From NCBI GenBank assembly GCA_035528035.1, contig DATKZI010000044.1, positions 18,034 to 82,033 on the forward strand: a stretch of 64,000 nucleotides of DNA, given 5' to 3'. The position numbers were made by a program, and so were the translations under genes. This document shows positions 1-64,000 of the stretch, in pieces (the stretch's first letter is position 1; each line of letters begins with the position of its first letter). The notes below the pieces were generated by a model. That model had not been told where the DNA came from and searched no databases. It saw only the letters and a program-made list of their open reading frames with translations. The DNA is from Candidatus Bathyarchaeia archaeon. GTDB taxonomy: Archaea > Asgardarchaeota > Heimdallarchaeia > JABLTI01.

Positions 1-1200
1 ATATTCACCAATAACTCCTGAAAGGAACATTGCTATTGGTGATATTGCCATTGAGAAAAATCCTAGTACTGAAGATACTCTGCCTAATTTATCTTTTGGA
101 ATGATTAATTGCATACTAGTATTGAAAGAAACATTAGCCAAAGGATTTGGTAATATTGTTATCAATAATAAAGAACCCATTATCCAGAATCTGGCATTAA
201 GAGAACTTGGGATAGTAAGTAAAAGAGCTTCTCCTAAAAACATAATAAATATACAAATAATAGCAGTTCTTATTTTATTCTTAAACCCTTTAAAGAAAGC
301 CATAAACAATCCTCCCAAAATTATTCCTATTTGAAGCATAACCATAACAATTGCATAATCATTTTCCGTTCCTGAATGAACTTTATTTACAAATAAAGGC
401 ATCAAAGTACCCACTGGAACAAAGAAGAAATTAATCACAGTTGCAGTTATTATTAATGCAAATAAGCCTTTTATCTCTTTAATTACCTTAATTCCTTCAA
501 CAAATTGCTCTCTGAATTTTTGTTTTTTCACATCAATCTCTCTTACAATTGCTGGGATTTTAATTAATAGTAAAGGTATAACCGCAATTCCAAAAGTAAT
601 AATATCGATCCACATAGTGAGACTTACACCAAAAAGCTTTAGAAATTGAGCACCAAGAACAGGTCCAATAACTTGAATTATCCCACTTAAAAGAAAATTT
701 ACCCCATTCATTCTGCTAAGATATTTTGGTGGAACCATTGTTGGAATAAGAGTGCTTATAACTGGAGAATGAAAAGCTTGCATAATACCACGCAATCCTA
801 ATGTAATGAAAATACTTGTTATTAATAATGTTTGATTCTGAGTTGAACCGGGGGTATAATAAATCATGAATATGATTGTTAAACCTACAGTAAACAATGA
901 TTGTAAAAGATCAACAATAAGTAAAAGTAATTTTCTATTTGCTCTATCAGCTATAACACCAGAAAAAGGTATTACTAATAAAAATGGCCCTAAACTAGCT
1001 AATGATGCTAACCCTAGCATTAATTCACTTTGAGTCACCTCAGTTATCCACCAAATTAATACAAAAGATACCACCGATGACCCCAATATTGAAAACTGTT
1101 GTCCTGAGAAAAACATCAAATAATGCATGAATGTTCTTCTTTCGCTGTGATTTGTAGTAATAATTTCGTTTTCTAGTTCATTAGTTAATTGTTTTGCCAT
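1..1200 (-). CDS. MFS-family transporter, with its C-terminal part beyond the window edge
   Basis: This ORF is absent from the supplied track because it runs off the window. The reverse strand from ATG (1198-1200) reads MAKQLTNELENEIITTNHSERRTFMHYLMFFSGQQFSILGSSVVSFVLIWW..., followed by repeated hydrophobic helices typical of 12-TM MFS (EntS/DUF894-like) exporters. It stays open to position 1. Confidence 0.7.
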   Translation of the reverse strand, partial: MAKQLTNELENEIITTNHSERRTFMHYLMFFSGQQFSILGSSVVSFVLIWWITEVTQSELMLGLASLASLGPFLLVIPFSGVIADRANRKLLLLIVDLLQSLFTVGLTIIFMIYYTPGSTQNQTLLITSIFITLGLRGIMQAFHSPVISTLIPTMVPPKYLSRMNGVNFLLSGIIQVIGPVLGAQFLKLFGVSLTMWIDIITFGIAVIPLLLIKIPAIVREIDVKKQKFREQFVEGIKVIKEIKGLFALIITATVINFFFVPVGTLMPLFVNKVHSGTENDYAIVMVMLQIGIILGGLFMAFFKGFKNKIRTAIICIFIMFLGEALLLTIPSSLNARFWIMGSLLLITILPNPLANVSFNTSMQLIIPKDKLGRVSSVLGFFSMAISPIAMFLSGVIGEY

Positions 1201-1353
1201 TTTCTTTATAGCTCCTTAAGTCAAGATATAGTAATAGTGGTCATAGTACTTGTTTAGAACGGTTACAAGTGACCATAATTTGACTTCATAAAATGAATAG
1301 AATTCATTTAGATAATAGAACATTTAATAAAGTAAAGAGGACAAAATTAGGAT

Positions 1354-2169
1354 ATGGACCAACAATTTCCCCCTACTGAAGAAGAAAAGCAATTGCAGCG
1401 AATAAAAAATCAACAGTTAATTGAAGCTACATTATATTTAGCAGGAAGACCAGTTCTACATACAGAGATTGCCCAAATTACAGGAATCCAAACAGCAGAT
1501 GTTACCGCTATGATAAAAGAGCTTCAAGATAAATATAAACAATATTTTAGCTGTTTTGAAATCGTTGAACTTCCAGGTAAAAAATTCGTTTTTCAGGTAC
1601 GAGCAGATATTGGTGAAAACGTAAAAGAAATAACTTTACAACCACTCCTAACTTTAGCTGAATTACGTACATTAGCAATGATCGCTTATCAACAACCGAT
1701 TATGCAATCAACCGTGGTGAAAGTAAGAGGTCAACAATCATATGTTCATGTAAAGAATCTTATTCGTAATGGTTTTATAAAAGCTAATCGAGTAAAACAA
1801 ACTCTTGAATTGCGAACAACACCAATGTTTTCTGATTATTTTGGTTTATCACATGATATAGGTGTTCTTAAACGACAATTAGGATGGAGAACTAAACGTA
1901 TTATTAAAGATAAAAAGCATGAGCGAGGCTCCTATTCAATAGAGAATTTTATGGCTCGGATTGGTATCGAAAGCAACGGAACGGATACTAGTGAGTTAGA
2001 TGATATGGAACAGAAAATAAACATGGATAAGAATTCTGCTCGAGAAATGTTCCCCACTATGCTTGATAACCTAGAAGGACCTGATCCATGGGACAACGAA
2101 GTAGAAGGAGAAGATTTCACTGAAGAAGAATTAGATAAGGACTTTAGTGAAGAAGAAAACGACGATTAA
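1354..2169 (+). CDS. scpB: Segregation and condensation protein B (ScpB) with an acidic C-terminal tail
   Basis: The N-terminal wHTH pattern IEATLYLAGRPVLHTEIAQITGI and a second wHTH (LRTLAMIAYQQPIMQSTVVKVRG) are typical of ScpB. The tail is rich in D and E. Confidence 0.7.
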   Translation: MDQQFPPTEEEKQLQRIKNQQLIEATLYLAGRPVLHTEIAQITGIQTADVTAMIKELQDKYKQYFSCFEIVELPGKKFVFQVRADIGENVKEITLQPLLTLAELRTLAMIAYQQPIMQSTVVKVRGQQSYVHVKNLIRNGFIKANRVKQTLELRTTPMFSDYFGLSHDIGVLKRQLGWRTKRIIKDKKHERGSYSIENFMARIGIESNGTDTSELDDMEQKINMDKNSAREMFPTMLDNLEGPDPWDNEVEGEDFTEEELDKDFSEEENDD

Positions 2170-2209
2170 GGGAAATAATTATTGGTAATGAAGTAAAAAA
2201 AACCTTCAT

Positions 2210-2929
2210 TTAAGTTCTTTTTATTTCGAATCTACCAAAATCACGTACTGCAATAGCATTTCGACGTTCAATTACCCGCATTTCAATATTCCCTGAGATT
2301 ATTTGAGAATCAAAATATTTTCTTTGAGCTTCTTCATCCAAAGGTTTGTTGTTAATTGAAACACGTAAATCCTCATAAGTAACTGTTAATCTAATTCGTT
2401 TCTCGTTAATAGATTCAATATACTTTAGTGGTAAAATTAGATCAATATTTTCTTTAAAATTAAGTTTCTCAGATATTTCTTCAAACCATGAACCACCAAT
2501 GATTAAAATTGACTCACCACTAGGTAAAAAGACTAAATTGACAATTTTACCAAATTTCTTGTCCTTAAAATCATGAATTTGTTTTCTTTTTAAAAAGCTA
2601 TAAGTAAAACTATTGCTAGGAATAACTCCTTCTATTAATTTATGTTTTATTTTTGATTTAACAATATTTAGTTTAATAAAATCAGATGAAATTGATTCAA
2701 CAGCATCAAATGGAATAACTGGATCAATATCATCAATGATACCTAGTAGTTCTTTTAGCTCTTCCCATTGACTTCCACCAAGAATGAATGAAAGTATGTT
2801 AAATTCTGAATCAAAAATAACATCACTTATATGCCCAATAATCAAATCGTCTTTGCAAATGACTGATTTTTTTCGCAATTGAGAGATAGTAAAATGTTCA
2901 TTAAATTTACTTTGATTCATTCTAATCAT
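2210..2929 (-). CDS. PRC-barrel-like two-domain protein
   Basis: There are two repeats of a PRC-barrel-like pattern: LRKKSVICKDDLIIGHISDVIFDSEFNILSFILGG and LKRKQIHDFKDKKFGKIVNLVFLPSGESILIIGG. Confidence 0.45.
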   Translation of the reverse strand: MIRMNQSKFNEHFTISQLRKKSVICKDDLIIGHISDVIFDSEFNILSFILGGSQWEELKELLGIIDDIDPVIPFDAVESISSDFIKLNIVKSKIKHKLIEGVIPSNSFTYSFLKRKQIHDFKDKKFGKIVNLVFLPSGESILIIGGSWFEEISEKLNFKENIDLILPLKYIESINEKRIRLTVTYEDLRVSINNKPLDEEAQRKYFDSQIISGNIEMRVIERRNAIAVRDFGRFEIKRT

Positions 2930-3070
2930 AAAAAAAATAGCTTGAATATTGTATAAAATTTTTTGTTTGTGATAATCTCTGATAATTTTTTAAAACCTAG
3001 TTGTAAATCCTTTCAAAATGCTTTTATTTAGGAAAATTACCCACAAAGTATACCCTTCCTAAAGTTAGTT

Positions 3071-4258
3071 ATGAAGTATAAAAAATGTAAGGAGTTTAGT
3101 CACTTGGGACTTTTACTTGAACATGAAGGAAAGAAAATTTTTCAAAAAGTAGGAATACCTCTTCTTCCGGGAAAAGTTGCTACTACATTAGAGGAAGCAA
3201 TAAAAGTTTCGGATGAACTTGGGTATCCTGTTGTTGTTAAAGGCCAAATACTTCACGGTGGTCGTGGCAAAGCAGGATTGATCAAGGTTGTTAAAGATAA
3301 AGCTGAACTTGAAAAAATTACCCCACCAATTCTTGCAGGTAAAATTAAAGATATGATGGTTCAGAATGTTTTAATTGAAAAAGCAGCTAAAATCGTAAAT
3401 GAACTTTATATTAGTGCAATGTTTGATACTTTTAATCGTGAAATCATCTTTATTATGAGTACAGAAGGTGGTGTTGATATCGAGGAAGTAGCAGCTAAAA
3501 CACCAGAAAAAGTACGAAAAGAACGATTTCCAATTGACTATGCTTTTACTATTAAAAATGCTGAAGACCTAGCAAAAAACTTGGGATTCAAGGACGATGA
3601 CTTGAAACAGCTTTCCGACATTCTCTTGAAAATTTGGAATGCAATGGAAACAATGGATTTGCAACTCATAGAGATAAATCCTTTAGCAGTTTTAGAAAGT
3701 GGTCAGATTATAGCACTTGATTCAAAAGTGATTATTGACGATAATGCAGTCTTTCGTCAACCACTATATCAAGAATTCCTAAAAGCGCGTATCCCAGACG
3801 ATCCTTTGGAAGACAAAGCCAATAGCTATGATGTAGCATTTGTTAGATTAGATGGAGATATCGGAATAATTGGTAATGGCGCAGGTTTAGTTATGGGAAC
3901 TACAGATCTAATTGCTGAATTTGGTGGTAAACCAGCCAATTTCTTAGATGTTGGTGGTGGAGCTTCTACTGAAAGAGTATTGAATGCTTTAAGTATCGTT
4001 AAAGAAGTAGGAGAAACTGGTGAAGCGATAGATGTTTTACTTGTAAACATATTCGGTGGAATTACTCGTTGCGATCATGTTGCTCAAGCAGTAATTGAGG
4101 CTCGAGATAAACTCGGTCTAACGATGCCTTTTGTTGTTCGATTAACAGGAACCAAACAAGAAGAAGGTATGAAAATACTCGAAAAAGCAGGAATGAATGC
4201 TTTCACTGATATGGAACCTGCTGTAAAGAGAGCAGTGGAAATTTCCAAGTCAAAATAA
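3071..4258 (+). CDS. sucC: Succinyl-CoA synthetase (ADP-forming), beta subunit
   Basis: ATP-grasp N-terminus (LEHEGKKIFQKVGIP, VVVKGQILHGGRGKAGLIKVV) and C-terminal CoA-ligase motifs (IGNGAGLVMGTTD, NIFGGITRCD) are present. The real start may be TTG 3104, which is preceded by AAGGAG at 3089-3094. Confidence 0.85.
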   Translation: MKYKKCKEFSHLGLLLEHEGKKIFQKVGIPLLPGKVATTLEEAIKVSDELGYPVVVKGQILHGGRGKAGLIKVVKDKAELEKITPPILAGKIKDMMVQNVLIEKAAKIVNELYISAMFDTFNREIIFIMSTEGGVDIEEVAAKTPEKVRKERFPIDYAFTIKNAEDLAKNLGFKDDDLKQLSDILLKIWNAMETMDLQLIEINPLAVLESGQIIALDSKVIIDDNAVFRQPLYQEFLKARIPDDPLEDKANSYDVAFVRLDGDIGIIGNGAGLVMGTTDLIAEFGGKPANFLDVGGGASTERVLNALSIVKEVGETGEAIDVLLVNIFGGITRCDHVAQAVIEARDKLGLTMPFVVRLTGTKQEEGMKILEKAGMNAFTDMEPAVKRAVEISKSK

Positions 4259-4273
4259 AACTGGGTGATTTAA

Positions 4274-5140
4274 ATGAAGATTCTTGTAGATAAAGAAACA
4301 AATGTATTAGTGCAAGGTATTACTGGTACACAAGGAACATTTCATACCCAAGCAATGTTAGAGTTTGGTACAAAAGTTGTTGCTGGTGTAACACCTAATC
4401 GAGCTGGTCAAGAAGTAAACGGAGTGCCCGTCTTTAATACAATTAAAGATGCACAAGAGAAACACGATATAGATGCTTCAGTAATTTTTGTCCCAGCAAA
4501 ATATGCCAGTGGAGCATTAAATGAAGCAATTGATGTTGACATACCATTAATAGTTTGTATTACAGAACACATACCAGTATGGGATGCAGCGCGAGCTGTA
4601 AATAGAGCAAAAGAGAAAGGAATCAATATACTTGGACCTAACACCCCTGGATTAGTTTCAACAGATGGATGTAAAATAGGTATTATGCCTAATCAAATAT
4701 TCAAACCAGGTAAAGTAGGAGTCATTGCTAGAAGTGGAACCTTATCTTATGAAGTCATTTGGGCTTTAACTGCAAAGGGATTGGGTGAAACAACTTGTAT
4801 CGGTATAGGCGGTGATCCTTCACATGGTTATGGATTTGTAGATGGATTAGAATTATTTGAGAAAGATCCAAATACAGAAGCAATAGTATTAATAGGCGAA
4901 ATTGGTGGCACAGAAGAAGAACACGCTGCTGAATATATCAAAAGTAAAGTAAGTAAACCAGTAGTAGCTTTTATCGGGGGAAGAACAGCTCCTCCAGGGA
5001 AGAAAATGGGCCACGCAGGTGCTATTGTTTCAGGTGGCAAAGGTACAGCTGCCTCCAAGATTGCTGTTCTCGAAGAAGCTGGTGTCGGTGTCGCTCGTTT
5101 ATTGAGTGAAGTTCCAGAATTAATTAAAATGAAATTGTGA
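4274..5140 (+). CDS. sucD: Succinyl-CoA synthetase, alpha subunit
   Basis: Motifs [21 protein letters not shown] and the phosphohistidine loop [15 protein letters not shown] are present. The gene lies 15 nt downstream of sucC. Confidence 0.9.
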
Positions 5141-5272
5141 AAAATTTTTTTCCCTTTTCATTTTTTTATTTATTTTATAGATAAATTTAATTATTTTGAA
5201 AAAATAATTTTCTTTGATGTTTTTTTCTTGTCTGTTCTAACATATTATACTACTATTTATGGTAATCTTCAC

Positions 5273-5500
5273 ATGTCTTTACCTAAAGAAGAATTCTTAC
5301 ATTTGGTAAAGGTAGCTCATAAAGAAACTATTTTCAAAATAAAGGATAACCATTTTTTTACTTTTGATGGAATCATTTTCAGTACAAATGAATGTGAAGA
5401 TAATGACTTTGCTGTTGTTATAACTGGTTATAGACTTAATAGTACTCCACCTTACGGATACGATATGAAAAAAATAAGGAAAATGAAACGTAAAAGATAG
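5273..5500 (+). CDS. Hypothetical small basic-tailed protein
   Basis: The ORF has protein-like composition (MSLPKEEFLHLVKVAHKETIFKIKDNHFFTFDG...KKIRKMKRKR). The overlapping antisense ORF looks like junk. I recognise no family. Confidence 0.3.
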   Translation: MSLPKEEFLHLVKVAHKETIFKIKDNHFFTFDGIIFSTNECEDNDFAVVITGYRLNSTPPYGYDMKKIRKMKRKR

Positions 5501-5654
5501 ACTTATTAATTTGCTACGATAAAAAGATTTTTTGATGATTAATACAGTGTAAAATTGTAAACTAATCACTATCCATGAAGAATAGATTTATTATCTACTC
5601 ATGAGGTAAATACATTAATATTAAAAACTATAATACTGTATCAAGGGATAAGAA

Positions 5655-6146
5655 ATGGCATCCGAATGGGTTATGTATCTTAGTGTTATTGCAATTGGTG
5701 TTCTTACAATTGCAGGTGTTACTTTAACATTCAATGCTATAAATACTAATACCTTAGAAAACACTGTTGAAATTGGTTTGAACGAAATCGTTAGCACAGT
5801 TGCTTCCGAACTTAAAAATGTTCTAGAATTAGGTCTTCAAACTGATCCCCTAACAGCTGTTACAATCAATAGGTCACTGGATCTTCCAAGTGAACTTTCA
5901 GGTCATAATTATTTAGTGCAATTCAAGATACTCCCAAGTGGCAAACATTGGTACATTGAAGCCGTTGATACCATTCAAGATAATACAGTCGTTATATTTG
6001 AAACAACTCTTCCTTGGAGAGATGTTTCGTTAACAAGTCCTGACGGATTAAGTTTACCCTTAATTCAAAGTAATGTTGGAGACCAACATTATGTATGCTT
6101 CCTAAGGAATGAAGGAACACAAGCTTTTAGAATAATTATTTTGTAA
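5655..6146 (+). CDS. N-terminally membrane-anchored protein, possibly a pilin-like or pilus accessory protein
   Basis: It has a single N-terminal hydrophobic helix (WVMYLSVIAIGVLTIAGVTLTF). It lies directly upstream of the FlaI-like ATPase, 11 nt away. The function is inferred from context only. Confidence 0.45.
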   Translation: MASEWVMYLSVIAIGVLTIAGVTLTFNAINTNTLENTVEIGLNEIVSTVASELKNVLELGLQTDPLTAVTINRSLDLPSELSGHNYLVQFKILPSGKHWYIEAVDTIQDNTVVIFETTLPWRDVSLTSPDGLSLPLIQSNVGDQHYVCFLRNEGTQAFRIIIL

Positions 6147-6157
6147 TATAGATAGGT

Positions 6158-7720
6158 GTGCAGCAAAAAATGACTGAAAAAACTCCACAAGATGAGGATA
6201 AATTTAAACCAGTTTCTTCTATAGATTCTGCTCCACTATTGGAGGAAACATATCCATTAATTCCTCCTTTTAGTTATTGCCTAATTCAAACTGATCCACT
6301 CACTAATAGAACTCAATATATTGTTGTTGAAGTTCCATTAGAGCAAAAAGAAGAAGAGAAATTCAAAGTAATTAAGCAAATTTTAATTGAGGAATTAGAT
6401 GTCGATTTCTCTATGTTACAAGAAAAGGATCGTGCAGCTGAATATCTTAGAAGAAAAGTATTTGACATCGTTAAAGATTACAATCTCAAACTCAAAGAAG
6501 AATCTTTTGATCGTATTTTATATTATGTCCAAAGAGACCTACTAGGTTTTGGTAAAATTGAACCAATGTTAAAAGATCATATGATAGAAGATATTTCTTG
6601 TGATGGAGTAGGAGTGCCTATCTATGTTTGGCATCGTAAACATGAATCAATTCCTTCTAACATTATTTTTGATGATGCAGAAGAACTCGATTCTTTTGTT
6701 ATCAAATTAGCTCAAAGATCTGGTAGACACATCAGTGTTGCAACACCAATTGTTGATGCTTCACTTGCTGATGGTAGTCGTATTAATATAACCTATGGTA
6801 AAGAAGTTACTCAAAGAGGTTCCACTTTCACTATCCGTAAATTCAGATCAGATCCTATGACCATTACAGATTTAATCATGTTAAATACCTTGGACCCTAT
6901 GACTGGTGCTTTTTACTGGTTTGCTATTGAAAACCGTCATTCTGTTATGATTGCCGGAGGAGTTGCCTCTGGTAAAACTACTCTTCTCAACTGTATTTCA
7001 ATGTTCATTTTACCAGATGCAAAAATCATCTCAATTGAAGATACAGCAGAAGTTAACTTACCACATGAAAACTGGATTCCTTCCGTTGCAAGATTAGGAT
7101 TTGGTGGTGTCGAAAAGGACGGCAAGAAAAGAGGAGAAATTTCAATGTTTGATCTCTTAAAAGCTGCCCTAAGACAAAGACCTGATTATATTCTAGTTGG
7201 TGAAATCCGTGGTGAAGAGGCTTATATGTTGTTCCAATCCATGGCTACTGGTCACCTTGGTCTTGCAACCATACATGGTGATTCTGTGGAATCAGTTATA
7301 CACAGACTTGAATCTGAACCGATGAACATTCCTCGAACCTTACTAAGGTCACTTGATATTGTTGCAGTTCAAGCAAAAGTTAGACTTGGAGGGAAATTCA
7401 TGAGACGGACAGTAGAGGTCACAGAAATTGCTGGTGTAGATCCAGTTACTAATGAGTTGTTAACAAATCCAGTCTTCAAATGGAATCCTCGAGAAGATAA
7501 TTTCACTTTCTTTGGTCGTTCATATATTGTTGAACGTATTAGAGATCAATTAGGATGGTCCGACCAAGATTGTTGGGATGAAATTGAGAAACGTAAAGTA
7601 GTTCTCAGATGGATGGTTAAAAAGAAGATTCGATTCTGGGAAGATGTAGCAACTATCATTAGAGAGTATTATAGTAATCCACAAAAAACCTATGAACGTG
7701 CAATAAGAGGATTACAATAA
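6158..7720 (+). CDS. FlaI/ArlI/PilB-type secretion ATPase (archaeal type IV filament assembly)
   Basis: Walker A (AGGVASGKTTLLN), Walker B/Asp box (YILVGEIRGEEA) and His box (GLATIHG) are present, and the length of about 520 aa is typical of FlaI-like proteins. ATG 6170 is an alternative start. Confidence 0.85.
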   Translation: MQQKMTEKTPQDEDKFKPVSSIDSAPLLEETYPLIPPFSYCLIQTDPLTNRTQYIVVEVPLEQKEEEKFKVIKQILIEELDVDFSMLQEKDRAAEYLRRKVFDIVKDYNLKLKEESFDRILYYVQRDLLGFGKIEPMLKDHMIEDISCDGVGVPIYVWHRKHESIPSNIIFDDAEELDSFVIKLAQRSGRHISVATPIVDASLADGSRINITYGKEVTQRGSTFTIRKFRSDPMTITDLIMLNTLDPMTGAFYWFAIENRHSVMIAGGVASGKTTLLNCISMFILPDAKIISIEDTAEVNLPHENWIPSVARLGFGGVEKDGKKRGEISMFDLLKAALRQRPDYILVGEIRGEEAYMLFQSMATGHLGLATIHGDSVESVIHRLESEPMNIPRTLLRSLDIVAVQAKVRLGGKFMRRTVEVTEIAGVDPVTNELLTNPVFKWNPREDNFTFFGRSYIVERIRDQLGWSDQDCWDEIEKRKVVLRWMVKKKIRFWEDVATIIREYYSNPQKTYERAIRGLQ

Positions 7721-7859
7721 TCCTTTTTTTCTTTATTTTTTATTTTATTTCCCCTTTTTATGAAGAAAGTTGATTAGATAGATAGTTTATACTATGTCTG
7801 TAGCATAATCATTAAATTTTAAAATGAATATGGTTTATTAGTTGTAGAGGAAGGTATAC

Positions 7860-8735
7860 ATGAGTAAAGCATACCGTCATTTCGCTTATATGAGAATTGG
7901 AAAATATGTTGAACCACTCTTACCAAGATTTGAGGATTTAAGTAAAACATTACGTAAAGCAGGCATGGAAGTTAGTTTACGTATGTATTTATCTACTGCA
8001 TTATTAACGACATTCATATCGATCTTTCTTGGTTTTCCAGCTGGATTTGGAATTTTCTATGCAGTAAATGGTGCTTTAAACACTAATGTCTGGGTAGGTG
8101 CGATTACTATAGGCCTTTTAGTCCCGATAGTTACACTATTAGGTTTTCTAGTATATCCTAGATACGTTGCAAGTAATCGTAAACGAGCACTTGAATCATC
8201 ATTACCAACAGCTAGTTCATTCTTAGCTGCTATGGCCTCTGCAGGTGTTGCCCCAGATAAAGCCTTCCTCGCATTAGCAAACGAGAATATTCGATTAGAG
8301 ATTTCAAAAGAAGCTGAAAGAATAACTAGAAATATTGAGATTTTAGGCTATGATATGCTTAGTGCTTTAGTTCTCGCAGCTGAAGAATCACCTTCAAAAG
8401 TTTATTCAGCTTTTCTAGAAGGTCTTGTATCAGTTGTTACCTCTGGTGGTGATCTAACAAGCTATCTTACTAATGAGACAAAATCCCTTATGAGGGAAAA
8501 GATTCGAGAAGAAAAAGAATTTATTGAAGGTTTAGGAGTTATTGCTGAATTATTCCTAGTAATTGGTGTTGTTACCCCAATTTTCTTTGTTATTATGCTT
8601 GCAGTTCTAGCTATTATGGATTCAGGTTCAGGACAACAAGGAACAGTTTTAATGACATTACTTACTTATGTGTTAATACCCATTGGTATGTCCGTCATAA
8701 TTGTTCTAATTGATGGTATGCAACCAACAGAATAA
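7860..8735 (+). CDS. FlaJ/TadC-like polytopic platform protein with a single T2SSF-like domain
   Basis: It has TM helices flanking a cytoplasmic helical domain (LPTASSFLAAMASAGVAPDKAF...). It sits next to the FlaI-like ATPase. Confidence 0.65.
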   Translation: MSKAYRHFAYMRIGKYVEPLLPRFEDLSKTLRKAGMEVSLRMYLSTALLTTFISIFLGFPAGFGIFYAVNGALNTNVWVGAITIGLLVPIVTLLGFLVYPRYVASNRKRALESSLPTASSFLAAMASAGVAPDKAFLALANENIRLEISKEAERITRNIEILGYDMLSALVLAAEESPSKVYSAFLEGLVSVVTSGGDLTSYLTNETKSLMREKIREEKEFIEGLGVIAELFLVIGVVTPIFFVIMLAVLAIMDSGSGQQGTVLMTLLTYVLIPIGMSVIIVLIDGMQPTE

Positions 8736-8771
8736 AAAAAAACGATAAAAGAAAGATCATTTCTTTCTTTT

Positions 8772-9155
8772 TTATTGTATTCTTTCTAAGAATTTTTCTT
8801 TATTTACTATATGTCGTTCATGAATCCCTTCGCCAATTTTATTTTCCCCATGGAAAGCAACTACTTCAAAGATAAGATGTTTTCCTACTTGCTCTTTTAA
8901 TTTAGCAATAACCTTAACTTCCTCACCTTTCTTTGTTGCTCTAAGATGAGAAACATCAACTCGAGTCCCTACTGTTATCCATCCTTCGGTCAAATATTCT
9001 TGAGCTGCGAGCATAGCTGTTTGTTCCATCATTAATATCATAGACGGAGATGATAAAACAGCTACTTTACCACTACCTAAGAAATCAGCTATTTGATGAT
9101 CTTGAACTATAAATGTTTTAATTTTTTCTAAATTTTTTGGTAAGTTAAATTCCAT
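8772..9155 (-). CDS. Hotdog-fold thioesterase (FlK-like family)
   Basis: The pattern LGSGKVAVLSSPSMILMMEQTA...TVGTRVDVSHLRATKKGEEV...HERHIV matches the small thioesterase family. Confidence 0.65.
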   Translation of the reverse strand: MEFNLPKNLEKIKTFIVQDHQIADFLGSGKVAVLSSPSMILMMEQTAMLAAQEYLTEGWITVGTRVDVSHLRATKKGEEVKVIAKLKEQVGKHLIFEVVAFHGENKIGEGIHERHIVNKEKFLERIQ

Positions 9156-9250
9156 AATAAAACACCATCTTATTAATTTTGATTCTTAATTAATTATTTG
9201 AAAATTAATTTATAAATAAGAAAGAATAGAGAAAGGTAAACCCTCTCATT

Positions 9251-9523
9251 CTATTGTAAGGCTATTGTTTCATCAATTGCTTTCTGACGTAAGCATTTAC
9301 TGCAAATATACCCGCCATAAGGTTTGTTGGTTCTAATGGAACTTTTTGCTGGTGAGTAGTTTCTTCTTACTAATCTTTGTTTTGAGCTTGGGATTATTTC
9401 TTTGCATACAGCACATTTAGCTGTGCCTGTTTTATTTGAGACTTTTAATGTTTTAGCTTTACTTTTTGGTGGTTTTCGCCAGACTCTTTTAGCAAAACGT
9501 TCACTTGGTTTCATTGATTTCAC
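9251..9523 (-). CDS. rpl34e: 50S ribosomal protein L34e
   Basis: KPPKSKAK...AKCAVCKE...KPYGGYICSKCLRQ matches the archaeal L34e zinc-ribbon pattern (KCxxC ... RPYGGxLCxxC). Confidence 0.8.
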   Translation of the reverse strand: MKSMKPSERFAKRVWRKPPKSKAKTLKVSNKTGTAKCAVCKEIIPSSKQRLVRRNYSPAKSSIRTNKPYGGYICSKCLRQKAIDETIALQ

Positions 9524-9797
9524 TAGTCCTTTTTAGTTTTAATTACTGATTATTCAGCGATTTTTTCTCATTTTTGAATGTTGTGTTTATAACGTAGATA
9601 TAAGTTTTACCTTTTACTTGAAATCTCTTTTAAGATTATCTTTAGCTAAGTTGAATTATAAGTTTCCGATTTTCTGATTATATACATAAGTCTTTTATGT
9701 GTTTTCTATAAATTAATTGAGCAATGAGAAATCTTTTATTAGGTTAATGTTCCAAGTATCATTAAGCAGAATAAAGAAAATCTAGGAGAAATACATC

Positions 9798-10376
9798 TTG
9801 GGCTGGTTAAGCTGGTTAAATCCCATTGGTGAATGGTTCCAAATAATCTTTAGTAAAATAGGCGTACTTTACGTACCAGGTTCAACATACTTTATTATTC
9901 TCTTCAATGTTTTAATAGCCGTTTTAATGAGTCTGTTAACAAGAGCACTAATAAACGTCGATAAGATAAGTAGACATCAAAAGGAAATCAAAATTCATAG
10001 TCAAAATAAGAAAAAAGCTATGGAAACTGCTGACAAAAAATTATGGCAAAAAGTTCAACGCAGAGAAGAATATATTAAGAAAATTCAAAGCGAAATGATG
10101 ATTCAACAAATGAAACCAATGTTAGTTTATTTTGTTCCGATTACATTTATATTCTTCCTTATGCGAACAGCTTTTCTGAATATTCCTGTTGCTTGGATGC
10201 CTTTCAGATTCCCTGAAATTTGGATTATAATTTCAAATCTTAAATACTATCAGAATTTAACTTGGATGGGCTTTACTGGTTGGTATTTCCTAACGTCCAT
10301 CGGTCTGGGCAACTATGTCCGGCGGTTCATGGGAGCATCTCCAAGTGCTACACGAATATCGCCTACTATGGGATAA
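9798..10376 (+). CDS. DUF106 / EMC3-TMCO1-like (Oxa1 superfamily) membrane insertase
   Basis: The layout is a TM helix, then a basic coiled coil (KKAMETADKKLWQKVQRREEYIKKIQSEMMIQQMKPM), then further TM helices, as in archaeal DUF106 proteins. The start codon is TTG. Confidence 0.6.
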   Translation: MGWLSWLNPIGEWFQIIFSKIGVLYVPGSTYFIILFNVLIAVLMSLLTRALINVDKISRHQKEIKIHSQNKKKAMETADKKLWQKVQRREEYIKKIQSEMMIQQMKPMLVYFVPITFIFFLMRTAFLNIPVAWMPFRFPEIWIIISNLKYYQNLTWMGFTGWYFLTSIGLGNYVRRFMGASPSATRISPTMG

Positions 10377-10411
10377 CTCACAGACTTTCTGTGAGCTCTA
10401 CTTTTTTCTTT
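10377..10411 (+). terminator. Hairpin plus T-tract directly after the DUF106 stop codon
   Basis: CTCACAGA-CTT-TCTGTGAG forms an 8-bp stem at 10377-10395. It is followed by CTCTACTTTTTTCTTTTT. Confidence 0.45.
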
Positions 10412-10505
10412 TTACAAATTTTGTTCCTATAAGCTATTTTTTTATTATCATTCAAAGGATAAAACTTTTTTAGCAATGAGCTACTGAGATAATTCTTGAA
10501 AGAAC

Positions 10506-11441
10506 ATGTCTAAGAAATCATTTCTCGGTAGGAGCATTGTCTCTATAAAAGATTTAACAAGAGAAGACTTGGATATTATTTTTGAAGAAGCTAAAATAAT
10601 GGAGACAGTCATAAAATCTAACAAAAAACCTCTTGATGGTAAAATCTTGGCAGCACTTTTTATGGAGCCAAGTACCAGAACAAGATTGAGTTTTGAGTCA
10701 GCTATGTTAAGACTTGGTGGATCTGTTATTAGTGTTTCTGACCCCAAATCTTCTTCTGCAGCAAAAGGTGAAAGTCTCACAGACACTATCAGAACTGTAG
10801 AAAATTATTGTGATATTATAGCAATGAGACATCCAATGGAAGGTTCAGCTAGACTTGCAGCAGAATTCTCAAAAGTGCCTATTATTAATGGTGGCAGTGG
10901 TGCTGAAGAACATCCAACTCAAGCATTACTAGATTTGTATACCTTGCTTAAGGAATTAAAGCAAATTGAAGGTAAACGAATAGCTATGGTTGGTGATTTA
11001 AAATATGGTCGAACAGTTCACTCTTTATCATACATCCTTTCAAAATATAAGAATGTTAAAATTGATTTTGTTTCACCACCGACCCTTGAAATTAGTGATG
11101 AAATAAAATCCGACTTGAAAGATGCAAAACTAGAATTCTTTGAAACAGAATCTTTACAAGATATTATTTCTGATGTAGATGCTATTTATATGACAAGAAT
11201 TCAGAAAGAAAGATTTGCAGAAGAAGCTGAATATGCAAAAGTCAAGGATGCTTATGTTCTTAATAAGAAATTATTGGAAAATGCTAAAGGACCAATACCA
11301 GTTCTCCATCCTTTACCAAGGGTCAGTGAAATTGATTATGATGTTGACGATACAGTTCATGCAGTTTATTTCAAGCAGATGTATAATGGAGTAATCGTTA
11401 GGATGGCTCTACTCAATTTAATTCTTGGAGGAAAAATCTAG
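10506..11441 (+). CDS. pyrB: Aspartate carbamoyltransferase, catalytic subunit
   Basis: Motifs FMEPSTRTRLSFE, HPTQALLD and HPLPRV are present. Confidence 0.92.
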   Translation: MSKKSFLGRSIVSIKDLTREDLDIIFEEAKIMETVIKSNKKPLDGKILAALFMEPSTRTRLSFESAMLRLGGSVISVSDPKSSSAAKGESLTDTIRTVENYCDIIAMRHPMEGSARLAAEFSKVPIINGGSGAEEHPTQALLDLYTLLKELKQIEGKRIAMVGDLKYGRTVHSLSYILSKYKNVKIDFVSPPTLEISDEIKSDLKDAKLEFFETESLQDIISDVDAIYMTRIQKERFAEEAEYAKVKDAYVLNKKLLENAKGPIPVLHPLPRVSEIDYDVDDTVHAVYFKQMYNGVIVRMALLNLILGGKI

Positions 11442-11450
11442 AGTTAGGAT

Positions 11451-11963
11451 GTGAAAAATATGGAAAGTACAGTAGATTCTAACAATGAATTAAAAGTATC
11501 AAAAATCAAAGATGGAACAGTAATTGATCATATAAAAGCAGGTGTTGCTCTCATCGTTCTTGAAATGCTTGGAATAACAGGACGAGAAGGAACAGTCGCT
11601 ACATTATCTATGAATGTTCCTAGTAAAAAGAAAGGTAAAAAAGACATCGTAAAAATCGAAAGTAGAATTCTTGATAGATATGAAATCAATCAAATAGCAC
11701 TTATCAGTCCTAACGCTACGATCAATGAAATAAAAGATTTCAATGTGGTAAATAAATTCCAAGTAAAATTACCTGAAATTGTTATCGGTTTTCCCAAATG
11801 TATTAATCCAAAATGTATAACAAATGCTCGTGAACCTCAAAAACAAACCTATTTTGTTAAAAGTACTGAGCCATTAAGGATTCGTTGCAAATATTGTAAT
11901 ACTGATATGGATCAAAATGATGTAATAAATCAATTAATGAAATTTCAAGGTATAACACAATAG
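11451..11963 (+). CDS. pyrI: Aspartate carbamoyltransferase, regulatory subunit
   Basis: LKVSKIKDGTVIDHI and the C-terminal zinc domain CINPKCITN...RCKYCN are present. The gene is adjacent to pyrB. ATG 11460, preceded by AGGA, is an alternative start. Confidence 0.9.
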   Translation: MKNMESTVDSNNELKVSKIKDGTVIDHIKAGVALIVLEMLGITGREGTVATLSMNVPSKKKGKKDIVKIESRILDRYEINQIALISPNATINEIKDFNVVNKFQVKLPEIVIGFPKCINPKCITNAREPQKQTYFVKSTEPLRIRCKYCNTDMDQNDVINQLMKFQGITQ

Positions 11964-11980
11964 CTATAAGAAATAGAGAG

Positions 11981-12010
11981 ATTCCCTTAAGGGGAATTTT
12001 TTTTCTTTTT
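11981..12010. terminator. Hairpin plus T-tract between the convergent pyrI and L38e genes
   Basis: ATTCCC-TTAAG-GGGAAT is followed by TTTTTTTTCTTTTT. Confidence 0.45.
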
Positions 12011-12012
12011 GT

Positions 12013-12207
12013 TTAAAAGTCGACAATTGGAACTGAAATTCTAGCTCTGATAGCTTCAGCTTCATTTACTGAAACTTTAATAGTGTATAATTTGTGTTTT
12101 GTTCGGAATTTCATTTTTACTATGTCGCCTATTCTCTTCACTCTACATTCAGTAGCTTGATTAATTATAGCATCAAGTTTTGATAAGTCTTTTATTTCTT
12201 CAGGCAT
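12013..12207 (-). CDS. rpl38e: Ribosomal protein L38e-like
   Basis: This 64-aa protein reads MPEEIKDL...VKMKFRTKHKLYTIKVSVNEAEAIRARI. From memory, it aligns with eukaryotic RPL38 (MPRKIEEIKDF...[29 protein letters not shown]). Confidence 0.55.
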   Translation of the reverse strand: MPEEIKDLSKLDAIINQATECRVKRIGDIVKMKFRTKHKLYTIKVSVNEAEAIRARISVPIVDF

Positions 12208-12336
12208 AATATTCCCTTCATGTTTACTTTATTAATTCTAATCGTTTTCGATTTCTGATTAGTATATAAGATTTTGTTTTATGTAGAATATTCAATACAA
12301 AAAGATATCTAAAGGAGAGATAAAAAAATTGCTTTT

Positions 12337-13617
12337 CTAGAGCAATTTTTCTCCTTCTGTAATATCTTGCATTACCAAACCTGAAATCATTTTTGGATAG
12401 AAATCGGTTGATTTTTGTGGCATACGTTCATGCTTCTTAGAAGTATCTAACACTTGAGCTGCTTTTGTGGAGTTCATAATAACAGCTGTTTTTGCTTTGC
12501 CTTTATCGACTAGTTCAAGTGCTTCCTTTACCCATCTTATATAAAAGATATCTTCATCGATTTTTAATTCTTCAGTTTTTAATAAACCATTGAATAAGAC
12601 TTCTCTTACAATTACAACATCTAAAGTTTTATAAGATTTAGCATGTTTTTCTTTGATAAATTTATCAACGCTTTTTATATCTTTTAACACAAGCCCGTAT
12701 GCTTGCCCTTCTGTATAAATAGTAAAAGCGTATTGTTTGTGTTCATCCATAAATGATTGAATTTGATCTTTAGACAATTCAGTTACTGTAAAATATTCTT
12801 TAATTTCTTTCCAATTATCAGTAGTAATTACATGATGTGCAAGAACTCTATGTGTTGGAAGAATTATTAATCCCTTATCTTGAACAGGTACTAATAAAGT
12901 CATTCTGAAATTAGCAGCTTCATCTTCAGTCCACCCTTTACGTGTTGTTCGTAGTTCATCACGATATCCACAAGCAGTTTCGTAACGATGATGACCATCA
13001 GCTATGACGACTTGACCGGGAGGGATTTCAAATACAGCTTGAATGATTTTGATTGTTTCAGGGGCATCTATCTTCCAGACTCTATTACGTACTCCTAAAT
13101 CATCAAAAACATCAAGCTCAGGTGTAGTAGTAGATACTTTGTCAAAAATTTTAATTGTAATGAGCTCAGGATCGTTATAAAGCATAAAACCCGGTTCAAG
13201 GAATTTTTGGGTAGCCATAAGCATATTAAGGCGATCAATTTTTGGTCCTTTATGTGTCCATTCATGAGGAAGAACAATATCTTCATCAAAATGATGTAAT
13301 TTTACTGCAGCAAAAAATCCTTTTCGAGTATATTTTTTACCCCCTATTTCAAAATCTTGGAAGTAAACGTACAATCCTAATTTTTCATCTTTACTGAAAA
13401 TTCCTTCATCAAACCATTTATCCAACCTTTGACGTGAGATTTCATAACGATTTCCCTCAATAGGAAGTGTTAGATGACAATAATTGTAATCAGATTTAGC
13501 ATAATATTTCTCTTGCATTTCAGCAGTTATTTTATCATACGGCTGAGCTACAAGATCTTCTAACTTACCAGCTTTTGGTGTATAACGAATACCTCTGAAA
13601 GGTCTTATTTCTACCAT
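12337..13617 (-). CDS. DUF1015 family protein
   Basis: The N-terminus MVEIRPFRGIRY, the central ADGHHRYE motif and the length of about 420 aa are typical of DUF1015. Confidence 0.7.
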   Translation of the reverse strand: MVEIRPFRGIRYTPKAGKLEDLVAQPYDKITAEMQEKYYAKSDYNYCHLTLPIEGNRYEISRQRLDKWFDEGIFSKDEKLGLYVYFQDFEIGGKKYTRKGFFAAVKLHHFDEDIVLPHEWTHKGPKIDRLNMLMATQKFLEPGFMLYNDPELITIKIFDKVSTTTPELDVFDDLGVRNRVWKIDAPETIKIIQAVFEIPPGQVVIADGHHRYETACGYRDELRTTRKGWTEDEAANFRMTLLVPVQDKGLIILPTHRVLAHHVITTDNWKEIKEYFTVTELSKDQIQSFMDEHKQYAFTIYTEGQAYGLVLKDIKSVDKFIKEKHAKSYKTLDVVIVREVLFNGLLKTEELKIDEDIFYIRWVKEALELVDKGKAKTAVIMNSTKAAQVLDTSKKHERMPQKSTDFYPKMISGLVMQDITEGEKLL

Positions 13618-13652
13618 TTATTTTTAAGCCACCTTTGTAGAAAAATTATTGA

Positions 13653-13679
13653 GAAGCTAAAGCTTTTTTCTTTAGCTTC
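13653..13679 (-). terminator. Perfect 10-bp stem hairpin downstream of the serA-like gene
   Basis: The hairpin is GAAGCTAAAG-CTTTTTT-CTTTAGCTTC. It lies between the serA-like stop (13717) and the DUF1015 start (13617). Confidence 0.4.
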
Positions 13680-13716
13680 AAATTTAATTTCTGTTTGTAA
13701 TGAAAAAATAGAATTA

Positions 13717-14628
13717 TTAAAGCTTTTTCAATTCTTCGATGACTACTTCAGCCACTTGTACTCCTGCACGTTCTTGTCCTTCAGCAGTTTGAGCACCGAT
13801 ATGTGGACTACCAATGACTTCTTCAAGTTCGAGTAGTTTCTTTGAGTATTCGTATTCAATTGGTTCCTGTTCCCAAACGTCTAAAGCTGCACCTCTTACT
13901 TTGCCACTTTTTATTGCTTCGAAAAGTGCTTTTTCATCTATTGTTCCACCACGAGAACAATTGATAATATAAACACCATCTTTCATTTTAGCAATAACTT
14001 CAGCATTTATGATATGCTTAGTGCTTGGTAAAAGTGGTAAATGTAAAGATATGAAATCAGCATTTGTGAATACATCATCTATCTCGCATTGATCTACACA
14101 TGCTTCATGAATTTCTACGACATCACAACCAATAATTTTCATACCTAATGCATGACATTTTCTCGCAAGAGCTGAACCAATACGACCACAGCCAACAATG
14201 CCTAATGTTTTACCAAGTAATTCAGAACCTTCAAGCTCTTTCTTAATCCATTTACCTTCACGTAATGAGGTAGTTGCTTTAACTACAGATCTAGCTAGAG
14301 CAAACATATAACTTAAAGCTAATTCTGCAACAGTATCAGTAGTTGCATTAGGAGTGTTTCTTACAATGATTCCACGTTGTTCGCATTTTGCTACATCGAC
14401 ATTATCTAATCCAATGCCAGCTCTACCGACCACTTTGAGGTTTTTAGCAGCTTCGAGTAGTTCACCTTTAACTTTGGTGGCAGATCTAATAACTATAGCA
14501 TCATATTCACCAATAATCTTAGGTAAATCTTCTTTTGGTATATCCCAAGCTTCTTTAATTTCATAACCAGTTTCTTTGAGTAATTTTATACCCTCGGAAG
14601 CAATTTTATCTGTAATTATTACCTTCAT
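13717..14628 (-). CDS. serA: D-3-phosphoglycerate dehydrogenase-like 2-hydroxyacid dehydrogenase (short form, no ACT domain)
   Basis: It has the NAD Rossmann motif GIVGCGRIGSALA and the catalytic region SRGGTID...SPHIGAQT. I chose ATG 14626-14628, which has GGAG 8 nt upstream and avoids a 34-nt overlap with the upstream gene. The track ORF extends to 14664. Confidence 0.8.
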   Translation of the reverse strand: MKVIITDKIASEGIKLLKETGYEIKEAWDIPKEDLPKIIGEYDAIVIRSATKVKGELLEAAKNLKVVGRAGIGLDNVDVAKCEQRGIIVRNTPNATTDTVAELALSYMFALARSVVKATTSLREGKWIKKELEGSELLGKTLGIVGCGRIGSALARKCHALGMKIIGCDVVEIHEACVDQCEIDDVFTNADFISLHLPLLPSTKHIINAEVIAKMKDGVYIINCSRGGTIDEKALFEAIKSGKVRGAALDVWEQEPIEYEYSKKLLELEEVIGSPHIGAQTAEGQERAGVQVAEVVIEELKKL

Positions 14629-14630
14629 TA

Positions 14631-15701
14631 TTATAGCTCCCAAATTTCTTCTATGTGTCCACAAACTTCTTTGATATCAGCTACTGTCCATTCGCCCATA
14701 TGACCAATTCTGAAAGTTTTCTCTTTTAGATCACCATAACCATTGGAAATCATTATATGACGTTTAGCTAATTCCTTGTTGAGTTCATCAACACTTTTGC
14801 CTCGAGTGTTTTTGATTGTGGAAACAGTTAATGATTCATAGCCTGGTTCTGGAAACATTTCAAAATATTTCTTAGCCCAGCCTTGAGTCCATTTAGCCAT
14901 TTCAAGATGTCTTTGATATCTTTTCTCAGCTGTTTCTTCGAGCATCTTATTGAGCTGGTAATCAAGCGCATAAAGTAAAGAGATATTTGGGGTTGTAGGT
15001 GTTTGACTTTTCTTAACATAGTAATCGTAAATGCTTTTTATATCTGTATAAGATCCTCTATTGGGAACTTCCTCAGCTCTTTTAAGAGCTTCTTCTGAGA
15101 GAAAACCAATAGCTAATCCAGGTGGTAATGCATATGCTTTTTGAGTTGATGCATAAATCATATCACATTGAATCTTTTCTGGTTCTACTTTATCTCCACC
15201 CATAGCTGAAACTGAATCAATTACATACATTACTTCGGGGTGCTCTTTCTTAATAGCTTTACCAATCTCATAAATTGGATTTCTTACACCGGTGCTTGTT
15301 TCATTATGACAAATAGCAACAGTGTCAAATTTACCTGAATCAAGTTTGTCTAAAATCATTTCAGGTTTGATAGCTTTACCCCATTCTATATTAATTGTTT
15401 CAATTTCTTTTCCACAAGATTCTATGGTTTCCGCACATCTTTTTGAAAATGCACCATTGACACAACATAAAGCTCGTTCTTTAACGAGTGATCGACCTGT
15501 AATGTCCATAAACAGAGTTCCTGATGCAGTTATTGCTGTAGCCCATTGTTTTGTATCATGGAATTTTTGTAATTTCTCAATGATACCTGTATATAGAACA
15601 GTAAACTCTTTTGGTCGATGACCTATAAGTGGTTTTGCTTGTTGTAATAGGACGTCTGGAAATACTTCAGTCGGCCCAGGAATAAATAATCTTTTTCTCA
15701 A
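14631..15701 (-). CDS. Class V aminotransferase (phosphoserine / serine-glyoxylate aminotransferase type)
   Basis: The N-terminus is LFIPGPTEV and the PLP-lysine region is ASTQKAYALPPGL. The gene lies directly upstream of serA. Confidence 0.8.
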   Translation of the reverse strand: MRKRLFIPGPTEVFPDVLLQQAKPLIGHRPKEFTVLYTGIIEKLQKFHDTKQWATAITASGTLFMDITGRSLVKERALCCVNGAFSKRCAETIESCGKEIETINIEWGKAIKPEMILDKLDSGKFDTVAICHNETSTGVRNPIYEIGKAIKKEHPEVMYVIDSVSAMGGDKVEPEKIQCDMIYASTQKAYALPPGLAIGFLSEEALKRAEEVPNRGSYTDIKSIYDYYVKKSQTPTTPNISLLYALDYQLNKMLEETAEKRYQRHLEMAKWTQGWAKKYFEMFPEPGYESLTVSTIKNTRGKSVDELNKELAKRHIMISNGYGDLKEKTFRIGHMGEWTVADIKEVCGHIEEIWEL

Positions 15702-15811
15702 TAATTTTTTCCTCCAATCAACTCATTACTTATGAGTGATAGGCAAAGCTAAAATAATTTCTTCTTACTTAAGAAATTTTTCCCTATTTGTGAAAATTCG
15801 AGTAGCTTTAC

Positions 15812-16918
15812 TTAATCCATTTTATAACCCCACGCTTTAAAACAAAAGCTCCATTTATCGTATAATTTTTTCTTTATTCCTTCGTCAATTTTGTGTTTGT
15901 TAGGAATGTAACTCCTTTGGGTTGCTATATATTCCTCTAATTGAGGTTTTGCTTCCTCGAAACCTTCAAGGCTTAATAATTGATAAATTTGTTCAATTGT
16001 TGCAAGTGGATTACTGTAGAGTTGATGATAACTGATTTCAATATAATTTTCTTTTGGAATAAGATCCTTCTCCTCGAAAAATTTCTTGTAAAGATTGGTA
16101 TATGTTTCAATAATAAACTCATCTTCATCAGCTTTTGCTTCTTGGAGATAAAAATAAGGAAATTGATTAGCATACATTAATTTCGTGGAGGAATAAACAT
16201 TCAGTGGATTTCTATGTATGTGAATAAACTTAGCATGAGGAAATAATTCCAATAAGAGCTTTATTCGTGCAGTACTTGGAGGATTTTTCAAAACTAATCT
16301 TTTACCTCCTGAATGATAAGTTATCTTCTTAAGATAATAGAGATAAATCCTACGCCACTTGTTGATAATTCTCTCAGATACACCTTCAAATGTACAATAC
16401 TGTTTGAAATAATTTCTTTCTTTAGGGAAACTTACTCCATGATATTGTGAATATGGTGTGAAATTGATTAGTCCAAATTCTTCTTCGGTTGGTTCATCGA
16501 CTCTTAGATAGACATTATCCATTCGTCGTTTTGTTGGCATCGATTTTTGCACTGCGTTTTTGAATAATTTTTCTCCACTGATAAACATCCATGGCATGAA
16601 AACTTTGAAATTTGTACAATACGCTGAATTATTATTTCGCGTCATTAACATATGTAAGTAAGTTGTTCCACTACGCCAGTGTCCTAAAATGATAATAGGT
16701 GATTGAATTATTTCCGTCTTTTTAATCTTCTTATTATATTTTAGTCGTTCATATACTCTAAAAGGAAAGGTAGATAGAATTATTAAACTTATAAAAAATG
16801 CTCGTGGCCAATATCGAATACTTATACGAAAACGATTCAACCACAAAAGCTGCAACCAATTTCTTAAAGAACTTCCTACAAGTGGTTGCTCATTTACCTT
16901 TAAAGCCCGAATTTTCAT
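15812..16918 (-). CDS. Sulfotransferase family protein with an N-terminal hydrophobic segment
   Basis: It has a PAPS 5'-phosphosulfate-binding-loop-like motif, GHWRSGTTYLH, and an overall sulfotransferase-like pattern (RLVLKNPPST). Confidence 0.65.
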   Translation of the reverse strand: MKIRALKVNEQPLVGSSLRNWLQLLWLNRFRISIRYWPRAFFISLIILSTFPFRVYERLKYNKKIKKTEIIQSPIIILGHWRSGTTYLHMLMTRNNNSAYCTNFKVFMPWMFISGEKLFKNAVQKSMPTKRRMDNVYLRVDEPTEEEFGLINFTPYSQYHGVSFPKERNYFKQYCTFEGVSERIINKWRRIYLYYLKKITYHSGGKRLVLKNPPSTARIKLLLELFPHAKFIHIHRNPLNVYSSTKLMYANQFPYFYLQEAKADEDEFIIETYTNLYKKFFEEKDLIPKENYIEISYHQLYSNPLATIEQIYQLLSLEGFEEAKPQLEEYIATQRSYIPNKHKIDEGIKKKLYDKWSFCFKAWGYKMD

Positions 16919-17184
16919 TGATCGTTAACCTACTAAATTTAAATTAATCATTTAATGTTTATTTATAGAGGAGCCAACTCTATAAGAGATATCTAATTGT
17001 AAAGTTAGATAAATATTATATATAATTTTTCCTTTTATATTCACTAAATAACTCAAAAATTATAAGAAAATATTATAATTTAAAAGAGAGATATTTTCAG
17101 TAGAAAGATTCCTATTTATTTAGGAAGATAAAAAATATATTTAATAAAAAACATATGAAATATAGTATATTGTGGGTGATAAAA

Positions 17185-17433
17185 ATGGCCAGTGCTTATG
17201 TTTTAATAAATACCGAGATTGGCGGTGAAGAAGATGTCATTGCCCAATTGAAGAATATGAAAGAGGTTGAAGAAGTTTCAGTAGTTTATGGTGTTTATGA
17301 TATTGTTGCTAAAATTACTTCTGATACAATGGAGAACTTAAAGGAAATTATTACAACCAAAGTTAGACACTTGAATAAAGTTCGTTCTACTATGACCATG
17401 ATAGCTGCTGAATCAAGAATCATCAAAAAGTGA
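17185..17433 (+). CDS. Stand-alone Lrp/AsnC ligand-binding (RAM) domain protein
   Basis: The sequence is MASAYVLINTEIGGEEDVIAQLKNMKEVEEVSVVYGVYDIVAKI...VRSTMTMIA. I chose ATG 17185 because the 10 upstream residues in the track ORF look non-native. Confidence 0.7.
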   Translation: MASAYVLINTEIGGEEDVIAQLKNMKEVEEVSVVYGVYDIVAKITSDTMENLKEIITTKVRHLNKVRSTMTMIAAESRIIKK

Positions 17434-17587
17434 AGGGACAACTCTTCATCTCTTCTTTTTTATTTACTAATTTTTTATTATATAAAAAAACTTTTTGCGA
17501 AAAGAAAGAAAAATAATTCTTGTGAGATAATATTATCTCACTTTTTATTTTGCTGAAAAAGCTTAGACATATTAGCAAATTTTATGT

Positions 17588-17821
17588 TTATTCTTGACTA
17601 GCAATCATAGTCATAGTTGATCTTACTTTGTTTAAATGTCGAACTTTTGAAGTGATGATTTCTTTCAAGACTTCCATAGTATCTGCTTGGAGCTTAACAA
17701 TTACGTCGTAAACACCATAAACAACGCTTACTTCTACTACTTCTTTCATTGCTTTTAGTTGTTCAACAACTTCTTGTTCTCCACCAATTTCGGAATTAAT
17801 AAGTACATATGCTTTTGCCAC
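17588..17821 (-). CDS. Stand-alone Lrp/AsnC ligand-binding (RAM) domain protein, a paralogue of 17185..17433
   Basis: The sequence is MAKAYVLINSEIGGEQEVVEQLKAMKEVVEVSVVYGVYDVIVKL...VRSTMTMIA. It starts with GTG. Confidence 0.7.
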   Translation of the reverse strand: MAKAYVLINSEIGGEQEVVEQLKAMKEVVEVSVVYGVYDVIVKLQADTMEVLKEIITSKVRHLNKVRSTMTMIASQE

Positions 17822-17939
17822 GTTAAATCAAACTCCTAATGAGCTTATTATCAATCTGAAAGAAAAGTGTTTTGATTTATTAGAGTTTTCTAAGGACTAA
17901 ACTTTGATTAAATATTTCTATTTTTTCATTTTTTAATTT

Positions 17940-18926
17940 TTAGGGGTTAAAAATTTCAGGATTGATACAGTTAGGAGGGATTTTACCAGCTAATACTGCT
18001 AAGAGATTTTCAGCTACGATCATTCCCATCTTTGTTCTTGTATCAATGGTAGCTGTACCGATATGAGCTGTTACAATTACATTATCAAGATCAATTAGTC
18101 CTGCTGTTAATTCAGGTTCATGTTCATAAACGTCCAATGCAGCTCCAGCAATTTTTTCTTCCTTCATGCATTTCACTAATGCTTTTTCATCAATTACTAG
18201 ACCACGTGAGGTGTTTATTAAATAAGCAGTGTCTTTCATTAAATCTATTTCTTTTTCACCTATGAGATATCTAGTTTCATCTGTCAATGGAACATGTAAA
18301 GTAACAAAATCGGAATTTTTCAATAATTCTTCTAGAGAAACAAATTTCGCTTGATAATTTTCTTCAAGATCTACATTACGATTTCTATTGGTATAGAGAA
18401 TCTTCATATTGAATCCTTTAGCTGCTCTTTGGGCAACTGCGGAACCTATACGTCCAGCACCTATAATTCCCAAAGTCTTTTCATAGATATCTCCACCCAA
18501 ATGTAATAATGGGCCCCAACCTTTGAATTTGTTTTCTCGAGTAAATTTATCACTTTCAACTATCCTTCGAGCAATACTTAAGAGTAGAGCCATAGTGAGG
18601 TCAGCTGTTGTTTCGGTTAATACCCCTGGTGTATTTGTTACTGGTATCTTTCGTTCAGTAGCTGATTTTACATCTATGTTATTATAACCGACTGCATAAT
18701 TAGCGATTAATTTTAATTGTTTGCCAGCATAGTCCATAATTTCAGTATCAATGGTATCAGTAAGTAAACAAATTAATACCTCTTTGCCTTTTACCCCTTC
18801 CATAATTTCTTCCTTTGTTAATACACGATCTTCTTGATTCATTTCAAGATCAATATCATGAGATAAAATATAATCAATAGCTTTTTGAGGTATTTTTCTT
18901 GTTAAGAAAACACTAGTTTTAGGCAT
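17940..18926 (-). CDS. Glyoxylate/hydroxypyruvate reductase (D-2-hydroxyacid dehydrogenase family)
   Basis: Motifs GIIGAGRIGSAVA, SRGLVIDE and TAHIGTAT are present. The preferred start is ATG 18924-18926, with GGAG upstream. The track ORF starts at 18944. Confidence 0.8.
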   Translation of the reverse strand: MPKTSVFLTRKIPQKAIDYILSHDIDLEMNQEDRVLTKEEIMEGVKGKEVLICLLTDTIDTEIMDYAGKQLKLIANYAVGYNNIDVKSATERKIPVTNTPGVLTETTADLTMALLLSIARRIVESDKFTRENKFKGWGPLLHLGGDIYEKTLGIIGAGRIGSAVAQRAAKGFNMKILYTNRNRNVDLEENYQAKFVSLEELLKNSDFVTLHVPLTDETRYLIGEKEIDLMKDTAYLINTSRGLVIDEKALVKCMKEEKIAGAALDVYEHEPELTAGLIDLDNVIVTAHIGTATIDTRTKMGMIVAENLLAVLAGKIPPNCINPEIFNP

Positions 18927-19050
18927 TTCTATAAACTCCAGCAATCTTCATATGACTTCCTAATATTTTATAAATCTTTTATGTTAAATGGAATACATAA
19001 CTAATGCTTTTAAATAATGATTATTTTATAATATAATATTAAAATCTCAT

Positions 19051-20292
19051 TTGGAGGTAGACCAAATTATAGTATTCTTTGTTGAACGATATTCGAAAAG
19101 TGACATTGGTGGAGTTAAATCCTATCTTAGACGTATAATAAACAGCTTGAATAAAACTAATAATGAAGCTATTATACTTACTCAAAAAACAAAACAAGAT
19201 AATTTGGATGAAGAAATAATTGATGGTATAAAAGTCGTAAGACTTGAATGTGGAGATTTTATTGATAGGATTGAGGAGTTCAATAAATTACCAGAAGAAG
19301 AAAGGAATGCAAAAGCCAAGGAATTATTTAAGAAAAATGATATAGAGAAGACAGCTTTAAAATTAGCTAATGAATTAAATTCATTTATTTTAAAATATAA
19401 ACCAAAAGCATTTCATTTTCATAATTCGTATTTCCTTTCACCTTATGCATTGTATTTTTTGAAACAGAATTACCGATATGAATTCCCTCCAAGTTATTAT
19501 TTCTGGAGTCATAGTCCTTCTATGGATCTAGTATTACCTGATGGCTCAACAAGTAAATTATTTAGTGCATTAAAATCATTCCAAAATGAATACAAAGGGA
19601 TTTTTGCTATCAGTCAATCAGTGAATGAGTCAATGATTAAATATGGAATTGATTCCAAATTGAGATATTTAGGTGTAGATCTTACTGTTTTTTCAAAACG
19701 AGATAATCCCAAAACAATTACTCGAGAGATTTTAGGACTCCACCCAAAAGCATTTGTTATTTTATTCACTGGTAGGATTCTAAAAGAAAAAGGATTAGAT
19801 TTACTTCCAGAAATCTTCAAACAATTAATCCAACGAGATGAAAAATACGTTATAATCAATTTCCTCATAACTGGAGATGGTGATTATAAATCAGAACTTC
19901 AAAATAAAATCAAAGAATTAGGTTTTGAAAAAAACTTCCATTTTATACGAGCTCAAAATGAAGATGAGTTAGTTGATATCTATTCTCTTGCTGATTGTTT
20001 TATCTTACCTTCACGAAGAGAAGCTTTAGGTTTATCTTTATTGGAAGCTTTGAGTTGTTCTCTTCCTTCTATAGCTACCGATCTACCAGGTATAAGAGAA
20101 TTAATTATCCATACCAAAAATGGCTTATTGGTTCCAATGGATAACATTTCTGAATATTTACGTTGGATAACTGGACTTTATTCTAATGCTAACTTGAGGG
20201 AAAATCTTAAACTCAATTCGAGGAAATCAGTTAAAGAACTTTTTAGTTATGAGACTCATCTAAATTTCTTTATTAAGAGATTAACCAGATGA
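19051..20292 (+). CDS. Glycosyltransferase, GT4 (GT-B fold) family
   Basis: The C-terminal sugar-donor motif is PSRREALGLSLLEALSCSLPSIATDLPGIRELI. The start codon is TTG. Confidence 0.8.
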   Translation: MEVDQIIVFFVERYSKSDIGGVKSYLRRIINSLNKTNNEAIILTQKTKQDNLDEEIIDGIKVVRLECGDFIDRIEEFNKLPEEERNAKAKELFKKNDIEKTALKLANELNSFILKYKPKAFHFHNSYFLSPYALYFLKQNYRYEFPPSYYFWSHSPSMDLVLPDGSTSKLFSALKSFQNEYKGIFAISQSVNESMIKYGIDSKLRYLGVDLTVFSKRDNPKTITREILGLHPKAFVILFTGRILKEKGLDLLPEIFKQLIQRDEKYVIINFLITGDGDYKSELQNKIKELGFEKNFHFIRAQNEDELVDIYSLADCFILPSRREALGLSLLEALSCSLPSIATDLPGIRELIIHTKNGLLVPMDNISEYLRWITGLYSNANLRENLKLNSRKSVKELFSYETHLNFFIKRLTR

Positions 20293-20338
20293 GGAGACGA
20301 TGTCTAGCGGTAAATAATTAAAATATTGCAAATAAGAG

Positions 20339-21259
20339 ATGATTATAATGCCAGAAGATTTGGATTTTTATCTAGCAAATCAAGATGATTTAGAAGGTAT
20401 TTTCAAAATTATTGATATGACAGGATGGGGTGAAACCTATGAGGATATTTCAAGAGTTATTAATAATCCCAGTAATCGATATATCACTGTTTTTAATCCT
20501 AAAACATTTGAGTTTACTGGTATTACCTTAATGGTTCTCAATGGTAGAATTGGTTTTATAGGGCATGTAATAGTTATTCCTGAATATCGTAAAATGGGGA
20601 TAGGTGAGGAATTAATGAAAGAGGCAATTAATTACATGAAATTCCATGGTTGCACAACCATTAAACTTGATGCTGTTGAAAAAGCAATTAGTCTATATGA
20701 AAGGGTAGGATTCAAATTTGAAATTAATTCTCTTAGATATTTGAAGGAATTGAATGATCCAAAAGATATCGATGATCTGTTAAAGATTTGCTCATCTGTC
20801 AAACAAGAAAATCCAGTACAAAATGCGACCGGAGATGATTTAGCACAGATTTTTGAGGTTGATAATAAAATATTTGAGGGAAATCGAGAGGATTTTCTTT
20901 TTGCTTTATTTGATGATTTTCCTAATCTTGCTTTTATTTCTCGAGATTCTACTGATGAACTAGTTGGTTATCTTTTTGGAACTTTCAGGAATGGTATGGT
21001 AAAATTACGCGCAGGAATTTGCGATTCATTCAGTACTGCTATTCATTTAATAAATGCTGCACTAACTGCTTGTAAGAATCTAAAGGGACTAAAGTCAATA
21101 AAAATTGGTATTACTGAAAATAGTACTTATGGTATACAAGTAATGGAAAAATTAGGATTTGAAAAAATAGGTCAATCCTATCGTATGTATTGGGGTAAAG
21201 AGACAGAAGCAACAAAAAATCCAATGATTTTTGCTATTGGTGACCCAGCGAAAGGATAA
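20339..21259 (+). CDS. GNAT-family N-acetyltransferase (two-domain)
   Basis: The acetyl-CoA motif is VIVIPEYRKMGIGEELMKEAINY. The C-terminal half is also GNAT-like. Confidence 0.7.
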   Translation: MIIMPEDLDFYLANQDDLEGIFKIIDMTGWGETYEDISRVINNPSNRYITVFNPKTFEFTGITLMVLNGRIGFIGHVIVIPEYRKMGIGEELMKEAINYMKFHGCTTIKLDAVEKAISLYERVGFKFEINSLRYLKELNDPKDIDDLLKICSSVKQENPVQNATGDDLAQIFEVDNKIFEGNREDFLFALFDDFPNLAFISRDSTDELVGYLFGTFRNGMVKLRAGICDSFSTAIHLINAALTACKNLKGLKSIKIGITENSTYGIQVMEKLGFEKIGQSYRMYWGKETEATKNPMIFAIGDPAKG

Positions 21260-21265
21260 AGAAGA

Positions 21266-22162
21266 TTAGAAATGAAAAGCAAAATTTTCCATAATCAATC
21301 TTGATCCTTCTGTTAAACTTTTAGCACTTACCATATAATGAATAATTTCAGTATCATCAAGCATTAGAGCAGATTCAATAATAATATTAGCATATCCACA
21401 ACTAGCTAATTTTCCTCGATCATTCAAACTGTAATATTCACCCGAAGTCTGAAGTAATGGTGTCAATTGTTCTAATGCTCCTGGAATCTCTCCGAGATGT
21501 ATTTCCCCAGCTTTATCAAAAATAAAAGCTCGTATATTTTCACTAGTAACTTTGTTTGGCGCACCAGATAAAAATTCAAAAATTAGTTGGATAATAATAC
21601 TTGCTTCAATTCTTTTAGCTGAAAAACAATTCTCTTTATGCTTCACTTTAAGATTATTATTAGTTATACTATCAATAATTAAGTTCATTTCAGATTGGAA
21701 AAATTCAGCCCAATTTTCAGTGAATTTTATTTTTCTAAAATTAATTGATGGACATCGTAAGGTTGTTTGGAAGATCAAAATAGCTTTACCTAATGGTGTA
21801 AGATCATAATGAGAGTGTACTCCTCCAAAACCTTTATAGTACATCCCTTCTGATGGACCTTCTTTTTCTTGTATCATTAATCCAAGTTCGCCAAAAGCTT
21901 TGAGATATTTTTCAAAACCTGAGACTTTCTTTACACCTATTCTTTTTGCTATTATATCTGTTAAATCTTTTAGTCGACTAAAACGATTCAAATCTTTAGA
22001 ATCGAAATACAATTCCAATTTCTTATCATAATTAAAAAAACGAGCTCTATTTAGTGGTTCTTCTAGAAAAGGTATTGTAGCAGCAGATGCTAAAATGGTA
22101 AAACATGATTCATTATCAAATTCTTTGATAATCTTTTGAGTTACTTCTCTGATTGAGCCCAA
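21266..22162 (-). CDS. Hypothetical protein with a wHTH-like segment
   Basis: It is a long ORF with non-repetitive composition. The segment YLKAFGELGLMIQEKEG...YDLTPLGKAI resembles a winged-helix wing. I recognise no family. Confidence 0.45.
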   Translation of the reverse strand: MGSIREVTQKIIKEFDNESCFTILASAATIPFLEEPLNRARFFNYDKKLELYFDSKDLNRFSRLKDLTDIIAKRIGVKKVSGFEKYLKAFGELGLMIQEKEGPSEGMYYKGFGGVHSHYDLTPLGKAILIFQTTLRCPSINFRKIKFTENWAEFFQSEMNLIIDSITNNNLKVKHKENCFSAKRIEASIIIQLIFEFLSGAPNKVTSENIRAFIFDKAGEIHLGEIPGALEQLTPLLQTSGEYYSLNDRGKLASCGYANIIIESALMLDDTEIIHYMVSAKSLTEGSRLIMENFAFHF

Positions 22163-22262
22163 TTTTATCCACTTGTTTTAATTTATCTTCACTATTATAT
22201 GTTAACAATCTCATAAAAAGTATCCTATTTTAGTTATATGGAAAAAAAGAAAGATATTCCCA

Positions 22263-23231
22263 TCAATCATTTTTTTCAATTTCTTCGTCTATAGTTTTTT
22301 CCGAAGACAGAATCTCATCTTCCTTTTTTATCATAGATACTTTAATTTTAGTTGTTTCAATATCTTTGGTTGCTTCTATATCTGTAGTTATTTTAGCCTT
22401 CTTTTTCTTTCTCTCTCGGAGATAATAGATTAGATTAGAAATGACAAACATTGCTACTAGAATACCAAAAATAATAAAGAAATACATATTGAATTCTCCT
22501 GCGAGTTCTTTTATTTCTGCAGCAGGAAGAGCTAGCATTTCTTCAACTGAATAACTTCCAAGAGTTCGAACACCTAGCCAAGCATAGAAAATTGATCGAG
22601 GAATTGAACCTATAAATGTTGCAAGAAAATAATGCTTATCTTTAACATTTGCTAAACCAGCAGCGTAGCTTATTGGATCAAACATTATAACTGGAACTGC
22701 TCGTCCGACAATAATTGCCCATAATCCCCATTTCTCTATCCATTCATCAAAAATATATATGGTTCGTTTTAATATCCCCACTTTTTCTCCAGAAGCATCA
22801 ATAATAGATCTTCCTCCTCTTTTTGATAAATAAAAAGTAACTATTGCGCTTAACATTGAACCAACAAGTCCAATTAGACTTCCCCAATATATACCGAAAA
22901 TCATTCCTCCCGATAATAGAATTAATTCGGAAGGTATTGGTGCAAATAGACTTTGAACAATCATTAAACCAAGGAAAATAAGTACTTGTAAAGCAATATG
23001 TAAACCAATAATTGGTTTTATGAAATAATCTCTAACTACTTTGAAAAGAAACTCTTTATCAACAATAATTATAATTAGCAATGCTATTGAAATTAAAATA
23101 ATAATTGTAAAAATTATTGCTAAAAGTATTTTATCTTTTGTCCAATTGAACTTCTTTGTTTCACTAATTGTCTCTTTTTTGTTTTCAGCATTCTGATTAA
23201 TTTCCATATCATTACTCAATGTTTCATTCAT
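22263..23231 (-). CDS. TVP38/TMEM64 (DedA/SNARE-associated) family membrane protein
   Basis: It is polytopic, with FAPIPSELILLSGG and FYLSKRGGR motifs typical of the DedA/TVP38 family. Both tails are charged. Confidence 0.7.
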   Translation of the reverse strand: MNETLSNDMEINQNAENKKETISETKKFNWTKDKILLAIIFTIIILISIALLIIIIVDKEFLFKVVRDYFIKPIIGLHIALQVLIFLGLMIVQSLFAPIPSELILLSGGMIFGIYWGSLIGLVGSMLSAIVTFYLSKRGGRSIIDASGEKVGILKRTIYIFDEWIEKWGLWAIIVGRAVPVIMFDPISYAAGLANVKDKHYFLATFIGSIPRSIFYAWLGVRTLGSYSVEEMLALPAAEIKELAGEFNMYFFIIFGILVAMFVISNLIYYLRERKKKKAKITTDIEATKDIETTKIKVSMIKKEDEILSSEKTIDEEIEKND

Positions 23232-23436
23232 TCTGTTGTCCTCAGTTTAAGGATGAATTATCTCAATTTAATCCCATAATTATCCGTTTGAATATCTATT
23301 ACTAACATATAATATATATCTTCATATTTGCAAACTGAATAGATTATTAATGTCTATTGTAAGAATTGTAAATATAGAACAAAAATTAAAAAAGATAGCT
23401 TGGAAAAACTTACTATAGAAAAGAAGTGAATCATCA

Positions 23437-24528
23437 ATGACTCTAAAAGGATTATTAGATAAAAAAAACTTAAGATATCTTTTTTTGGGTGGAAAGGGTG
23501 GTGTTGGAAAAACAATTTCAGCATCAGCAATAAGTATTGAATTTGCTAGGCATATTGATAGAGTTCTAGTTGTCAGTACTGATCCCGCACATTCATTATC
23601 TGATTGTTTTGATCAAGACCTTTCAGGGGGAGACCCTGTACGTATTGAAAGTGTTAAAGGTAATTTATTTGGCATGGAACTTGAAGCTAAAAAAGGATAT
23701 GAACAATTCAAACAAATGAGTCAAATGGGTGTACCTGGAATGAGTGATATGGGTTTACCTGGTTTTGGTGACTTAGGGAACACTTCAACTGAAAATGTTA
23801 TCATAGAAGATGATAATGATGATTTTTCACCCAATACTGATAAATCTGGTGCATCACCTTTTGGTTTTAATATGCAAGATGCATTAGGTTTAGGTTCAGA
23901 ATTATTAGGTGATGATTCAGTTCCTCCTGGTTCTGATGAAGCATTTGCTTTTGGAAAATTACTTGAATTAATAGAAAGTAGCGATTATGATTTAGTTATC
24001 TTTGATACAGCACCAACTGGTCATACATTACGCTTATTAGCACTCCCCGATTACTTAGATAGTTTCATTGGCAGATTGATTAAAATGCGATTAAGATTTG
24101 GTAATTTCTTTAAAAGCATAAGGGGAATTTTCGGAGGAAGGTCTGGAAAACAAGAAGATAATTCTCTAGAAACAATGGAAACGCTCAAGAAAGTGATAAC
24201 TAAAGCACGTATAGAATTAGCTGATGATGAAAAAACGGAATTTATTCCAGTCACAATACCAACATTGATGGCTCTATATGAAACTGAACGATTAATTAAC
24301 TCATTAAATGAATATAGTATTCCAGTACTCAACTTGATTGTTAATCAATTAATTCCTCCTAGCAAAGATTGTCCTTTCTGTTCAAAAAGATACGATATTC
24401 AAGAGAAAACAATGATGACTTTAAAACAATACTTTGGAGAATATAATTTTACAGAGGTACCAATGGTTCCTCAAGAAATTCGTGGAATTGAACAGTTACA
24501 AATACTAGCTAATATTCTTTTTAGCTAG
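23437..24528 (+). CDS. ArsA/Get3 (TRC40)-family ATPase
   Basis: It has the P-loop GGKGGVGKT, the signature DTAPTGHTLRLL, a Met-rich insert (FKQMSQMGVPGMSDMGLPGFG) and a CPFC motif near the C-terminus. Confidence 0.85.
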   Translation: MTLKGLLDKKNLRYLFLGGKGGVGKTISASAISIEFARHIDRVLVVSTDPAHSLSDCFDQDLSGGDPVRIESVKGNLFGMELEAKKGYEQFKQMSQMGVPGMSDMGLPGFGDLGNTSTENVIIEDDNDDFSPNTDKSGASPFGFNMQDALGLGSELLGDDSVPPGSDEAFAFGKLLELIESSDYDLVIFDTAPTGHTLRLLALPDYLDSFIGRLIKMRLRFGNFFKSIRGIFGGRSGKQEDNSLETMETLKKVITKARIELADDEKTEFIPVTIPTLMALYETERLINSLNEYSIPVLNLIVNQLIPPSKDCPFCSKRYDIQEKTMMTLKQYFGEYNFTEVPMVPQEIRGIEQLQILANILFS

Positions 24529-24588
24529 AAATTTTAAATAAAAAATAATGAAAATTAAAAGTTGGAGTAAATCCAACTATTTTTTTGA

Positions 24589-24846
24589 TTATTCTAAGGG
24601 AGCTCTAATAGTAGCTATAGAATTATCATGAATTCCTTTAATTAGTAAATCTGCAGGATTTCCATAAATCTTATCTTCTTCTACAGTTGCTTTTGTTTTA
24701 ACTTTAAAAACAAATCTTCTTTTAGCAACAACAAGTTCTGCTTTTGTTTTAATACCTAATTCTTCTTTTAATTTTGGATGGATTACTAATTCACCTTCAA
24801 GGTTTGTTTCATCATGTAAAATTCTCAATCTTTTCTCTTTTACCAT
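24589..24846 (-). CDS. Hypothetical small protein
   Basis: This is an 85-aa ORF of ordinary composition. I recognise no family. Confidence 0.4.
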   Translation of the reverse strand: MVKEKRLRILHDETNLEGELVIHPKLKEELGIKTKAELVVAKRRFVFKVKTKATVEEDKIYGNPADLLIKGIHDNSIATIRAPLE

Positions 24847-24997
24847 TGCTTTTCATCACTCAACTAATGATTCTCAATTTGAATGTTTTAAATACATACA
24901 ATCGATTTCTTTAATTAATCTTTGCAATAAAATAGGATAAAAATAATGAAAAAAAATACTGAAATGTATTTTTAATAAAGAAAAATTAAAGAAAGGA

Positions 24998-26470
24998 TTA
25001 TGTTCCTTTCTGCGATCTCTTTCGTTTACGATACAATACAAAAGTTACAACTGTCGGAATGATAGCTACGAAAACTATTGCAAAACTAATACCGATTGTT
25101 GTCCACCATTGTTTTGTATAATCAGGTTCTTCGATAAATGGTTCTATAACAATTTCAATTACATTTGAATAGAGTTTGTAGTTTGTTTCATTTAACAGCG
25201 TTTCTTGATTCACAAAATTATAAGTTACCACTGTAGGTTCTATCTTGAAAGCACCATTTATCTTTGGATATATTGTATAATTAAAGTATCTTGATTCTCC
25301 TATTGATAAAACATCAATAGTCCAATCATCTTCTATACCTTTTGTATCAAAGACCCAATCTTGATATACAGGTTCTTCAATTCGAATGTTAGTTGCATTT
25401 ACTATACCTGAATTTGTAATATTGATTAAAATTGTTACCGTTTCTTTAGTTGTATTAAAATAGAATAATTCCGTATCATTGGATAATAGACCATCTATTT
25501 CGATTTGGAAATATTTTATTACACTTAACATTGGAACCTTCTTCGTCCAATCATTCCCCTCATAAATTGGTTTGTAGACCTCAAGTTCCAACTCATTTGA
25601 GTATTCATCTAATACCCATAAATCATCATAGATTTTTAAGTAGGAAATATTACATGCAGGTATATTATACATACCTAGTACTGAAGCATTTACTTCATAT
25701 TGGAAAATTACACTATGACCCATCTGAACGTTACTATACTCATGGTATGTTTCCAGTAATGTAGTATTATATTCAAAAACAGATATGTCACCTGGATCAG
25801 TTTCCCATAAAGTAATGTTAATGTTTTGAAATTCATAATTTGTAATATTTATTTTAATAATGAATTCTTTATCAATTTTTACTCTAGGTTCTTCAAAATA
25901 TTCTTCGCCTTCAAAAACAATTGATTTATCTATAGTAACTGTAAGACCAAACTCATAAACTTTGAAGGTAACGTCTTCAGAATCGGACCAGTAGTAATCG
26001 GTACCATTTGTATAAGTCACATTTGCTACTCCAAAAGTATAGGAACCTGTGCGATGAGAAACAAAATTATAGTTATGAAAAACGGTATTTCCGGAATCTA
26101 TTTGAGTCCAGTTTTTATTAGGATCATCAATAGTAAACCAACTGTTTTTATAACCTATATTAGTCAAGTTGGATTCGGGATTTTCTAAATTAACTTCTGT
26201 AATTGGTACGGGACCATTGTTAGTTATTTGTATCCTAATGGTAACTGATTCTTCTAAAAATGTCTCATAGTCACTGACTAATGTGGCAGATGCATTTCGA
26301 TGAATAATGTATTTTGTAACTACAATATCTGTAGCTTTCGGTGTGAAATAAGTTATAGGATTTGTTTCATTAACAGCAGCTTTCGCAATCATTGTTCTGC
26401 TACCTACAAAGATAGTAGCTAACATTATTGAGGTCAATACTATTATCGTAAATATTCTTTGTTTCTTCAA
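24998..26470 (-). CDS. Secreted, C-terminally membrane-anchored surface protein rich in N-glycosylation sequons
   Basis: It has an N-terminal signal-like helix and a C-terminal TM helix with a basic tail (WWTTIGISFAIVFVAIIPTVVTFVLYRKRKRSQKGT). Many N-x-S/T sites are present (NET, NAS, NLT, NWT, NVT, NGT, NIT, NTT and others). Confidence 0.6.
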   Translation of the reverse strand: MKKQRIFTIIVLTSIMLATIFVGSRTMIAKAAVNETNPITYFTPKATDIVVTKYIIHRNASATLVSDYETFLEESVTIRIQITNNGPVPITEVNLENPESNLTNIGYKNSWFTIDDPNKNWTQIDSGNTVFHNYNFVSHRTGSYTFGVANVTYTNGTDYYWSDSEDVTFKVYEFGLTVTIDKSIVFEGEEYFEEPRVKIDKEFIIKINITNYEFQNINITLWETDPGDISVFEYNTTLLETYHEYSNVQMGHSVIFQYEVNASVLGMYNIPACNISYLKIYDDLWVLDEYSNELELEVYKPIYEGNDWTKKVPMLSVIKYFQIEIDGLLSNDTELFYFNTTKETVTILINITNSGIVNATNIRIEEPVYQDWVFDTKGIEDDWTIDVLSIGESRYFNYTIYPKINGAFKIEPTVVTYNFVNQETLLNETNYKLYSNVIEIVIEPFIEEPDYTKQWWTTIGISFAIVFVAIIPTVVTFVLYRKRKRSQKGT

Positions 26471-26623
26471 TTCAAGCCCTCATCATATGGTTTACTAGTT
26501 TACTCTATCGAAAAAAGCTTTAAAATAAAAAGCTTTCTTCTTTCTTCAAATCTCTTCATAGATGGAAATTCTTCCTAATAAAATATTTTTCCTTTAATTC
26601 TATTTCACTATTTTATAGTATAT

Positions 26624-27235
26624 TTAGGATTTAGGGGTCAAAAACTCGAATCCTAAGCTTGTCAACATAGTTACTAATCTGTTTAAGGGTAAACCCATTA
26701 CATTATAGAAACAGCCTTCTATACGATCAATTAAAGCTGCACCTATACCTTGAATTGCATATGCTCCTGCTTTATCAATTACAAATTCATTATCAACATA
26801 AGTAGCGATTTTTTCATCAGATAACGCAACCATACTTACAAGAGTTTTTTCAACTCCTGAAACTAATCTCTTTGTGTTAGTATCAAGTATGCAGATACCA
26901 GTATATACTTCATGAATATTTCCTAGAATTTTCTTTAACATTGCAATAGCTTCATCTCTATTTTTTGGTTTGCCAATAACTTCTCCTCGTAAAACAACAG
27001 TAGTATCAGCTCCAATTATCAGCGAATTTGCTTTCTTTTCATCTGGTAATGATGCTTCTACACAAAGTATTTTCTGATAAGCAACCTCTAAAAGAACTTC
27101 CTCAATTGTTCTTGAGCTTCTTAACTCTTTTTCTTCCTCTTTACAAGGAATTACTTCGTGTTGAATTCCTATAAGATTAATTAATTCATGTCTTCGTGGA
27201 GAACCAGAAGCTAAAATAATTTTTTTCATATTCAT
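26624..27235 (-). CDS. maf: Maf-like nucleoside triphosphate pyrophosphatase
   Basis: Motifs IILASGSPRRHELI, GADTVV and DKAGAYAIQG are present. Confidence 0.85.
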   Translation of the reverse strand: MNMKKIILASGSPRRHELINLIGIQHEVIPCKEEEKELRSSRTIEEVLLEVAYQKILCVEASLPDEKKANSLIIGADTTVVLRGEVIGKPKNRDEAIAMLKKILGNIHEVYTGICILDTNTKRLVSGVEKTLVSMVALSDEKIATYVDNEFVIDKAGAYAIQGIGAALIDRIEGCFYNVMGLPLNRLVTMLTSLGFEFLTPKS

Positions 27236-27426
27236 TCAAACTCTAATTTTTACTAGTATTATTAACAAAAAATAGCTATAAATAAAGAATTCGACAATAA
27301 AAAGAAATTTAAAAGATATTCATTATATTTTTCTAGTAAATAGACACTTCATAATAGTGTTAATATTCATTTAAAGCTAATTCCAAATAAAATTAATAGT
27401 CCTCAAAGGGAAAAGGTGTAAAACTT

Positions 27427-29016
27427 ATGTCTAAGCAAGACACTGATATTGCAAAATTAGATAAAAGATATTTAGGCGCTCTTCTAGATGCATTAGAGAA
27501 ACGTAAAAAGAATAATGAAATCGAGCCAGGACTTTATGAGTCATTAAAGGAGAAATATTCAATCGCCTATGAAGCTGCTGAGGATAAATCTTATCTCTAT
27601 GATGGCTTCACTACCTTAGAAGCTATTGCACCTAATCCTGAAACTATTTACAGTTCAGTAAAACAACTTCTTCAAAGATTTGAAGATTTTGAAAAAGAGA
27701 AAAATAAAATCAAAGAACGTTTTTCAAAATTGGATGATTTATTTAAAGAAGGAAATATTTCCGAACCCGTACTTAGGAGTAAGAAAAAGGAATATGAAAT
27801 TTTATTATTGAAATATGATGATCAAAAGCAAGAATATCTTGATGCCATTCCATCTACATTAGAGATTGTTAAAGCAATGAATGATGGTATATTAGAAAGA
27901 TTGGAAGAACTTGAAGCAGAAAAAGCTGTAAATCAATCTAAAACAGTATTAGATGAAAAATCACATTTAACTAGAATTAAGAATGACATTGCCAAAGCAG
28001 TTAAGGAGCTCTCAAATTTAGTGGAATTAGATTTTAGTGCGGATGATTGGAAGAAACCATCAGTGGCAGCTACCAGAGAAGATTCTATTGCAATTACTCC
28101 TTTAAAGGAGCAATTTAAAGCTCCTGAACGTCCTAGAATAGAAACTGAATCTTTACGAACTCCTCCTCCCCCACCAAAAGAAGCTATTTGGGTTAAATGG
28201 AAGAATATGATAATTGGAAAACGCGTTGGTGATGTAAGCATGGCTGGTGGTAATTATGTAATAATTGCTACTGATAGACCATCCTTAGCAATAATTAGGG
28301 ATTTTGCCTTAACAGGACCAGCTAGGTTACGTACATCGACCAATCCCAAAGTAATAGAAGAACGATTAAGTGATATGGTGAAAGAAGCATACAATATTGA
28401 AGAAGGAAGAGCTTTATTACCTGAACAATTAGTGAAATTTGCTATTGATAACAAAATTGGGGTAGATTTATTCAGACTTATAAATTCATATTATGCTTCA
28501 GTTGGAATAGGAGCAATTACTATTCAAGGCAAAGAAGCAATAATTAATGAAAATGCTCAAGTATTAACTTTAGCGGAAAATGTCAATCTTTTGGGTAAAA
28601 GAGTTTTAGCTCCTGATAGATCATTAATTGGTGTAATACATGAGTTATACTATGACCCTATTGCATCGAATCTTTATGCTTTTGCTTTCAAAGGTGTCCC
28701 ACCACCTGTTATTAGAAAAATATATCAAGATTCACATAGCAGAGTTATGACTGATAATACATTTGGTGAATTCAGAAATGAAATAGCTAAAAAATTAGCT
28801 GTTCCTATTTATGAAGCATTAACCCCTTCGAGTGTTGTAAGATATTCGTTGATGAGCGGTTTAACAAAGAATATTAATCAATTAGTTACCTTAGTGGAAA
28901 GTATGAATCCGAGAATAACCAAAACGGTGGATATTAGTTCAATTTCAGACCAAGGAGTTCTCCTTACTCGATTCCCATCAAATGCTTTGCCAAGAATAGA
29001 ATACTTTGAATATTAA
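27427..29016 (+). CDS. Hypothetical coiled-coil protein with a Pro-rich linker and PRC-barrel-like C-terminal repeats
   Basis: The N-terminal half is helical, with SHOCT-like motifs (LDDLFKEGNISEPVLRSKKKEYE). A PPPPP linker follows, then segments IIGKRVGDVSMAGGNYVIIA and LLGKRVLAPDRSLIGVIHELYYD. Confidence 0.5.
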   Translation: MSKQDTDIAKLDKRYLGALLDALEKRKKNNEIEPGLYESLKEKYSIAYEAAEDKSYLYDGFTTLEAIAPNPETIYSSVKQLLQRFEDFEKEKNKIKERFSKLDDLFKEGNISEPVLRSKKKEYEILLLKYDDQKQEYLDAIPSTLEIVKAMNDGILERLEELEAEKAVNQSKTVLDEKSHLTRIKNDIAKAVKELSNLVELDFSADDWKKPSVAATREDSIAITPLKEQFKAPERPRIETESLRTPPPPPKEAIWVKWKNMIIGKRVGDVSMAGGNYVIIATDRPSLAIIRDFALTGPARLRTSTNPKVIEERLSDMVKEAYNIEEGRALLPEQLVKFAIDNKIGVDLFRLINSYYASVGIGAITIQGKEAIINENAQVLTLAENVNLLGKRVLAPDRSLIGVIHELYYDPIASNLYAFAFKGVPPPVIRKIYQDSHSRVMTDNTFGEFRNEIAKKLAVPIYEALTPSSVVRYSLMSGLTKNINQLVTLVESMNPRITKTVDISSISDQGVLLTRFPSNALPRIEYFEY

Positions 29017-29067
29017 ACTCAAATCCTTTCCCTTATACTATACAATTAATAAAATAGGGGGAGGGAG

Positions 29068-29116
29068 GCCTTTTGGCCATTGGAGAAAAAAAGAGTTTCT
29101 TTTTTGGTCAAAAGGC
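29068..29116. terminator. GC-containing inverted repeat between convergent genes
   Basis: GCCTTTTGGCCA (29068-29079) pairs with TGGTCAAAAGGC (29105-29116) at 11 of 12 positions. A T-rich tract lies in between. Confidence 0.3.
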
Positions 29117-29244
29117 AAAAGATAATTATTATTTCTTAGATTTAAAGCTTGCGACAGTTGCAAAATAAGACAAACTATATAAAAAATTTTTTATATAATA
29201 GAAAGTTTAATTGTATCAGTAATTTTATTGTCGGCAAAGATAAT

Positions 29245-30438
29245 TTAGTGTTTTAAAGTTTGTAATCGAGTAAAACTTTCTTTGCTAAAACATATTGGGC
29301 AACCTGAAGTTTTTAGAATCTCTATGGAACTAATCTCTTCTGATGCACCTACACGAATTTCATGACCGTTTGCACATTGATAGATTCTGATAGTTGGATT
29401 TAATTCACCAGTATAGATATTATCAGAGTAATGAGTTGGATAAAGTATTTTTGCTGAATCTGTAGTGCTTAAAATTGAAAGGAAAGTTGTATTTCCATGC
29501 ATTTCTGCTCCTTCATAAAGATTAAATCCCGGAAGAAGTTGCTGAATTGCAAGACCATGTGCAAAGATTACTCTTTGAAGTTCTAGTAAATCGTTTGGCG
29601 CTCTATGAGCGTAAGCTAAATATATCTTCTTATTTTGTTCTCCCTTTAATATTTGTAATGTTCTTGAGAGAAAAAGATTCAGACCTGACAAAGTATAGGG
29701 AGGATCAGTTAATACAACATCAAATTTATTCTGTAAAAATTCCGGTATTGGTTCTCTTAGATCATGCTGAATACAAGTGATATCAAAATTATTTTCTTGA
29801 GCGACATCCTTTATTATTTTAAGTAAACGTTCATCAATATCGAATACAGTTATTTTAGCTTTAACTTTGAGAAGAGAAATTGCTAATGATGTAAAGTCAT
29901 CATCACCTAAAAGAGCTATTTCTCGTCCTTCAATATCATCATTCTGTAACATGAAATAAGCTCGTCTTATTGCTGTAATTGGTTTACCATATGCTTGATC
30001 TATATCTGTTTTAGGGATCGGTCGTATACTAGTAAACGCTCTCATTTTTTGGAATATTTCATCAATATTACTTGGAAGTTCAATAGTCGTTCCTTCACAT
30101 GTTTTACATGTTAAATCTTCTATATAAGAAAGGCTTAATTGCTCTGTTACATATCTTAATCCTTTTTCTGTTAATATTGCTCCTTTATTATTACGGTCAA
30201 TGATTCCTTCCTTTTCAAGTTCCTTTCGTACCGCAGCTACAGTTGGGATTGGTAAATATAATTTTCTAGCTAAACTTTTGGAGCCAATTGTACCAGATCT
30301 ATAAATTTCTCGAAGAATTCTTCTGACTAATTCTTTCCCTTCTTTTAATTCTGCTCTTTGAGCAATGTTCTCTAAAAGATTATTTGAATTTTTTTGATTT
30401 TGATTTGAAGGAGATTGTTTAGTCATAAAAAAATCCAT
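29245..30438 (-). CDS. DUF43/BpsA-family aminopropyltransferase-like protein (branched-chain polyamine synthase family) with an N-terminal wHTH
   Basis: Motifs LLGDDDFTSLAI and FDVVLTDPPYT are typical of DUF43/BpsA. The C-terminus is Cys-rich (CANGH...CPIC). Confidence 0.65.
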   Translation of the reverse strand: MDFFMTKQSPSNQNQKNSNNLLENIAQRAELKEGKELVRRILREIYRSGTIGSKSLARKLYLPIPTVAAVRKELEKEGIIDRNNKGAILTEKGLRYVTEQLSLSYIEDLTCKTCEGTTIELPSNIDEIFQKMRAFTSIRPIPKTDIDQAYGKPITAIRRAYFMLQNDDIEGREIALLGDDDFTSLAISLLKVKAKITVFDIDERLLKIIKDVAQENNFDITCIQHDLREPIPEFLQNKFDVVLTDPPYTLSGLNLFLSRTLQILKGEQNKKIYLAYAHRAPNDLLELQRVIFAHGLAIQQLLPGFNLYEGAEMHGNTTFLSILSTTDSAKILYPTHYSDNIYTGELNPTIRIYQCANGHEIRVGASEEISSIEILKTSGCPICFSKESFTRLQTLKH

Positions 30439-30441
30439 CTA

Positions 30442-30822
30442 TTACTTAATTTCTCGGGGTAATTCTTTCAATTCAAATGAACCTGGCTGTAGATGTTCTT
30501 TGATATGGTTCCATGCTACAAAAGGGTCCAACGATTCTCCACAAAGGAAAATATCTAATGCAGCAAATCTAAATTCTGGCCAAGTATGAATTGAAATATG
30601 TGTTTCTTTTAGAATAACAATAACACTGCAACCCATTGGTGAAAATCTATGAACTGATGCCTGAAGAACATGAGCTCCAGCAATCTTAGCTGCTTCTGTG
30701 ACCAATGATAATAAAGCCGTTTCATTATTAAGATCAGCTTCACAATTGTAAAGGTCAATTAACAATTCATTTACAGCTAGAGGGTTCTTTAAAGGATATT
30801 TCATAATCTCTTCTTTTGGCAT
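30442..30822 (-). CDS. speH: S-adenosylmethionine decarboxylase-like proenzyme (SpeH class) with Thr at the processing site
   Basis: LIDLYNC, ILKETHISIHTWPE and AALDIFLCG are present. The preferred start is ATG 30820-30822, with AGGTGA 8 nt upstream. The track ORF starts at 30864. Confidence 0.75.
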   Translation of the reverse strand: MPKEEIMKYPLKNPLAVNELLIDLYNCEADLNNETALLSLVTEAAKIAGAHVLQASVHRFSPMGCSVIVILKETHISIHTWPEFRFAALDIFLCGESLDPFVAWNHIKEHLQPGSFELKELPREIK

Positions 30823-30998
30823 ATCGATTTCACCTTTTTTTGCTGCTAATAACAAATAAACCATTAATTTATTAGTATTTTATGATGAGCATTTTTAATT
30901 AACTATTATAAAGTTACTTATCCTTTGATTATGATAAGAATTGTAGTGCTGGAAAACTTTGATAAAAATTATTAAACACAAATTCAGAAGGTAATTCT

Positions 30999-31757
30999 AT
31001 GACTAATGAAGATAGCACAAAAATAATTCGTTTTAGTAAAATCGAATCTACACAACTATTTGCAAGAGCATTGATAAAACAGGGTGATAATATTGATGGA
31101 ACAATAATTATTGCAGAAGAACAAACATTTGGAAAAGGAAGATTAAATAGAAATTGGATTTCACCCAAAGGTGGTGTTTGGTTATCAATTATCCTTCAAA
31201 AAAAATTACCTCTTAGATTATTAGAGGGATTCTCTGTTAGATTTGGTCTTAGATTTGTTAGAAAATTAGGAGAATTAACGGGATTTCCTTTCCAAGTAAA
31301 ATGGCCAAATGATATAATTCTTAATAGTAAAAAATTAGGTGGTATCTTAATAGATATATCCTCTCGAGACGATTCTTTAGAACATTTAATTTTAGGTGTT
31401 GGTATAAATGTCAACATTCAGAATTTTCCTTTGGATATAATAGAAACTGCATCATCTATGCAAATTGAATTGAAAAAAGAGTTTTCTCTAAATGATATCG
31501 AACAATTAATAATTAACACCTATAAAGAACTCATAAATGAATTAACTAATAATAAATTAGAAAAAATTGCTAATATCTGGAAAAATTATTCCTTTACTTA
31601 TAATTCATTGATCAATATTCACTCAGATGACCAACTGATAACTGGTAAAGATATTGGTATAACAGAGACAGGTAATTTGAAAATTGATAGAAATGGAAAA
31701 GTGAAGATAATTTCTATGGGAGAAATTAATCTTTTACGTAAGGTTGTTGAGAATTAG
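30999..31757 (+). CDS. birA: Biotin--protein ligase (group I, no N-terminal HTH)
   Basis: The motif is GKGRLNRNWISPKGG. At about 250 aa it has no DNA-binding domain. Confidence 0.85.
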   Translation: MTNEDSTKIIRFSKIESTQLFARALIKQGDNIDGTIIIAEEQTFGKGRLNRNWISPKGGVWLSIILQKKLPLRLLEGFSVRFGLRFVRKLGELTGFPFQVKWPNDIILNSKKLGGILIDISSRDDSLEHLILGVGINVNIQNFPLDIIETASSMQIELKKEFSLNDIEQLIINTYKELINELTNNKLEKIANIWKNYSFTYNSLINIHSDDQLITGKDIGITETGNLKIDRNGKVKIISMGEINLLRKVVEN

Positions 31758-32557
31758 AAAACACTAACCTCATCCAGTATTTTTTGATAATCGAGATGTT
31801 TATTCTGGAAATAATTTACAAAGAAATTTTTGATTTGATTGAAAACCTCATATCTTGCAAGATAATTAGTTAAATTATGATCAGCATTTGGAATCATAAT
31901 AAATCGTTTTGGATTTTCTGCTTTAGAGTATAATTTCTTAATTCCTTCTAATGGAATGAATGTATCTTTTCCACCAGTGATTATAATAATTGGTCTTGGA
32001 GCAATTTCCTCGATACAATTCAGAGGATTATTACCTTGTATATCGCCAATTAATTGTTCTTTAATGCCTTTTTCAGGTAGTCTTACCAAACCTGCAAATT
32101 CCAGTCCTTCCCATATAGCATCAAATTCTGGATAATTAACCATAAATGAAAAATCATACAATGGTGCTTGTAAAGCTAAAGCTGCAATTCGATGATCTCG
32201 AGACGCATGACACGTAGCTATAGCACCTCCTAAGCTCACACCATATAAACCTATTTTCAATGGATCAACTTTAGGATAATTTGTAAGGTAAGTAACAATC
32301 TGATCTAAATTGGAAAGAAATTTTTGGATTGATGTTACTCCCGGACTTGAACTAAAACCTGTAAAATGAAAGACAAAATAAGCTATTCCCTCAGAAGTTA
32401 GCATAGAAGCTAGTTCTTCTTCTTTATCGAAATTATTAGTGATTAGTCCATGAACTTTACAAACAACTGGAAATCTTCCATGTTCATCATTTGGATAGAA
32501 TAATTTTGCACTTAGAGTACTGTGATAAAATGGTATAATCATTTCTTCGCTTATCAT
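31754..32557 (-). CDS. Alpha/beta-fold hydrolase (Ser-Asp-His), the last gene of the accC-BCCP operon
   Basis: It has the nucleophile elbow GVSLGG, then GGKDTFIP and ADHNL. It lies 31 nt downstream of the BCCP gene. Confidence 0.7.
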   Translation of the reverse strand: MISEEMIIPFYHSTLSAKLFYPNDEHGRFPVVCKVHGLITNNFDKEEELASMLTSEGIAYFVFHFTGFSSSPGVTSIQKFLSNLDQIVTYLTNYPKVDPLKIGLYGVSLGGAIATCHASRDHRIAALALQAPLYDFSFMVNYPEFDAIWEGLEFAGLVRLPEKGIKEQLIGDIQGNNPLNCIEEIAPRPIIIITGGKDTFIPLEGIKKLYSKAENPKRFIMIPNADHNLTNYLARYEVFNQIKNFFVNYFQNKHLDYQKILDEVSVF

Positions 32558-32588
32558 AAAATCAAATCTCCTTTTCTTATTCTTGCAG

Positions 32589-33068
32589 TCATTCCATAGG
32601 CTTAATTTTCACTAAAAGTTGTTTTGTAGATACTTGATCCCCATCATTAACAAAGATTTTTTCAACAATGCCGTCAATAGGAGAAAGAATTTCATTTCGC
32701 ATTTTCATTGATTCTAAAACAACCACACATTGCTGATCTTGGACTTGATCCCCAAGATTAACTCTTACTTCTACAATTTTACCTGGAATAGATGCTTTAA
32801 TATCTGCTCCTTTTCTAAATTTCAAATCGTTTCGCGCAAGTAATTGTGGTGCTGATCTGAAATCAAAATCAATTTCTTTTCCATCAACATGAATAGTATT
32901 ATCTTTATATTCAACTCGATATTCTCTACCATTAACAAATACACGATAAAATTTTCCGTTATAAAGAACCTCAGGTTTGAAATAATAATCTTTAATTTTG
33001 ATACCTTTTTTGGATTGTTCAAGATCTAATTCGGTACCATGTATACGAACTCTAAATTTTTTATCCAT
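32589..33068 (-). CDS. accB: Biotin carboxyl carrier protein
   Basis: The C-terminal biotinyl domain has VVLESMKMRNEI (an E-x-MKM biotinylation motif). Confidence 0.8.
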   Translation of the reverse strand: MDKKFRVRIHGTELDLEQSKKGIKIKDYYFKPEVLYNGKFYRVFVNGREYRVEYKDNTIHVDGKEIDFDFRSAPQLLARNDLKFRKGADIKASIPGKIVEVRVNLGDQVQDQQCVVVLESMKMRNEILSPIDGIVEKIFVNDGDQVSTKQLLVKIKPME

Positions 33069-33072
33069 AATC

Positions 33073-34545
33073 TCAATCCCTTCCTATAGCATCCATTTTA
33101 CCTTTCATTCGCCAATTTGACGATTGTTGTGGCAGATTCATTTCACTTTTCTTTAAACCAACAGCAAAAAGAGCAGAAGCAAGAGTGCAAACATTTTTCT
33201 CTAATTTTTCTAGTAGTTTTTGATCTTGAATAAAATTGATACTAATATCACCTTTTTGGAATTTTTCGTCATCAATTAATTCTTGAAAGAAGGAAATATT
33301 ATTTGGAAATCCAATAATAACTAATTCTTTCAAAGCGTTTTGAGCTCGACTAATAGCTTCTCCTCGAGTTTCAGCTGCAACGATCATTTTACCAATTAAA
33401 GAATCATAGCAATTTGGTATTGTGAAACCTTCATAAATTGCTGTATCGAATCTGACTTGTGGACCACCTGGTGCAGTGAATTTCTGAACTAATCCAGCTG
33501 TTGGTTGAAAATTATTTAATGGATCTTCTGCATTTATTCGAAGTTCCATGGCATGACCTCTAAATTTAATTTCTGATTGTTTAAAAGAAAGCTCTTCTCC
33601 TTGAGCGATTTTTATTTGCTCCTTAACAATATCTTTCCCTGTAAGCATTTCTGTGACCGGATGTTCAACTTGAATTCTTGGATTGATTTCATTAAATAAA
33701 ACTTTATTATCAAGATAAAGAAATTCAATTGTTCCAGCACTAATATAACCGAGATTTTTAGCTAATCGACACACTAAAGCACCAATTTCATTTCTTTTTA
33801 CACGAGTTATTGCTTTAGAAGGTGATTCCTCAAGTAATTTTTGGTTTCTACGTTGTATGGAACATTCTCTTTCACCAAGATGGACAACATTTCCAAAATT
33901 ATCAGCTAAAATTTGGAATTCAATGTGCCTTGGTTGATTGATAAATTTTTCAATAAAGACTTCTCCCCGACCAAAAGCTGCCTGTGCTTGAGCACTAGCA
34001 TTCTGTAGTGCTTTCTTTAATTCCTTGTCTGAATGAGCAAATTGTATTCCCATCCCACCTCCACCAAAAACTGCTTTTACTAGAACAGGATAGCCTATTT
34101 CATTTGCTTGTAGAATACCATCATTCTCATCAGTAATAATATCAGATCCTCGAGGAACCTCTAAACCTGCTTCAATAGCTTTTTGCCTAGATTTAACTTT
34201 ATTACCAAGAAGTTCTATAACATCAGCTGGAGGACCAATAAATTTAACCCCTTTCTCAGTGAGTTTTTTAGCAAATAGTTCGCTTTCCGAAAGAAAACCA
34301 TATCCTGGATGAACACTTTCTATACCTTCACGAACACAAATGGAGATTATTTGGTCAATATCCAAATAACCGGCAATCTTACCATCTTCAACTAGGGCAA
34401 ATGCTTCATCAGCTAATTTCACGTGAAGTGCATTTTTATCAACAGAGGTGTAAATAGCATAAGTTTTAATGTCTAATTCACGAGCAGCTCGTATAATACG
34501 AACAGCAATTTCACCTCTATTAGCAACAAGCAAAGTGCTAAACAT
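33073..34545 (-). CDS. accC: Biotin carboxylase subunit of acetyl/propionyl-CoA carboxylase
   Basis: LLVANRGEIAVRIIRA, GGGGMGIQ, ERECSIQRRNQKLLEE and NPRIQVEHPVTE are present. Confidence 0.92.
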   Translation of the reverse strand: MFSTLLVANRGEIAVRIIRAARELDIKTYAIYTSVDKNALHVKLADEAFALVEDGKIAGYLDIDQIISICVREGIESVHPGYGFLSESELFAKKLTEKGVKFIGPPADVIELLGNKVKSRQKAIEAGLEVPRGSDIITDENDGILQANEIGYPVLVKAVFGGGGMGIQFAHSDKELKKALQNASAQAQAAFGRGEVFIEKFINQPRHIEFQILADNFGNVVHLGERECSIQRRNQKLLEESPSKAITRVKRNEIGALVCRLAKNLGYISAGTIEFLYLDNKVLFNEINPRIQVEHPVTEMLTGKDIVKEQIKIAQGEELSFKQSEIKFRGHAMELRINAEDPLNNFQPTAGLVQKFTAPGGPQVRFDTAIYEGFTIPNCYDSLIGKMIVAAETRGEAISRAQNALKELVIIGFPNNISFFQELIDDEKFQKGDISINFIQDQKLLEKLEKNVCTLASALFAVGLKKSEMNLPQQSSNWRMKGKMDAIGRD

Positions 34546-34586
34546 AATGGAAATGCAAGTTGGTATATTATATAGTAGATTCGACT

Positions 34587-34599
34587 TTTTACAGTAAAA
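34587..34599. promoter_or_regulatory. 13-bp perfect palindrome TTTTAC-A-GTAAAA, copy 1, a candidate operator
   Basis: Read directly from the accC / carboxyltransferase divergent intergenic region. An identical copy lies 44 bp away. Confidence 0.4.
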
Positions 34600-34630
34600 T
34601 TTCGCTCAAAAGATTTTTTTTCAGATTACA

Positions 34631-34643
34631 TTTTACAGTAAAA
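34631..34643. promoter_or_regulatory. 13-bp perfect palindrome TTTTAC-A-GTAAAA, copy 2, a candidate operator
   Basis: It is identical to 34587-34599. Confidence 0.4.
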
Positions 34644-34717
34644 ACAAGGTAACCTTTTGTTATACTTAATTTGCTTTTATCTTATAGTTTGTCTAAGATA
34701 AGCTATACAGGAGATTA

Positions 34718-36325
34718 ATGGCAATGAATATGAAATCGGATTTATCACAACATGGTGAGATTAACCTTAAGAAAAATAGTACTGAAAATAAAATAGATGA
34801 TTTATTAGAAAAAAGAGAAGATGCTTTGAAAGGTGGTGGAGAAGAAGCCATTCAAGCTCAACTCGAGAAAGGTAAATTAACTGCTCGTCAAAGAATAGAT
34901 ATTTTACTTGACCCAGGAACCTTTGTTGAAACAAATATGTTTGTTAAACATAAATGCAATAATTTTGGTTTGGAAAATAAGAAATATTACACCGATGGAG
35001 TAATTACTGGTTTCGGTCAAGTACATGGTCGTTTAGTTTATGTTTATAGTCAAGACTTTACTATCCTAGGTGGTAGCCTTGGTGAAGCTCATGCTAGAAA
35101 AATTTCCCAGTTAATGGATCAAGCAATCCAAAATGGTGCGCCATTAATTGGTTTTAATGATTCTGGTGGTGCAAGGATACAAGAAGGATCAAACTCCTTA
35201 GCAGGATATGGGGATATCTTTCTAAGGAATGTTCGCGCCTCAGGGATTATACCACAGATTTCTTGTATCGTAGGACCCTCTGCTGGAGGAGCAGTATATT
35301 CTCCTGCTTTGACCGATTTCATTGTCATGACAGAAAACACCTCATACATGTTTGTTACTGGTCCTGCAGTAGTAAAAACTGTAACCGGTGAGGAGACTTC
35401 TTTTGAAGAACTAGGTGGCGCATCTACCCATAGCACACAATCTGGAATCGCTCATTTGGTTGGTTCTGATGAGATCGAATCAATCGAGCTTATCAAAGCT
35501 ATTCTCTCCTTTTTGCCATCAAATAACTTAGAAGACCCACCACAAAAAGAAATCACAACAATTTCAGGATTGGAGTTAGAAAGTCTTGATGAAATTATTC
35601 CTGATGATCCTCTTGAGCCATATGATATGCGCGAAATAATCCTTAGAATTGTTGATAAAGGGAATTTTCTTGAGATACAAAAGAAATGGGCTCAAAATAT
35701 TATCATTGGATTTGGTCGATTAAATGGCTATCCAATAGGTATTGTTGCTAATCAACCCTGTATCTTAGCTGGTGCTTTAGATATAGATGCTTCAATTAAA
35801 GCAGCACGATTTATACGTTTTTGTGATTCCTTCAATATACCTATACTTACATTTGTTGATGTTCCAGGATTTTTACCTGGACTTGATCAAGAGCACAATG
35901 GTATCATAAAGCATGGTGCAAAATTAATCTATGCCTATGCTGAAGCTACTGTTCCTAAATTAACTGTTATTACTCGTAAAGCATATGGCGGAGCTTATAT
36001 AGTAATGGGTTCAAAACACCTAGGAAATGATACCAACTTTGCCTGGCCAACAGCAGAAATAGCAGTCATGGGTGCAGAAGGAGCAGCTCAGATCCTTTAC
36101 AGAAGAGAACTTGCTAAAGCAGAAAATCCATCTGAAATGCTTGAAATAATGAAGAATGAATATGCAGATGAATTTAACAATCCATATCTTGCAGCAGAAA
36201 GTGGCTATATTGATGATGTAATTGTTCCTAGTGAGACTCGTCAGAAATTAATTGCTGCTTTATGGCCTCTCCTACGAAAACGAGAGAGACGATTAAATAA
36301 GAAACATGGAAATGTCCCATTATAG
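34718..36325 (+). CDS. Acyl-CoA carboxylase carboxyltransferase subunit (PccB/AccD 12S type)
   Basis: KLTARQRIDILLDPGTF, FNDSGGARIQEG and VPKLTVITRKAYGGAY are present. Confidence 0.9.
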   Translation: MAMNMKSDLSQHGEINLKKNSTENKIDDLLEKREDALKGGGEEAIQAQLEKGKLTARQRIDILLDPGTFVETNMFVKHKCNNFGLENKKYYTDGVITGFGQVHGRLVYVYSQDFTILGGSLGEAHARKISQLMDQAIQNGAPLIGFNDSGGARIQEGSNSLAGYGDIFLRNVRASGIIPQISCIVGPSAGGAVYSPALTDFIVMTENTSYMFVTGPAVVKTVTGEETSFEELGGASTHSTQSGIAHLVGSDEIESIELIKAILSFLPSNNLEDPPQKEITTISGLELESLDEIIPDDPLEPYDMREIILRIVDKGNFLEIQKKWAQNIIIGFGRLNGYPIGIVANQPCILAGALDIDASIKAARFIRFCDSFNIPILTFVDVPGFLPGLDQEHNGIIKHGAKLIYAYAEATVPKLTVITRKAYGGAYIVMGSKHLGNDTNFAWPTAEIAVMGAEGAAQILYRRELAKAENPSEMLEIMKNEYADEFNNPYLAAESGYIDDVIVPSETRQKLIAALWPLLRKRERRLNKKHGNVPL

Positions 36326-36358
36326 TTAATTATCATCAAATAATTGGAGATAGTTTGA

Positions 36359-39300
36359 ATGGTTTTAATAAATGATTTTGATAGCTTCATGCAAATGCGT
36401 AAGCCTATTTTGGCTTATAATCCTCCAGGTATATTATCTGTTGATTTGCTAAAAACAGTGATAAGAGAAGGAGGTGTTGGTCTAGTTAATTTAGAGCGCA
36501 TGAAATTAAATGAAAGCAAAGAATTATTGAATGTGTGTTTGTCAGAATTACAGAATAATTGGGGTATTAGGATATCTAATAAACAACAATTAGAATTATT
36601 GCTTAATTTACCAGCAAATACTTCTCCTATACTTCTTATAACAAGCAATTTAGATTTAACACAAGCTGAGTTAGAAAAAATCAAAACTAAACAATTTATC
36701 ATTTTAGCTGAAGTAACCAATTTACAAGAAGCATATTCAAAGAAATGGGCTAGCAGTTATATCGTTAAGGGATACGAAGCAGGTGGTAGAATTGGTAATG
36801 AAACATCTTTTATTTTATCACAACAATTTGCAGATGCAGGTTTATCATTTATTGTTCAAGGAGGAGTTGGGTTATATACTTCCCCAGCAATTTTCATAGC
36901 TGGAGCAAAAGCCATTGTTCTTGACACTCAATTGTATCTTACACCAGAGTGCCCTCTACCTCAGAACATCAAAGATTTTCTTTCAAAATTAGATGCCACT
37001 GATACCAGGGTTTTAGGAGATTCGACAAATTATAAGTATCGAGTCTATGCAAGATTGGGGACAAAAATTGTTAATGATTTTATTATCAAAGAAAAAGAAT
37101 TACTTACTTTTAATAAAAAAGAACGAACGGAAAAAATTCAAAATGAGATATCTTCTCAACGAGAGATGTTTGAGAGTAATAATTTCATGAATAACTTGTT
37201 ACCTATGGGACAAGATATTTCTTTTGCTAAAATTTTAACTGATGAATTTGGCACAGTTACAGGAATCATCAATGGTTTACTTCGCCAAATTGAGAAGCAA
37301 ATTAAATCAGCCATAACAAACTATCCTTTACAGGAAAACAATCTCATATCGAAGGAACTTGGGATACGATACCCAATTATTCAAGGTCCTATGGCAAATG
37401 TTTCCGAGAGTCCTGTTTTTGCTAAACTTATATCAGATGCAGGTGGTTTACCATTTTTAGCTTTAGGTTCTCTGTTTAAAGGTCAAACAAGAACCTTGAT
37501 TACTAAAACTAAAGAAAAACTTGGAGATGCTCCTTTTGGTTGTGGTATTATTGGTTTAGAAGCAAATAAGAAAGCTCGAGATGAGCATCTAAAGATCATA
37601 CAAGAGCTTAAACCACCATTTGTTGTTGTTGCTGCAGGAACAATAGACCAAGCTAAAGAAGTAATGGGTTATGGAATCAAAACATTTCTCCACACTCCCT
37701 CTCCAGCGATATTCCGAGAAGCCTTTGAATCAGGAGTTAGTAATCTTGTTTTAGAAGGAATGGAATGTGGTGGTCATATTGGTGTTCTAACCAGTTTTGT
37801 TCTCTGGGAGCTTTCCCTTCATGAATTGTCAGCTAATAAAGAAAAAATTACCACCAACCAAGGTAAAATTAATGTTGCTTTTGCAGGAGGTATTGGTGAT
37901 AAATTTTCAGCTGCTATGGCAGGAATTCTTTGTTCTGCTCATCCAGAAATAATGAATGGTTTACTATGGGTAGGAACAGCTTATATTTTGGTCAAGGAAA
38001 TTGTAGAAACAGATACTATACAACCATTATATCAACAATTGGCATTGAATGCTAAAGAAACTGTTGTTGTTGGAGAAACAGTAAATACTCGAGCACGTTC
38101 AATTCCAACACCATTTACTAAAGTAATAATTGAACGAGAATTAGCACGTTTAAAAGAAGGAGTAAGTTTAGCTGATAGAAAACATCAATATGAACGAGAT
38201 AATTTAGGGTCTACACGAATTGCTGCCTTAGGAGAAATTTGGAATCCTGAAGGAGAAGATGATAAACCGAATCGTTTTATGCCTATAGACGAGAAAGGAC
38301 AATATCAGAAAGGCAATTATCTTATTGGTCAGATTATTGCCAGTTTAAGATGTATTCGAACTTTAGATGATCTCCATACTGATTTGATAATCAATTCAGA
38401 AGAACTTGTGAAAAAACGAGCTGAAAGTATTTCTGAAAGGTTGGTTCCCTCACAACAAAAGATTGAAAGCAGCTTAATTAGTGATGAAAGTGTTCTTCCT
38501 GAATATGACCTAAAATCTTTCGAAGACGAAGGAATAGCTATTGTAGGTTTAGGATGTGTCTTTCCTGATGCCTTAAATATCAATGCATTTTGGAATAATA
38601 TACTCAATAAAGTTTATTCAATTAAAGAAATACCATCTGAGAGATGGGCTGATAATATTGATCTTTTTTATGATCAAAATAAGGACGCTCCAAATAAATC
38701 GTATACAAAAATTGCTGCTTCTATTTCTAATTTTAATTTCAATTCACTTGAATTTAAAATCCCCCCAAAAGTTGCCATTACAATGGGCAGAGCTCAAAAA
38801 TTAGCTTTGGTTGCTGCTAAAGAAGCATTAGAAGATGCTAAAATGCTAAGTAGTGATTATGACCATTCTAGAACAGCAGTTATAATAGGCAATTCCATGG
38901 GTGATGAAATTAGAACAAGTCATTCTCGAAAGGTTTTCGCTCCAGAAGTTTTATCTAGAATTGAAAAATCATCTTCATTCTCAAATATTGATAATAAAAC
39001 TTGGGAGAAGATTAAAACTCAAGTATTAGCAGATTATGAAACACAGCTTGTTCCTATAAACGAAGATACCATGCCTGGAGAACTTTCTAATGTAATTGCT
39101 GGTCGTATCTCTAACACTTTTAATCTTCGTGGTAAAAATATGACTACTGATGCTGCTTGTGCTTCAAGTCTTGCAGCACTAAATGTAGCTGCAAAAGGTC
39201 TTCTCGATTTTGAATATGATATAGTTTTATGTGGAGGAGCAGATTGCTCGTTGGATCCACCTACTTTTATTAAATTTGCTAAGATAGGTGCTTTATCAGC

Positions 39301-42300
39301 TGAAGGTTCATATCCTTTTGATGATAGAGCTAATGGATTTGTTATGGGAGAAGGCGCAGGATTTTGTATTTTAAAACGACTCTCTGATGCAACAAGAGAT
39401 GGCGATAAAATTTATGCTGTTGTAAGAGGAATGGGTGCTTCTTCTGATGGAAGAGGGAAAGGTATTACTGCACCAAATCCTTCAGGTCAAAAACTAGCAA
39501 TAGAACGTGCACTTGAACAAGCTAAAATTAAATTTTCAGATATTCAACTTGTAGAAGCTCATGGAACAAGTACGATTGTTGGTGATGCTGTTGAATTACA
39601 AGTTCTAAATGAAATTGCAAAAAATGTTACTCCGGGATCAATTGCTATAGGCTCTATTAAAAGTCAAATTGGACATTTAAAAAGTGCTGCAGGTATTGCT
39701 TCACTAATAAAAACTGCTTTAGCATTACATCATAAAACATTACCTCCTTCCGTTAACTTTGAAAAACCTAATCAAAAGATTGACTGGAAAATCTCACCAT
39801 TTTATGTTAATGTTACTAAAAATGATTGGAATAAACCTGCGACAGATATTAGAATAGCTGGGATATCAGCATTTGGTTTTGGTGGGACAAATTATCATGC
39901 CATTTTAGAAGAATATATTCCTGGTAAAACTAAAGGTTATCTACCAAAAGTAATCTCAATTGAAGAGATTCAAAAAATATTTAGCAGTTTAAAAGCTACT
40001 AAACCAATTACTGCTAGCACCGATTTTGAAGAGGTTTTTGATAAAAAGGGTTGGCAGAATTACTATCAAAAAAATGTTCATTTAGAAACAGAAGCTTTAT
40101 TCATCGGAGCTAGTTCTAATGAAAAATTACTAGCTGAATTACAAAGATACCAAAGTAAAATTACAGCTACGACCTATCCAATTGATGGAATTGGCTTACG
40201 TATAAGAGATTTAGCTTTCGAAAGTTTAAGTGCTCTTTCTAATAAAAATAAAATTGGTTTTACAGCAAATTCTGTTGATGATATTCCTACAATAATTAAA
40301 ACAGCAATTGAAGGTTTAAATGATAAAACCAAAAGAACATTCTTACAAAATAAGGGAATCTTTTACAGTGATGACCATTCATTAGGCAAGATTGCTTTTC
40401 TATTTCCTGGGCAAGGAAGTCAATATGTTCGTATGGGCAAAGAACTTTGGGATAAATATGAAATTGTAAGAGAAACATTCAGAGAAGCAGATGAAATAAC
40501 ACAGAAAATGATGAATTTCAAAATTACTGAGGCTATTTTTGCTATAGGAAAAAATGATGATAAAGCAAATGAATTATTAAAGCAAACAGAAATTACTCAA
40601 CCAGCAATTTTTGTTCTTAATATAGCCATTTATCGTCTCCTAGAATCATTTGGAATTAAACCTGATTTTGTAGCTGGACATTCTCTTGGTGAATATTCAG
40701 CATTAGTTTCAGCAGGAATTTTAAGCTTCGGTGATGGTTTAAGAGCGGTTGTTCCTAGAGGTCAAGCTATGGCTGAATTTTCAACTAAAGATAAAGGGAT
40801 TATGGCCTCTGTAAGTGCTGGTTACGAAGAAATAGATGAACTCCTTCAGAAAATAGATGGCTATGTTATCTGTGCAAATAAAAATACTCCTAATCAAACA
40901 GTTATCTCTGGAGCAACAAAAACAGTAAAAGCAGCTATGAAGATATTTGCCGAAAAAGGAATTCAAGCAATACAATTACCTGTTTCTGCAGCATTTCATT
41001 CTAAAATAGTTGCACCTGCAGTTGATCATTTAAGAATTTCTTTAGAAAAATTAACATTCAATAAACCAAAAATGAATATTTCAAGCAATGTCACAGGCAA
41101 ACTTTATCCCACTACTCGAGATGAGATAATTAATCTTTTGTGTGAACAAATATCTTCACCCGTTGAGTGGATTAAACAAATAAAATCTATGTACGAAGAT
41201 TATGGAGTTAAAACTTTTATTGAGATTGGTCCAAAGTACGTTTTAACAAGTTTTACTCGAGCAATACTCGATGATAAGAAGGATTATTTCGCTTTAGCTT
41301 CCAATCATCCAAAGAAAGGAGCTATGCAACATTTCAATGAAGTAATTGCTGCCTTAGGAACATTTGGTTATCCATTGAAAATACCATCCTTAAATGATAA
41401 TCTCTATGCAGATGAATTCAGAAATCCTCTAAAGAGATTCTTTATCAGAAAGCCAATTGAAAGACAAACTTCAGTTGCAACTATAGTTAAAGAGTCTCCT
41501 TTCGATGTTTTATTGGATCAAGAATTAGAAAAATTAACTGGTGATAGTTCATTCAAAGATTATTTAGAATTACAAGGACCAGCCATTTCGGCTTTTCTCA
41601 AGGTAGGTTATAATACCTACAAAGATAAAATTGCTTCTGCAATAAAAGAAAAAGAAGAAATGGATAAACTTGAGATAAATACTGAACCAATTGGTGTGAC
41701 TGGTATTTCCATAGGACTTCCAGGAAAAAATAGACATGTTTTTGATGATTCTAATTTTGATGCAATACTCAATGGTCAGAATTTCATTGAGAAGATTCCT
41801 CTAGAATTCAGAAATAAAATGGTTGATAAGAATATTGTTAGATTAGTGAAGGATGCTGTTAAAGGTGCTCAATTCCAAACAATAACTGATGTAAAAGATG
41901 TAATCAAACTAGCAGCACAAAAAGGAGAATTTGATTTATCAAAAGAATATGGTATTGATGTTGAATTTACATCCGTTTTAGATATCACTTTCCAATTAGC
42001 CTTTGCTGCTGGAATTGAAGCATTACGCGATGCAGGAATACCTTTAGTACCAATGAAAACGCAAACATCAGTTGGTAAGGAAATTACTAAAGGTTGGGCA
42101 TTACCAGAATCGTTAAGAGATGATACCGGAATAGTTTTCGCTTCAGCTTTTCCTGGATATAGCAATTTAATATCAATAATTTCAAAATATCTTACAGATA
42201 AATACAGCAAGAAGAATAAGGAAGAAAAATTGGTTCTATATCAAGAACTAATAAATCAGATTTCTAATGAATCAGCTAAGAAGCAGATTAATACTTGGTT

Positions 42301-45300
42301 TGAAAAGAATAAAACACTATTAACTACTGAAGAAACACATTTTGAATTCAGTAGAAAATTCTTATTTGAAATTCTCTCTATGGGACATTCACAATTTGCT
42401 CAATTAATACGAGCACGAGGTCCAAATACCCAAGTCAATGCAGCATGTTCATCAACAACACAAGCCATTGCAATTGGTGAGGATTGGATTCGTAATGGTC
42501 GATGTAATAGAGTAATTGTTATTGCAGCAGATGATGTAACTAATGATGAAATGCTTGAATGGATCGCTTCAGGTTTTCTTGCAGTAGGTGCTGCAACAAC
42601 TAAAGAGAAGGTTGAGGAAGCAGCCTTACCATTCGATAACCGGAGACATGGTATGATTATCGGTATGGGTGCTGCTGGAATTATTTTGGAATCTGATAGT
42701 GTAATAAAGGCTCGAGGAGTTAAACCAATTGCTGATCTATTAGGCACACATATAGTGAATTCTGCTTTTCATGGAACACGATTAGACAGAGATCATATAT
42801 CTTCGCAAGTAGATGAATTTATTTCAAAGATTGAAAAGAGATACAAAATTTCTCGAGAGGAAATAGCTCGACAATTAGTTTTTGTAAGTCATGAGACATA
42901 TACACCTGCAAGAGGAGGAAGTGCTTCTGCTGAGATAGATGCTCTTAGAAGGACCTTTGGTAATTTTATTGATAATATCGTTATTGCTAATACTAAAGGT
43001 TTCACAGGGCATGCAATGGGAGCAGGAATAGAAGATGTTGTAGCAATTAAGATTTTAGAAAAAGGTATTGTTCCACCAGTAGCAAATTGGAAAGAACAAG
43101 ACCCTGAATTAGGTAAATTGAATCTTTCAAAAGGTGGAAAATATGATGTTAAATATGCTCTTCGATTTGCAGCAGGATTTGGTTCACAATTAACTTTAGC
43201 TTTATTTAGAGTTAATACACAACAGAATAGATTCCAAAGTGGTGAATATGACCAATGGTTACAATCTTTACATGGTAGTCGTCAAACCCTTGAAGTTGTT
43301 AACAAAACTTTACGTTTAAACAAAGATCCTTCACTCATTCAACAAAAACAAATTGAATTGAAATCAGAAATACTTTCGACTCAAGCTTCATCTATGAAAG
43401 AATTAGATAAAGATCTTTTAACAACTATTGTTAATTTAATTTCTGAAAAAACTGGCTATCCAGTTGATATGATTGAACCTAATATGCATCTTGAGGAAGA
43501 CTTGGGAATAGATACAGTCAAACAAGCTGAATTATTTGGCTTAATTAGAACTAAATACAATTTACCTCGAGAGGAGGGAGTTAGAATTCAAGAATATTCA
43601 TCAGTTAATAAAATAGCTGAATATATTTCTTCCAAATTATCTCCTGGAACATCCGCTCAAAAGGATGTTGTTCAACAGATAGCTATTACTGACGATAAAG
43701 TCTCGAGTAGCCTTGGTCAAAAAGATGATATTGTTAAAGAAATAACCAACATGATCTCTGAAAAAACTGGTTATCCAGTAGAGATGATCGAACCTGAAAT
43801 GGAATTAGAAGAAGACTTAGGTATTGATACTGTTAAACAAGCTGAAATGTTTGGTATAATACGAACAAAATGGAATCTACCTCGAGAAGAGGGGATAAAG
43901 ATCCAAGAATATTCTACTGTAAACAAAATAGCTGATTATATTCTTAATCGGTTAAAAGGTTCTGAAACCAAACAAACAATTTCTTCAACAGTCGATACTT
44001 CTGAAGCTTCTATGGATGAGATTATTCCCGCAAAGAGATTAGCAATTCAACTAATTGAAGCCCCTTTACCTAAAGTAGATAAACTTTCGTTATCAAAGAA
44101 GAAATTCATTATTGTAGGAGAAAGTAACCAATTTAGTGATGAATTGCTAGAAATTCTTCGAAAACAAAAAGCAACAATCGTAAATGTTCTTGATATTAAG
44201 AAAATTAATTCTGAAACTAAACTTAAACAAGAATTACCTACTGAAGAAATTGATGGTTTAATATACATTGAACCAAAAACAACACAAAATAATAAGCATA
44301 ATAATACAGCTAGAACACTATTCCTACTTTGTAAATTAACTAAATTTAGTGAAAAACCCTTCATTTTAACCATAAATAATTCAGATTCAGCTTTTGGATG
44401 GGAAGGAAAGACTTCTCCTATAACTGGTTCAATAACTGGTTTAACAAAATCGCTAGCTCGAGAATTCTCAAAGGGAATTATTAGAACTGTTTCATGCTTA
44501 AAACCAGAACAAGCTATTTCTGAATTAATTTCAGGTGATGGTTCAATTGAAATCTCTTATGATAAAGCAGGTAACAGAAGAATTTTTGCAACTCAAGAAT
44601 CACCTATCTCAACTAAACAAACACAATTCAAACCAACATCTGATGATCTAATAATTATCTCCGGTGGAGCTCAAGGTATTACTTATGAAATTACCAAAAA
44701 AATTGCTGAAAAATATAAAACAAAATTAGCTTTACTTGGCAGAACCAAATTACCTGAAAATATTGATGAATTAGTAGCATTGGACCAAAATGGTTTAGAT
44801 AATCTTAAAGCTCAAATGATCGAACAACTAAAAGCAAAAGAAGATAAAGTAACTCCTGTTATCATTGAAAAAGAATGGTCTAAGATAACTAAAGCTATTA
44901 GCGTTAAAAAAGCACTTAACTATCTTATCAAACAAGGTTCTCCAACAAGATATTATTCTGTTGATGTTATTAACAACGAAGAAATGGTTCAAACAATCCA
45001 AAAAATCACTAAAGACTTTAAGCAAATCGTAACCGGAATTGTTCATGGTGCTGGTTTAGAATCATCTAAATTAATTGGTGAGAAAAAAATAGACGATTTT
45101 GATAATGTCTACAACGTTAAAGCTATTGGTTTTGACAATTTATTAACAAATCTAGATGTAAAACAACTCAAGTTTGTTGTCTGTTTCTCCTCAGTTGCAG
45201 GAAGATTTGGAAATGCTGGGCAAGTGGATTATTCTGCTGCAAACGATTATCTAAGTAAAAGCTGTTGGCAATTACATTCACAAGGACTTCGAGCGATTTC

Positions 45301-47101
45301 TGTTTGTTGGTCAGCTTGGGATGAGATAGGGATGGCAACAAGAGGTTCTGTTATGAAGATTTTGAAATATGCTGGTGTAACACCACTAAAAGTTGAAGAT
45401 GGTGTTAATGCATTTATTCAAGAACTTGAATATGGTCAAGAAGCAGAAATTGTTATTGCTGGGAAATTAGGTGTTTTATTGGATTCACCAGCAGCATTTA
45501 TTTCAATTGATTCCAAATCCTATCCTTTAATTGGAGAATTTAAACGAAATTTTGATGGCTCAATAACAGCTGAAAGAACATTTAGTTTAGAAAATGATCT
45601 TTATCTTAATCACCACAGATTTGAGGATATACCTTATCTGCCAGGTGTTATGGGATTAGAATTATTTGTTGAATTAGCAAGAATAATGTATCCTTCAAAG
45701 ATAATAAATAGATTCGAAAATGTCTCCTTCAAATCAGCAGTCAAATTCAAGAATGATATCCCTAGAAAACTAAGATCTAAATTATCCTTTAGTAATGATT
45801 TAGCGAAAGTTATTTTAGAATCAGATTTTGAAAAGGATGGAGTAAAACTTGGTGAAACAAGAACACATTTTACTGCGGATATTGTTTTTGGTAAAAAAGA
45901 AATTAAAATAATAGATATACCAAAAATGAAATCAGGTTATCTTGTAAATAATTCTAGGATTTACAAAATTCTTCCACATAAGGAATTATTCCGAACTTTG
46001 AAAGGCATCAATGAAATTACTAAACAAATCATATCCATACCAACTGAAGTAAAAGGTAATCAATTTGCTTGGGATATTAAAGAATTATATGCTGAACCTT
46101 TAGTAATTGAAGCAGCATTTCAAACAATGGGACTCTTAGATATTATTAAAGATAACAAGTTAGGATTGCCTTTTAGCATAAAATCTCTTCAATATTATCA
46201 GACAAAAGAACAACCTGCATATATTTTTGGTACAAAAGTAGCTGATACAGATTTTGGTAGTTTATATAATTTTGAAGTTGTAACCAAAACTGGACAATTA
46301 CTTATGGAGGCTAATGGTTATGCAACAGTTCACGTTGATTTTGGTGCTGATCTTTCGGGAATTGATGATATTCAAATAGATCGAGTTAAACGATTGTTTT
46401 CGTTACCTCCTGGAACTTTTCTTGAAGTGAACAATGTATCACAAATAAAGAAAATGATAGAATCAAATCCTAATTTAGTTACAGATTATCTTCATCCTGA
46501 TGAAATAGAACATTTGAAAACACTTACAATAGAAAAACGAAGAAATGAATGGTTAAGTGGAATTATAGCTGTCAAAAAAGCCTTACAAAAATATAAACCT
46601 GAAATACAAATTAATAACATTAAAATAGAGAAAAACGAGTTAGGCAAACCCTTCATTAAATTGAACAAAAACGAAAGTATTTACGTTTCTATTACACATA
46701 GCAATAGTTTTGCTGTTGGGATAATAAATCCTTCAATTGATACAGGTATTGATCTAGAAATAATTGAAAAAAGAGACCAAGCAATTATTGATGAATTACT
46801 TAGTCCAAAGGACCAGGAATTTTTACAAAATAATAAACAAGCAATCACTGAAGAATTATTAACTAAAATATGGTCTGCAAAGGAAGCAGCTTCTAAAGTT
46901 TTAGGTGTTGGATTGAATATTGATTTGCATGATTTAATTGTCAGTAAATATGATGAACAAGAGATAACTATTCAAGTAAACCCAATTAAATTACCTCAAA
47001 ATAACAAACTAAAACCATACAGCAAAGATATTGAATTATCAACAAAACTCGATACAAATGAAGAATATGTTGCGGCAGTCTGCCGACTAAAAAGTTTATA
47101 G
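36359..47101 (+). CDS. Giant multidomain type I fatty-acid/polyketide synthase-like megasynthase (NMO-like, ER, KS, AT, KS, ACP, ACP, KR, DH, PPTase)
   Basis: It is one uninterrupted 3580-aa ORF, with GGAG 8 nt upstream of the ATG. All domain motifs were read directly from the sequence and are listed in the sub-features below. Confidence 0.9.
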   Translation: MVLINDFDSFMQMRKPILAYNPPGILSVDLLKTVIREGGVGLVNLERMKLNESKELLNVCLSELQNNWGIRISNKQQLELLLNLPANTSPILLITSNLDLTQAELEKIKTKQFIILAEVTNLQEAYSKKWASSYIVKGYEAGGRIGNETSFILSQQFADAGLSFIVQGGVGLYTSPAIFIAGAKAIVLDTQLYLTPECPLPQNIKDFLSKLDATDTRVLGDSTNYKYRVYARLGTKIVNDFIIKEKELLTFNKKERTEKIQNEISSQREMFESNNFMNNLLPMGQDISFAKILTDEFGTVTGIINGLLRQIEKQIKSAITNYPLQENNLISKELGIRYPIIQGPMANVSESPVFAKLISDAGGLPFLALGSLFKGQTRTLITKTKEKLGDAPFGCGIIGLEANKKARDEHLKIIQELKPPFVVVAAGTIDQAKEVMGYGIKTFLHTPSPAIFREAFESGVSNLVLEGMECGGHIGVLTSFVLWELSLHELSANKEKITTNQGKINVAFAGGIGDKFSAAMAGILCSAHPEIMNGLLWVGTAYILVKEIVETDTIQPLYQQLALNAKETVVVGETVNTRARSIPTPFTKVIIERELARLKEGVSLADRKHQYERDNLGSTRIAALGEIWNPEGEDDKPNRFMPIDEKGQYQKGNYLIGQIIASLRCIRTLDDLHTDLIINSEELVKKRAESISERLVPSQQKIESSLISDESVLPEYDLKSFEDEGIAIVGLGCVFPDALNINAFWNNILNKVYSIKEIPSERWADNIDLFYDQNKDAPNKSYTKIAASISNFNFNSLEFKIPPKVAITMGRAQKLALVAAKEALEDAKMLSSDYDHSRTAVIIGNSMGDEIRTSHSRKVFAPEVLSRIEKSSSFSNIDNKTWEKIKTQVLADYETQLVPINEDTMPGELSNVIAGRISNTFNLRGKNMTTDAACASSLAALNVAAKGLLDFEYDIVLCGGADCSLDPPTFIKFAKIGALSAEGSYPFDDRANGFVMGEGAGFCILKRLSDATRDGDKIYAVVRGMGASSDGRGKGITAPNPSGQKLAIERALEQAKIKFSDIQLVEAHGTSTIVGDAVELQVLNEIAKNVTPGSIAIGSIKSQIGHLKSAAGIASLIKTALALHHKTLPPSVNFEKPNQKIDWKISPFYVNVTKNDWNKPATDIRIAGISAFGFGGTNYHAILEEYIPGKTKGYLPKVISIEEIQKIFSSLKATKPITASTDFEEVFDKKGWQNYYQKNVHLETEALFIGASSNEKLLAELQRYQSKITATTYPIDGIGLRIRDLAFESLSALSNKNKIGFTANSVDDIPTIIKTAIEGLNDKTKRTFLQNKGIFYSDDHSLGKIAFLFPGQGSQYVRMGKELWDKYEIVRETFREADEITQKMMNFKITEAIFAIGKNDDKANELLKQTEITQPAIFVLNIAIYRLLESFGIKPDFVAGHSLGEYSALVSAGILSFGDGLRAVVPRGQAMAEFSTKDKGIMASVSAGYEEIDELLQKIDGYVICANKNTPNQTVISGATKTVKAAMKIFAEKGIQAIQLPVSAAFHSKIVAPAVDHLRISLEKLTFNKPKMNISSNVTGKLYPTTRDEIINLLCEQISSPVEWIKQIKSMYEDYGVKTFIEIGPKYVLTSFTRAILDDKKDYFALASNHPKKGAMQHFNEVIAALGTFGYPLKIPSLNDNLYADEFRNPLKRFFIRKPIERQTSVATIVKESPFDVLLDQELEKLTGDSSFKDYLELQGPAISAFLKVGYNTYKDKIASAIKEKEEMDKLEINTEPIGVTGISIGLPGKNRHVFDDSNFDAILNGQNFIEKIPLEFRNKMVDKNIVRLVKDAVKGAQFQTITDVKDVIKLAAQKGEFDLSKEYGIDVEFTSVLDITFQLAFAAGIEALRDAGIPLVPMKTQTSVGKEITKGWALPESLRDDTGIVFASAFPGYSNLISIISKYLTDKYSKKNKEEKLVLYQELINQISNESAKKQINTWFEKNKTLLTTEETHFEFSRKFLFEILSMGHSQFAQLIRARGPNTQVNAACSSTTQAIAIGEDWIRNGRCNRVIVIAADDVTNDEMLEWIASGFLAVGAATTKEKVEEAALPFDNRRHGMIIGMGAAGIILESDSVIKARGVKPIADLLGTHIVNSAFHGTRLDRDHISSQVDEFISKIEKRYKISREEIARQLVFVSHETYTPARGGSASAEIDALRRTFGNFIDNIVIANTKGFTGHAMGAGIEDVVAIKILEKGIVPPVANWKEQDPELGKLNLSKGGKYDVKYALRFAAGFGSQLTLALFRVNTQQNRFQSGEYDQWLQSLHGSRQTLEVVNKTLRLNKDPSLIQQKQIELKSEILSTQASSMKELDKDLLTTIVNLISEKTGYPVDMIEPNMHLEEDLGIDTVKQAELFGLIRTKYNLPREEGVRIQEYSSVNKIAEYISSKLSPGTSAQKDVVQQIAITDDKVSSSLGQKDDIVKEITNMISEKTGYPVEMIEPEMELEEDLGIDTVKQAEMFGIIRTKWNLPREEGIKIQEYSTVNKIADYILNRLKGSETKQTISSTVDTSEASMDEIIPAKRLAIQLIEAPLPKVDKLSLSKKKFIIVGESNQFSDELLEILRKQKATIVNVLDIKKINSETKLKQELPTEEIDGLIYIEPKTTQNNKHNNTARTLFLLCKLTKFSEKPFILTINNSDSAFGWEGKTSPITGSITGLTKSLAREFSKGIIRTVSCLKPEQAISELISGDGSIEISYDKAGNRRIFATQESPISTKQTQFKPTSDDLIIISGGAQGITYEITKKIAEKYKTKLALLGRTKLPENIDELVALDQNGLDNLKAQMIEQLKAKEDKVTPVIIEKEWSKITKAISVKKALNYLIKQGSPTRYYSVDVINNEEMVQTIQKITKDFKQIVTGIVHGAGLESSKLIGEKKIDDFDNVYNVKAIGFDNLLTNLDVKQLKFVVCFSSVAGRFGNAGQVDYSAANDYLSKSCWQLHSQGLRAISVCWSAWDEIGMATRGSVMKILKYAGVTPLKVEDGVNAFIQELEYGQEAEIVIAGKLGVLLDSPAAFISIDSKSYPLIGEFKRNFDGSITAERTFSLENDLYLNHHRFEDIPYLPGVMGLELFVELARIMYPSKIINRFENVSFKSAVKFKNDIPRKLRSKLSFSNDLAKVILESDFEKDGVKLGETRTHFTADIVFGKKEIKIIDIPKMKSGYLVNNSRIYKILPHKELFRTLKGINEITKQIISIPTEVKGNQFAWDIKELYAEPLVIEAAFQTMGLLDIIKDNKLGLPFSIKSLQYYQTKEQPAYIFGTKVADTDFGSLYNFEVVTKTGQLLMEANGYATVHVDFGADLSGIDDIQIDRVKRLFSLPPGTFLEVNNVSQIKKMIESNPNLVTDYLHPDEIEHLKTLTIEKRRNEWLSGIIAVKKALQKYKPEIQINNIKIEKNELGKPFIKLNKNESIYVSITHSNSFAVGIINPSIDTGIDLEIIEKRDQAIIDELLSPKDQEFLQNNKQAITEELLTKIWSAKEAASKVLGVGLNIDLHDLIVSKYDEQEITIQVNPIKLPQNNKLKPYSKDIELSTKLDTNEEYVAAVCRLKSL
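36395..36965 (+). other. Megasynthase domain: degenerate NMO/FabK-like TIM-barrel domain (copy 1)
   Basis: GGVGLVNL, VKGYEAGGRIG (Arg where the second copy has His) and IVQGGVG are present. There is no GPM motif. Confidence 0.5.
37361..38440 (+). other. Megasynthase domain: FMN-type enoyl reductase (NMO / FabK / PfaD-like, copy 2)
   Basis: IRYPIIQGPMANVSE, LVLEGMECGGHIG and AFAGGIGD are present. Confidence 0.7.
38531..39916 (+). other. Megasynthase domain: ketosynthase 1
   Basis: GIAIVGLGCVFP is present. The active-site Cys lies in TTDAACASSL (TGT 39158-39160), with HGTSTIVGD (His codon 39560) and SQIGHLKSAAG (His codon 39674). Confidence 0.9.
40388..41269 (+). other. Megasynthase domain: acyltransferase (malonyl-type)
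   Basis: FLFPGQGSQY, GHSLGEYSA (Ser codon 40682-40684), VVPRGQAM and VSAAFHS are present. Confidence 0.85.
41690..43213 (+). other. Megasynthase domain: second, divergent ketosynthase
   Basis: VNAACSSTTQAI retains the Cys (TGT 42446-42448). Both His residues are kept, in SHETYTPARGG (His codon 42890) and TKGFTGHAMGAG (His codon 43010). Confidence 0.75.
43412..43639 (+). other. Megasynthase domain: carrier protein 1 (PUFA-synthase-type ACP) with Thr at the attachment position
   Basis: The sequence is ISEKTGYPVDMIEPNMHLEEDLGIDTVKQAELFG. The Thr codon ACA lies at 43514-43516. Confidence 0.8.
43724..43954 (+). other. Megasynthase domain: carrier protein 2 with Thr at the attachment position
   Basis: The sequence is ISEKTGYPVEMIEPEMELEEDLGIDTVKQAEMFG. 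The Thr codon ACT lies at 43829-43831, 315 nt after the ACP1 site. Confidence 0.8.
44031..45490 (+). other. Megasynthase domain: ketoreductase (structural plus catalytic SDR subdomains)
   Basis: It has the Rossmann motif IIISGGAQGIT and the catalytic region FSSVAGRFGNAGQVDYSAANDYL (Tyr codon 45230-45232). Confidence 0.8.
45521..46345 (+). other. Megasynthase domain: PKS-type (double hotdog) dehydratase
   Basis: LNHHRFEDIPYLPGVMGLE matches the HxxxGxxxxP-like motif, with D in place of G. The His codons lie at 45611-45616. Confidence 0.65.
46484..47098 (+). other. Megasynthase domain: C-terminal 4'-phosphopantetheinyl transferase
   Basis: RRNEWLSGIIAVKKAL, ITHSNSFAVG, GIDLEIIE and WSAKEAASKVLG are present. 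Confidence 0.75.
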
Positions 47102-47252
47102 GAACAAACCTTTACTAAAACTAGACATATCTCGGTAAAATATATGAATAAGAATAAAAATGTGGATTAGTGTATAATCTAAAGAGATAGTCAAATCAAT
47201 AACCAAGAATAAATGATATCCAATTTATTATGGTTATTATGAGGTATGTTCA

Positions 47253-49106
47253 ATGGCATTTGCTACAAGATCAAAGTTTTTCTGGTCACGTTTCATTGCT
47301 ACTTGTGTTAAATATTTAGGAGTAGCGAATACTCAACAAATCAAGTATTTAGCTGAAAAATTATTACCAACTGATATGAGTCGCCAGAATATTCTTTATC
47401 ATGTTAGAATTGCTGAAGAAAAGGGTTGGATTGCTTCATTTGCTTCGACATTAGAGATAACTTCTGAAAATGAGATTCTCTTTAGAAAAGAATTTCTTGA
47501 GAAAGTGCAAGAGAAAATTTCCGCCCAACGTTTTGTTATAATTGGCACGGAAAATTTTGAACCTACTGCAGAAGAAAAAATAATTGCTGCATGTAAAGAA
47601 GCAAAACTTCATCCTATTTTTTTTACTGATCCTATTTTAATGGAAAAGATATCTGAAGACACAATTAATCGATTGACTTCAACAAATCATAAATCTCCTG
47701 GGAATAAATCACTTTTTATGGTCTTATTGCGATTCGCTTGGTTTTGGTTAAATATTGATCCTGAAAAATCTTTAGAGATCATTAAAGTACTAAAAAATAA
47801 CGTTATAAAACACAATTATAATGACCATTATAAAATAGATGTTGATTTGCTTGAAATCGCTACAATGATAGAATTAGAAACATTACCAGAATTAGGAGTA
47901 AATGATCTAAAGAATTTGTTAATCGAATGCATTAAATTTTCAGCAAATAAAAAAAGATCAGATTTAATGAATTTAATGAGTATGACATTGTTAATCTCAG
48001 GTCGCTTTTTAGTTTCATATAATAAATTAACTTTAGCTGAGGAATATTTGAATAGAGGAATAAAGTATCTCCGATTCAGTACTCGAAAGTCAATTCTTAT
48101 GCGTAAATTACATGTAGATGGTCTTTTTGATTTAGGATATATTTATTCACAACAAGGTTGGTTCTATAAGGCTCTAAGTATTTATGAAAATATTGAACGA
48201 ATAATTAATGAAGAATTTCTTGAGAATGAACCAACAACAAATCTCAAAGGTAGATTAGCTTTAGCAAATGCTGAATTATTTTTGATGATGGCTTTTCCAT
48301 CTTACATTTTTCAAGATGAGGATTATCGTGCTGCTCTATTGAAAGCTGTTAAACAAACTCAAATGGCAATTAAATTTTATCAAGGAACAAAAAATACTCT
48401 TAAAGTAACTGAAATCACTTTACTTAGTGCTTGGATTCATGCTCTTCTTGGTAAATTAAAACGAGCTGATTTATTGTTAAAACGAGCAATAACTAATTTA
48501 TCTGCACCAGTTCCTCCAAAATTAAATGTGTTCTATTTTAATGCTTTAGCAGAAATATATAGGAAAGAAGGTAATTACGCTAAAGCTATAAAGAATATTT
48601 CGCAGTCCTTTGATTATCTAAAAATTATTGGTCAAAATATTGGTAAATTGTTCTGTATGACACGCTTAGCTGAATTACATGTTCAATTATCTAAGAGGGA
48701 AAATCGTTTATCCTATCTTTCCTTTGGTGATGTTTCATATCTCTTTGAAAAACAAATATCTGATTTGATTAGCCATGTTTTTCTTGAAACATGTAAATCT
48801 CTATCTAATAATTCTGCTATGGTTTCATTTTTCTTATTTGATGACTTAATTGAAATTCATCCTGAAATAAATTCATACACTGATATCTTACCATCCCAAA
48901 ATATCTCTCCTGTCTTACTCGGTGAATCTTTCACTATCATACCTAATCATCTTATAAATCATGAAAATATCAACAAAGGAAAATCAATTTGTATTGTTGG
49001 TTCAATGAAACACGATGAAACATTAGATGATTTTACTATTCAACAATTTAAAGAAGAAATGTCTGGTTTTGATGATACATTTCAAAAATTACTTGCTAAA
49101 TCATAA
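47253..49106 (+). CDS. Hypothetical protein with an N-terminal wHTH-like segment and TPR-like helical repeats
   Basis: The N-terminus is YLAEKLLPTDMSRQNILYHVRIAEEKGWI. The C-terminal two thirds have TPR-like periodicity (for example YFNALAEIYRKEGNYAKAIKNISQSFDY). Confidence 0.55.
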   Translation: MAFATRSKFFWSRFIATCVKYLGVANTQQIKYLAEKLLPTDMSRQNILYHVRIAEEKGWIASFASTLEITSENEILFRKEFLEKVQEKISAQRFVIIGTENFEPTAEEKIIAACKEAKLHPIFFTDPILMEKISEDTINRLTSTNHKSPGNKSLFMVLLRFAWFWLNIDPEKSLEIIKVLKNNVIKHNYNDHYKIDVDLLEIATMIELETLPELGVNDLKNLLIECIKFSANKKRSDLMNLMSMTLLISGRFLVSYNKLTLAEEYLNRGIKYLRFSTRKSILMRKLHVDGLFDLGYIYSQQGWFYKALSIYENIERIINEEFLENEPTTNLKGRLALANAELFLMMAFPSYIFQDEDYRAALLKAVKQTQMAIKFYQGTKNTLKVTEITLLSAWIHALLGKLKRADLLLKRAITNLSAPVPPKLNVFYFNALAEIYRKEGNYAKAIKNISQSFDYLKIIGQNIGKLFCMTRLAELHVQLSKRENRLSYLSFGDVSYLFEKQISDLISHVFLETCKSLSNNSAMVSFFLFDDLIEIHPEINSYTDILPSQNISPVLLGESFTIIPNHLINHENINKGKSICIVGSMKHDETLDDFTIQQFKEEMSGFDDTFQKLLAKS

Positions 49107-49197
49107 TTTAATTTCCCATAAAGATTAAAGAAAAGATTTTTAATAGTTGGTTGAAGTTAAAGAATTAATTATTACTAGGAGTACAAATTGATGATGA

Positions 49198-49443
49198 GGA
49201 ATCACGTTTGCTGGCATTCTTAGAGCATTACCTCCTAGTGCAAACTTTGTCTTTTACGTTTTAGATAGACTTGGACCTTTACCACGCTATAGGATACAAG
49301 GTGAAACAAATCTTCCGGATAGAACAATAGGTTATGCACTTGAAATTTTATTAAAAAAAGGACTTGTTATAAGAATGCTAGATACAGAAGATGCAAGGAT
49401 TAGAATCTATCAAATTCCTTCGCCTATTATAATCGTAACCTAA
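49198..49443 (+). pseudogene. wHTH (MarR/TrmB-like) reading frame without a usable start, possibly a frameshifted gene
   Basis: The frame reads GITFAGILRALPPSANFVFYVLDRLGPLPRYRIQGETNLPDRTIGYALEILLKKGLVIRMLDTEDARIRIYQIPSP*. It is closed upstream by TGA TGA TGA (49189-49197). An ATG ATG pair at 49191 lies in the neighbouring frame and stops after 10 codons. Confidence 0.35.
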
Positions 49444-50639
49444 AATTCACCAGTGGTAATTAGGTTATAGTCAGCAGAAGCCACTAGCTCAGATATTTCA
49501 TTATCTGTGAGTGGCTTTATTTCTTTATTTTGTTGATTGATATAACCAGGGCAACTGTCAAGGCAAAAGCTATTTTTAAAGTCATCATGAAATGGATGTT
49601 TAACAGTTTGTTGATCTAATGCTATTAAAGGATAATAAATAGGAATGTTCTCATTTGGTAATTTCATTTCAGGATTCCAATCTAATAAGGTAGTATCACT
49701 ATTTCCTAAAGTTACTCCCTTTTTATTTTGACCTTCTATTATTCGTTCAATTATTCCTAAACAAACCCTATCACATGTGGAGCATTTTATTCTATCTAAT
49801 CCAATTTTTTCTAATATTTTTGTAAAATTAACCTCAAAAAAGATTGGTTTTTGTTTTGGTTGAACCAATGCAAAATATTCTAATTGCTTTTTGAGTTCCT
49901 TTTTATTACTAATATTATTTTTTTCATCTGAATAGCTAAAAATTATTGGTATTGTTATTACTCCTCTTTTACACATTAGAAAAGCAGCAATAGCATCAGC
50001 TAAGGAACCTCGCAAAATAGATACTAATAAACCTTGAGTTCCTTGAGGTAATCCACCAAAACCAATGTATTTTTGATCATAAACAAAAGTAAAATTATCT
50101 TTAACTTCAATCATGATTAAATAATCAGGTTGTGTGAGATCAACTTTCAAATTCAATTGCTCACTATATTTATCGTATATTTCTCCTCCAAGAAGTACTT
50201 CTAAATCTTTAGAAGTAAAATCATGTTTGCCAAAGCGTTTTACCCTCACCGCAAAGGTTGAATTCTTCTTGAGATTCTTTTTAGCAAATTCGAGGACTTT
50301 TTTCTTTATAAGATCAATATTAGTTTCAACTCTTATAACTGGACTAACTGAAGTTAAACCAAATACATTATAGGCTATATCTTGAGCAACAGAATCAACT
50401 TCTTTGAATGATAATAATTTATGTTCAGCTATTTTTTGTGTGAGAATTATTCTCCCCCATGATCGACTAATTTCAATATGGAAATTTGGTATTTCCCTTT
50501 TTTCAAGAAAGAGTCTTATATTTAGGGATAATTGCTTCTCCATATGATGCCTTACATAAGGGCTTTTTAAAGCAAGTTCACTAAAACGAACAAAAATTTC
50601 ACTTATATCACTCATAAAAAAATATAACAACTTGAGCAT
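49440..50639 (-). CDS. ThiI-like THUMP-domain protein with a degenerate PP-loop
   Basis: It has a ThiI-like N-terminus (IFVRFSELALKSPYVRHHMEKQL) and a THUMP region (TFAVRVKRFGKHDFTSKDLEVLLGGEIYD). The position of SGGxDS reads RGSLAD. ATG 50615 is an alternative start. Confidence 0.6.
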   Translation of the reverse strand: MLKLLYFFMSDISEIFVRFSELALKSPYVRHHMEKQLSLNIRLFLEKREIPNFHIEISRSWGRIILTQKIAEHKLLSFKEVDSVAQDIAYNVFGLTSVSPVIRVETNIDLIKKKVLEFAKKNLKKNSTFAVRVKRFGKHDFTSKDLEVLLGGEIYDKYSEQLNLKVDLTQPDYLIMIEVKDNFTFVYDQKYIGFGGLPQGTQGLLVSILRGSLADAIAAFLMCKRGVITIPIIFSYSDEKNNISNKKELKKQLEYFALVQPKQKPIFFEVNFTKILEKIGLDRIKCSTCDRVCLGIIERIIEGQNKKGVTLGNSDTTLLDWNPEMKLPNENIPIYYPLIALDQQTVKHPFHDDFKNSFCLDSCPGYINQQNKEIKPLTDNEISELVASADYNLITTGEF

Positions 50640-50702
50640 TAAAAACCTACTGTATACTTATAAGTAAAAAAAAATAATACTAGAAAATAAAAGAAAGGAA
50701 TC

Positions 50703-50981
50703 CTAATCATATTCCATTTGTTCTAGCATATCACCATAGTAATCTTCAAGTTCTTCTCTTTCTTCATCTGAGAGAGTTTCTTTCTTTTTAACCTCTGTTA
50801 CCTCTAACTTTTCTTTAGGAGTGTGTTCAATCTTACGTGTAATTGTATAGTCTTTAGATTTAGTCTTAGTTAATTTAGTCTTCTTTCCACAAACATTACA
50901 TACTATATATGAACCGCTTTCATCGCGCATTGGTTTCATAAGATTTCCACATTTATCGCAAAATTCCATTTTTGCATTCAC
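50703..50981 (-). CDS. Zinc-ribbon protein (RpoM/TFS N-terminal-like) with an acidic tail
   Basis: The sequence is FCDKCGNLMKP...VCNVCGKK, followed by a K-rich segment and then a D/E-rich tail. Confidence 0.5.
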   Translation of the reverse strand: MNAKMEFCDKCGNLMKPMRDESGSYIVCNVCGKKTKLTKTKSKDYTITRKIEHTPKEKLEVTEVKKKETLSDEEREELEDYYGDMLEQMEYD

Positions 50982-51200
50982 CTCATTTAGCGAGATTTCG
51001 CTTTAATAGTCATTTTCCTTATTAATACTTTTCGTTATTTCGTAAACAAATTATATTTCTTAAAACTATTATAGAAAAGCCTATTTGTACTTAAATATAT
51101 CGGAATAACAAATTATTTAATATTCACCAATAAAAAAGCCACGATTTCTTTAAACAGAATGAAAAATTCGCTAAAAATAAAATTAAGAAAAAAAGTATTA

Positions 51201-51365
51201 TTACGATGCAACTATAGAAGCATATTCAATGCTATATATGGGAACATCTTCTTCTTCATCAATTTTTGTCCACCAACCACAAGTACATCTGACCATACGA
51301 TCAATTTTTAATAATGTACCATGAAAGCAATTTGGACATTTGAATTTATCATAGATAGCAGCCAT
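51201..51365 (-). CDS. Small (54 aa) zinc-ribbon protein
   Basis: This ORF is below the track's size cutoff. It reads MAAIYDKFKCPNCFHGTLLKIDRMVRCTCGWWTKIDEEEDVPIYSIEYASIVAS*. Confidence 0.35.
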   Translation of the reverse strand: MAAIYDKFKCPNCFHGTLLKIDRMVRCTCGWWTKIDEEEDVPIYSIEYASIVAS

Positions 51366-51521
51366 TATAATCACGATTATTAAATCTACTGTTTAATAAT
51401 AATAGAATTAACTAGAGAGAGATTACCGAAAGTATTCTCATTTTTTCGAGACCGCTATTTTTCTGATTGAAAACAAGAAAAGACTTTAAAAAGTTGAAAA
51501 TGAACATGCTAGAGAATTAAA

Positions 51522-52577
51522 ATGGATGATGAATATTATAGTATTATTGAATTTGATACTAGGATAGCTCCAGATGAAGCTCTTGAAGAATTCTTTTCTT
51601 TACTAGATTCTTTATATCGAGAAGTTGAAAAGGAGGACCCATTCCCATCCAATGAGTTAAGAAAAAACGAATTTAGAGATCCTTATCCTTTTTATGATAT
51701 TTTTTGGTGGTTAGTAAGAACAAATCAAAAAATCATTGGTTTTGGAATGATTTCATTCAATAATAAAAATTCCCCGGATTATAGTGTAAACAAACATCTT
51801 GCTCGTGCTTCAATTAAAATTCATAAAGATTACAGGCATAGAGGGATTGGTACCGAATTAGCTAAAATTCTTGTCAAGAAAGCAGAAAATTATGGCAACA
51901 TTACTACTATTCAAAGCAATACTGTTCAGGATTCAGGCAAGAGATTTTCTGAGAAATTAGGTGGGATTTTAGCTAATGAAAGTAGTGAAAAACGATGCAA
52001 AATTGAGGAAATTGATTGGTCATTAATGAATAACTGGAAAGAAAAAGGTGAAGAGCTCACTCAAAAAGAAGGTATTCATATAGATATTTTTCAAAAATGC
52101 CCTGAAGAAATAATTGATGAATTTTGTAAAGTATATACTGAGATTAATAATCAACAACCAAGAGGGAATTCAGAATCTCGACATATTGTTACCCCAGAAA
52201 TAAGAAGATTACAAGAACAAAGATATAAAGAAAAGAATGTAGAATGGCAAACAATAATTGCTCGAGTTAAGAAAGAATCAATAATAGGTCTAACAGAAAT
52301 TATTTATGATCCAGAAATGTCATACAAAATAGAACAAGAGCTTACGGGAGTTTTAGATAACTATAGAGGTAAAGGATTAGGAAAATGGCTCAAAGCGGAA
52401 ATGTTGTATATCATTCTAAAAGAATACCCTGAAGTTAAATATATTCAAACTGGTAATGCAGTAACAAATGATTCAATGATTTCAATAAATATTAAAATAG
52501 GTTTTAGAGAAAATCAAAAGAAGACTCTTTATAAGTTTAATATTAATCAATTAAAACAGAAATTAAAAACACTTTAA
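51522..52577 (+). CDS. GNAT-family acetyltransferase (two GNAT-like halves)
   Basis: YRHRGIGTELAKILVKKAE is found in the first half and YRGKGLGKWLKAEML in the second. Confidence 0.7.
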   Translation: MDDEYYSIIEFDTRIAPDEALEEFFSLLDSLYREVEKEDPFPSNELRKNEFRDPYPFYDIFWWLVRTNQKIIGFGMISFNNKNSPDYSVNKHLARASIKIHKDYRHRGIGTELAKILVKKAENYGNITTIQSNTVQDSGKRFSEKLGGILANESSEKRCKIEEIDWSLMNNWKEKGEELTQKEGIHIDIFQKCPEEIIDEFCKVYTEINNQQPRGNSESRHIVTPEIRRLQEQRYKEKNVEWQTIIARVKKESIIGLTEIIYDPEMSYKIEQELTGVLDNYRGKGLGKWLKAEMLYIILKEYPEVKYIQTGNAVTNDSMISINIKIGFRENQKKTLYKFNINQLKQKLKTL

Positions 52578-52694
52578 AAATTTATCAAAAAATAATCGTT
52601 AAGCCAATCTTAGAAAATTATAAAATGCTTGTTTCTATATAAAACCTAAGAATAATTTAGAGAGAAAATCAACAAATTCTAATGAGGAAGAAAG

Positions 52695-53528
52695 ATGAAC
52701 ATTAAGAAAGTTACTGAAAATGTTTACGCAATAGATGATGGAAGTACAAGAGGGAATGTCGCTGCTTATGTTTTACCATCTCAAATATTAGCAATTGATT
52801 CTGGAATGCATCTACCTATTTTGAAATCATTTAGAGAAAAACTTGAAGCAGATACCGGGAAAAAATTCACAACCCTTATTATAACACATACACATGGCGA
52901 TCATGTTTTTGGTAATAAAATATACAAAGATTGCCAAATTATTGCTTCTAAAAAAACAAATGAACGTATGGAAGAAAATTCCAAAATTGATTGGACACCT
53001 GAAAAAATAGAAGAATGGAAAAAAACAGCTGAAGACCCAACTGCACTAGAAGGAGTAGAAATAATTTTACCATCTTTAACATTTAAAGATGAGTTTTTGA
53101 TTGAGGATCAAAATATTACCGTGAAAGTCAAAAATACTGGTGGTCACACAGATGGTTCTTCTTATGTTTACTGCTCAAATTATAAAGTTTTAACAGCAGG
53201 CGATAATCTCTTTAATGATAGTTTTCCATGGGGTGGGGATAAATCAGCCAATCCAATCAAGTGGATCGCAGCTCTTAAAGAATATCTTTCATTAGATATT
53301 GAGCATTTTATACCAGGACATGGTAATGTTAGTGGAAAAGATAAAATACAAGAGTTCTTAGCCTATCTTGAGAAAGTTACCAAGTTAATGACAAAAATGA
53401 TTGCTGAGAATAAATCAGATGATGAGATTATTAAAGAAGCTAATTTAATCAGCTATCACCCACCACGAAGAGAACAATGGAAAGAGCTAACCCTTAAGAA
53501 ATGGCTTGAAGTCCTTAAAGAGAAATGA
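52695..53528 (+). CDS. Metallo-beta-lactamase-fold hydrolase
   Basis: HTHGDH (the HxHxDH motif), GGHTDGS and a later PGHG are present. Confidence 0.8.
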   Translation: MNIKKVTENVYAIDDGSTRGNVAAYVLPSQILAIDSGMHLPILKSFREKLEADTGKKFTTLIITHTHGDHVFGNKIYKDCQIIASKKTNERMEENSKIDWTPEKIEEWKKTAEDPTALEGVEIILPSLTFKDEFLIEDQNITVKVKNTGGHTDGSSYVYCSNYKVLTAGDNLFNDSFPWGGDKSANPIKWIAALKEYLSLDIEHFIPGHGNVSGKDKIQEFLAYLEKVTKLMTKMIAENKSDDEIIKEANLISYHPPRREQWKELTLKKWLEVLKEK

Positions 53529-53630
53529 GGTTTCTTATTTAATTGAGAAAAAATATTACGTTTAAATAAGAACGTATTTATTCATTTCTTCTTTTTATTT
53601 ATAATATTGAAAAAAAATTATGTGATTCAA

Positions 53631-54518
53631 ATGACAATTTCAACAATTAAGACTAATGGGATTAATATTAGAGTTCTGGAACTCAAGAACGATAGCAATG
53701 AAACAATTGTTTTTCTTCATTATGGCGGTGCTACTTTAGGTGTTTGGAATGGTGTTATCCCCTACTTTAAAGACAATTATCATATAATTGCTCAAGATTT
53801 GAGATGTCATGGATTTACAGACAAACCTTTAGATAAATGTCATATTGATGATATGGCTAAAGATTTAGCAGGAATACTAGATAAATTAGGAGTGGAGAAA
53901 ACTAAGATTGTTGGTAGTTCTATGGGTGCTGATGTAGCTATTAGTTTTGCAGCAAACTATCCACAACGTGTGAATTGTTTAGTTTTAGATGGTGGTTTAT
54001 ACGATATTGTTGGATCAGATAGCAAAGACCAAATATTAACAGAGGAAGAAATTGAAAAAGCAAAGAATGATTTGAAACAACGAATACTTAGTCGTCCTCG
54101 AGAATTTTTTGAGACTCGAGAAGGATACATAACCAAAAACAAAGAAGGATGGGAGAAATATTTTCCTTGGTCAGAAATAATTAAGAAAGCTACAGAAGAT
54201 GAAATAACTAAAGAGAATGGAAAATTTACATCACCACAATCTTCTGAGGAAGTCTGGGCATATATTGAACCTCTATATAATGTACGTTTTATTAATTACT
54301 TCAAAAAAATAACTTGCCCTATTCTTTGGTTACCAGATGAAAAAGAAAAAGACCATGAGGTAGTTATTAGAAATTTGAAAAAATTTTCTCAAAAATTAAA
54401 ATATTGTAAAATAGTAACCTTGGAAGGATCAGTACACGCTTATACCTGTTTATTACGACCCAAGGAATTTAGTGAAGAAATCCTTCAATTTTATGATGAA
54501 ATAAAAGGTAAAAAATAA
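53631..54518 (+). CDS. Alpha/beta-fold hydrolase
   Basis: IVFLHYGG is present, with nucleophile elbow GSSMGA and a C-terminal SVHA. The track ORF starts at TTG 53607, but I prefer ATG 53631. Confidence 0.7.
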   Translation: MTISTIKTNGINIRVLELKNDSNETIVFLHYGGATLGVWNGVIPYFKDNYHIIAQDLRCHGFTDKPLDKCHIDDMAKDLAGILDKLGVEKTKIVGSSMGADVAISFAANYPQRVNCLVLDGGLYDIVGSDSKDQILTEEEIEKAKNDLKQRILSRPREFFETREGYITKNKEGWEKYFPWSEIIKKATEDEITKENGKFTSPQSSEEVWAYIEPLYNVRFINYFKKITCPILWLPDEKEKDHEVVIRNLKKFSQKLKYCKIVTLEGSVHAYTCLLRPKEFSEEILQFYDEIKGKK

Positions 54519-54526
54519 TCCTTTTA

Positions 54527-56131
54527 TTATTCACTTATTTTTCCATTTACTGGTACACGATCTACCATAGATATTTGAAGTTCAGTATTATACAGTTGTT
54601 TATCCAAATCCACGTTATCTATTGAATAATGAACTCCTCTACTTTCTCTTCTACCTTTAGCACATCTAATAATTAATTCTGCTACTTGCGCTAAGTTTCT
54701 GAGGTCAAGTAAATGAGGATGTATTTTGAAATCCCAATAGAATTGATTAATTTCTTTCATGACTAATTCCAAACGATTACCTGCTCGAATTAACCTATTA
54801 TCTGAACGAACAATACCAACATAGTTCCACATAAAACGACGAATTTCATCCCAGTTTTGTTTTACAAGAACCATCTCATCAGGATCTTCAGCCATTCCTG
54901 GATCCCAATAAGGAAATGGTTGTTTAGAAGGAACACCATTATTCATACATAATGTAGCACCCATTATAGAAGCTTTATCTGCACAAACTAAACCTTCCAA
55001 CAAGGAGTTGCTTGCTAACCTATTTGCTCCATGAAAACCTGTACAAGCAACTTCACCGATTGCTAGGAGATTTTTTACATTATTTTCACCAGAAATAGTT
55101 GCCTTCACACCACCTATTGTGTAATGAGCAGCAGGAACAACTGGTATTGGTTGAGAAGTGATATCAATACCGTATGTTAAACATTTTTCATAGATCATTG
55201 GAAATCTATCTTTTATAAAACTAGGATCTTTATGTGTAATATCAAGATAAACACAATCAGCGCCAGTACTCTTTAATTCGGCATCAATTGATCGAGAAAC
55301 AATATCACGAGGAGCTAATTCTTTTTTAGGATGATATTTTTCCATGAAACGAATGCCATTCCGGTCAATCAGTTTCGCTCCTTCTCCCCGCATTGCTTCG
55401 GTAATAAGGAAAGCTTTAGCATGTGGATGATATAAACTTGTAGGATGGAATTGGATGAACTCCATATTAATAATTCTCGCTCCAGCACGGTAAGCCATAG
55501 CTATTCCATCACCAGTACATACATCGGGATTACTTGTAACAAGAAATACTTTACCTGCTCCACCAGTTGCTAAAGTTGTTACACTTGCTTGAAAGTTAGT
55601 AATTAGACCTGATACTTTGTTTAGAACATAAGCACCTAAACAAATATTCTTATCAACAAAAAGATTGATAGCTACATGATTTTCATATATGGTAATATTC
55701 TTTTCATTTTTAACAGCTTTAATTAATTTGGATTCAATTTCCGAACCAGTATGATCATCAGCATGGAGTACTCGTCTGTACGAATGACCACCTTCTAATC
55801 CAAATTCAAGGTCACCACCTTTATGATTAAATTTAACATCATAATCATCAATCAATTCTTGTACTAGAATAGGTCCGGATTTACAAATTTCCAAAACAAC
55901 ATCTTCCCTACACAGACCTGCACCAGCATTTATTGTATCACGAACATGAGCTTCCACAGAATCTTTTTTATCAAAAACAGCAGCAATTCCCCCTTGAGCA
56001 TAAGAGGTTGCGCAATCATTTATTTTATCTTTAGTAATCAGAGCAACTGATCCATACTTTGCCACTTTTAATGCATAACTTAAACCGCTGATACCTGTAC
56101 CAATAACAAGAAAGTCCGTGGAAATTCTCAA
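54527..56131 (-). CDS. nadB: L-aspartate oxidase
   Basis: It has the FAD motif DFLVIGTGISGLS, plus HYTIGGV, GANRLASNSLLEG and RESRGVHY. The start codon is TTG. Confidence 0.9.
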   Translation of the reverse strand: MRISTDFLVIGTGISGLSYALKVAKYGSVALITKDKINDCATSYAQGGIAAVFDKKDSVEAHVRDTINAGAGLCREDVVLEICKSGPILVQELIDDYDVKFNHKGGDLEFGLEGGHSYRRVLHADDHTGSEIESKLIKAVKNEKNITIYENHVAINLFVDKNICLGAYVLNKVSGLITNFQASVTTLATGGAGKVFLVTSNPDVCTGDGIAMAYRAGARIINMEFIQFHPTSLYHPHAKAFLITEAMRGEGAKLIDRNGIRFMEKYHPKKELAPRDIVSRSIDAELKSTGADCVYLDITHKDPSFIKDRFPMIYEKCLTYGIDITSQPIPVVPAAHYTIGGVKATISGENNVKNLLAIGEVACTGFHGANRLASNSLLEGLVCADKASIMGATLCMNNGVPSKQPFPYWDPGMAEDPDEMVLVKQNWDEIRRFMWNYVGIVRSDNRLIRAGNRLELVMKEINQFYWDFKIHPHLLDLRNLAQVAELIIRCAKGRRESRGVHYSIDNVDLDKQLYNTELQISMVDRVPVNGKISE

Positions 56132-56176
56132 ATAAAGTCACCTTGTATTAATAAAGCCATTTTAATCCTTTATTTC

Positions 56177-56923
56177 TTAAATCTTTGCTTGGTTAATGTT
56201 TACCTCTTCGGTGTCTATTACGGATTTATTGCTCCTAAGAGCTGTGTGTAGGTGTTTAAACATACCTATTGAAATTAAACCAAACAATACTGCTTCTGCA
56301 TAGATTAAAATTGTATGACCTAGAATTCTGATATTCCAATTTATTCGATTTGGAAGAGTTGTACCAATAGCAGTTGCAATTGCAAAAATTACAAAAAAGC
56401 TTACTAATGACAAAAAAATGTAACCCTGAAATTTAGAAAATTGTTTATCTAAGAAGATAGCCAAGGTAAGAATAATTGCTGCAACACAAAGTATTGGTGC
56501 AGCTGAATAGATTAATTTGTTGTGCAAGTCAGTATTAACATCCCAAGGATTAAAAGCAATAGCTATGTAAAGTATTGAACTTAAGATCCCAATAATTGAA
56601 CCTATAATTGTCAAGATAAAAGAGGATTTCTTATTTCTTACTTCAAAAGGCAAGTTGCAGAAATAATAGATCTGGGAAATACCCATTATAGTTATAGCAA
56701 TGACAAAAAAAGTTTGAGAAATAGTATTGTCTTCTCCATTAATAGCAATATTTCTTCCTAAATCACTAACAAAAGTATTCAAAAGATCAAATCCCACTGT
56801 GGATTGATCGAATCTTGATCCTCCTGGATAATAAAAAATTGCTAAACTTAATAATATGAGAAAAAGGAATAAACACGTTGAAGTAAAAATGAATATTGTT
56901 TTCCTAATAATCTTCCAGTTCAT
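56177..56923 (-). CDS. Polytopic membrane protein (DUF998-like)
   Basis: It has about 6-7 TM helices and the N-terminal motif YYPGGSRFDQSTVGFDLLNTFVSDLGR. Confidence 0.6.
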   Translation of the reverse strand: MNWKIIRKTIFIFTSTCLFLFLILLSLAIFYYPGGSRFDQSTVGFDLLNTFVSDLGRNIAINGEDNTISQTFFVIAITIMGISQIYYFCNLPFEVRNKKSSFILTIIGSIIGILSSILYIAIAFNPWDVNTDLHNKLIYSAAPILCVAAIILTLAIFLDKQFSKFQGYIFLSLVSFFVIFAIATAIGTTLPNRINWNIRILGHTILIYAEAVLFGLISIGMFKHLHTALRSNKSVIDTEEVNINQAKI

Positions 56924-56969
56924 CTTTTAATCTCCGAAGTATCTTATGATTAATATCTTATCTATTAAA

Positions 56970-57659
56970 TTAATCTATTTTAATTTCAGTAGTGTTCTTC
57001 CTTATTACGAAATAAGAAGCTAATGATTGTATTGCAAAAATAATTATCTGAATATAAACAATTATTTTTTGACTTATTGCTTGTAAGGTTAAATTTGATA
57101 AGGGACCCGATGACCCTCCACCAAAAAGTATGATTATATATACTAATGAAAGAACTGAACAAGTGATGAATAACCAAGCATATACATTAGGGTAAGATGA
57201 TGTATAAAAAATAGCAATCAAATAAAAAATCAATGCTATGAACGTTCCAATAAAAGCAATAAAAGTAAATGTTCCGTGGGCAACATTATTTAGGTCCAAA
57301 GAAACAAATCCCAATAGAATATAACCTAACCCAGCAACAATACCACTTAATGTTCCAAGTCTACTTAACCAAATAGTTTTTTTATTTTCTTTAAACAACG
57401 GAAGAACAAAGAGAAATACCTTCAATTGTTAGAGCAGTAACAAACAATGAACGACTTGCAAGATTAGAAGTACCTGAAAAGGCAATGATTCTTCCTAAAT
57501 CACTGAAGAAATTTGTGAAGAAAAGATACCCAACTGTTGTGGGATCACTTTCAATCCCTCCAGGATAAACTAACATTGCAATGGTGGTCAAAATTAAAAA
57601 TGAGATATTACACACAAAGGTTGCTAAGAAAATTGTTTTTGAGTTTTTATGAGATTCAT
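56970..57659 (-). pseudogene. Frameshifted paralogue of the 56177..56923 membrane protein
   Basis: Track ORF 57391..57615 (VYPGGIESDPTTVGYLFFTNFFSDLGR) matches the N-terminal part of the neighbour. Track ORF 56970..57425 continues the TM helices in another frame. The ATG at 57657-57659 lies in a third frame, next to A-runs. Confidence 0.55.
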
Positions 57660-57893
57660 TGTATCCCTTCTAATTTTCTGATTGCTTATCATTAATAAAT
57701 TTAAGACTTTGGAAGAATTTAGAAATATTTTCTAAATATAGTTTATTTCTTCAAATTTGAATAGTAGAAAAATAAAAATTCACTTTATTTATAATTATTG
57801 GTTTTATCAAATTTTGTTCTATTAATTTGTTAATACTTGTAATCCTAACCAAAAATCAAGTTATACAAATGACAATCTATAATAAGAATTTGG

Positions 57894-57976
57894 TTGCGTG
57901 GATGCATCCCTTTGAGAGCTCCACGCAAAACAGGAGATAGTCTTTATTTAAAAGGCGTGTTAATGGCACAACACGC
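57894..57976. other. Two GC-rich hairpins in an otherwise AT-rich 416-nt gene-free gap
   Basis: TTGCGTGGA-(17 nt)-TCCACGCAA lies at 57894-57928 and GCGTGTT-(8 nt)-AACACGC at 57955-57976. Both end in CACGCAAA on the plus strand. Confidence 0.25.
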
Positions 57977-58075
57977 AAAGTTACTTTATCCATTCTCCTA
58001 TAAAAACTTCTTGTAATCGTTTTTATGTTATCAAGTAAATAAAATAACTAAAAAAAGAGAAAATAGGAATTATTG

Positions 58076-58405
58076 TTATTTGATTTTTAACAATTCGACT
58101 TCAAAAATTAATGTTGAATTTGGGGGAATTAAACCATTACCTACATTACGACTACCATAAGCTAGTTCAGGGGGAATTGTTAGTTTTCGTTTACCACCAA
58201 TTTTCATGGTGAGAACACCTTGATCCCAACCTTTTATTACTTGTCCAAGACCTATCTGAAAATCAAAAGGTTGTTTCCTATCTACTGAACTATCAAATTT
58301 CTTTCCGTTTGTCAACCAACCAGTATAGTGAACAGTAACTTTATCGCCTTTTTTGGGGTTTGGACCTGTTCCTATTTTAATCTCATCAATTATCAATTCT
58401 GCCAT
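58076..58405 (-). CDS. FKBP-type peptidyl-prolyl cis-trans isomerase
   Basis: [30 protein letters not shown] and LIFEVELL are present. The preferred start is ATG 58403-58405, with GAGGA upstream. Confidence 0.9.
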
Positions 58406-58504
58406 TGTATTGTTCCTCAATATAATGTCTGTATAATTTATACTTCTATGATTAATAAATCTAAAGTATTAGAAAAAAAAGAAAAAAGGATTCCTTTCAT
58501 AAGT

Positions 58505-59632
58505 CTATAATTGTGTGAAGGAATCAACTGTTTTTTGATCTAAGCGTTTTATAACTTCAACAAAAAGATCAATACATTTCTCAACATCACCTAAGTCAAG
58601 AATACCATAATGGGAATGAATGTGTCTTGTCGATATACCAAAAACCAAGCTTGGACAACCAGCACCAGTTTGATGCATTACTCCAGCATCTGTGCCACCT
58701 CGCCCGAGGATTGAATGTTGAACTTTTATTCCTTTCTCTTTAGCTATATCTAAAACGAAGTATCTTAGTTGAGGATTTGCTAACATAGAACCATCAGCAG
58801 CTAAAATAGAAGGACCACCAGACAAAACAGAAGGAGCATCAGTATTTTTAACGCCAGGAACATCACCAGCAATATCAACCTCTAAAGCAAAACCAATATC
58901 TGGTTGAATTAATTGAGCTGATGTACGAGCTCCTCTCAAACCTACTTCTTCCTGAACAGTAGCTACTCCATAAACTTGATTTGGATGTTCAATTTTTTCA
59001 TTCTTTAGTCTTTTTAGAACTTCTGCAATGATAAAAGTACCAATACGATCATCAAACGCTTTACCTATCGCTAAAGTAACTGGTTGTTCTTTTGCTTTAC
59101 CACCATTTTCATCTTTTATAAGTTGAGTCCTCTTAAGAGTCTCAAATTTTGCATAAGGTACAACCGGATCACCAATTTCTAAACCAAGAGCTTCAACTTC
59201 TTTTTTACTTTTACAAGCAACATCGATAAACATATTCGCTTTAGTAACAACTTTTGTGCGCTCTTCCTCAGCAAGAACATGAGGTGGTTTTGAGCAAATG
59301 ATACCCATAATTTTAGTTCCATCTCGAATGCGAATCTCTACTCTTTGTCCTAAAAGGACTTGATCCCACCATCCACCAAGTTGATTGAATGTAAGAAAAC
59401 CTTCACTATTGATTCCAGTTATAATAAAACCAATTTCATCAATATGACCAGCGATCATAATTTTTGGTCCCTTAGTTCCTTTTTTGAAAATAACGGACCC
59501 AGTTTTATCTTGCAAGACTTCGTCAGCATATGGTGTGATATAATCTTTCACCATTAAAGCGACCTCACGTTCATATCCTGATGGACCAAAAGCATTTGTC
59601 CATTTTTCTAATTCTTTAATGTCCATTTTCAA
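58505..59632 (-). CDS. M42-family metallopeptidase (TET/FrvX-like aminopeptidase)
   Basis: AGHIDEIGF, FDDRIG and QEEVGLRGA are present. Confidence 0.85.
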   Translation of the reverse strand: MKMDIKELEKWTNAFGPSGYEREVALMVKDYITPYADEVLQDKTGSVIFKKGTKGPKIMIAGHIDEIGFIITGINSEGFLTFNQLGGWWDQVLLGQRVEIRIRDGTKIMGIICSKPPHVLAEEERTKVVTKANMFIDVACKSKKEVEALGLEIGDPVVPYAKFETLKRTQLIKDENGGKAKEQPVTLAIGKAFDDRIGTFIIAEVLKRLKNEKIEHPNQVYGVATVQEEVGLRGARTSAQLIQPDIGFALEVDIAGDVPGVKNTDAPSVLSGGPSILAADGSMLANPQLRYFVLDIAKEKGIKVQHSILGRGGTDAGVMHQTGAGCPSLVFGISTRHIHSHYGILDLGDVEKCIDLFVEVIKRLDQKTVDSFTQL

Positions 59633-59770
59633 AATGATACACCTAAAAATTGTTAATTTCTTTCAATGAAATTTAAATATTTAATTAATTTTAAATCTTT
59701 TTGATTAATTGTTAATTAATTTTGTCATATAAAAAAGTCTTTTATCTAAGTTTCGCTTAATTCTTGTACT

Positions 59771-61897
59771 ATGCGCTTGCTTTATGAGTCATTTATTGAA
59801 AGGCTCCCATTAAACATTCGCGAACGACTGGATTCTGCTATTTCCGAACAATCAGATTTGAATCCAAATGACAGATTACATAAAGGAGTGCATATTGTTC
59901 TTAAAGAGGTATTTTCAATTATTGACGAGTTGAAAAATAAAACTGAAATGAAAGTTGACGTGTCAGCAAAGAGAAATTTTAGGATTACCAAGAATAAAAA
60001 GGAAATTGAGAATAAACGTAGAATACTCAAAGAGGAAATTTCACTTCATAAAGAAATAGCATTTCAATTAGCATCTTTAGGTAGTTATTTAATTGATTCA
60101 TTTAAAGTCACTGAAGAATTTATTAGCTTATTAGAAAAAATCAATCATCCTTACATAGAATTATTTATTGCTTATTTTAAGGAAGATCCAACCAATTATC
60201 AAGAAACACGAGAAAAGATTGATTCAATAATAAAAATATTAGAAAAAGAAAAAACGTATTCCGATGAAATGAAAGCATTTGCTATAGGAATAAAATCCTG
60301 GATTTATGGTGAGATAGGGGATATTGTTATTTTAAAAGAAATCTACAAATACCTTCATGAGCAATTTCCTAAAACAACCAATATAGTTGAAATACGGGGT
60401 TTACAAGATGCAGCCACTAATGTAATCTGGTGGATGTTACATTCAGGTGCAGAAGCAAATATAGAAGAAATGATTACTTTTGTAGAACCATATTTTCATA
60501 AATATAAACTCTATATGTCCCATACTCATCTCCTAAATCTCCAGGGAGCTATTTATAGCTATTTTGGTGATAATAAATGTTCTATAGAGAAATTTGAGGA
60601 ACTTAAAACAGAACATGAAAAGTATCATGATGAATATCGATTATCAATAGCAATAGGTAATTTGGCAGAATCATATTTTATCGAGGGAAAAATTCTACTA
60701 GCTAAAGAAATGATGGAAAAAGCTATTGCTCTCTATAAGAAATCAACAGACAGATGGCCATATCTCTATTTAACAGAAATTGGTAATATGTATTATCTAA
60801 CAGGAGATAATCGAGCAGAGGAATCATTCCTTCATGCATATGAAATTCAGAAAAAAGAAACTACTATGTTCAAAGCCTTCATTTTATTCGAATTAATTCA
60901 TTATTATTTGCGAACAGAGCAGTTGGATAAAGCGAATCAATTTATAGTGGAACTAAAAAATCTTGCTAAGGATTTAGAAGCTATTTCAATAAATGCTCAA
61001 ATAGATTATCTACTCGGTTATATAGAGATGCTCGAGCAAAATTTCTCTAATGCAATAAAATTAATGCATAACGCTTTAGAATTAGCCCAAAGTTCAAAGG
61101 ATTTTGATTTGATATTATCATGTAATATCCAATTAGCAGCAATCTATTTGCAAAGATATCGATTAAATGAACAGCAATCATTTCTTAATAATACACTTAA
61201 TCATTTAGATACAGCAATTCAGTTTGCAATAGAAAATCAACATAATCAAATTTTATCTATTGGTTTAGTTATTCGAGCATTATTAAGTGCAAGTAAAGGA
61301 GAATATGATAATGCTTTCCAAGATCTAACCAAAGTTAAAGATATTATCAATGAAATTGATTATGATACATGGAAAAGAGAGTTACTACAATTTGAAGAGA
61401 AGATTATCAAAGCAGAAAAAGAGGGAAAAATGGTTTTAGATCAAGAGAGTATATTCCAATATATTTTACCACAATTCAAGTCTATGTTATCATTCAAATT
61501 AGCTGAACGGAAAACTAAAGAATCCGAAGTAATAGGTTTATTTGTTATTTCTGAAAGTGGTGTTCCTATTTATACCAAACTTAGTAAGAGCTTGAATGCT
61601 GATAAAATGATTCTTTCTGGTTTACTAACAGCAGTAAATCATCTTTCAGAGAGTGTTGTTGAAGGAAAAGATAAAGGTAGATTGCGAGAAGTTCTATATG
61701 AAAAATTCTGGATAACAATTCAACCAATAAAGAATGGTTTAGTTGCCCTTATAGCTACTGAAGCTACTGCTGAAGTTCGATCTTGGGCAAATACTATAGC
61801 TACTCGTATTGTAGAAGTTCCAGTAGTTATTTCAGAAATGACTGATGAATTAGAAGTTAAAATAAAAGACATCATAAAACAAATGAATATTAAGTAA
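59771..61897 (+). CDS. TPR-repeat protein with a C-terminal alpha/beta (longin/roadblock-like?) domain
   Basis: It has long TPR-like helical repeats (for example AIGNLAESYFIEGKILLAKEMMEKAIALY). The C-terminus reads VIGLFVISESGVPIYTKL...ILSGLLTAVNHLSESV...GLVALIATE. Confidence 0.55.
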   Translation: MRLLYESFIERLPLNIRERLDSAISEQSDLNPNDRLHKGVHIVLKEVFSIIDELKNKTEMKVDVSAKRNFRITKNKKEIENKRRILKEEISLHKEIAFQLASLGSYLIDSFKVTEEFISLLEKINHPYIELFIAYFKEDPTNYQETREKIDSIIKILEKEKTYSDEMKAFAIGIKSWIYGEIGDIVILKEIYKYLHEQFPKTTNIVEIRGLQDAATNVIWWMLHSGAEANIEEMITFVEPYFHKYKLYMSHTHLLNLQGAIYSYFGDNKCSIEKFEELKTEHEKYHDEYRLSIAIGNLAESYFIEGKILLAKEMMEKAIALYKKSTDRWPYLYLTEIGNMYYLTGDNRAEESFLHAYEIQKKETTMFKAFILFELIHYYLRTEQLDKANQFIVELKNLAKDLEAISINAQIDYLLGYIEMLEQNFSNAIKLMHNALELAQSSKDFDLILSCNIQLAAIYLQRYRLNEQQSFLNNTLNHLDTAIQFAIENQHNQILSIGLVIRALLSASKGEYDNAFQDLTKVKDIINEIDYDTWKRELLQFEEKIIKAEKEGKMVLDQESIFQYILPQFKSMLSFKLAERKTKESEVIGLFVISESGVPIYTKLSKSLNADKMILSGLLTAVNHLSESVVEGKDKGRLREVLYEKFWITIQPIKNGLVALIATEATAEVRSWANTIATRIVEVPVVISEMTDELEVKIKDIIKQMNIK

Positions 61898-61936
61898 CCT
61901 CTAATTTTTTAAATCAAACTCATCACTATTTTTCTT

Positions 61937-62365
61937 ATGATTATACGACATGCAGATGCTAATGATCTTCAAGCAATAATTATTTTATGGCAAAATTCAG
62001 GACTTCCTATAAGACCAACTGGAAGAGATAAATTAGAAAATCTCGAAAATCAATTGTTACAACCAAATATGTGGATAATTGTTGCAGAAGAAGAAAAGGA
62101 AATTATTGGAGCAGTACTAGTCACTCATGATTCAAGGAAAGGATGGATAAATCGTTTAGCAGTACATCCTAACATGACTAGAAAAGGGATTGCTACAAAA
62201 CTTCTAAGAACAGCTGAAGAATCATTAGTTAAAGCTGGAATTGAAATGTTTGCAGCACTAATTTCTTATGATAATATACCTTCAAGGGAATTATTTGAAA
62301 AGGAAAATTATCAATACCATAAAACAATAACGTATTATGCAAAACGATTTAGAGAAGATATTTAA
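61937..62365 (+). CDS. GNAT-family N-acetyltransferase
   Basis: The acetyl-CoA motif is LAVHPNMTRKGIATKLLRTAEE. Confidence 0.8.
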   Translation: MIIRHADANDLQAIIILWQNSGLPIRPTGRDKLENLENQLLQPNMWIIVAEEEKEIIGAVLVTHDSRKGWINRLAVHPNMTRKGIATKLLRTAEESLVKAGIEMFAALISYDNIPSRELFEKENYQYHKTITYYAKRFREDI

Positions 62366-62406
62366 AAAAAAGAAATTAAACTACCAGCTAGCTGGTAGAA
62401 TTTTGT

Positions 62407-63579
62407 TTAATCGATAGAGGGAAGACCTTTAACTTTTTTGTGTTCTTTACTTAAATTAGCGCCTTGTTCTATAGAGATTTCATCTGTATATTGAATATCA
62501 CCTGAAATTCTCGCACCAGACTCTATATATATCGAATTACCATAGAGATTTTTGGCTCGAGCATTTTCTTCAATGATGATTTCTCCACCATACAAATCTT
62601 CCACTGTTGCTTTTTCTGATATTACAATTTTCTCAGCAGAAACTGGACCTGTTACAGTACCACGACGACCAATCTTGAAGTATTTTGCTTTGGTTGCTTT
62701 AGCTCGTACTTCACCACCAACATTAATCTCATCTGCTTTTAGGATACCATTAACAACACATGTTCCACCAACAGTCATTTTGCCTTGTAAGATTATATCT
62801 GCATCAGAAGAGAATGTTCCACCAACAGTAATGTTGTTACCTTTACCTATACCTGATATAGAAATTGTACCGCCTGCTTTCAATGAATCAAATTCTATTT
62901 TATCAGTAATTTTTAATGTGCCACCAACATTACCATTAGTTACTTTTGATGGACCATTCAAGTTAATTGTACCACCAACATCTATATTATCGATTTCAAT
63001 TACTCCATCAGATTTGAAAGATCCACCAATTCTTACTTCGCCAATTTTTCCACTACCAATTTTACCAGAGCCACCAACACGAAGCTTCTCAATATCAGCT
63101 TCTCCTTCAATCTTAACTGAACCACCAACAGAAATAACACCTATGTTAGATTTACCTTCGATTTTTACTGTGCCACCAACTTGGAGGGTTTCAATTGCAG
63201 CATTTCCATGAATATCTACTGTGCCACCAACTTTAACTTCATTGCTTTGAATATCACCATGAACATTGATTGTACCGCCCACAGAAATTTCAGGAGAAAA
63301 TAAATTACCTTCAACATTTAGTGTTTTATCTATACGAAGATATTTTTTAGCTTCTAAATTACCTTCAACATCTAATCGTCCGTCTTTACAGCGTATGCTG
63401 ACAGCTGTTAAGCTACCATCTACTTCAAAGCTTCCACGACAAACAATAGATCCATCTACTGTAATGGTTTTATTTTTAGCAATTAAAATTGCTCCATCAC
63501 CAATTTCTAAATTACCTTTAAAACTGTCAATTTCAACAGTTTTCCCCGAGGGTATGTTTTCTGTACTCATATTAATCAC
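62407..63579 (-). CDS. Bactofilin-like / polymer-forming beta-helical repeat protein
   Basis: It carries twelve repeats of about 19 aa, eleven built around VGG(T/S) and one reading AGGT. Examples are SVGGTINV, KVGGTVDI, QVGGTVKI, SVGGSVKI and KAGGTISI. Confidence 0.65.
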   Translation of the reverse strand: MINMSTENIPSGKTVEIDSFKGNLEIGDGAILIAKNKTITVDGSIVCRGSFEVDGSLTAVSIRCKDGRLDVEGNLEAKKYLRIDKTLNVEGNLFSPEISVGGTINVHGDIQSNEVKVGGTVDIHGNAAIETLQVGGTVKIEGKSNIGVISVGGSVKIEGEADIEKLRVGGSGKIGSGKIGEVRIGGSFKSDGVIEIDNIDVGGTINLNGPSKVTNGNVGGTLKITDKIEFDSLKAGGTISISGIGKGNNITVGGTFSSDADIILQGKMTVGGTCVVNGILKADEINVGGEVRAKATKAKYFKIGRRGTVTGPVSAEKIVISEKATVEDLYGGEIIIEENARAKNLYGNSIYIESGARISGDIQYTDEISIEQGANLSKEHKKVKGLPSID

Positions 63580-63858
63580 CTTACAATCTACTTTCTATTT
63601 TTATTATCAATTACTTTTCAGCTTGTATTCATAAAGTAAAGAACTCATTTGAATTCTCTGTATTTGTTTTCTTATACTTGATTTCTGATTTTTATTTTTG
63701 CTGTTCAATTTTTTCTTACTCCATTATATTTTGTTAATTTAATATTAGTTGATTTTATTTAAAAGGAAAATTCACAATTAGAAGTCTCAAATCGAGGTCA
63801 CATCATGTGACTATAAATTGCTAAAAAAAGTCACAAATCAAAATTTTCTTTGTAGTGA

Positions 63859-64000
63859 TTATTCTTTCAGTAGTTTCAAAGCAATTTTCAAATATTTCTC
63901 ATCAATTTCAAATCCTACATAGTCGCAACCCAAATTTCTTGCAGCTCTCGCTGTAGTTCCTACACCCATAAAAGGATCTAAAACAACTAAAGGTTTCTTT
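63859..64000 (-). CDS. DNA methyltransferase (N4/N6 type), C-terminal fragment; the N-terminus lies beyond the window
   Basis: The reverse strand reads KKPLVVLDPFMGVGTTARAARNLGCDYVGFEIDEKYLKIALKLLKE*. The DPFxGxGTT SAM-binding motif near the C-terminus is typical of beta-class amino-methyltransferases. Confidence 0.55.
   Translation of the reverse strand, partial: KKPLVVLDPFMGVGTTARAARNLGCDYVGFEIDEKYLKIALKLLKE

Follow-up and report, generated by a model that had tools for sequence, protein, structure and literature searches.

The window analysed here comprises 64,000 nucleotides of a contig assigned to Heimdallarchaeia, and its positions 30,999 to 49,443 hold a set of malonyl-CoA supply genes, a hydrolase gene, a giant megasynthase gene, two downstream genes and a pair of palindromes. 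The open reading frames of the cluster all lie where an earlier note on this DNA had placed them:

30999..31757, + strand: biotin-protein ligase (BPL), ligase-only BirA without DNA-binding domain (PF03099 79 bits; TIGR00121 184 bits vs cutoff 83)
31754..32557, - strand: serine alpha/beta-hydrolase, candidate acyl-release (thio)esterase (Hydrolase_4 and Abhydrolase_1 matches)
32589..33068, - strand: biotin carboxyl carrier protein (BCCP; PF00364 62 bits)
33073..34545, - strand: biotin carboxylase subunit (BC), AccC-type (Biotin_carb_N, CPSase_L_D2 and Biotin_carb_C matches)
34587..34599, no strand: palindrome TTTTACAGTAAAA, copy 1, putative operator, divergent accC/CT promoter region
34631..34643, no strand: palindrome TTTTACAGTAAAA, copy 2, putative operator, same promoter region
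34718..36325, + strand: acyl-CoA carboxylase carboxyltransferase (CT), PccB/AccD5/MmdA type (PF01039 653 bits; TIGR01117 781 bits)
36359..47101, + strand: 3580-aa iterative type I megasynthase, Type R / PfaA-like (domain HMMs)
47253..49106, + strand: conserved 617-aa partner protein, helical/TPR-like, possible regulator (sub-threshold TPR matches)
49207..49443, + strand: small MarR-like wHTH gene without in-frame start codon (weak MarR match, E = 0.0026)

The genes that the earlier note had assigned to biotinylation and malonyl-CoA formation are all matched by HMMs. In particular, the biotin carboxylase reaches 573-594 bits against NCBIfam accC-type models, slightly under their equivalog cutoffs, and among solved structures the CT finds its best relatives in PccB (1xnw, for example, with 672 bits). 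Since the nearest relatives of the CT are beta subunits of propionyl-CoA carboxylases, acetyl-CoA can be regarded only as the presumptive substrate of the carboxylase. A BPL gene also adjoins the cluster in a Heimdallarchaeota MAG (locus L003) and in two Ca. Heimdallarchaeum genomes (loci L006 and L011).

The alpha/beta-hydrolase belongs to a family of 38 proteins, all at least 55% identical, whose named members are nearly all from Heimdallarchaeota/Asgard, and it appears to be Asgard-specific. Ser108, Asp198 and His227 are invariant in the family, and the top Foldseek matches of the AF2 model (pLDDT 85) are capped lipases/esterases together with the PKS-release thioesterases DcsB and GrgF. 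The HMM matches and the invariant triad thus agree with the proposed release hydrolase, as a candidate. In the window and likewise in L003, L006 and L011, its gene is a neighbour of both BCCP and the megasynthase cluster, the adjacency to BCCP being kept as much as that to the megasynthase, and JGI annotates one homolog as 'pimeloyl-ACP methyl ester carboxylesterase'. Release of the acyl chain from the megasynthase is the role that we infer; a biotin-related role as a BioH-like esterase is also conceivable.

In the whole window the palindrome has only its two matches in the divergent promoter region. L003 retains both copies at unchanged positions amid diverged flanking sequence, and neither occurs in L006 or L011 of Heimdallarchaeum; the conserved pair appears to be new. 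Directly 3' of the megasynthase, the 617-aa protein is present in all five loci of this particular Asgard clade (53-71% identity). It had been described as a wHTH/TPR protein; no HMM supports the N-terminal wHTH, and all TPR matches are sub-threshold. Possibly, the palindromes and this protein act as an operator-regulator pair, with two loci carrying the palindromes and two lacking them. The broken wHTH frame noted further downstream is real: its 77 codons are 74% identical (tblastn, over 77 aa) to an intact 78-aa ORF of locus L002, the ORF is intact in L003 also, and the ATGATG upstream of the window's frame is out of frame.

The megasynthase ORF begins 33 nt after the CT ORF. In DNA this rich in AT, an open frame of 3580 codons would arise by chance with a probability of about 1e-126, and the frame of the L003 ortholog (64% identity) is likewise intact, at 3581 aa; together these indicate that the protein is under selection. 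Its best curated model is TIGR02813 PfaA (962.6 bits vs cutoff 1010.1), and its domains are arranged in the order ERa(degenerate)-ERb(FabK-type)-KS1-AT-KS2-ACP-ACP-KR-DH-PPTase:

36359..37258, + strand: ERa, aa 1-300, degenerate FabK-like TIM barrel (NMO match, E = 3e-8)
37331..38158, + strand: ERb, aa 325-600, FabK-type FMN enoyl reductase (TIGR03151 FabK 115-129 bits)
38516..39943, + strand: KS1, aa 720-1195 (Pfam KS; Cys934/His1068/His1106)
40376..41368, + strand: malonyl-type acyltransferase (AT), aa 1340-1670 (PF00698 161 bits; Ser1442, Arg1467, AAFHS motif)
41936..43258, + strand: KS2, aa 1860-2300 (Cys2030/His2178/His2218)
43406..43648, + strand: ACP1, aa 2350-2430 (PP-binding 37 bits; LGIDTVK motif; Thr2386 at the phosphopantetheine attachment position)
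43721..43963, + strand: ACP2, aa 2455-2535 (PP-binding E = 0.0015, segment scanned alone; motif as ACP1; Thr2491)
44036..45343, + strand: ketoreductase (KR) with structural subdomain, aa 2560-2995 (PF08659 114 bits; GGAQGIT, Ser2945, Tyr2958, Asn)
45506..46348, + strand: PKS-type double-hotdog dehydratase (DH), aa 3050-3330 (PF21089 and PF14765 sub-threshold; His3086)
46466..47098, + strand: Sfp-type 4'-phosphopantetheinyl transferase (PPTase), aa 3370-3580 (PF01648 59-69 bits)

Pfam gathering cutoffs (in brackets) are exceeded by the matches for NMO/ER (65 bits; 28), KS (N-terminal 249 and C-terminal 148; 20.8), AT (161; 32.7), KR (114; 22.6), PP-binding (37; 20.8) and ACPS/PPTase (59; 25). 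The two DH halves stay below theirs in the window protein (23.4 vs 27 and 19.4 vs 23.7) and exceed them in homolog P0200. HMMs and conserved catalytic motifs therefore agree with the KS, AT, ACP, KR, DH, ER and PPTase calls of the earlier note, and back its reading of chain elongation with full beta-carbon reduction. That note did not contain the second, catalytically intact KS, the second ACP, the degenerate N-terminal ER-like domain or the Thr at both carrier sites.

The ER of the megasynthase is FabK-type. Indeed, ERb keeps His473, aligns to FabK structures over its full length and has a Foldseek TM of ~0.78 to FabK and ~0.5 to PfaD. In ERa, Arg144 replaces the His of the GGH motif (EAGGR), the alignment to FabK 7l00 covers residues 117-249 and a second beta/alpha barrel is visible in the AF2 model; ERa is likely the pseudo-dimer partner of ERb. 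The AT scores 253 bits against the FabD model (cutoff 261), the KR motifs are conserved family-wide and 123 of 126 family members retain the catalytic His3086 of the DH. No FabA-type dehydratase/isomerase is present in the megasynthase or its conserved neighbourhood. KS2 corresponds to the domain labelled 'CLF' in the 2011 catalogue (Shulse & Allen 2011). It is the most conserved segment of the protein (82-89% identity to the L003 ortholog), and all 216 of 216 family members have its Cys, His, Lys and His without exception; KS2 is thus catalytically intact by its residues and of the active type, and the invariance of its catalytic triad appears to be new.

The canonical attachment residue of carrier proteins is Ser, and E. 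coli ACP becomes a poor substrate of AcpS when Thr replaces this Ser. Over 755 ACP repeats of the family, the attachment column holds Thr in 702 and Ser in 38, a family-wide swap that appears to be new; a literature search for Thr phosphopantetheinylation returned no reports. Since Thr and Ser share one column, alternate as S-T-S across the ACPs of single Heimdallarchaeaceae proteins, and are accompanied by a PPTase with conserved catalytic residues that is always fused or adjacent, Thr2386 and Thr2491 are the predicted attachment residues. The PPTase of the window has the conserved D3465/E3467 and W-x-x-K-E motifs, in line with the carrier activation that the earlier note had assigned to it.

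The megasynthase has the same core, KS-MAT-'CLF'-ACPn-KR plus PPTase, as the bacterial "Type R secondary lipid synthase", which likewise has a dedicated ACC and PPTase and for no member of which a product is known (Shulse & Allen 2011). The family is patchily distributed over many phyla. About 140 full-length relatives have KS1-AT-KS2-ACPn-KR-DH(-PPT) in common, with N-terminal ERa-ERb in some; enoyl reduction varies from a fused FabK-type ER (some members) to ACAD/ETF genes (bacteria) and none fused (Thermoplasmatota). A single-chain ACC and a PPTase accompany the bacterial clusters, BioY-BC-BCCP adjoins the megasynthase in Thermoplasmatota, the order in Heimdallarchaeum is BPL-CT-megasynthase-hydrolase-BCCP-BC, and the window and L003 have an identical layout; the independence of these arrangements points to functional coupling with ACC. 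A PlsY-type G3P acyltransferase adjoins the module in both Heimdallarchaeum genomes, in that genus only and not in the window, and a WS/DGAT gene adjoins one bacterial cluster; both neighbours point towards lipid assembly. An unusual archaeal ACP-dependent type I system, as first proposed, is retained in that a literature search found no paper characterising this architecture in archaea, but its core is the catalogued bacterial Type R. Its novelty had been overstated, as the coupling of ACC and PPTase is ancestral to the Type R family, a 2020 mining paper mentions a PKS in a Heimdallarchaeota MAG, and GenBank already lists, with generic names, dozens of copies from Asgard and Thermoplasmatota. 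Two features of the archaeal synthases appear to be new: the clade that they form, made up of Asgard and Thermoplasmatota, and the union of all activities in a single protein.

We consider it probable that the locus is a lipid-synthesis module, native to Heimdallarchaeia and conserved there, joining malonyl-CoA supply, an iterative synthase, a reduced acyl chain, release and co-regulation. The biotin ligase would biotinylate BCCP, and the biotin carboxylase, BCCP and PccB-type CT, identified as enzymes by their HMM matches, would convert presumably acetyl-CoA to malonyl-CoA. The C-terminal Sfp-type PPTase would activate the two tandem carriers of its own protein, the malonyl-type AT would load them, and KS1 and KS2, both catalytically intact, would extend the chain, perhaps with each covering part of the range of chain lengths, as happens in PUFA synthases. 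Each beta-carbon would be reduced by KR, PKS-type DH and the FMN-dependent ERb paired with ERa. Given the absence of a FabA-type dehydratase/isomerase, the product would be a long acyl chain that is fully or largely saturated, not cis-polyunsaturated, and the hydrolase would probably release it; with no family member yet having a product assigned, how long the chain is, how far it is reduced and where it goes are all predictions. The two divergent operons may be co-regulated via the 13-nt palindrome pair, possibly by the 617-aa protein.

That the 31-49 kb segment could be a bacterial stretch brought into an archaeal contig by faulty assembly or binning is suggested by the mostly bacterial makeup of the wider family and by the very short contigs that carry some of the archaeal labels. 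This reading is effectively refuted and keeps a negligible probability: in tetranucleotide usage the cluster correlates with both flanks at r = 0.97 (bacterial and Thermoplasmatota relatives, r < -0.4) and its GC is 0.32-0.33 vs 0.31-0.32; both junctions are found again in a 153-kb Heimdallarchaeota MAG contig, with which the whole neighbourhood of the locus is syntenic, housekeeping neighbours included, and in an independent ENA assembly, and the downstream one in a third assembly; the module lies on 3.1-3.3-Mb contigs in the two Ca. Heimdallarchaeum genomes; and the Asgard copies form a single clade in a KS2 tree (simple neighbour-joining). The archaeal assignment of the earlier note thus holds, and composition, conserved gene order and the Heimdallarchaeum contigs identify the locus as native to Heimdallarchaeia. 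Its fully ameliorated composition and the synteny across Heimdallarchaeial families argue for long residence in the lineage.

This residence also weighs against an accessory, horizontally acquired trait yielding a specialised 'secondary' lipid or polyketide rather than a bulk-membrane fatty acid, such as a partly reduced polyene, a hydroxy or very-long-chain lipid, a wax/hydrocarbon precursor or a signalling/defensive metabolite. We hold such a product, taken as a whole, to be unlikely but deserving attention. It would fit the definition of the family as secondary lipid synthases with an uncharacterised product (Shulse & Allen 2011), a closest curated model that is PfaA and not a FAS, the differing enoyl reduction, the PUFA/PKS-like tandem ACPs and dual KS, the patchy distribution and the placement of the Heimdallarchaeota KS nearest PUFA-type KS domains in the 2020 study. 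However, the reducing set is complete here with an intact FabK-type ER, the conserved neighbourhood lacks a FabA-type isomerase, tailoring genes and an exporter, and acyltransferases occur beside relatives (PlsY in Heimdallarchaeum, WS/DGAT in one bacterial cluster). Far less probable is a supply of short acyl-carrier intermediates for cofactors (octanoyl/lipoate, pimeloyl/biotin), as in mitochondrial FAS, with a BioH-like hydrolase. The biotin-related genes around the cluster (BPL and BCCP here, BioY in Thermoplasmatota), the constant adjacency of hydrolase and BCCP in the window and Heimdallarchaeum loci and the JGI name of one homolog speak for it, but the needs of ACC fully account for the biotin genes, the window contains none of BioC, BioF, BioA, BioD, BioB, LipA and LipB, a 3580-aa dual-KS, tandem-ACP enzyme with a dedicated ACC would be disproportionate for a trace need, and bacterial relatives with ordinary FAS II retain the Type R system.

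The native lipid-synthesis module thus remains the preferred reading. A conserved gene set for malonyl-CoA and fatty-acid-like chains is present in an archaeon related to those that stand nearest to eukaryotes, and this matters because archaea are, to our knowledge, textbook non-users of malonyl-CoA fatty-acid-like chain building.

Each of the open reading frames that the earlier note had placed between 30999 and 49443 is found at those coordinates, the largest encoding a megasynthase of 3580 aa (36359-47101, plus strand). A stop is expected about every 13 codons in DNA of such composition, so that an open frame of 3580 codons would have a probability of about 1e-126 by chance. Pfam backs all of the KS, AT, ACP, KR, DH, ER and PPTase calls, with the two DH halves staying below threshold in the window protein and passing it in P0200, a homologous protein. 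A scan of the unassigned stretches has added domains that had been overlooked, namely a second NMO-like domain (ERa), a second ketosynthase (KS2) and a second ACP. The complete order is ERa-ERb-KS1-AT-KS2-ACP-ACP-KR-DH-PPTase; the enzyme identities are clear and the catalytic motifs intact.

Domains of the megasynthase, with their catalytic residues
aa ~60-290, second NMO-like domain (ERa): Arg144 replaces the corresponding His, position mixed across the family
aa 330-592, NMO-type ER (ERb), Pfam: GGH473, conserved in the family
aa 724-1135, KS1 including its C-terminal extension, Pfam: Cys934/His1068/His1106
aa 1347-1663, AT, Pfam: GHS1442LGE, Arg1467 and AAFHS, malonyl type, conserved in the family
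aa ~1860-2300, KS2: Cys2030/His2178/His2218; Cys, His, Lys and His invariant in 216/216 family members
aa 2356-2423, PP-binding domain (ACP1), Pfam
aa 2462-2529, second ACP (ACP2)
aa 2766-2989, KR, Pfam: GGAQGIT, Ser2945, Tyr2958 and Asn, conserved in the family
aa 3056-3323, PKS-type DH, both halves, Pfam (sub-threshold here): His3086, kept in 123/126 family members
aa 3373-3575, Sfp-type PPTase, Pfam (PF01648 at 59 bits): Asp3465/Glu3467 and W-x-x-K-E, conserved in the family

KS2 is the best-conserved segment of the megasynthase, with 82-89% identity to its counterpart in the ortholog. Judged by its sequence, it is a true second ketosynthase because its Cys-His-His triad is invariant, and the alternative role of a chain-length factor is ruled out by these catalytic residues. 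Thus, the name 'CLF', given in 2011 to the second ketosynthase of the bacterial Type R family, looks wrong, as it is at odds with the triad of KS2. As for enoyl reduction, a PfaD-type ER was expected and a FabK-type one was found instead, on the evidence of NCBIfam, structural alignment and Foldseek. Indeed, no pfaD_fam model is among the NCBIfam matches listed, including those of the N-terminal 714 aa scanned separately, where FabK is the sole match. ERb can be aligned to FabK structures along its entire length, and ERa aligns to the C-terminal half of the FabK barrel and has lost the His. An AlphaFold model of aa 1-700 (pLDDT 73) consists of two beta/alpha barrels, for which Foldseek gives a TM of ~0.78 against FabK and only ~0.5 against PfaD or trans-AT ERs. 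ERa would be a companion of ERb with no catalytic role of its own, and the two may imitate the FabK dimer within one chain.

The carriers depart from the norm at the very residue that is modified. ACP1 and ACP2 both read LGIDTVKQAE, with Thr2386 and Thr2491 at the phosphopantetheinylation position, as in the ortholog. To our knowledge, the phosphopantetheinylated residue is Ser in every textbook carrier protein, and at the start of helix II, where a conserved Ser would mark the attachment site, the megasynthase carriers have Thr. The attachment column holds Thr in 702 and Ser in 38 of the 755 ACP repeats of the family, a sample that includes an unbiased HMMER set, and Thr spans its bacterial and archaeal members (proteins P0009-P0303). 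A classic PfaA-like protein lacking KS2 (P0224) has nine Ser-type ACPs, and Heimdallarchaeaceae proteins read Ser-Thr-Ser over three repeats of one chain. The column alternates between Ser and Thr, with other residues rare, and a catalytically intact PPTase invariably lies in the same chain or next to it; most simply, then, phosphopantetheine would be attached to Thr itself by a PPTase that has co-evolved with the carriers. Thr-type carrier proteins were not found reported in the open-access text searched, and the accessible part of Shulse & Allen 2011 (PMC3098273) yields no mention of such a motif. If Thr is truly modified, it would represent a fresh variant of a universal post-translational modification, present in hundreds of bacterial and archaeal megasynthases, and it would matter for heterologous expression, as generic PPTases may fail.

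The megasynthase is surrounded by genes for a ligase-only biotin-protein ligase (BPL), an alpha/beta-hydrolase, a biotin carrier (BCCP), a biotin carboxylase (BC) and a PccB/MmdA-type carboxyltransferase (CT). BC, BCCP and the PccB-type CT are encoded together, making up a three-subunit acyl-CoA carboxylase (ACC) of archaeal/actinobacterial type. The best solved relatives of the CT are annotated as propionyl-CoA carboxylase beta subunits; the malonyl-type motifs of the AT suggest that the cluster uses malonyl-CoA. The hydrolase belongs to a tight family: its 38 members are all 55% identical or more, and nearly all of the named ones are from Heimdallarchaeota or Asgard. The hydrolase triad Ser108/Asp198/His227 is invariant. 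Its model (pLDDT 85) is nearest to capped lipases and esterases and also matches the alpha/beta-hydrolase thioesterases DcsB and GrgF, two enzymes that release fungal polyketides. Chain release is the most likely function, a biotin-related esterase being the less likely of the two.

The residence of this locus in an archaeal genome is established. The window itself is part of a metagenome contig of 152 kb from JGI. The flanks that the earlier note had read as archaeal are indeed of archaeal or Asgard type (TRAP-beta-like, EMC3/TMCO1-like, Get3/ArsA, the archaeal pilus ATPase with its membrane protein, and BpsA with AdoMetDC). In a GTDB set with one genome per species, a single contig matches, of 153 kb, from 'Candidatus Heimdallarchaeota archaeon 12F4_9', whose ortholog has 3581 aa and is 64% identical across residues 1-3579 (locus L003), an amino-acid identity that implies saturation at synonymous sites. 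The synteny check that had been proposed in related archaea gives an identical order on this contig: Maf-BpsA-BPL-hydrolase-BCCP-BC-CT-megasynthase-617-aa-ThiI. The downstream junction also occurs in a third assembly, and the entire locus in an independent ENA assembly. Tetranucleotide consistency, likewise put forward as a check, holds, with r = 0.97 between the cluster and both flanks and a GC difference of ~0.01, while bacterial and Thermoplasmatota relatives correlate negatively. Flanking genes, synteny, the other assemblies and composition thus effectively exclude a mis-binned or chimeric stretch, and the locus is under purifying selection. Searches for tRNA and Rfam families gave no matches in the window, so that it offers no RNA markers for taxonomy.

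The window holds further genes of note. Proteins resembling eukaryotic ER-membrane-biogenesis factors (EMC3/TMCO1-like, VTT/DedA-domain, Get3/ArsA-type ATPase and TRAP-beta-like) lie at 9798-10376, 22263-23231 (minus strand), 23437-24528 and 24998-26470 (minus strand), a group that would fit an Asgard host. Close together at 15812-16918 (minus strand), 19051-20292 and 20339-21259 are genes for a sulfotransferase, a GT4 glycosyltransferase and a GNAT acetyltransferase, possibly serving cell-surface or glycolipid modification.

Other features of the window
27427-29016: 529-aa ORF with no Pfam match, kept at the same position in L003 (1047-2636)
29245-30438, minus strand: C-terminal domain of BpsA (branched-chain polyamine synthase) fused to an N-terminal MarR-type wHTH
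30442-30864, minus strand: S-adenosylmethionine decarboxylase, next to the BpsA gene; the pair is kept beside the lipid module in L003
47253-49106, plus strand: 617-aa partner of the megasynthase
49207-49443: small MarR-like wHTH gene
62407-63579, minus strand: 390-aa protein with two bactofilin repeats (polymer-forming cytoskeletal domain), here on an Asgard contig

The gene for the 617-aa partner follows the megasynthase in 5/5 loci of the window's clade (53-71% identity) and is absent at the two Candidatus Heimdallarchaeum loci (L006, L011). Its TPR matches are all sub-threshold, and the wHTH formerly ascribed to it finds no HMM support. The 708-aa TPR protein at 59771-61897 was considered as its paralog and shows no similarity to it. 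The small wHTH ORF had been described as broken, and so it is, being open in frame with its in-frame start codon lost; the gene is intact in L003 and in a related locus (L002). An ATGATG at ~49190 stands in a different frame, and either a real frameshift or an assembly error is possible. The 172 bp of the divergent accC/CT promoter region carry TTTTACAGTAAAA twice, at a distance of 44 bp.

Copies of the palindrome TTTTAC(A/T)GTAAAA
window 34587-34599; L003 8214-8226
window 34631-34643; L003 8259-8271

The palindrome has no further match in the 64 kb, and both copies are kept in L003 even though the rest of the spacer has diverged. It is absent from the relevant intergenic regions of Heimdallarchaeum and other loci, even allowing 2 mismatches. 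The pair may represent a lineage-specific putative operator, possibly for the 617-aa protein.

The best curated model for the megasynthase is that of PfaA of the PUFA synthases (TIGR02813, omega_3_PfaA), at 962.6 bits, which does not reach the cutoff of 1010.1. A word-seeded search with KS2 and ACP returned ~985 homologues at 40-57% identity from many bacterial phyla as well as from Heimdallarchaeota, Hodarchaeales, Thermoplasmata and Halobacteriales MAG fragments, and an exhaustive HMMER search of 1.84 billion representatives returned 2,595 matches below 1e-30. Mapping of the window domains onto the best 139 of these 2,595 delineates a conserved KS1-AT-KS2-ACPn-KR-DH core, to which a C-terminal PPTase is often, and an N-terminal ERa-ERb sometimes, fused. 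In a neighbour-joining tree of 216 KS2 domains, which is crude and from which no direction of transfer is drawn, the window protein falls within a clade of 13 in which every named member is Asgard. Most of these come from Heimdallarchaeota MAGs, one bears the label Thorarchaeota, and a 3592-aa protein of the 'Asgard group' shows the identical fusion. Among the sisters of this clade are a sequence from Promethearchaeia (Loki) and a cluster of Heimdallarchaeaceae to which Ca. Heimdallarchaeum endolithica (3515 aa, CP084167.1, 3.33-Mb contig) and H. aukensis (CP084166.1, 3.08 Mb) belong; Wu et al. 2022 describe two circularized Heimdallarchaeum genomes. MAGs of Thermoplasmatota, one of them with a contig of 200 kb or more, branch off next, as does a fragment with the label Halobacteriales. 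All of these together form a group of 24 sequences, several without taxon name, which joins the rest of the tree, where most named sequences are bacterial.

The partners travel with the synthase. Both Heimdallarchaeum genomes have a PlsY-type G3P acyltransferase (PF02660 at 117 bits), BPL, CT, megasynthase, alpha/beta-hydrolase and BCCP, with BC next in H. endolithica, and in Thermoplasmatota BioY, BC and BCCP come after the megasynthase. Because the same partners recur in differing arrangements, this is strong evidence of functional coupling, and the coupling of the synthase with ACC, BPL and PPTase is conserved. In the H. aukensis locus (L011, CP084166.1, 5596-22115), the megasynthase is split into two overlapping gene calls of 1506 and 2711 aa, and type III CRISPR-Cas genes adjoin a partial duplication (PPTase fragment, hydrolase, BCCP), so that the locus may have been rearranged recently. 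Two bacterial loci (L004, L005) encode a Fe-S oxidoreductase, ETF-beta, ETF-alpha, an acyl-CoA dehydrogenase, [KS-AT], [KS2-ACPn], KR, DH, a single-chain ACC and a PPTase, and one of them is adjoined by a wax-ester synthase/DGAT. Their CCG-type Fe-S oxidoreductase, ETF alpha/beta and acyl-CoA dehydrogenase lie directly upstream, where the archaeal proteins carry the fused FabK-type ER, and may provide an ETF-linked alternative route for enoyl reduction in bacterial Type R-like clusters; no paper on such a cluster was found in open-access text. Their single-chain ACC is of ~1860 aa, with an ACC_central domain.

Among known systems, the closest is the Type R secondary lipid synthase, described in the accessible part of Shulse & Allen 2011 (PMC3098273) as a pfaA homolog reading KS-MAT-CLF-ACP(3-6)-KR, with a PPTase encoded downstream. 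It is known from Solibacter, Elusimicrobium, Roseiflexus and Koribacter, where an ACC gene separates pfaA from pfaE, and its product is uncharacterised. The window shares its core order of KS, AT, second KS, tandem ACP and KR (KS1 720-1195, AT 1340-1670, KS2 1860-2300, two ACPs, KR), its dedicated PPTase and, with Koribacter, its ACC gene. The PPTase is fused C-terminally in the window and is a separate downstream gene in L004 and L005. The taxa correspond as well, since homologues 40-57% identical come from MAGs of Acidobacteria, Elusimicrobia, Roseiflexaceae and others, the tree being built without sequences of the Koribacter, Solibacter, Elusimicrobium and Roseiflexus reference strains. In contrast to Type R, the window's host is archaeal, both ERs, the DH and the PPTase are all fused in a single chain, there are 2 ACPs instead of 3-6, and the ACC is split into BC, BCCP and PccB-like CT, whereas that of the bacterial loci L004 and L005 is single-chain. 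The word 'archaea' does not occur in the accessible text of Shulse & Allen. The self-contained set of malonyl-CoA supply, synthase and PPTase that the earlier note had pointed to is thus present; as a novelty of this genome it does not stand, because Type R and bacterial clusters also pair the synthase with ACC and PPTase, which makes the coupling ancestral to the family. The 'EPA' cluster of S. coelicolor (SCO0126-0127), tried as a family member, is Type L in the accessible part of that paper (PMC3098273), with fused pfaBC plus pfaD.

The resemblance to other megasynthases is more partial. PUFA synthases (PfaA-E of Shewanella and Moritella; subunits A-C of thraustochytrids) likewise work iteratively as type I systems: their ACPs stand in tandem, KR and DH form the tail, KS occurs more than once, and they have an FMN TIM-barrel ER as well as their own Sfp-type PPTase. 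The window differs in that it lacks PfaB and a PfaC-type partner with KS-CLF and a pair of FabA-type dehydratase/isomerase domains (a FabA-type DH was found neither in the megasynthase nor in the scanned window ORFs), and its carriers have Thr (LGIDTVK) where PfaA has the Ser of its LGIDSI motif. Enediyne PKSEs (SgcE/CalE8) are built as KS-AT-ACP-KR-DH-PPTase, without ER or second KS, and make a conjugated polyene with a partner thioesterase of hot-dog fold. They share the single iterative chain, the ACP between AT and KR, the C-terminal PPTase and a separate release hydrolase, and are set apart by domain content, as the window protein has ER domains and a second KS, and by gene context, as no enediyne cassette genes are present among the scanned window ORFs. 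The type I FAS of fungi and CMN bacteria (AT-ER-DH-MPT-ACP-KR-KS-PPT, with one ACP of Ser type and one KS) shares the FMN TIM-barrel ER of the FabK/NMO superfamily, the C-terminal PPTase and, by prediction, malonyl-CoA-dependent full reduction, but its domain order is entirely different, and the order of metazoan type I FAS differs from that of the window protein as well; no type I FAS model is among the 25 NCBIfam matches listed for the full-length protein, the best being PfaA-type and PKS-type models. The Sulfolobus acidocaldarius fatty acid synthase complex also concerns archaeal de novo synthesis, but it is CoA-based, relying on thiolase and DUF35, ACP-independent and without PPTase, whereas the window system depends on ACP and PPTase; KT/DUF35 pairs are abundant in Asgard genomes (bioRxiv 10.1101/2024.07.05.601840).

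Taken together, the parts would work as follows. ACC would supply malonyl-CoA and the fused PPTase would prime the two Thr-type carriers; the AT would load malonyl units, KS1 and KS2 would share iterative elongation, and KR, DH and the FabK-type ERb would reduce every cycle fully. As there is no FabA-type isomerase, the chain would be saturated or nearly so when released by the hydrolase. It may then enter glycerolipid assembly, to which the adjacency of PlsY in one genus points, or storage or specialised lipids, to which the adjacency of WS/DGAT in one bacterium points. The main rival reading is a specialised product, a secondary lipid or polyketide, which the variable ER solutions across the family and the affinity to PfaA keep plausible. 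The stronger claim, which we regard as possible and rather doubtful, is that Heimdallarchaeia synthesise true fatty acids de novo by means of an ACP-dependent type I enzyme that is native to them and supplied by their own acetyl-CoA carboxylase, and hand these acids on to G3P acyltransferases such as the PlsY adjacent in Heimdallarchaeum. Some of the bacterial/eukaryotic-type lipid toolkit would then already have existed on the archaeal side of the 'lipid divide', and the family would have a previously undescribed Thr-linked phosphopantetheine carrier. If true, the Thr-linked carrier would explain why each member has its own PPTase. The finding itself is real, native and functionally coherent, and the locus is best regarded as an archaeal version, with all activities fused, of a bacterial family that is known and has an uncharacterised product; it is neither a new kind of system nor a strict FAS.

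According to a 2024 preprint, archaea are without FAS I and FAS II and nearly always without ACP/AcpS (bioRxiv 10.1101/2024.07.05.601840). A complete type I synthase that depends on ACP and PPTase, is predicted to be fully reducing and has its own putative malonyl-CoA supply contradicts this statement, and it is conserved across Heimdallarchaeial families, including two genomes on contigs of 3.1-3.3 Mb, and in Thermoplasmatota. The architecture is not given in the accessible part of a 2020 mining study that mentioned PKS in a Heimdallarchaeota MAG, and the accessible text of the Heimdallarchaeum genome paper treats the mosaic distribution of ester-lipid genes and contains neither 'ketoacyl' nor 'acyl carrier'. 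In open-access text, no mention of the megasynthase was found in reviews and preprints on eukaryotic metabolism and lipid origins, and no paper on a PUFA synthase or PfaA in Asgard archaea.

Heimdallarchaeia are the archaeal lineage around the root of the eukaryotes, and the question of how an archaeal host acquired fatty-acyl ester membranes thus gains a concrete target. Cultured Heimdallarchaeial strains, of the Hodarchaeales, exist, so that the locus is open to expression, labelling and knock-down. Collectively, the interest of the locus lies in its host lineage, in a testable link to the lipid divide and in a Thr carrier site that extends across the family.

What the first reader, a model, noticed from the sequence alone, without database searches (positions are those of the whole stretch)
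36359..47101. Single-polypeptide architecture NMO-like, ER, KS, AT, KS, ACP, ACP, KR, DH, PPTase
The motifs read directly from the ORF give this order:
- a degenerate NMO-like domain;
- an FMN-type ER (GPM, GGHIG);
- KS1 (DAACASS / HGTST / GHLKSAAG);
- AT (GQGSQ / GHSLGE / AAFHS);
- KS2 (AACSS / SHETYT / TGHAMG);
- two ACPs;
- KR (GGAQGIT / YSAAN);
- a PKS-type DH (HHRFEDIPYLPG);
- PPTase (GIDLE / WSAKEA).

KS-AT-ACPn-KR-DH matches PfaA of bacterial PUFA synthases, and KS-AT-ACP-KR-DH-PPTase matches enediyne PKSE. The FabK/PfaD-type ER is normally a separate protein (PfaD). Here it is fused at the N-terminus, and an extra KS is inserted between the AT and the ACPs.

I see no thioesterase, methyltransferase or FabA-type dehydratase/isomerase domain. 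A saturated or partly reduced linear chain is therefore more likely than a PUFA, but the product cannot be predicted from sequence.
Basis: partly seen in the sequence, partly recalled or inferred. Interest (0 to 1): 0.9.

Follow-up and report, generated by a model that had tools for sequence, protein, structure and literature searches.

The report
Asgard archaeal all-in-one fatty-acid-type megasynthase
A single 3,580-residue protein in a Heimdall-group (Asgard) archaeal genome carries every activity needed to build and reduce a fatty-acyl chain, sits beside its own malonyl-CoA-making carboxylase, and belongs to a widespread but uncharacterised bacterial synthase class whose carrier domains unexpectedly have threonine where all known carrier proteins have the cofactor-bearing serine.

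Summary
ORF 36359..47101 (+) encodes 3,580 aa in the order FabK-like pseudo-ER, FabK-like ER, PfaA-type KS, malonyl-AT, FabF-like KS2, two ACPs, KR, PKS-type DH, Sfp-type PPTase. It is not an assembly fusion: equivalent full-length genes occur in independent assemblies.

1. The window is archaeal (Heimdallarchaeial). Relatives occur in Heimdall-, Hod-, Thor- and Prometheoarchaeota MAGs, always next to an archaeal-type acyl-CoA carboxylase and BirA.
2. The KS-AT-KS2-ACPn-KR(-DH-PPTase) core is not new. It matches the orphan "Type R" secondary-lipid synthase of Shulse & Allen 2011, common in Chloroflexi, Acidobacteria, Actinobacteria and Elusimicrobia. The new elements are the archaeal host and the N-terminal tandem FabK module.
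3. Every ACP of this class carries Thr at the phosphopantetheine-attachment position (399 motifs). Classical PfaA relatives keep Ser. I found no description of this.

Best reading: a self-priming, fully reducing iterative synthase making saturated or nearly saturated acyl chains from locally supplied malonyl-CoA. The product is inferred, not shown. It is a new variant of a known kind. Interest is high because most archaea are thought to lack ACP-dependent fatty-acid synthesis.

The parts
36359..47101 (+). Megasynthase ORF, 3,580 aa
   Evidence: 64% identical orthologue in L001
36401..37318 (+). N1: degenerate FabK/NMO-like TIM barrel (aa ~15-320). The catalytic GGHIG reads GGRIG (aa 141-146) and the GPM motif is lost, but QGGxG and GAxxxVLDxQ are conserved.
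   Evidence: Pfam NMO 33.5 bits, FabK model 42 bits; aligns to FabK residues 117-249; AF2 pLDDT 93, pTM 0.94 for N1+ER; conserved columns in A1; 27% identity to ER over 82 aa
37340..38428 (+). ER: FabK-type FMN enoyl reductase (aa ~328-690), QGPM aa 342-345, GGHIG aa 471-475
   Evidence: Foldseek best hits FabK, TM 0.88, against PfaD 0.54; Q342, G343, P344, M345 invariant and H473 nearly invariant
38528..39931 (+). KS1: PfaA-type ketosynthase (aa 724-1191), Cys in DAACASS, His in HGTST and GHLK
   Evidence: TIGR02813 443 bits; Pfam 207+133 bits; PDB KS-AT hits
40397..41347 (+). AT: malonyl-CoA:ACP transacylase (aa 1347-1663), GQGSQ, GHSLGE, AAFHS
   Evidence: FabD model 256.8 bits (cut-off 260.9), Acyl_transf_1 165 bits
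41681..43258 (+). KS2: FabF/KAS II-like ketosynthase with about 150 aa of conserved insertions (aa 1775-2300). Cys-His-Lys-His are intact. This is the 'CLF' of Type R.
   Evidence: FabF model 133 bits; PDB FabF hits; AF2 pLDDT 90, Foldseek FabF TM 0.86; active-site residues invariant in 36 sequences
43424..43627 (+). ACP1 (aa 2356-2423); attachment-site residue is Thr2386 (ACA, 43514-43516)
43739..43942 (+). ACP2 (aa 2461-2528); attachment-site residue is Thr2491 (ACT, 43829-43831)
44216..45463 (+). KR with structural subdomain (aa ~2620-3035), GGAQGIT, YSAAN
   Evidence: PfaA model positions 1817-2265, 176 bits; Pfam KR 121 bits; PDB KR hits
45524..46327 (+). PKS-type double-hotdog DH (aa 3056-3323); His3086 and the E3251-xxx-Q motif are conserved in the family
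   Evidence: PKS_DH_N 27.6 bits, PS-DH 23.3 bits; family alignment
46475..47083 (+). Sfp-type 4'-phosphopantetheinyl transferase (aa 3373-3575), GIDLE, WSAKEA
   Evidence: ACPS 69 bits, AASDHPPT_N, 4PPT_N; HetI, AusB and Sfp matches
34718..36325 (+). Acyl-CoA carboxylase carboxyltransferase (PccB/MmdA family), 33 bp upstream of the megasynthase and probably co-transcribed
   Evidence: Carboxyl_trans 653 bits; nearest relatives Asgard/Heimdall/Thor at 76-86%; same position in L001, L007, L012
33073..34545 (-). Biotin carboxylase
   Evidence: conserved in L001 and L012
32589..33068 (-). Biotin carboxyl carrier protein
   Evidence: conserved in L001 and L012
31754..32557 (-). Alpha/beta-hydrolase (esterase-like) in the BC-BCCP operon; candidate chain-release enzyme (inferred)
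   Evidence: conserved in the same position in L001 and L012
30999..31757 (+). Biotin-protein ligase BirA
   Evidence: TIGR00121 184 bits; BirA also adjacent in L007 and L009
47253..49106 (+). TPR-repeat protein of unknown role, conserved downstream neighbour
   Evidence: 617-aa ORF in the same position in L001

Best explanation
The ORF encodes a self-contained, self-priming, fully reducing iterative type I synthase in the chromosome of a Heimdallarchaeial (Asgard) archaeon. Its core, KS1-AT-KS2-ACPn-KR-DH-PPTase, belongs to the uncharacterised 'Type R' Pfa-related secondary-lipid synthase class. An N-terminal tandem FabK-like module (an inactive barrel plus an active FMN enoyl reductase, packed as an intramolecular pseudo-dimer) is fused to it.

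Proposed mechanism:
1. The adjacent archaeal-type BC/BCCP/CT carboxylase, biotinylated by the neighbouring BirA, makes malonyl-CoA.
2. The C-terminal PPTase converts the two carrier domains to the holo form, on Thr2386 and Thr2491 instead of the usual Ser.
3. The FabD-like AT loads malonyl units.
4. KS1 and KS2, both with intact catalytic residues, share the elongation cycles, probably by chain length or by the structure near the thioester, as the two KS domains of PUFA synthases do.
5. KR, DH and the FabK-type ER fully reduce each beta-carbon. With no FabA-type isomerase, the product is a saturated or nearly saturated linear acyl chain.
6. The conserved alpha/beta-hydrolase, or an unidentified acyltransferase, releases the chain.

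Shown here: the domain identities, intact catalytic motifs, conserved locus, archaeal host and family membership. Inferred: the order of events, the roles of KS1 and KS2, the Thr modification, the product and the release step.
For: Domains and motifs.

Confident structure models: N1+ER pLDDT 93, pTM 0.94, FabK TM 0.88; KS2 pLDDT 90, FabF TM 0.86.

Conserved catalytic residues across the family: KS2 C/H/K/H invariant; ER QGPM and His; DH His and D/E-xxx-Q.

Real gene under selection: 64% identity with 1% gaps to L001 and the same synteny in three Heimdall MAGs; full-length relatives P0168 and P0169.

Archaeal host: KS2 and N-terminal best hits are labelled Heimdall/Asgard. CT nearest relatives are Asgard at 76-86%, then Thermoplasmatota and Methanobacteriota. 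The window also encodes EMC3/TMCO1, Get3, TRAP-beta-like, VTT and BpsA genes. GC of the ORF (0.31-0.34) matches its flanks.

Link with malonyl-CoA supply is universal: separate ACC subunits plus BirA in Asgard; multidomain ACC with or without BirA and BioY in bacteria. Shulse & Allen note the same for Koribacter.

Class membership: architecture match to Type R. The window's KS1, AT and KR are closer to KS2/Thr-type proteins than to classical PfaA.

Two-KS division of labour has an experimental precedent in PUFA synthases (PMC11962503).
Against: No member of the class has a known product, so 'saturated fatty acyl' rests only on domain content. Iterative synthases can skip ER or DH in programmed cycles.

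No thioesterase or acyltransferase domain is present, and the hydrolase is a generic esterase-like protein.

Thr at the carrier site is unprecedented to my knowledge. E. coli ACP S36T is reported as unmodifiable by AcpS (my recollection, not checked here), so holo-ACP formation is unproven.

Most bacterial class members lack the fused ER, and several sit next to ACAD/EtfAB genes instead. The class may therefore not be uniformly 'fully reducing'.

The CT is of the PccB/MmdA family, so it could carboxylate propionyl-CoA. The AT motifs nevertheless point to malonyl.

Cultured Asgard archaea (Lokiarchaeial) are reported to have isoprenoid ether lipids (my knowledge), so any fatty-acyl product may be minor or specialised.
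Confidence: 0.6

Rival explanations
1. It makes a specialised, only partly reduced secondary lipid (long-chain hydroxy, keto or mono-unsaturated chains, or a hydrocarbon precursor) and not ordinary saturated fatty acids. ER and DH would act only in programmed cycles, as in heterocyst-glycolipid or other Pfa-like 'secondary lipid' synthases.
For: The class was defined as a secondary-lipid synthase of unknown product. Bacteria that carry it already have FAS II, so there it cannot be the primary FAS. Two KS domains and tandem ACPs are typical of programmed HR-iPKS and PUFA synthases. No TE is present. Distribution among Asgard MAGs appears patchy: only 31 N-terminal clusters were found.
Against: A complete KR-DH-ER set is fused in cis specifically in the archaeal subtype. 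The dedicated ACC implies high malonyl-CoA flux. No tailoring enzymes (glycosyltransferase, methyltransferase, reductase or sulfotransferase-TE) are conserved within the three-genome core locus.
Confidence: 0.3
2. It is a PUFA synthase (a Pfa system collapsed into one protein) making EPA- or DHA-like polyunsaturated acids.
For: KS1, the ACPs and the KR score best against the PfaA model TIGR02813. It has tandem ACPs and two KS domains. NaPDoS placed Heimdall KS domains nearest PUFA KSs (PMC7472256).
Against: No FabA-type DH/isomerase domain is present (FabA only 13 bits, E 0.067, inside the PKS DH). There is no PfaB or PfaC equivalent in the flanks. The ER is FabK-like, not PfaD-like. KS2 is FabF-like with an active Cys, not a PfaC KS/CLF pair. 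The ACPs are Thr-type, whereas all classical PfaA relatives are Ser-type.
Confidence: 0.03
3. It is an enediyne-type PKSE relative producing a conjugated polyene.
For: The KS-AT-ACP-KR-DH-PPTase order with a C-terminal Sfp-type PPTase is the PKSE hallmark (my knowledge; domains).
Against: It carries a fused active ER and a second KS. No hotdog thioesterase (SgcE10-type) or enediyne cassette genes occur in the flanks. The conserved partners are ACC and BirA instead. The PfaA model outscores generic PKS models.
Confidence: 0.03
4. Artefact: the giant ORF is an assembly fusion, or the contig is bacterial DNA mis-binned as archaeal.
For: All sources are metagenome assemblies. The core class is overwhelmingly bacterial. 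One CT homologue is labelled Zixibacteria and one KS2 homologue Halobacteriales, which shows that labels can be wrong.
Against: The same uninterrupted architecture occurs in at least four independent assemblies: the window, L001, P0168 and P0358-like representatives. P(no stop) is about 1e-126. The 64-kb window itself carries archaeal/eukaryote-type genes (EMC3/TMCO1 family, Get3, BpsA) and an archaeal-type CT. The L001 contig is 153 kb and the window's CT occurs on a contig of up to 441 kb. GC is uniform across the locus. MAG labels from several studies agree on Asgard.
Confidence: 0.03

Closest known systems
'Type R' secondary-lipid synthase cluster (Shulse & Allen 2011, PLoS One 6:e20146): pfaA homologue KS-MAT-CLF-ACP(3-6)-KR plus PPTase, in Koribacter, Solibacter, Elusimicrobium, Roseiflexus
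   Same: Same core order, with a second KS-like domain between AT and tandem ACPs. It has an associated or fused PPTase and a frequent ACC neighbour. KS2 homologues at 48-56% identity occur in the same phyla, and the product is unknown.
   Different: The host is an Asgard archaeon. An N-terminal tandem FabK-like module is fused (rare: 31 clusters). It has two ACPs, not 3-6. The ACC is of the archaeal split-subunit type. The 'CLF' keeps its active-site Cys-His-His-Lys, so it is a true KS. A PKS-type DH is present that the 2011 description did not list. I did not compare directly with the four named genomes.
PfaA and the bacterial/thraustochytrid PUFA synthases (PfaABCDE)
   Same: KS1, the ACP repeats and KR-DH score best against the PfaA model. 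It has tandem ACPs, two KS activities in the system, an FMN-type TIM-barrel ER and a dedicated Sfp-type PPTase.
   Different: It has no FabA-type DH/isomerase, PfaB or KS-CLF pair. The ER is FabK-like, not PfaD-like. All activities are on one chain. The ACPs are Thr-type, while classical PfaA relatives are Ser-type.
Enediyne polyketide synthase PKSE (e.g. SgcE, CalE8)
   Same: An iterative KS-AT-ACP-KR-DH with a C-terminal integrated PPTase that self-primes the ACP (my knowledge).
   Different: PKSE has no ER, no second KS and one Ser-ACP, and it works with a hotdog TE and the enediyne cassette. None of these partners is present here.
Type II FAS enzymes FabK, FabF, FabD
   Same: ER, KS2 and AT are individually closest in sequence and structure to FabK (TM 0.88), FabF (TM 0.86) and FabD (257 bits).
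   Different: Here they are domains of one polypeptide. FabK is duplicated with one copy degenerate. The FabF-like domain carries about 150 aa of conserved insertions.
Fungal / CMN-bacterial type I FAS
   Same: A complete FAS activity set including an FMN-dependent TIM-barrel ER and (in fungi) a C-terminal integrated PPTase. Foldseek finds the fungal FAS ER weakly (rank 50).
   Different: The domain order and scaffolding are entirely different, as are the DH and MPT types. There is no evidence of common descent of the assemblies.

Membership tests
Type R secondary-lipid synthase (Shulse & Allen 2011) | pfaA-like KS followed by MAT | tested here: met
   TIGR02813 PfaA is the best model for KS1 (443 bits) and also covers the AT (248 bits)
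Type R secondary-lipid synthase (Shulse & Allen 2011) | Second KS-like ('CLF') domain between MAT and the ACPs | tested here: met
   KS2 at aa 1775-2300. It retains the active-site Cys, so 'CLF' is a misnomer.
Type R secondary-lipid synthase (Shulse & Allen 2011) | 3-6 tandem ACPs followed by KR | tested here: inconclusive
   The window and L001 have 2 ACPs. Relatives P0168 and P0169 have 3, and bacterial members have 3-6. KR is present.
Type R secondary-lipid synthase (Shulse & Allen 2011) | Dedicated PPTase downstream (or fused), ACC gene often associated | tested here: met
   PPTase fused at the C-terminus; ACC subunits adjacent; the same in bacterial loci
Type R secondary-lipid synthase (Shulse & Allen 2011) | Orthology to the named Type R genes of Koribacter, Solibacter, Elusimicrobium and Roseiflexus | not tested
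   Only phylum-level matches (Acidobacteria, Elusimicrobia and Chloroflexi hits at 48-56% identity).
PUFA synthase (Pfa) | FabA-type DH/isomerase domains (PfaC) | tested here: not met
   No FabA hit above threshold (13 bits, E 0.067 within the PKS DH); none in the flanks
PUFA synthase (Pfa) | PfaD-type ER | tested here: not met
   No TIGR02814 hit. Foldseek gives PfaD TM 0.54 and 13% identity against FabK TM 0.88 and 24-26%.
PUFA synthase (Pfa) | Tandem Ser-type ACPs (LGIDSIK) | tested here: not met
   Tandem ACPs are present but with Thr (LGIDTVK). Classical PfaA-type representatives are all Ser-type.
Enediyne PKSE | KS-AT-ACP-KR-DH-PPTase with no ER; partner hotdog TE and enediyne cassette | tested here: not met
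   ER and a second KS are present; no TE or cassette genes in 64 kb
Acyl/peptidyl carrier protein (PF00550) | Conserved Ser as the 4'-phosphopantetheine attachment site | tested here: not met
   Thr2386 and Thr2491 align with E. coli ACP Ser36 and with the Ser of L008 ACPs. Thr occurs in 34/34 and 399 further family motifs. Whether the Thr is modified is not testable with these tools.
FabK (enoyl-ACP reductase II) | TIM barrel with the GPM and GGHIG motifs (FMN site and catalytic His) | tested here: met
   Met for the ER domain. Not met for N1: GGRIG, GPM lost.
Complete FAS activity set | KS, AT, ACP, KR, DH, ER plus chain release | tested here: inconclusive
   All are present in cis except a release domain. 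The conserved alpha/beta-hydrolase is only a candidate.

The most novel reading that the evidence does not exclude
Heimdallarchaeia, the archaeal lineage closest to eukaryotes, and other Asgard archaea possess a self-sufficient, ACP-dependent de novo fatty-acid synthase with its own carboxylase, biotin ligase and PPTase. It supplies fatty-acyl chains for their lipids, a concrete enzymatic route across the archaeal/bacterial 'lipid divide'. Its carrier domains, like those of the whole Type R class, use a previously unrecognised threonine-linked phosphopantetheine installed by a co-evolved PPTase.
Probability: 0.25. Interest if true: 0.95.

Novelty: new variant of a known kind. Interest (0 to 1): 0.8.

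Why it matters
Current accounts hold that archaea lack FAS I, lack a complete FAS II, and almost universally lack ACP and ACP synthase (bioRxiv 10.1101/2024.07.05.601840). How the archaeal ancestor of eukaryotes came to use fatty-acid membranes is an open question.

This locus gives a specific, clonable candidate for ACP-dependent fatty-acyl synthesis in Heimdall-, Hod-, Thor- and Prometheoarchaeota. That makes the question experimentally testable.

It also revives an orphan class (Type R) that is widespread in environmentally dominant bacterial phyla. It shows that the whole class carries Thr where the cofactor-bearing Ser is expected. If the Thr is modified, this would be a new variant of one of the most conserved post-translational modifications in lipid and natural-product biosynthesis. 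It would also offer an orthogonal carrier/PPTase pair for engineering.

Tried and rejected
- A full-length (3,580 aa) homologue search timed out, so I searched by domain instead.
- tRNA and Rfam scans of the window found nothing useful for taxonomy.
- The sigma-70 promoter and terminator scan was no different from shuffles and is not applicable to an archaeon.
- The Nostocoides isolate hit (L005) is an isolated KS2 fragment with no cluster. The stand-alone 552-aa KS2 in L010/L011 has no synthase neighbours. P0151 (Actinomadura) could not be located.
- Literature searches returned nothing for Asgard plus PUFA synthase or megasynthase, for Thr-phosphopantetheine (six phrasings), and for follow-ups to Type R. 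[quoted passage not shown]
- The KS2 NJ tree has no bootstrap support and a very distant outgroup. I use it only to say that Asgard sequences are deep lineages outside the main bacterial radiation, not to infer the direction of transfer.
- I considered and rejected KS2 as a chain-length factor or KSQ-type decarboxylase, because the Cys is invariant. I also rejected PfaD-type ER, PUFA and enediyne assignments, and an assembly-fusion artefact.
- I considered N1 as a FabX-like second flavoenzyme. This is not excluded, but the catalytic His position is variable in the family.
Full report
**1. Observation**

The window contains an ATG-to-stop ORF of 3,580 codons at exactly 36359..47101 on the + strand. 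The window is AT-rich (about 31% GC). A random frame would meet a stop every 13 codons or so, and the chance of 3,580 stop-free codons is about 1e-126.

- two NMO/FabK-like regions (aa ~15-320 and ~328-690);
- a PfaA-type KS (aa 724-1191; the PfaA model TIGR02813 is the best hit at 443 bits);
- an acyltransferase that almost reaches the FabD equivalog cut-off (256.8 against 260.9 bits) and carries the malonyl-type GQGSQ, GHSLGE and AAFHS motifs;
- a second, divergent KS (aa 1775-2300; the best model is FabF at 133 bits);
- two PP-binding domains;
- a KR covered by the PfaA model;
- a PKS-type double-hotdog DH;
- a two-lobed Sfp-type PPTase.

No thioesterase, methyltransferase or FabA-type domain is detected.

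**2. A real gene, not an assembly fusion**

A scan of species-representative genomes found a Candidatus Heimdallarchaeota MAG contig (L001, 153 kb) with the same gene order. Its 3,581-aa orthologue is 64% identical over the full length with 1% gaps. A third Heimdallarchaeota MAG from another study (L012) shows the same locus up to a contig end. Full-length relatives of 3,506 aa (P0168, same architecture with three ACPs) and 3,740 aa (P0169) also exist. The exhaustive representative search returns several more proteins of 3,500-4,000 aa with N1-ER-KS-AT-KS2-...-PPTase. GC content across the ORF matches its flanks.

**3. The host is an Asgard archaeon**

Several lines of evidence agree.
- The closest relatives of the KS2 region and of the N-terminal module are labelled Heimdallarchaeota, 'Asgard group', Hodarchaeota, Promethearchaeota, Thorarchaeota, Heimdallarchaeaceae and Candidatus Kariarchaeum pelagius.
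- The adjacent carboxyltransferase has its nearest relatives (76-86%) in Asgard, Heimdall and Thor MAGs. The next tier (62-68%) is in Thermoplasmatota, Methanobacteriota and Kariarchaeaceae.
- The same 64-kb window encodes an EMC3/TMCO1-family insertase, a Get3/ArsA ATPase, a TRAP-beta-like protein, a VTT-domain protein and a BpsA branched-chain polyamine synthase. This gene set fits an Asgard archaeon and not a bacterium.

**4. The locus**

Immediately upstream, separated by 33 bp on the same strand, is a PccB/MmdA-family carboxyltransferase. Divergently transcribed from it are biotin carboxylase, BCCP and an alpha/beta-hydrolase. Next to these is BirA. The hydrolase-BCCP-BC / CT-megasynthase arrangement is conserved in three Heimdall genomes. 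A Thorarchaeota contig has BirA-CT-[NMO-KS...] preceded by thiolase, ACAD and EtfBA genes. A 617-aa TPR protein follows the synthase in both the window and L001. The locus therefore brings together malonyl-CoA supply, biotinylation, carrier priming and all chain-building and reducing activities.

**5. The unusual modules**

AlphaFold models built on family alignments are confident.

*N-terminal module.* The 700 N-terminal residues form two TIM barrels packed as one rigid unit (pLDDT 93, pTM 0.94).
- Foldseek's best matches are FabK enoyl-ACP reductases (TM 0.88, 24-26% identity). PfaD and trans-AT ERs are far weaker (TM 0.54-0.60, 12-14%).
- The second barrel keeps the FabK QGPM and GGHIG motifs (invariant or nearly invariant in 29 sequences).
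- The first barrel aligns to FabK residues 117-249, but the catalytic His is Arg (GGRIG), that position is variable in the family, and the GPM motif is lost.
- Its QGGxG and GAxxxVLDxQ motifs are nevertheless strongly conserved.
- I read N1 as a degenerate duplicate that mimics the second subunit of the FabK dimer. That FabK is dimeric is my own knowledge. A residual ligand-binding or catalytic role is not excluded.

*KS2.* KS2 folds as a complete FabF/KAS II thiolase fold (pLDDT 90; TM 0.86 to FabF at about 20% identity) with about 150 residues of conserved insertions. Its Cys, both His and the Lys are invariant in 36 diverse sequences. It is therefore a competent condensing enzyme and not a chain-length factor.

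**6. The core is a known but orphan class**

KS2 has more than 1,300 homologues at about 50-56% identity in Chloroflexi, Acidobacteria, Actinobacteria, Myxococcota, Gemmatimonadota, Elusimicrobia and others. The bacterial loci read [KS-AT][KS2(-ACP)][ACPn-KR][DH...] plus a PPTase, next to a multidomain ACC and often ACAD-EtfAB(-FeS) genes.

Shulse & Allen (2011) described exactly this as the 'Type R' secondary-lipid cluster: a pfaA homologue KS-MAT-CLF-ACP(3-6)-KR with a downstream PPTase, and an ACC gene in Koribacter. They found it in Acidobacteria, Elusimicrobia and Chloroflexi, with unknown product and no archaeal members. I found no later characterisation.

The window's KS1, AT and KR are closer to this class (median 50/45/35% identity) than to classical PfaA proteins (40/34/32%). 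Among 150 class representatives the C-terminal PPTase fusion is common. The N1-ER fusion is a minority subtype, about 10 of 150. By the word-indexed search that subtype has only 31 clusters, mostly Asgard, with a few bacterial relatives at 30-35% identity.

Variants exist:
- L008 splits the system into ER'-ER-KS-AT | ACP2-KR | KS-AT-DH-PPTase.
- L009 has a separate PPTase, an extra Cys-less KS, then BirA, a multidomain ACC and BioY.

An NJ tree of KS2 places the Asgard and double-NMO lineages as several deep branches near Elusimicrobia, outside the main bacterial radiation. It has no support values and a distant outgroup. I take from it only that this is not a recent transfer from a sampled bacterial group. 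The archaeal-type ACC shows that the locus is a mosaic assembled in archaea.

**7. An unreported hallmark: Thr-type carrier domains**

Both ACPs read EEDLGIDTVKQAE. The Thr (codons ACA and ACT) aligns with Ser36 of E. coli ACP and with the Ser of the closely related 'LSIDSIKR' ACPs of L008.

Thr is present in every ACP repeat of L001 and of bacterial loci L003, L004 and L006, and in 34 of 34 motifs in 23 KS2-family proteins.

An exhaustive HMMER search with ACP1 found 516 representative clusters at E <= 1e-30. Among the best 150:
- KS2-bearing proteins are Thr-type: 64 Thr-only, 5 with one stray Ser motif, 1 Ser-only exception.
- The 41 classical PfaA-like KS-AT-ACPn-KR proteins are all Ser-type.
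- In total there are 399 Thr and 236 Ser motifs.

A dedicated PPTase with intact Mg- and CoA-binding motifs (GIDLE, WSAKEA) is always fused or adjacent. The simplest inference is that this PPTase installs phosphopantetheine on Thr. No paper in the searchable library mentions such a modification. This is unproven and is the most surprising biochemical implication.

**8. Mechanism (inferred)**

1. ACC, activated by BirA, supplies malonyl-CoA.
2. The PPTase primes the two ACPs.
3. The FabD-like AT loads malonyl units.
4. KS1 and KS2 divide the elongation cycles, as shown experimentally for the two KS domains of PUFA synthases (PMC11962503).
5. KR, DH (His3086 and E3251-xxx-Q conserved) and the FabK-type ER reduce each unit.
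6. With no FabA-type isomerase, the product should be saturated or nearly so.
7. Release may use the conserved alpha/beta-hydrolase, an esterase-like protein with no specific thioesterase signature, or an unidentified acyltransferase.

The main rival is a programmed, partly reduced secondary lipid. PUFA, enediyne and artefact readings are disfavoured by failed membership tests.

**9. Novelty and significance**

[quoted passage not shown] Recent work states that archaea lack FAS I, a complete FAS II, and almost always ACP and ACP synthase.

The finding is a new variant (archaeal host, ER-fused, archaeal ACC partner) of a known but uncharacterised class. It also carries a class-wide Thr-carrier feature that appears undescribed. 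It offers a concrete, testable candidate for ACP-dependent fatty-acyl synthesis in the archaeal relatives of eukaryotes.

Confidence is high for the anatomy, family and host (about 0.9). It is moderate for the saturated-acyl product (about 0.5-0.6). It is low to moderate (about 0.25) for the strongest reading, a physiologically important fatty-acid synthase with Thr-linked phosphopantetheine.

Noticed in passing
window 43514-43516 and 43829-43831; L001, L003, L004, L006; P0290-P0439: Carrier domains of the whole KS2-containing ('Type R') class have Thr instead of the phosphopantetheinylated Ser (DLG[IV]DTVKQAE). Classical PfaA relatives keep Ser. There is one Ser-type exception with KS2 (P0314).
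   Followed up: yes
window 9798-10376, 22263-23231, 23437-24528, 24998-26470: A cluster of homologues of eukaryotic ER-membrane biogenesis factors lies within about 17 kb: an EMC3/TMCO1-family insertase, a VTT (VMP1/TMEM41/DedA) domain protein, a Get3/ArsA ATPase, and a 490-aa protein with a TRAP-beta-like domain plus a BatD/DUF11-like domain. This fits an Asgard genome. Whether the co-location means anything was not examined.
   Followed up: no
L003 790-6492, L004 1217-6783, L006 545-4133, L007 1425-7251: Bacterial Type R loci, and the Thorarchaeota locus, are flanked by acyl-CoA dehydrogenase, EtfB/EtfA and often an Fe-S/CCG oxidoreductase (thiolases in Thor). This may be an alternative ETF-linked enoyl-reducing or desaturating partner where no FabK-type ER is fused.
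   Followed up: partly
L004 14554-20939; L003 15822-21458; L009 21989-27850: Bacterial relatives use a eukaryote-like multidomain ACC (BC-BCCP-ACC_central-CT, about 1,900 aa). In L004 the called product joins the PS-DH domain directly to BC-BCCP, which suggests either a synthase-carboxylase fusion or a frameshift artefact of a long-read assembly.
   Followed up: no
L009 10001-21223 (P0169): This variant has an additional Cys-less KS ('IDASSVSS', CLF-like) between KS1 and AT, three Thr-ACPs, no fused PPTase (a separate gene lies upstream), and BirA, a multidomain ACC and BioY downstream. The organism (GCA_942491575.1) was not identified.
   Followed up: partly
L008 10001-21283: A split bacterial-type variant, ER'-ER-KS-AT | ACP2-KR | KS-AT-DH-PPTase, has normal Ser-ACPs and no FabF-like KS2. 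The tandem FabK module therefore also occurs on a non-Type-R Pfa-like scaffold. The first two genes look like one gene broken within the AT.
   Followed up: partly
L010 10001-11659, L011 9125-10783: A stand-alone 552-aa KS2 paralogue is sister to the window's KS2 clade. It has no synthase neighbours, but a YhhN-family gene and a glycerol-3-phosphate-dehydrogenase-like gene lie nearby, in a MAG from the same project as L001.
   Followed up: no
window 29245-30864: A BpsA-type branched-chain polyamine synthase (with an N-terminal MarR/wHTH domain) lies next to an S-adenosylmethionine decarboxylase. This pairing is known from thermophilic archaea.
   Followed up: no
window 12337-20292: This stretch encodes DUF1015, two D-2-hydroxyacid dehydrogenases, a class-V aminotransferase, a Sulfotransfer_3 protein and a GT4 glycosyltransferase. 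It may be a serine-pathway or glycan/sulfation cluster. No link to the synthase was established.
   Followed up: no
window 47253-49106 and 59771-61897; 62407-63579: Two large TPR proteins are present, the first conserved directly downstream of the synthase in L001. A bactofilin-domain protein is also present. Their functions are unknown.
   Followed up: no

What the first reader, a model, noticed from the sequence alone, without database searches (positions are those of the whole stretch)
43412..43954. Both tandem carrier domains have Thr instead of the phosphopantetheinyl-Ser
ACP1 reads HLEEDLGIDTVKQAELFG and ACP2 reads ELEEDLGIDTVKQAEMFG. In PUFA-synthase/PKS carriers the equivalent motif is LGIDS(I/L)K, and the Ser carries the 4'-phosphopantetheine arm.

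Here the residue is Thr in both copies, encoded by different codons (ACA 43514-43516 and ACT 43829-43831). The two repeats have diverged at many other positions. That argues for a selected feature rather than a sequencing error or a freshly dead domain.

A dedicated PPTase domain is fused in cis. This suggests either a Thr-specific phosphopantetheinylation or a different prosthetic chemistry. I know of no natural carrier protein that uses Thr, but that is from memory and not from a search.
Basis: partly seen in the sequence, partly recalled or inferred. Interest (0 to 1): 0.8.

Follow-up and report, generated by a model that had tools for sequence, protein, structure and literature searches.

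The report
Carrier proteins using threonine, not serine
Both acyl-carrier domains of a giant archaeal fatty-acid/polyketide synthase have threonine where every studied carrier protein has the cofactor-bearing serine, and this threonine is invariant across a large, widespread and unstudied enzyme family that almost always carries its own cofactor-attaching enzyme.

Summary
ORF 36359-47101 (+, 3580 aa) reads ER-KS-AT-KS2-ACP-ACP-KR-DH-PPTase. Both ACPs read DLGIDTVKQAE, with Thr (ACA 43514-16, ACT 43829-31) at the canonical phosphopantetheinyl-Ser position. Sequence alignment to solved ACPs and an AlphaFold model both place it at the N-terminus of helix II.

It is a family trait, not an error or a dead domain. 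All 291 ACP motifs in 82 loci are Thr, using all four Thr codons. The motif hit at least 600 stretches in species-level genomes (Asgard, Thermoplasmatota, Chloroflexi, Elusimicrobia, Acidobacteria, Actinobacteria, Myxococcota and others). In an unbiased HMMER search, 103 of the top 150 proteins are all-Thr.

The family matches the uncharacterised "Type R" secondary lipid synthase of Shulse & Allen (2011). An Sfp-type PPTase with intact catalytic residues lies in 67 of 69 loci with enough flank, and no Ser-type ACP lies within 10 kb. Rare relatives with the same architecture carry Ser (P0164) or a Ser-Thr-Ser mix (P0213).

Best reading (about 0.7, inferred, not shown): the in-cluster PPTase puts 4'-phosphopantetheine on Thr. 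Ten full-text literature searches found no report of this. The window comes from a Heimdallarchaeota contig, and the synthase sits next to acetyl-CoA carboxylase genes.

The parts
36359..47101 (+). One 3580-aa megasynthase ORF: ER(NMO)-KS-AT-KS2-ACP-ACP-KR-DH-PPTase
   Evidence: ORF list, translation, Pfam domains.
37346..38134 (+). FMN-type enoyl reductase domain (NMO/FabK/PfaD-like), residues 330-592. It is preceded by a second, weaker NMO-like stretch (residues ~1-320).
   Evidence: PF03060 with 2 stretches; TIGR03151 FabK-like.
38528..39763 (+). Ketosynthase 1 (residues 724-1135), with Cys-His-His motifs DAACASS, EAHGTST and GHLKSAAG
   Evidence: PF00109/PF02801; motifs read.
40397..41347 (+). 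Acyltransferase, malonyl-type (GHSLGE, AAFHS), residues 1347-1663
   Evidence: PF00698; TIGR00128 fabD-like; motifs read.
41846..43228 (+). Second ketosynthase (the 'CLF' position of PfaA-like systems), which keeps the full Cys-His-His triad
   Evidence: Second stretch of PF00109/PF02801. Cys and both His are conserved in 59/59 family members (His2 in 58, one gap).
43424..43627 (+). Carrier domain ACP1 (residues 2356-2423)
   Evidence: PF00550, 28.6 bits. AF2 four-helix bundle with pLDDT above 90. Foldseek matches to holo-ACPs, TM 0.8-0.88 normalised to the target.
43514..43516 (+). Thr2386 (ACA), at the position of the phosphopantetheinyl-Ser of ACP1
   Evidence: Aligned onto the DS Ser of PigH ACP 5y08. 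First residue of helix II in the AF2 model (T39 of the query).
43739..43942 (+). Carrier domain ACP2 (residues ~2461-2528)
   Evidence: PF00550, 23.8 bits; AF2 and Foldseek.
43829..43831 (+). Thr2491 (ACT), at the position of the phosphopantetheinyl-Ser of ACP2
   Evidence: Aligned onto the DS Ser of ACPs 6lvt and 2ehs and of the second ACP of 5y08. Helix II starts at T144 of the query.
44654..45325 (+). Ketoreductase (residues 2766-2989; YSAAN motif)
   Evidence: PF08659; motif read.
45524..46327 (+). PKS-type dehydratase (residues 3056-3323)
   Evidence: PF21089 and PF14765.
46475..47083 (+). Sfp-type 4'-phosphopantetheinyl transferase domain fused in cis (SITHSN, GIDLE, WSAKEAASK)
   Evidence: PF01648, PF17837. 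Alignment to Sfp 1qr0/4mrt with H90, D107, E109, W147, K150, E151, K155 conserved.
34718..36325 (+). Acetyl-CoA carboxylase carboxyltransferase, 33 bases upstream of the synthase (malonyl-CoA supply)
   Evidence: PF01039, E 3.6e-196. CT is linked to the synthase in 28 related loci.
33073..34545 (-). Biotin carboxylase
   Evidence: PF02786/PF00289/PF02785. BC is linked in 30 related loci.
32589..33068 (-). Biotin carboxyl carrier protein
   Evidence: PF00364.
30999..31757 (+). Biotin/lipoate protein ligase (BirA-like)
   Evidence: PF03099.
31754..32557 (-). Alpha/beta-hydrolase. Possibly the product-releasing thioesterase; this is inference only.
   Evidence: PF12146/PF00561. It was not found conserved in the related loci.

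Best explanation
The window, from a Heimdallarchaeota (Asgard) metagenomic contig, encodes a self-contained iterative type I fatty-acid/polyketide synthase. It belongs to the uncharacterised 'Type R' PfaA-like secondary lipid synthase family, here fused into one polypeptide (ER-KS-AT-KS2-ACP-ACP-KR-DH-PPTase) and placed beside acetyl-CoA carboxylase genes.

Its two carrier domains are genuine four-helix ACPs. The attachment residue at the N-terminus of helix II is Thr instead of Ser, and this is the family norm (motif LE[AE]DLG[IV]DTVKQAE[LM]F).

Most likely mechanism (inferred, not shown): the cis or in-cluster Sfp-type PPTase transfers 4'-phosphopantetheine from CoA onto the Thr side-chain hydroxyl of each ACP. 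The resulting O-phosphopantetheinyl-threonine holo-carriers then shuttle malonyl and growing acyl thioesters between KS, KS2, KR, DH and ER. The product is expected to be a reduced long-chain fatty acyl compound.

Thr is specifically maintained against Ser, which is one nucleotide change away. Possible reasons are speculative: greater resistance of a Thr phosphodiester to beta-elimination or hydrolysis; insulation from housekeeping AcpS or AcpH; or a stiffer arm geometry, compensated by the smaller Val at +1 (DT-V versus DS-I).
For: (1) Position. Thr aligns onto the Ppant-Ser of solved ACPs. It starts helix II in a confident AF2 model (pLDDT 86) whose fold matches holo-ACPs (TM 0.8-0.88 normalised to the target, rmsd 1.4-2.3 A).
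(2) Selection. 291/291 ACP motifs in 82 loci are Thr, with codons ACG 145, ACC 109, ACT 20, ACA 17. There are 258 Thr against 1 Ser in 120 word-seeded hits. In the top 150 of an index-free HMMER search of 1.84 billion representatives, 103 proteins are all-Thr, 45 all-Ser and 1 mixed.
(3) The rest of the PPTase-recognition motif, DLGxD-, is invariant.
(4) A PPTase lies in 67 of 69 loci with at least 2.5 kb of downstream sequence. These PPTases keep Sfp H90, D107, E109, W147, K150, E151 and K155.
(5) No Ser-type ACP lies within 10 kb of any of the 82 loci, so Thr-ACPs are the only local PPTase substrates.
(6) Ser and Thr exchange within the same synthase family. P0164 has the same architecture with four Ser ACPs and a fused PPTase. 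P0213 reads Ser-Thr-Ser. With the site masked, their ACPs have Thr-ACPs as nearest neighbours, and the NJ tree needs at least 6 switches. The KS2 domain of P0213 is about 59% identical to those of both the window protein and P0164.
(7) All catalytic domains look intact, and ACC genes are linked in about 30 loci, so the synthase is expected to work.
Against: There is no biochemical evidence: no mass shift has been measured and no holo form seen. E. coli ACP S36T is used as a non-modifiable variant (my own knowledge of Keating et al. 1995 and Gully et al. 2003; plasmid pBAD-CBP-ACP(S36T) is listed in PMC10607373). So at least AcpS-type enzymes do not readily use Thr. I found no residue in the associated PPTases that would explain acceptance of a beta-branched acceptor. 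The Ser/Thr mixed protein P0213 is a single metagenomic fragment on a 3-kb contig. Host genomes were not examined as wholes, so a Ser-type carrier acting in trans from elsewhere cannot be excluded.
Confidence: 0.7

Rival explanations
1. The Thr-ACPs are never modified. They act as scaffolds, docking modules or regulators. The real acyl carrier would be a Ser-type ACP encoded elsewhere, or CoA itself (an ACP-independent route, as has been proposed for archaeal fatty-acid synthesis). The PPTase would serve another substrate.
For: Thr is generally regarded as a non-substrate for AcpS (background knowledge; the S36T construct is listed). A few clearly degenerate ACP-like domains with neither Ser nor Thr sit next to the Thr-ACPs in archaeal loci L002 and L006, so unmodified ACP-like modules do occur in this family.
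Against: An unmodified site should drift, yet DLGxDT is invariant in 291/291 copies and copy number is 2-7 per locus, as in PUFA synthases. A catalytically intact PPTase is linked in 97% of loci with enough flank, and no other carrier lies nearby. The Ser-bearing members P0164 and P0213 have the same architecture.
Confidence: 0.12
2. The Thr carries a different prosthetic group or a different linkage. Examples would be an adduct other than plain 4'-phosphopantetheine, or an acyl-Ppant transferred directly from an acyl-CoA. In that case the carriers would work by chemistry distinct from canonical holo-ACPs.
For: The helix-II face is family-specific and nearly invariant (DTVKQAE against DSIKRVE in PfaA). 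This suggests co-adapted partners. Nothing here excludes a modified cofactor.
Against: The PPTases keep every Sfp catalytic residue that was examined. KS, AT, KR, DH and ER are standard thioester-handling domains. Ser-bearing relatives exist with the same architecture and a fused PPTase (P0164).
Confidence: 0.1
3. It is an artefact or decay: a sequencing or assembly error, or a recently inactivated pseudogene-like domain pair.
For: None beyond the departure from the textbook motif.
Against: The two Thr codons differ. The repeats are 70% identical in DNA with many synonymous differences. The ORF is an intact 10.7 kb. The identical protein is recorded on a 152-kb contig. Family-wide conservation spans hundreds of genomes.
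Confidence: 0.01

Closest known systems
'Type R' secondary lipid synthase gene cluster (Shulse & Allen 2011, PLoS One, PMC3098273)
   Same: The paper describes KS-MAT-CLF-ACP(3-6)-KR followed by a PPTase gene, and notes occasional linkage to acetyl-CoA carboxylase. It reports the cluster in Acidobacteria, Elusimicrobium minutum and Roseiflexus. The loci found here have the same order and come from the same phyla, including a MAG labelled E. minutum (L025).
   Different: The paper does not contain the words serine or threonine at all, and the product is unknown. Here the system is fused into one 3580-aa protein that includes ER and PPTase, has only two ACPs, and sits in an Asgard archaeon. A DH domain is also present, and the 'CLF' keeps its catalytic Cys.
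PfaA of bacterial PUFA synthases (TIGR02813), with tandem ACPs carrying LGIDSIKRVEI
   Same: It is the best NCBIfam hit for the whole protein and for the ACP pair. Shared features are tandem beads-on-a-string ACPs with an EKTGYP...DLGID motif, KS-AT...KR order, a PfaD/FabK-type ER and an associated Sfp-type PPTase.
   Different: PfaA ACPs use Ser (DSIKRVE) and are all-Ser in the 45 Ser-type proteins seen. PfaA lacks the KS2 before the ACPs. The window protein scores 962.6 bits, below the 1010.1 cut-off. The helix-II face differs (T-V-K-Q-A against S-I-K-R-V).
Canonical carrier proteins (Pfam PF00550; E. coli AcpP Ser36, PigH doublet ACP 5y08)
   Same: Fold, motif position, DLGxD context and PPTase partnership.
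   Different: The defining Ser is Thr. In E. coli AcpP the S36T change is used as a non-modifiable control (background knowledge; construct listed).
Sfp-type PPTases (Sfp 1qr0/4mrt, PfaE, HetI)
   Same: Two-lobed Sfp-type domain with H90, D107, E109, W147, K150, E151 and K155 conserved. Weak NCBIfam similarity to HetI.
   Different: It is fused to, or encoded beside, a synthase whose only carriers bear Thr. Family-typical residues at Sfp positions 28, 39, 40, 44 and 114 (E, K, R, W, R) differ from Sfp. Their meaning is unknown.

Membership tests
Carrier protein / PP-binding (PF00550) | Profile match above the curated threshold | tested here: met
   28.6 and 23.8 bits against a cut-off of 20.8.
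Carrier protein / PP-binding (PF00550) | Four-helix ACP fold with the attachment residue at the N-terminus of helix II | tested here: met
   AF2 pLDDT is above 90 within the domains, and helix II begins at T39 and T144 of the query. Foldseek TM is 0.8-0.88 (normalised to the target) to holo-ACPs.
Carrier protein / PP-binding (PF00550) | Conserved Ser in the (D/H)S(L/I) motif that bears 4'-phosphopantetheine | tested here: not met
   Thr in both copies and in 291/291 family motifs.
Carrier protein / PP-binding (PF00550) | Post-translational phosphopantetheinylation (holo form) | not testable with these tools
   This needs mass spectrometry. The only evidence here is circumstantial: PPTase linkage in 67/69 loci.
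Type R secondary lipid synthase (Shulse & Allen 2011) | Domain order KS-MAT-CLF-ACPn-KR | tested here: met
   The definition is taken from PMC3098273.
Type R secondary lipid synthase (Shulse & Allen 2011) | PPTase immediately downstream | tested here: met
   Fused at the C-terminus in the window protein; present in 67/69 related loci.
Type R secondary lipid synthase (Shulse & Allen 2011) | Orthology to the clusters of the named type organisms (Koribacter, Solibacter, E. minutum, Roseiflexus) | tested here: inconclusive
   A MAG labelled Elusimicrobium minutum (L025) and many Acidobacteriota and Chloroflexi loci carry the same architecture and the DTVKQAE motif. The type strains themselves were not retrieved, and no KS phylogeny against the paper's tree was made.
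PfaA, PUFA synthase subunit A (TIGR02813) | Whole-protein score above the curated cut-off | tested here: not met
   962.6 bits against a cut-off of 1010.1.
PfaA, PUFA synthase subunit A (TIGR02813) | Tandem ACPs with the DSIKRVE Ser motif, and KS-AT directly followed by the ACPs | tested here: not met
   The window has DTVKQAE and a KS2 inserted before the ACPs.
Sfp-type PPTase (PF01648 with an N-terminal lobe) | Mg/CoA-binding and catalytic residues (Sfp H90, D107, E109, E151, K155) | tested here: met
Chain-length factor (KS-like, inactive) | Loss of the active-site Cys | tested here: not met
   Cys and both His are conserved in 59/59 family members (His2 in 58, one gap). The second KS is therefore probably catalytic.

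The most novel reading that the evidence does not exclude
This would be a natural, ancient and widespread class of carrier proteins whose 4'-phosphopantetheine arm hangs on threonine (O-phosphopantetheinyl-threonine). It would be installed by a subfamily of Sfp-type PPTases that accept a beta-branched acceptor. That would be the first departure from the Ser rule for carrier proteins. It operates in a family of lipid synthases found in more than ten bacterial and archaeal phyla, including Asgard archaea, where the synthase sits beside acetyl-CoA carboxylase and could make fatty acids.
Probability: 0.65. Interest if true: 0.85.

Novelty: new variant of a known kind. Interest (0 to 1): 0.78.

Why it matters
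The Ser attachment site is treated as a defining invariant of acyl, peptidyl and aryl carrier proteins. It is built into PROSITE/Pfam-style motifs, into genome-mining tools that call carriers without the Ser 'inactive', and into the routine use of Ser-to-Ala or Ser-to-Thr mutants as dead controls.

A family with an invariant Thr, each member with its own PPTase, has several consequences:
- It would add a new post-translational modification.
- It would show that some Sfp-type PPTases accept Thr, which could be useful as an orthogonal protein-labelling pair.
- It means automated annotation may be mislabelling hundreds of functional synthases as defective.
- It gives a simple sequence marker (DTVKQAE) for an uncharacterised lipid synthase family common in Acidobacteria, Chloroflexi, Elusimicrobia and several archaeal groups.

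Separately, an Asgard archaeon carrying acetyl-CoA carboxylase next to a complete bacterial-type fatty-acyl synthase bears on the archaeal/bacterial lipid divide and on the origin of eukaryotic membranes.

Tried and rejected
- Literature. All ten permitted full-text searches used motif strings (DTVKQ, GIDTV and others), phrases for Thr phosphopantetheinylation, S36T, Asgard/archaeal PKS and Type R. None returned a report of a Thr carrier. Shulse & Allen 2011 and a 2026 survey of PUFA-synthase-like clusters mention only the conserved Ser, or neither residue. The E. minutum genome paper is not held.
- Curated families. No NCBIfam model is specific to this ACP or synthase.
- A specificity determinant for Thr in the PPTase. 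Ninety-one family PPTases were aligned with Sfp and with the PPTase of the Ser-type relative P0164. All conserved positions are shared, except that P0164 has K and A at two Gly positions (Sfp G74 and G105). No convincing determinant emerged.
- More mixed Ser/Thr synthases. A search seeded with the three ACPs of P0213 found none, so P0213 remains a single example on a 3-kb contig.
- An alternative attachment Ser. None lies near helix II. The Ser in the SEKTGYP stretch of helix I varies (S/A/V) across the family, and the EKTGYP motif itself also occurs in Ser-type PfaA ACPs.
- Organism identification. tRNA and Rfam scans of the window found nothing. Identification came instead from 90%-identity protein clusters.
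- An AF2 model of ACP docked on the PPTase was considered and not run. It could not distinguish Ser from Thr as the acceptor.
Full report
**1. The observation**

ORF 36359-47101 on the + strand encodes a 3580-aa protein. Pfam finds these domains in order:
- NMO-type enoyl reductase (two stretches)
- KS
- AT
- a second KS
- PP-binding
- KR
- PKS-type DH
- a C-terminal ACPS/4PPT_N phosphopantetheinyl transferase

Scanned alone, both carrier segments pass PF00550 (28.6 and 23.8 bits against a cut-off of 20.8). They read ...HLEEDLGIDTVKQAELFG... and ...ELEEDLGIDTVKQAEMFG... The Thr codons are ACA at 43514-43516 and ACT at 43829-43831.

The two domains are 72% identical in protein and 70% in DNA. 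Of the 57 identical residues, 24 use different codons.

**2. Is the Thr really at the attachment position?**

- HMMER alignments to solved structures put it on the DS serine of the PigH doublet ACP (5y08) and of the ACPs 6lvt and 2ehs.
- An AlphaFold2 model of the didomain, built on a 114-sequence alignment, has mean pLDDT 86, above 90 inside the domains, with a disordered linker at residues 84-102 of the query.
- In that model helix II begins exactly at T39 and T144 of the query.
- Foldseek matches the model to many holo- and acyl-ACPs, with TM 0.8-0.88 (normalised to the target) and rmsd 1.4-2.3 A.
- There is no alternative Ser near helix II.

**3. Is it conserved?**

A word-seeded search with the didomain returned 210 proteins. 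In the best 120, the motif LEADLG[IV]DTVKQAE[LM]F is nearly invariant, with 258 Thr against 1 Ser. That search is biased towards shared words, so I ran an index-free phmmer search against 1.84 billion cluster representatives. It gave 4995 hits at E below 1e-3 and 632 at E below 1e-30. Of the top 150 proteins, 103 are all-Thr, 45 are all-Ser and 1 is mixed.

The residue tracks the architecture:

| Type | Domain order | Motif |
|---|---|---|
| Thr proteins | KS-AT-KS2-ACPn-KR-DH(-PPT) | DTVKQAE |
| Ser proteins | KS-AT-ACPn-KR (PfaA-type) | DSIKRVE |

The 80 loci kept come from Heimdallarchaeota, Thermoplasmatota, Methanobacteriota, Chloroflexi/Anaerolineae, Elusimicrobiota (including a MAG labelled E. 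minutum), Acidobacteriota, Actinobacteria (for example Nonomuraea rosea), Myxococcales, Desulfomonilales, Spirochaetota, Calditrichaeota and Gemmatimonadetes.

In these loci plus L001 and the window, all 291 ACP motifs are Thr, with 2-7 per locus. All four Thr codons are used: ACG 145, ACC 109, ACT 20, ACA 17. Ser is one nucleotide change away, so Thr is actively maintained against Ser.

**4. Ser/Thr exchange inside the family**

- P0164 has the Thr-family architecture with a fused PPTase but four Ser ACPs (DSVKVAE).
- P0193 and P0207 carry DSVKQAE.
- P0213 is a KS2-ACP3-KR fragment that reads Ser-Thr-Ser.
- With the attachment site and the four following residues masked, these Ser ACPs have Thr ACPs as nearest neighbours. 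A neighbour-joining tree needs at least 6 switches. Such short-domain trees are noisy.
- The KS2 of P0213 is about 59% identical to both the window protein and P0164. That is within the range seen between Thr-type members.
- The residue after the site covaries with it: T-V 374, S-I 208, T-I 13, S-V 10. These counts are not phylogenetically independent.

These data argue that Thr occupies a working attachment site that has exchanged with Ser during evolution.

**5. The partner enzyme**

Nearly all loci share the order KS-AT-KS2-ACPn-KR-DH-PPTase. An HMM built from the family's PPTases finds one in 67 of the 69 loci that have at least 2.5 kb downstream of KR/DH.

The window's PPTase aligns to Sfp (1qr0/4mrt) over both lobes. 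Across 91 family PPTases, Sfp positions H90, D107, E109, W147, K150, E151 and K155 are 93-100% conserved.

An iterative ACP search of every ORF of 50 aa or more within 10 kb of the 82 loci found 291 Thr domains, a few degenerate ACP-like domains and no Ser-type ACP. The Thr carriers are therefore the only local substrates for a very tightly linked, catalytically intact PPTase. I found no PPTase residue that would explain Thr acceptance.

**6. What the system is**

The architecture and phyletic spread match the 'Type R' secondary lipid synthase of Shulse & Allen (2011). That paper describes KS-MAT-CLF-ACP(3-6)-KR plus a PPTase, in Koribacter, Solibacter, E. minutum and Roseiflexus, with ACC linkage in Koribacter and an unknown product. 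The paper contains neither 'serine' nor 'threonine'.

PfaA (TIGR02813) is the best curated hit, but it falls below its cut-off: 962.6 against 1010.1 bits.

In the window the synthase also includes the ER and the PPTase. It follows the carboxyltransferase gene by 33 bases. Biotin carboxylase, BCCP and a biotin ligase lie just upstream. BC is linked in 30 related loci and CT in 28.

KS1, AT, KR and DH carry their catalytic motifs. The so-called CLF keeps Cys-His-His in 59/59 members, apart from one gap at the second His. The enzyme set is sufficient for iterative synthesis of a reduced fatty acyl chain from malonyl-CoA made next door.

**7. Source organism**

The identical protein lies on a 151,932-bp contig of JGI metagenome 3300031566. 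Window proteins fall in 90%-identity clusters with proteins of a Candidatus Heimdallarchaeota MAG (MBN1329620.1, MBN1329599.1). The window also encodes a TRAP-beta-like protein of the kind regarded as a eukaryotic signature protein. GC content is about 31%.

**8. Mechanism and rivals**

| Reading | Confidence |
|---|---|
| The in-cluster Sfp-type PPTase phosphopantetheinylates the Thr hydroxyl, and the holo-Thr-ACPs work like ordinary carriers | about 0.7 |
| Unmodified scaffold domains, with a carrier acting in trans or CoA substrates | about 0.12 |
| A different prosthetic group or linkage | about 0.1 |
| Artefact | below 0.01 |

Shown here: position, fold, selection, PPTase linkage and Ser/Thr exchange. 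Inferred: the modification itself and the reason for Thr.

The main counter-argument is that S36T E. coli ACP is used as a non-modifiable control. This is background knowledge; the construct is listed in PMC10607373.

**9. Novelty**

The synthase family has been named since 2011 but is uncharacterised. The Thr attachment site appears unreported in the library searched. All ten searches found nothing relevant, and the library lacks most subscription journals.

I rate this a new variant of a known kind, with interest 0.78. A specialist would be surprised, the claim can be tested with one co-expression and mass-spectrometry experiment, and it affects how carrier domains are called active or inactive in genome mining.

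Noticed in passing
window 30999-47101: An Asgard (Heimdallarchaeota) contig carries biotin ligase, BCCP, biotin carboxylase and carboxyltransferase directly beside a complete bacterial-type iterative fatty-acyl synthase. This is a self-contained route from malonyl-CoA to a fatty acyl chain in an archaeon, relevant to the lipid divide. The same ACC linkage recurs in about 30 related bacterial and archaeal loci.
   Followed up: partly
window 41846-43228, and family members P0121-P0270: The domain annotated in the literature as a chain-length factor keeps the full Cys-His-His ketosynthase triad in 59/59 family members. These synthases therefore probably have two catalytic ketosynthases and no true CLF.
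   Followed up: partly
window 24998-26470 (-): A 490-aa protein matches TRAP_beta (translocon-associated protein beta, PF05753) plus a BatD/DUF11-like domain. This is a eukaryotic-signature-type protein, consistent with an Asgard origin.
   Followed up: no
L002 4741-14242 and L006 5186-14152: Archaeal orthologues (Heimdallarchaeota, and an uncultured archaeon) carry extra degenerate ACP-like domains with neither Ser nor Thr at the site (for example ADLGLSESSF, KEMGINDSDM, DDLGLDGTTK) next to the Thr-ACPs. They may be decayed or structural carrier copies.
   Followed up: no
L084 (contig JADCLS010000015.1), 4474-5016 and 8001-17705: The Ser-type relative P0164 (same architecture, fused PPTase) lies near an Arf/Ras/Roc small GTPase and a TPR protein. 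This suggests another Asgard-like host, so Ser and Thr versions may both occur within Asgard archaea.
   Followed up: no
window 36359-37345: The first ~320 residues of the megasynthase form a second, much weaker NMO-like stretch ahead of the clear ER domain (Pfam reports two NMO stretches). Homologues with ER1-ER2 fusions exist. Whether this is a split, duplicated or degenerate ER was not resolved.
   Followed up: no
window 29245-30438 (-): A branched-chain polyamine synthase BpsA C-terminal domain is fused to an N-terminal MarR/winged-helix domain. This is an unusual fusion of an enzyme with a DNA-binding domain.
   Followed up: no
window 31754-32557 (-): An alpha/beta-hydrolase sits between the biotin ligase and BCCP genes, overlapping the 3' end of the ligase gene by 4 bases on the opposite strand. 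It may be the missing thioesterase or release enzyme, but it is not conserved in the related loci.
   Followed up: partly
P0280 (protein): One stand-alone tandem ACP protein has copies reading DTVKQAE, DPVKQAE, ETVKQAE and DTVKQAE. Individual copies in a tandem array can therefore lose the Asp-Thr pair while the others keep it.
   Followed up: no
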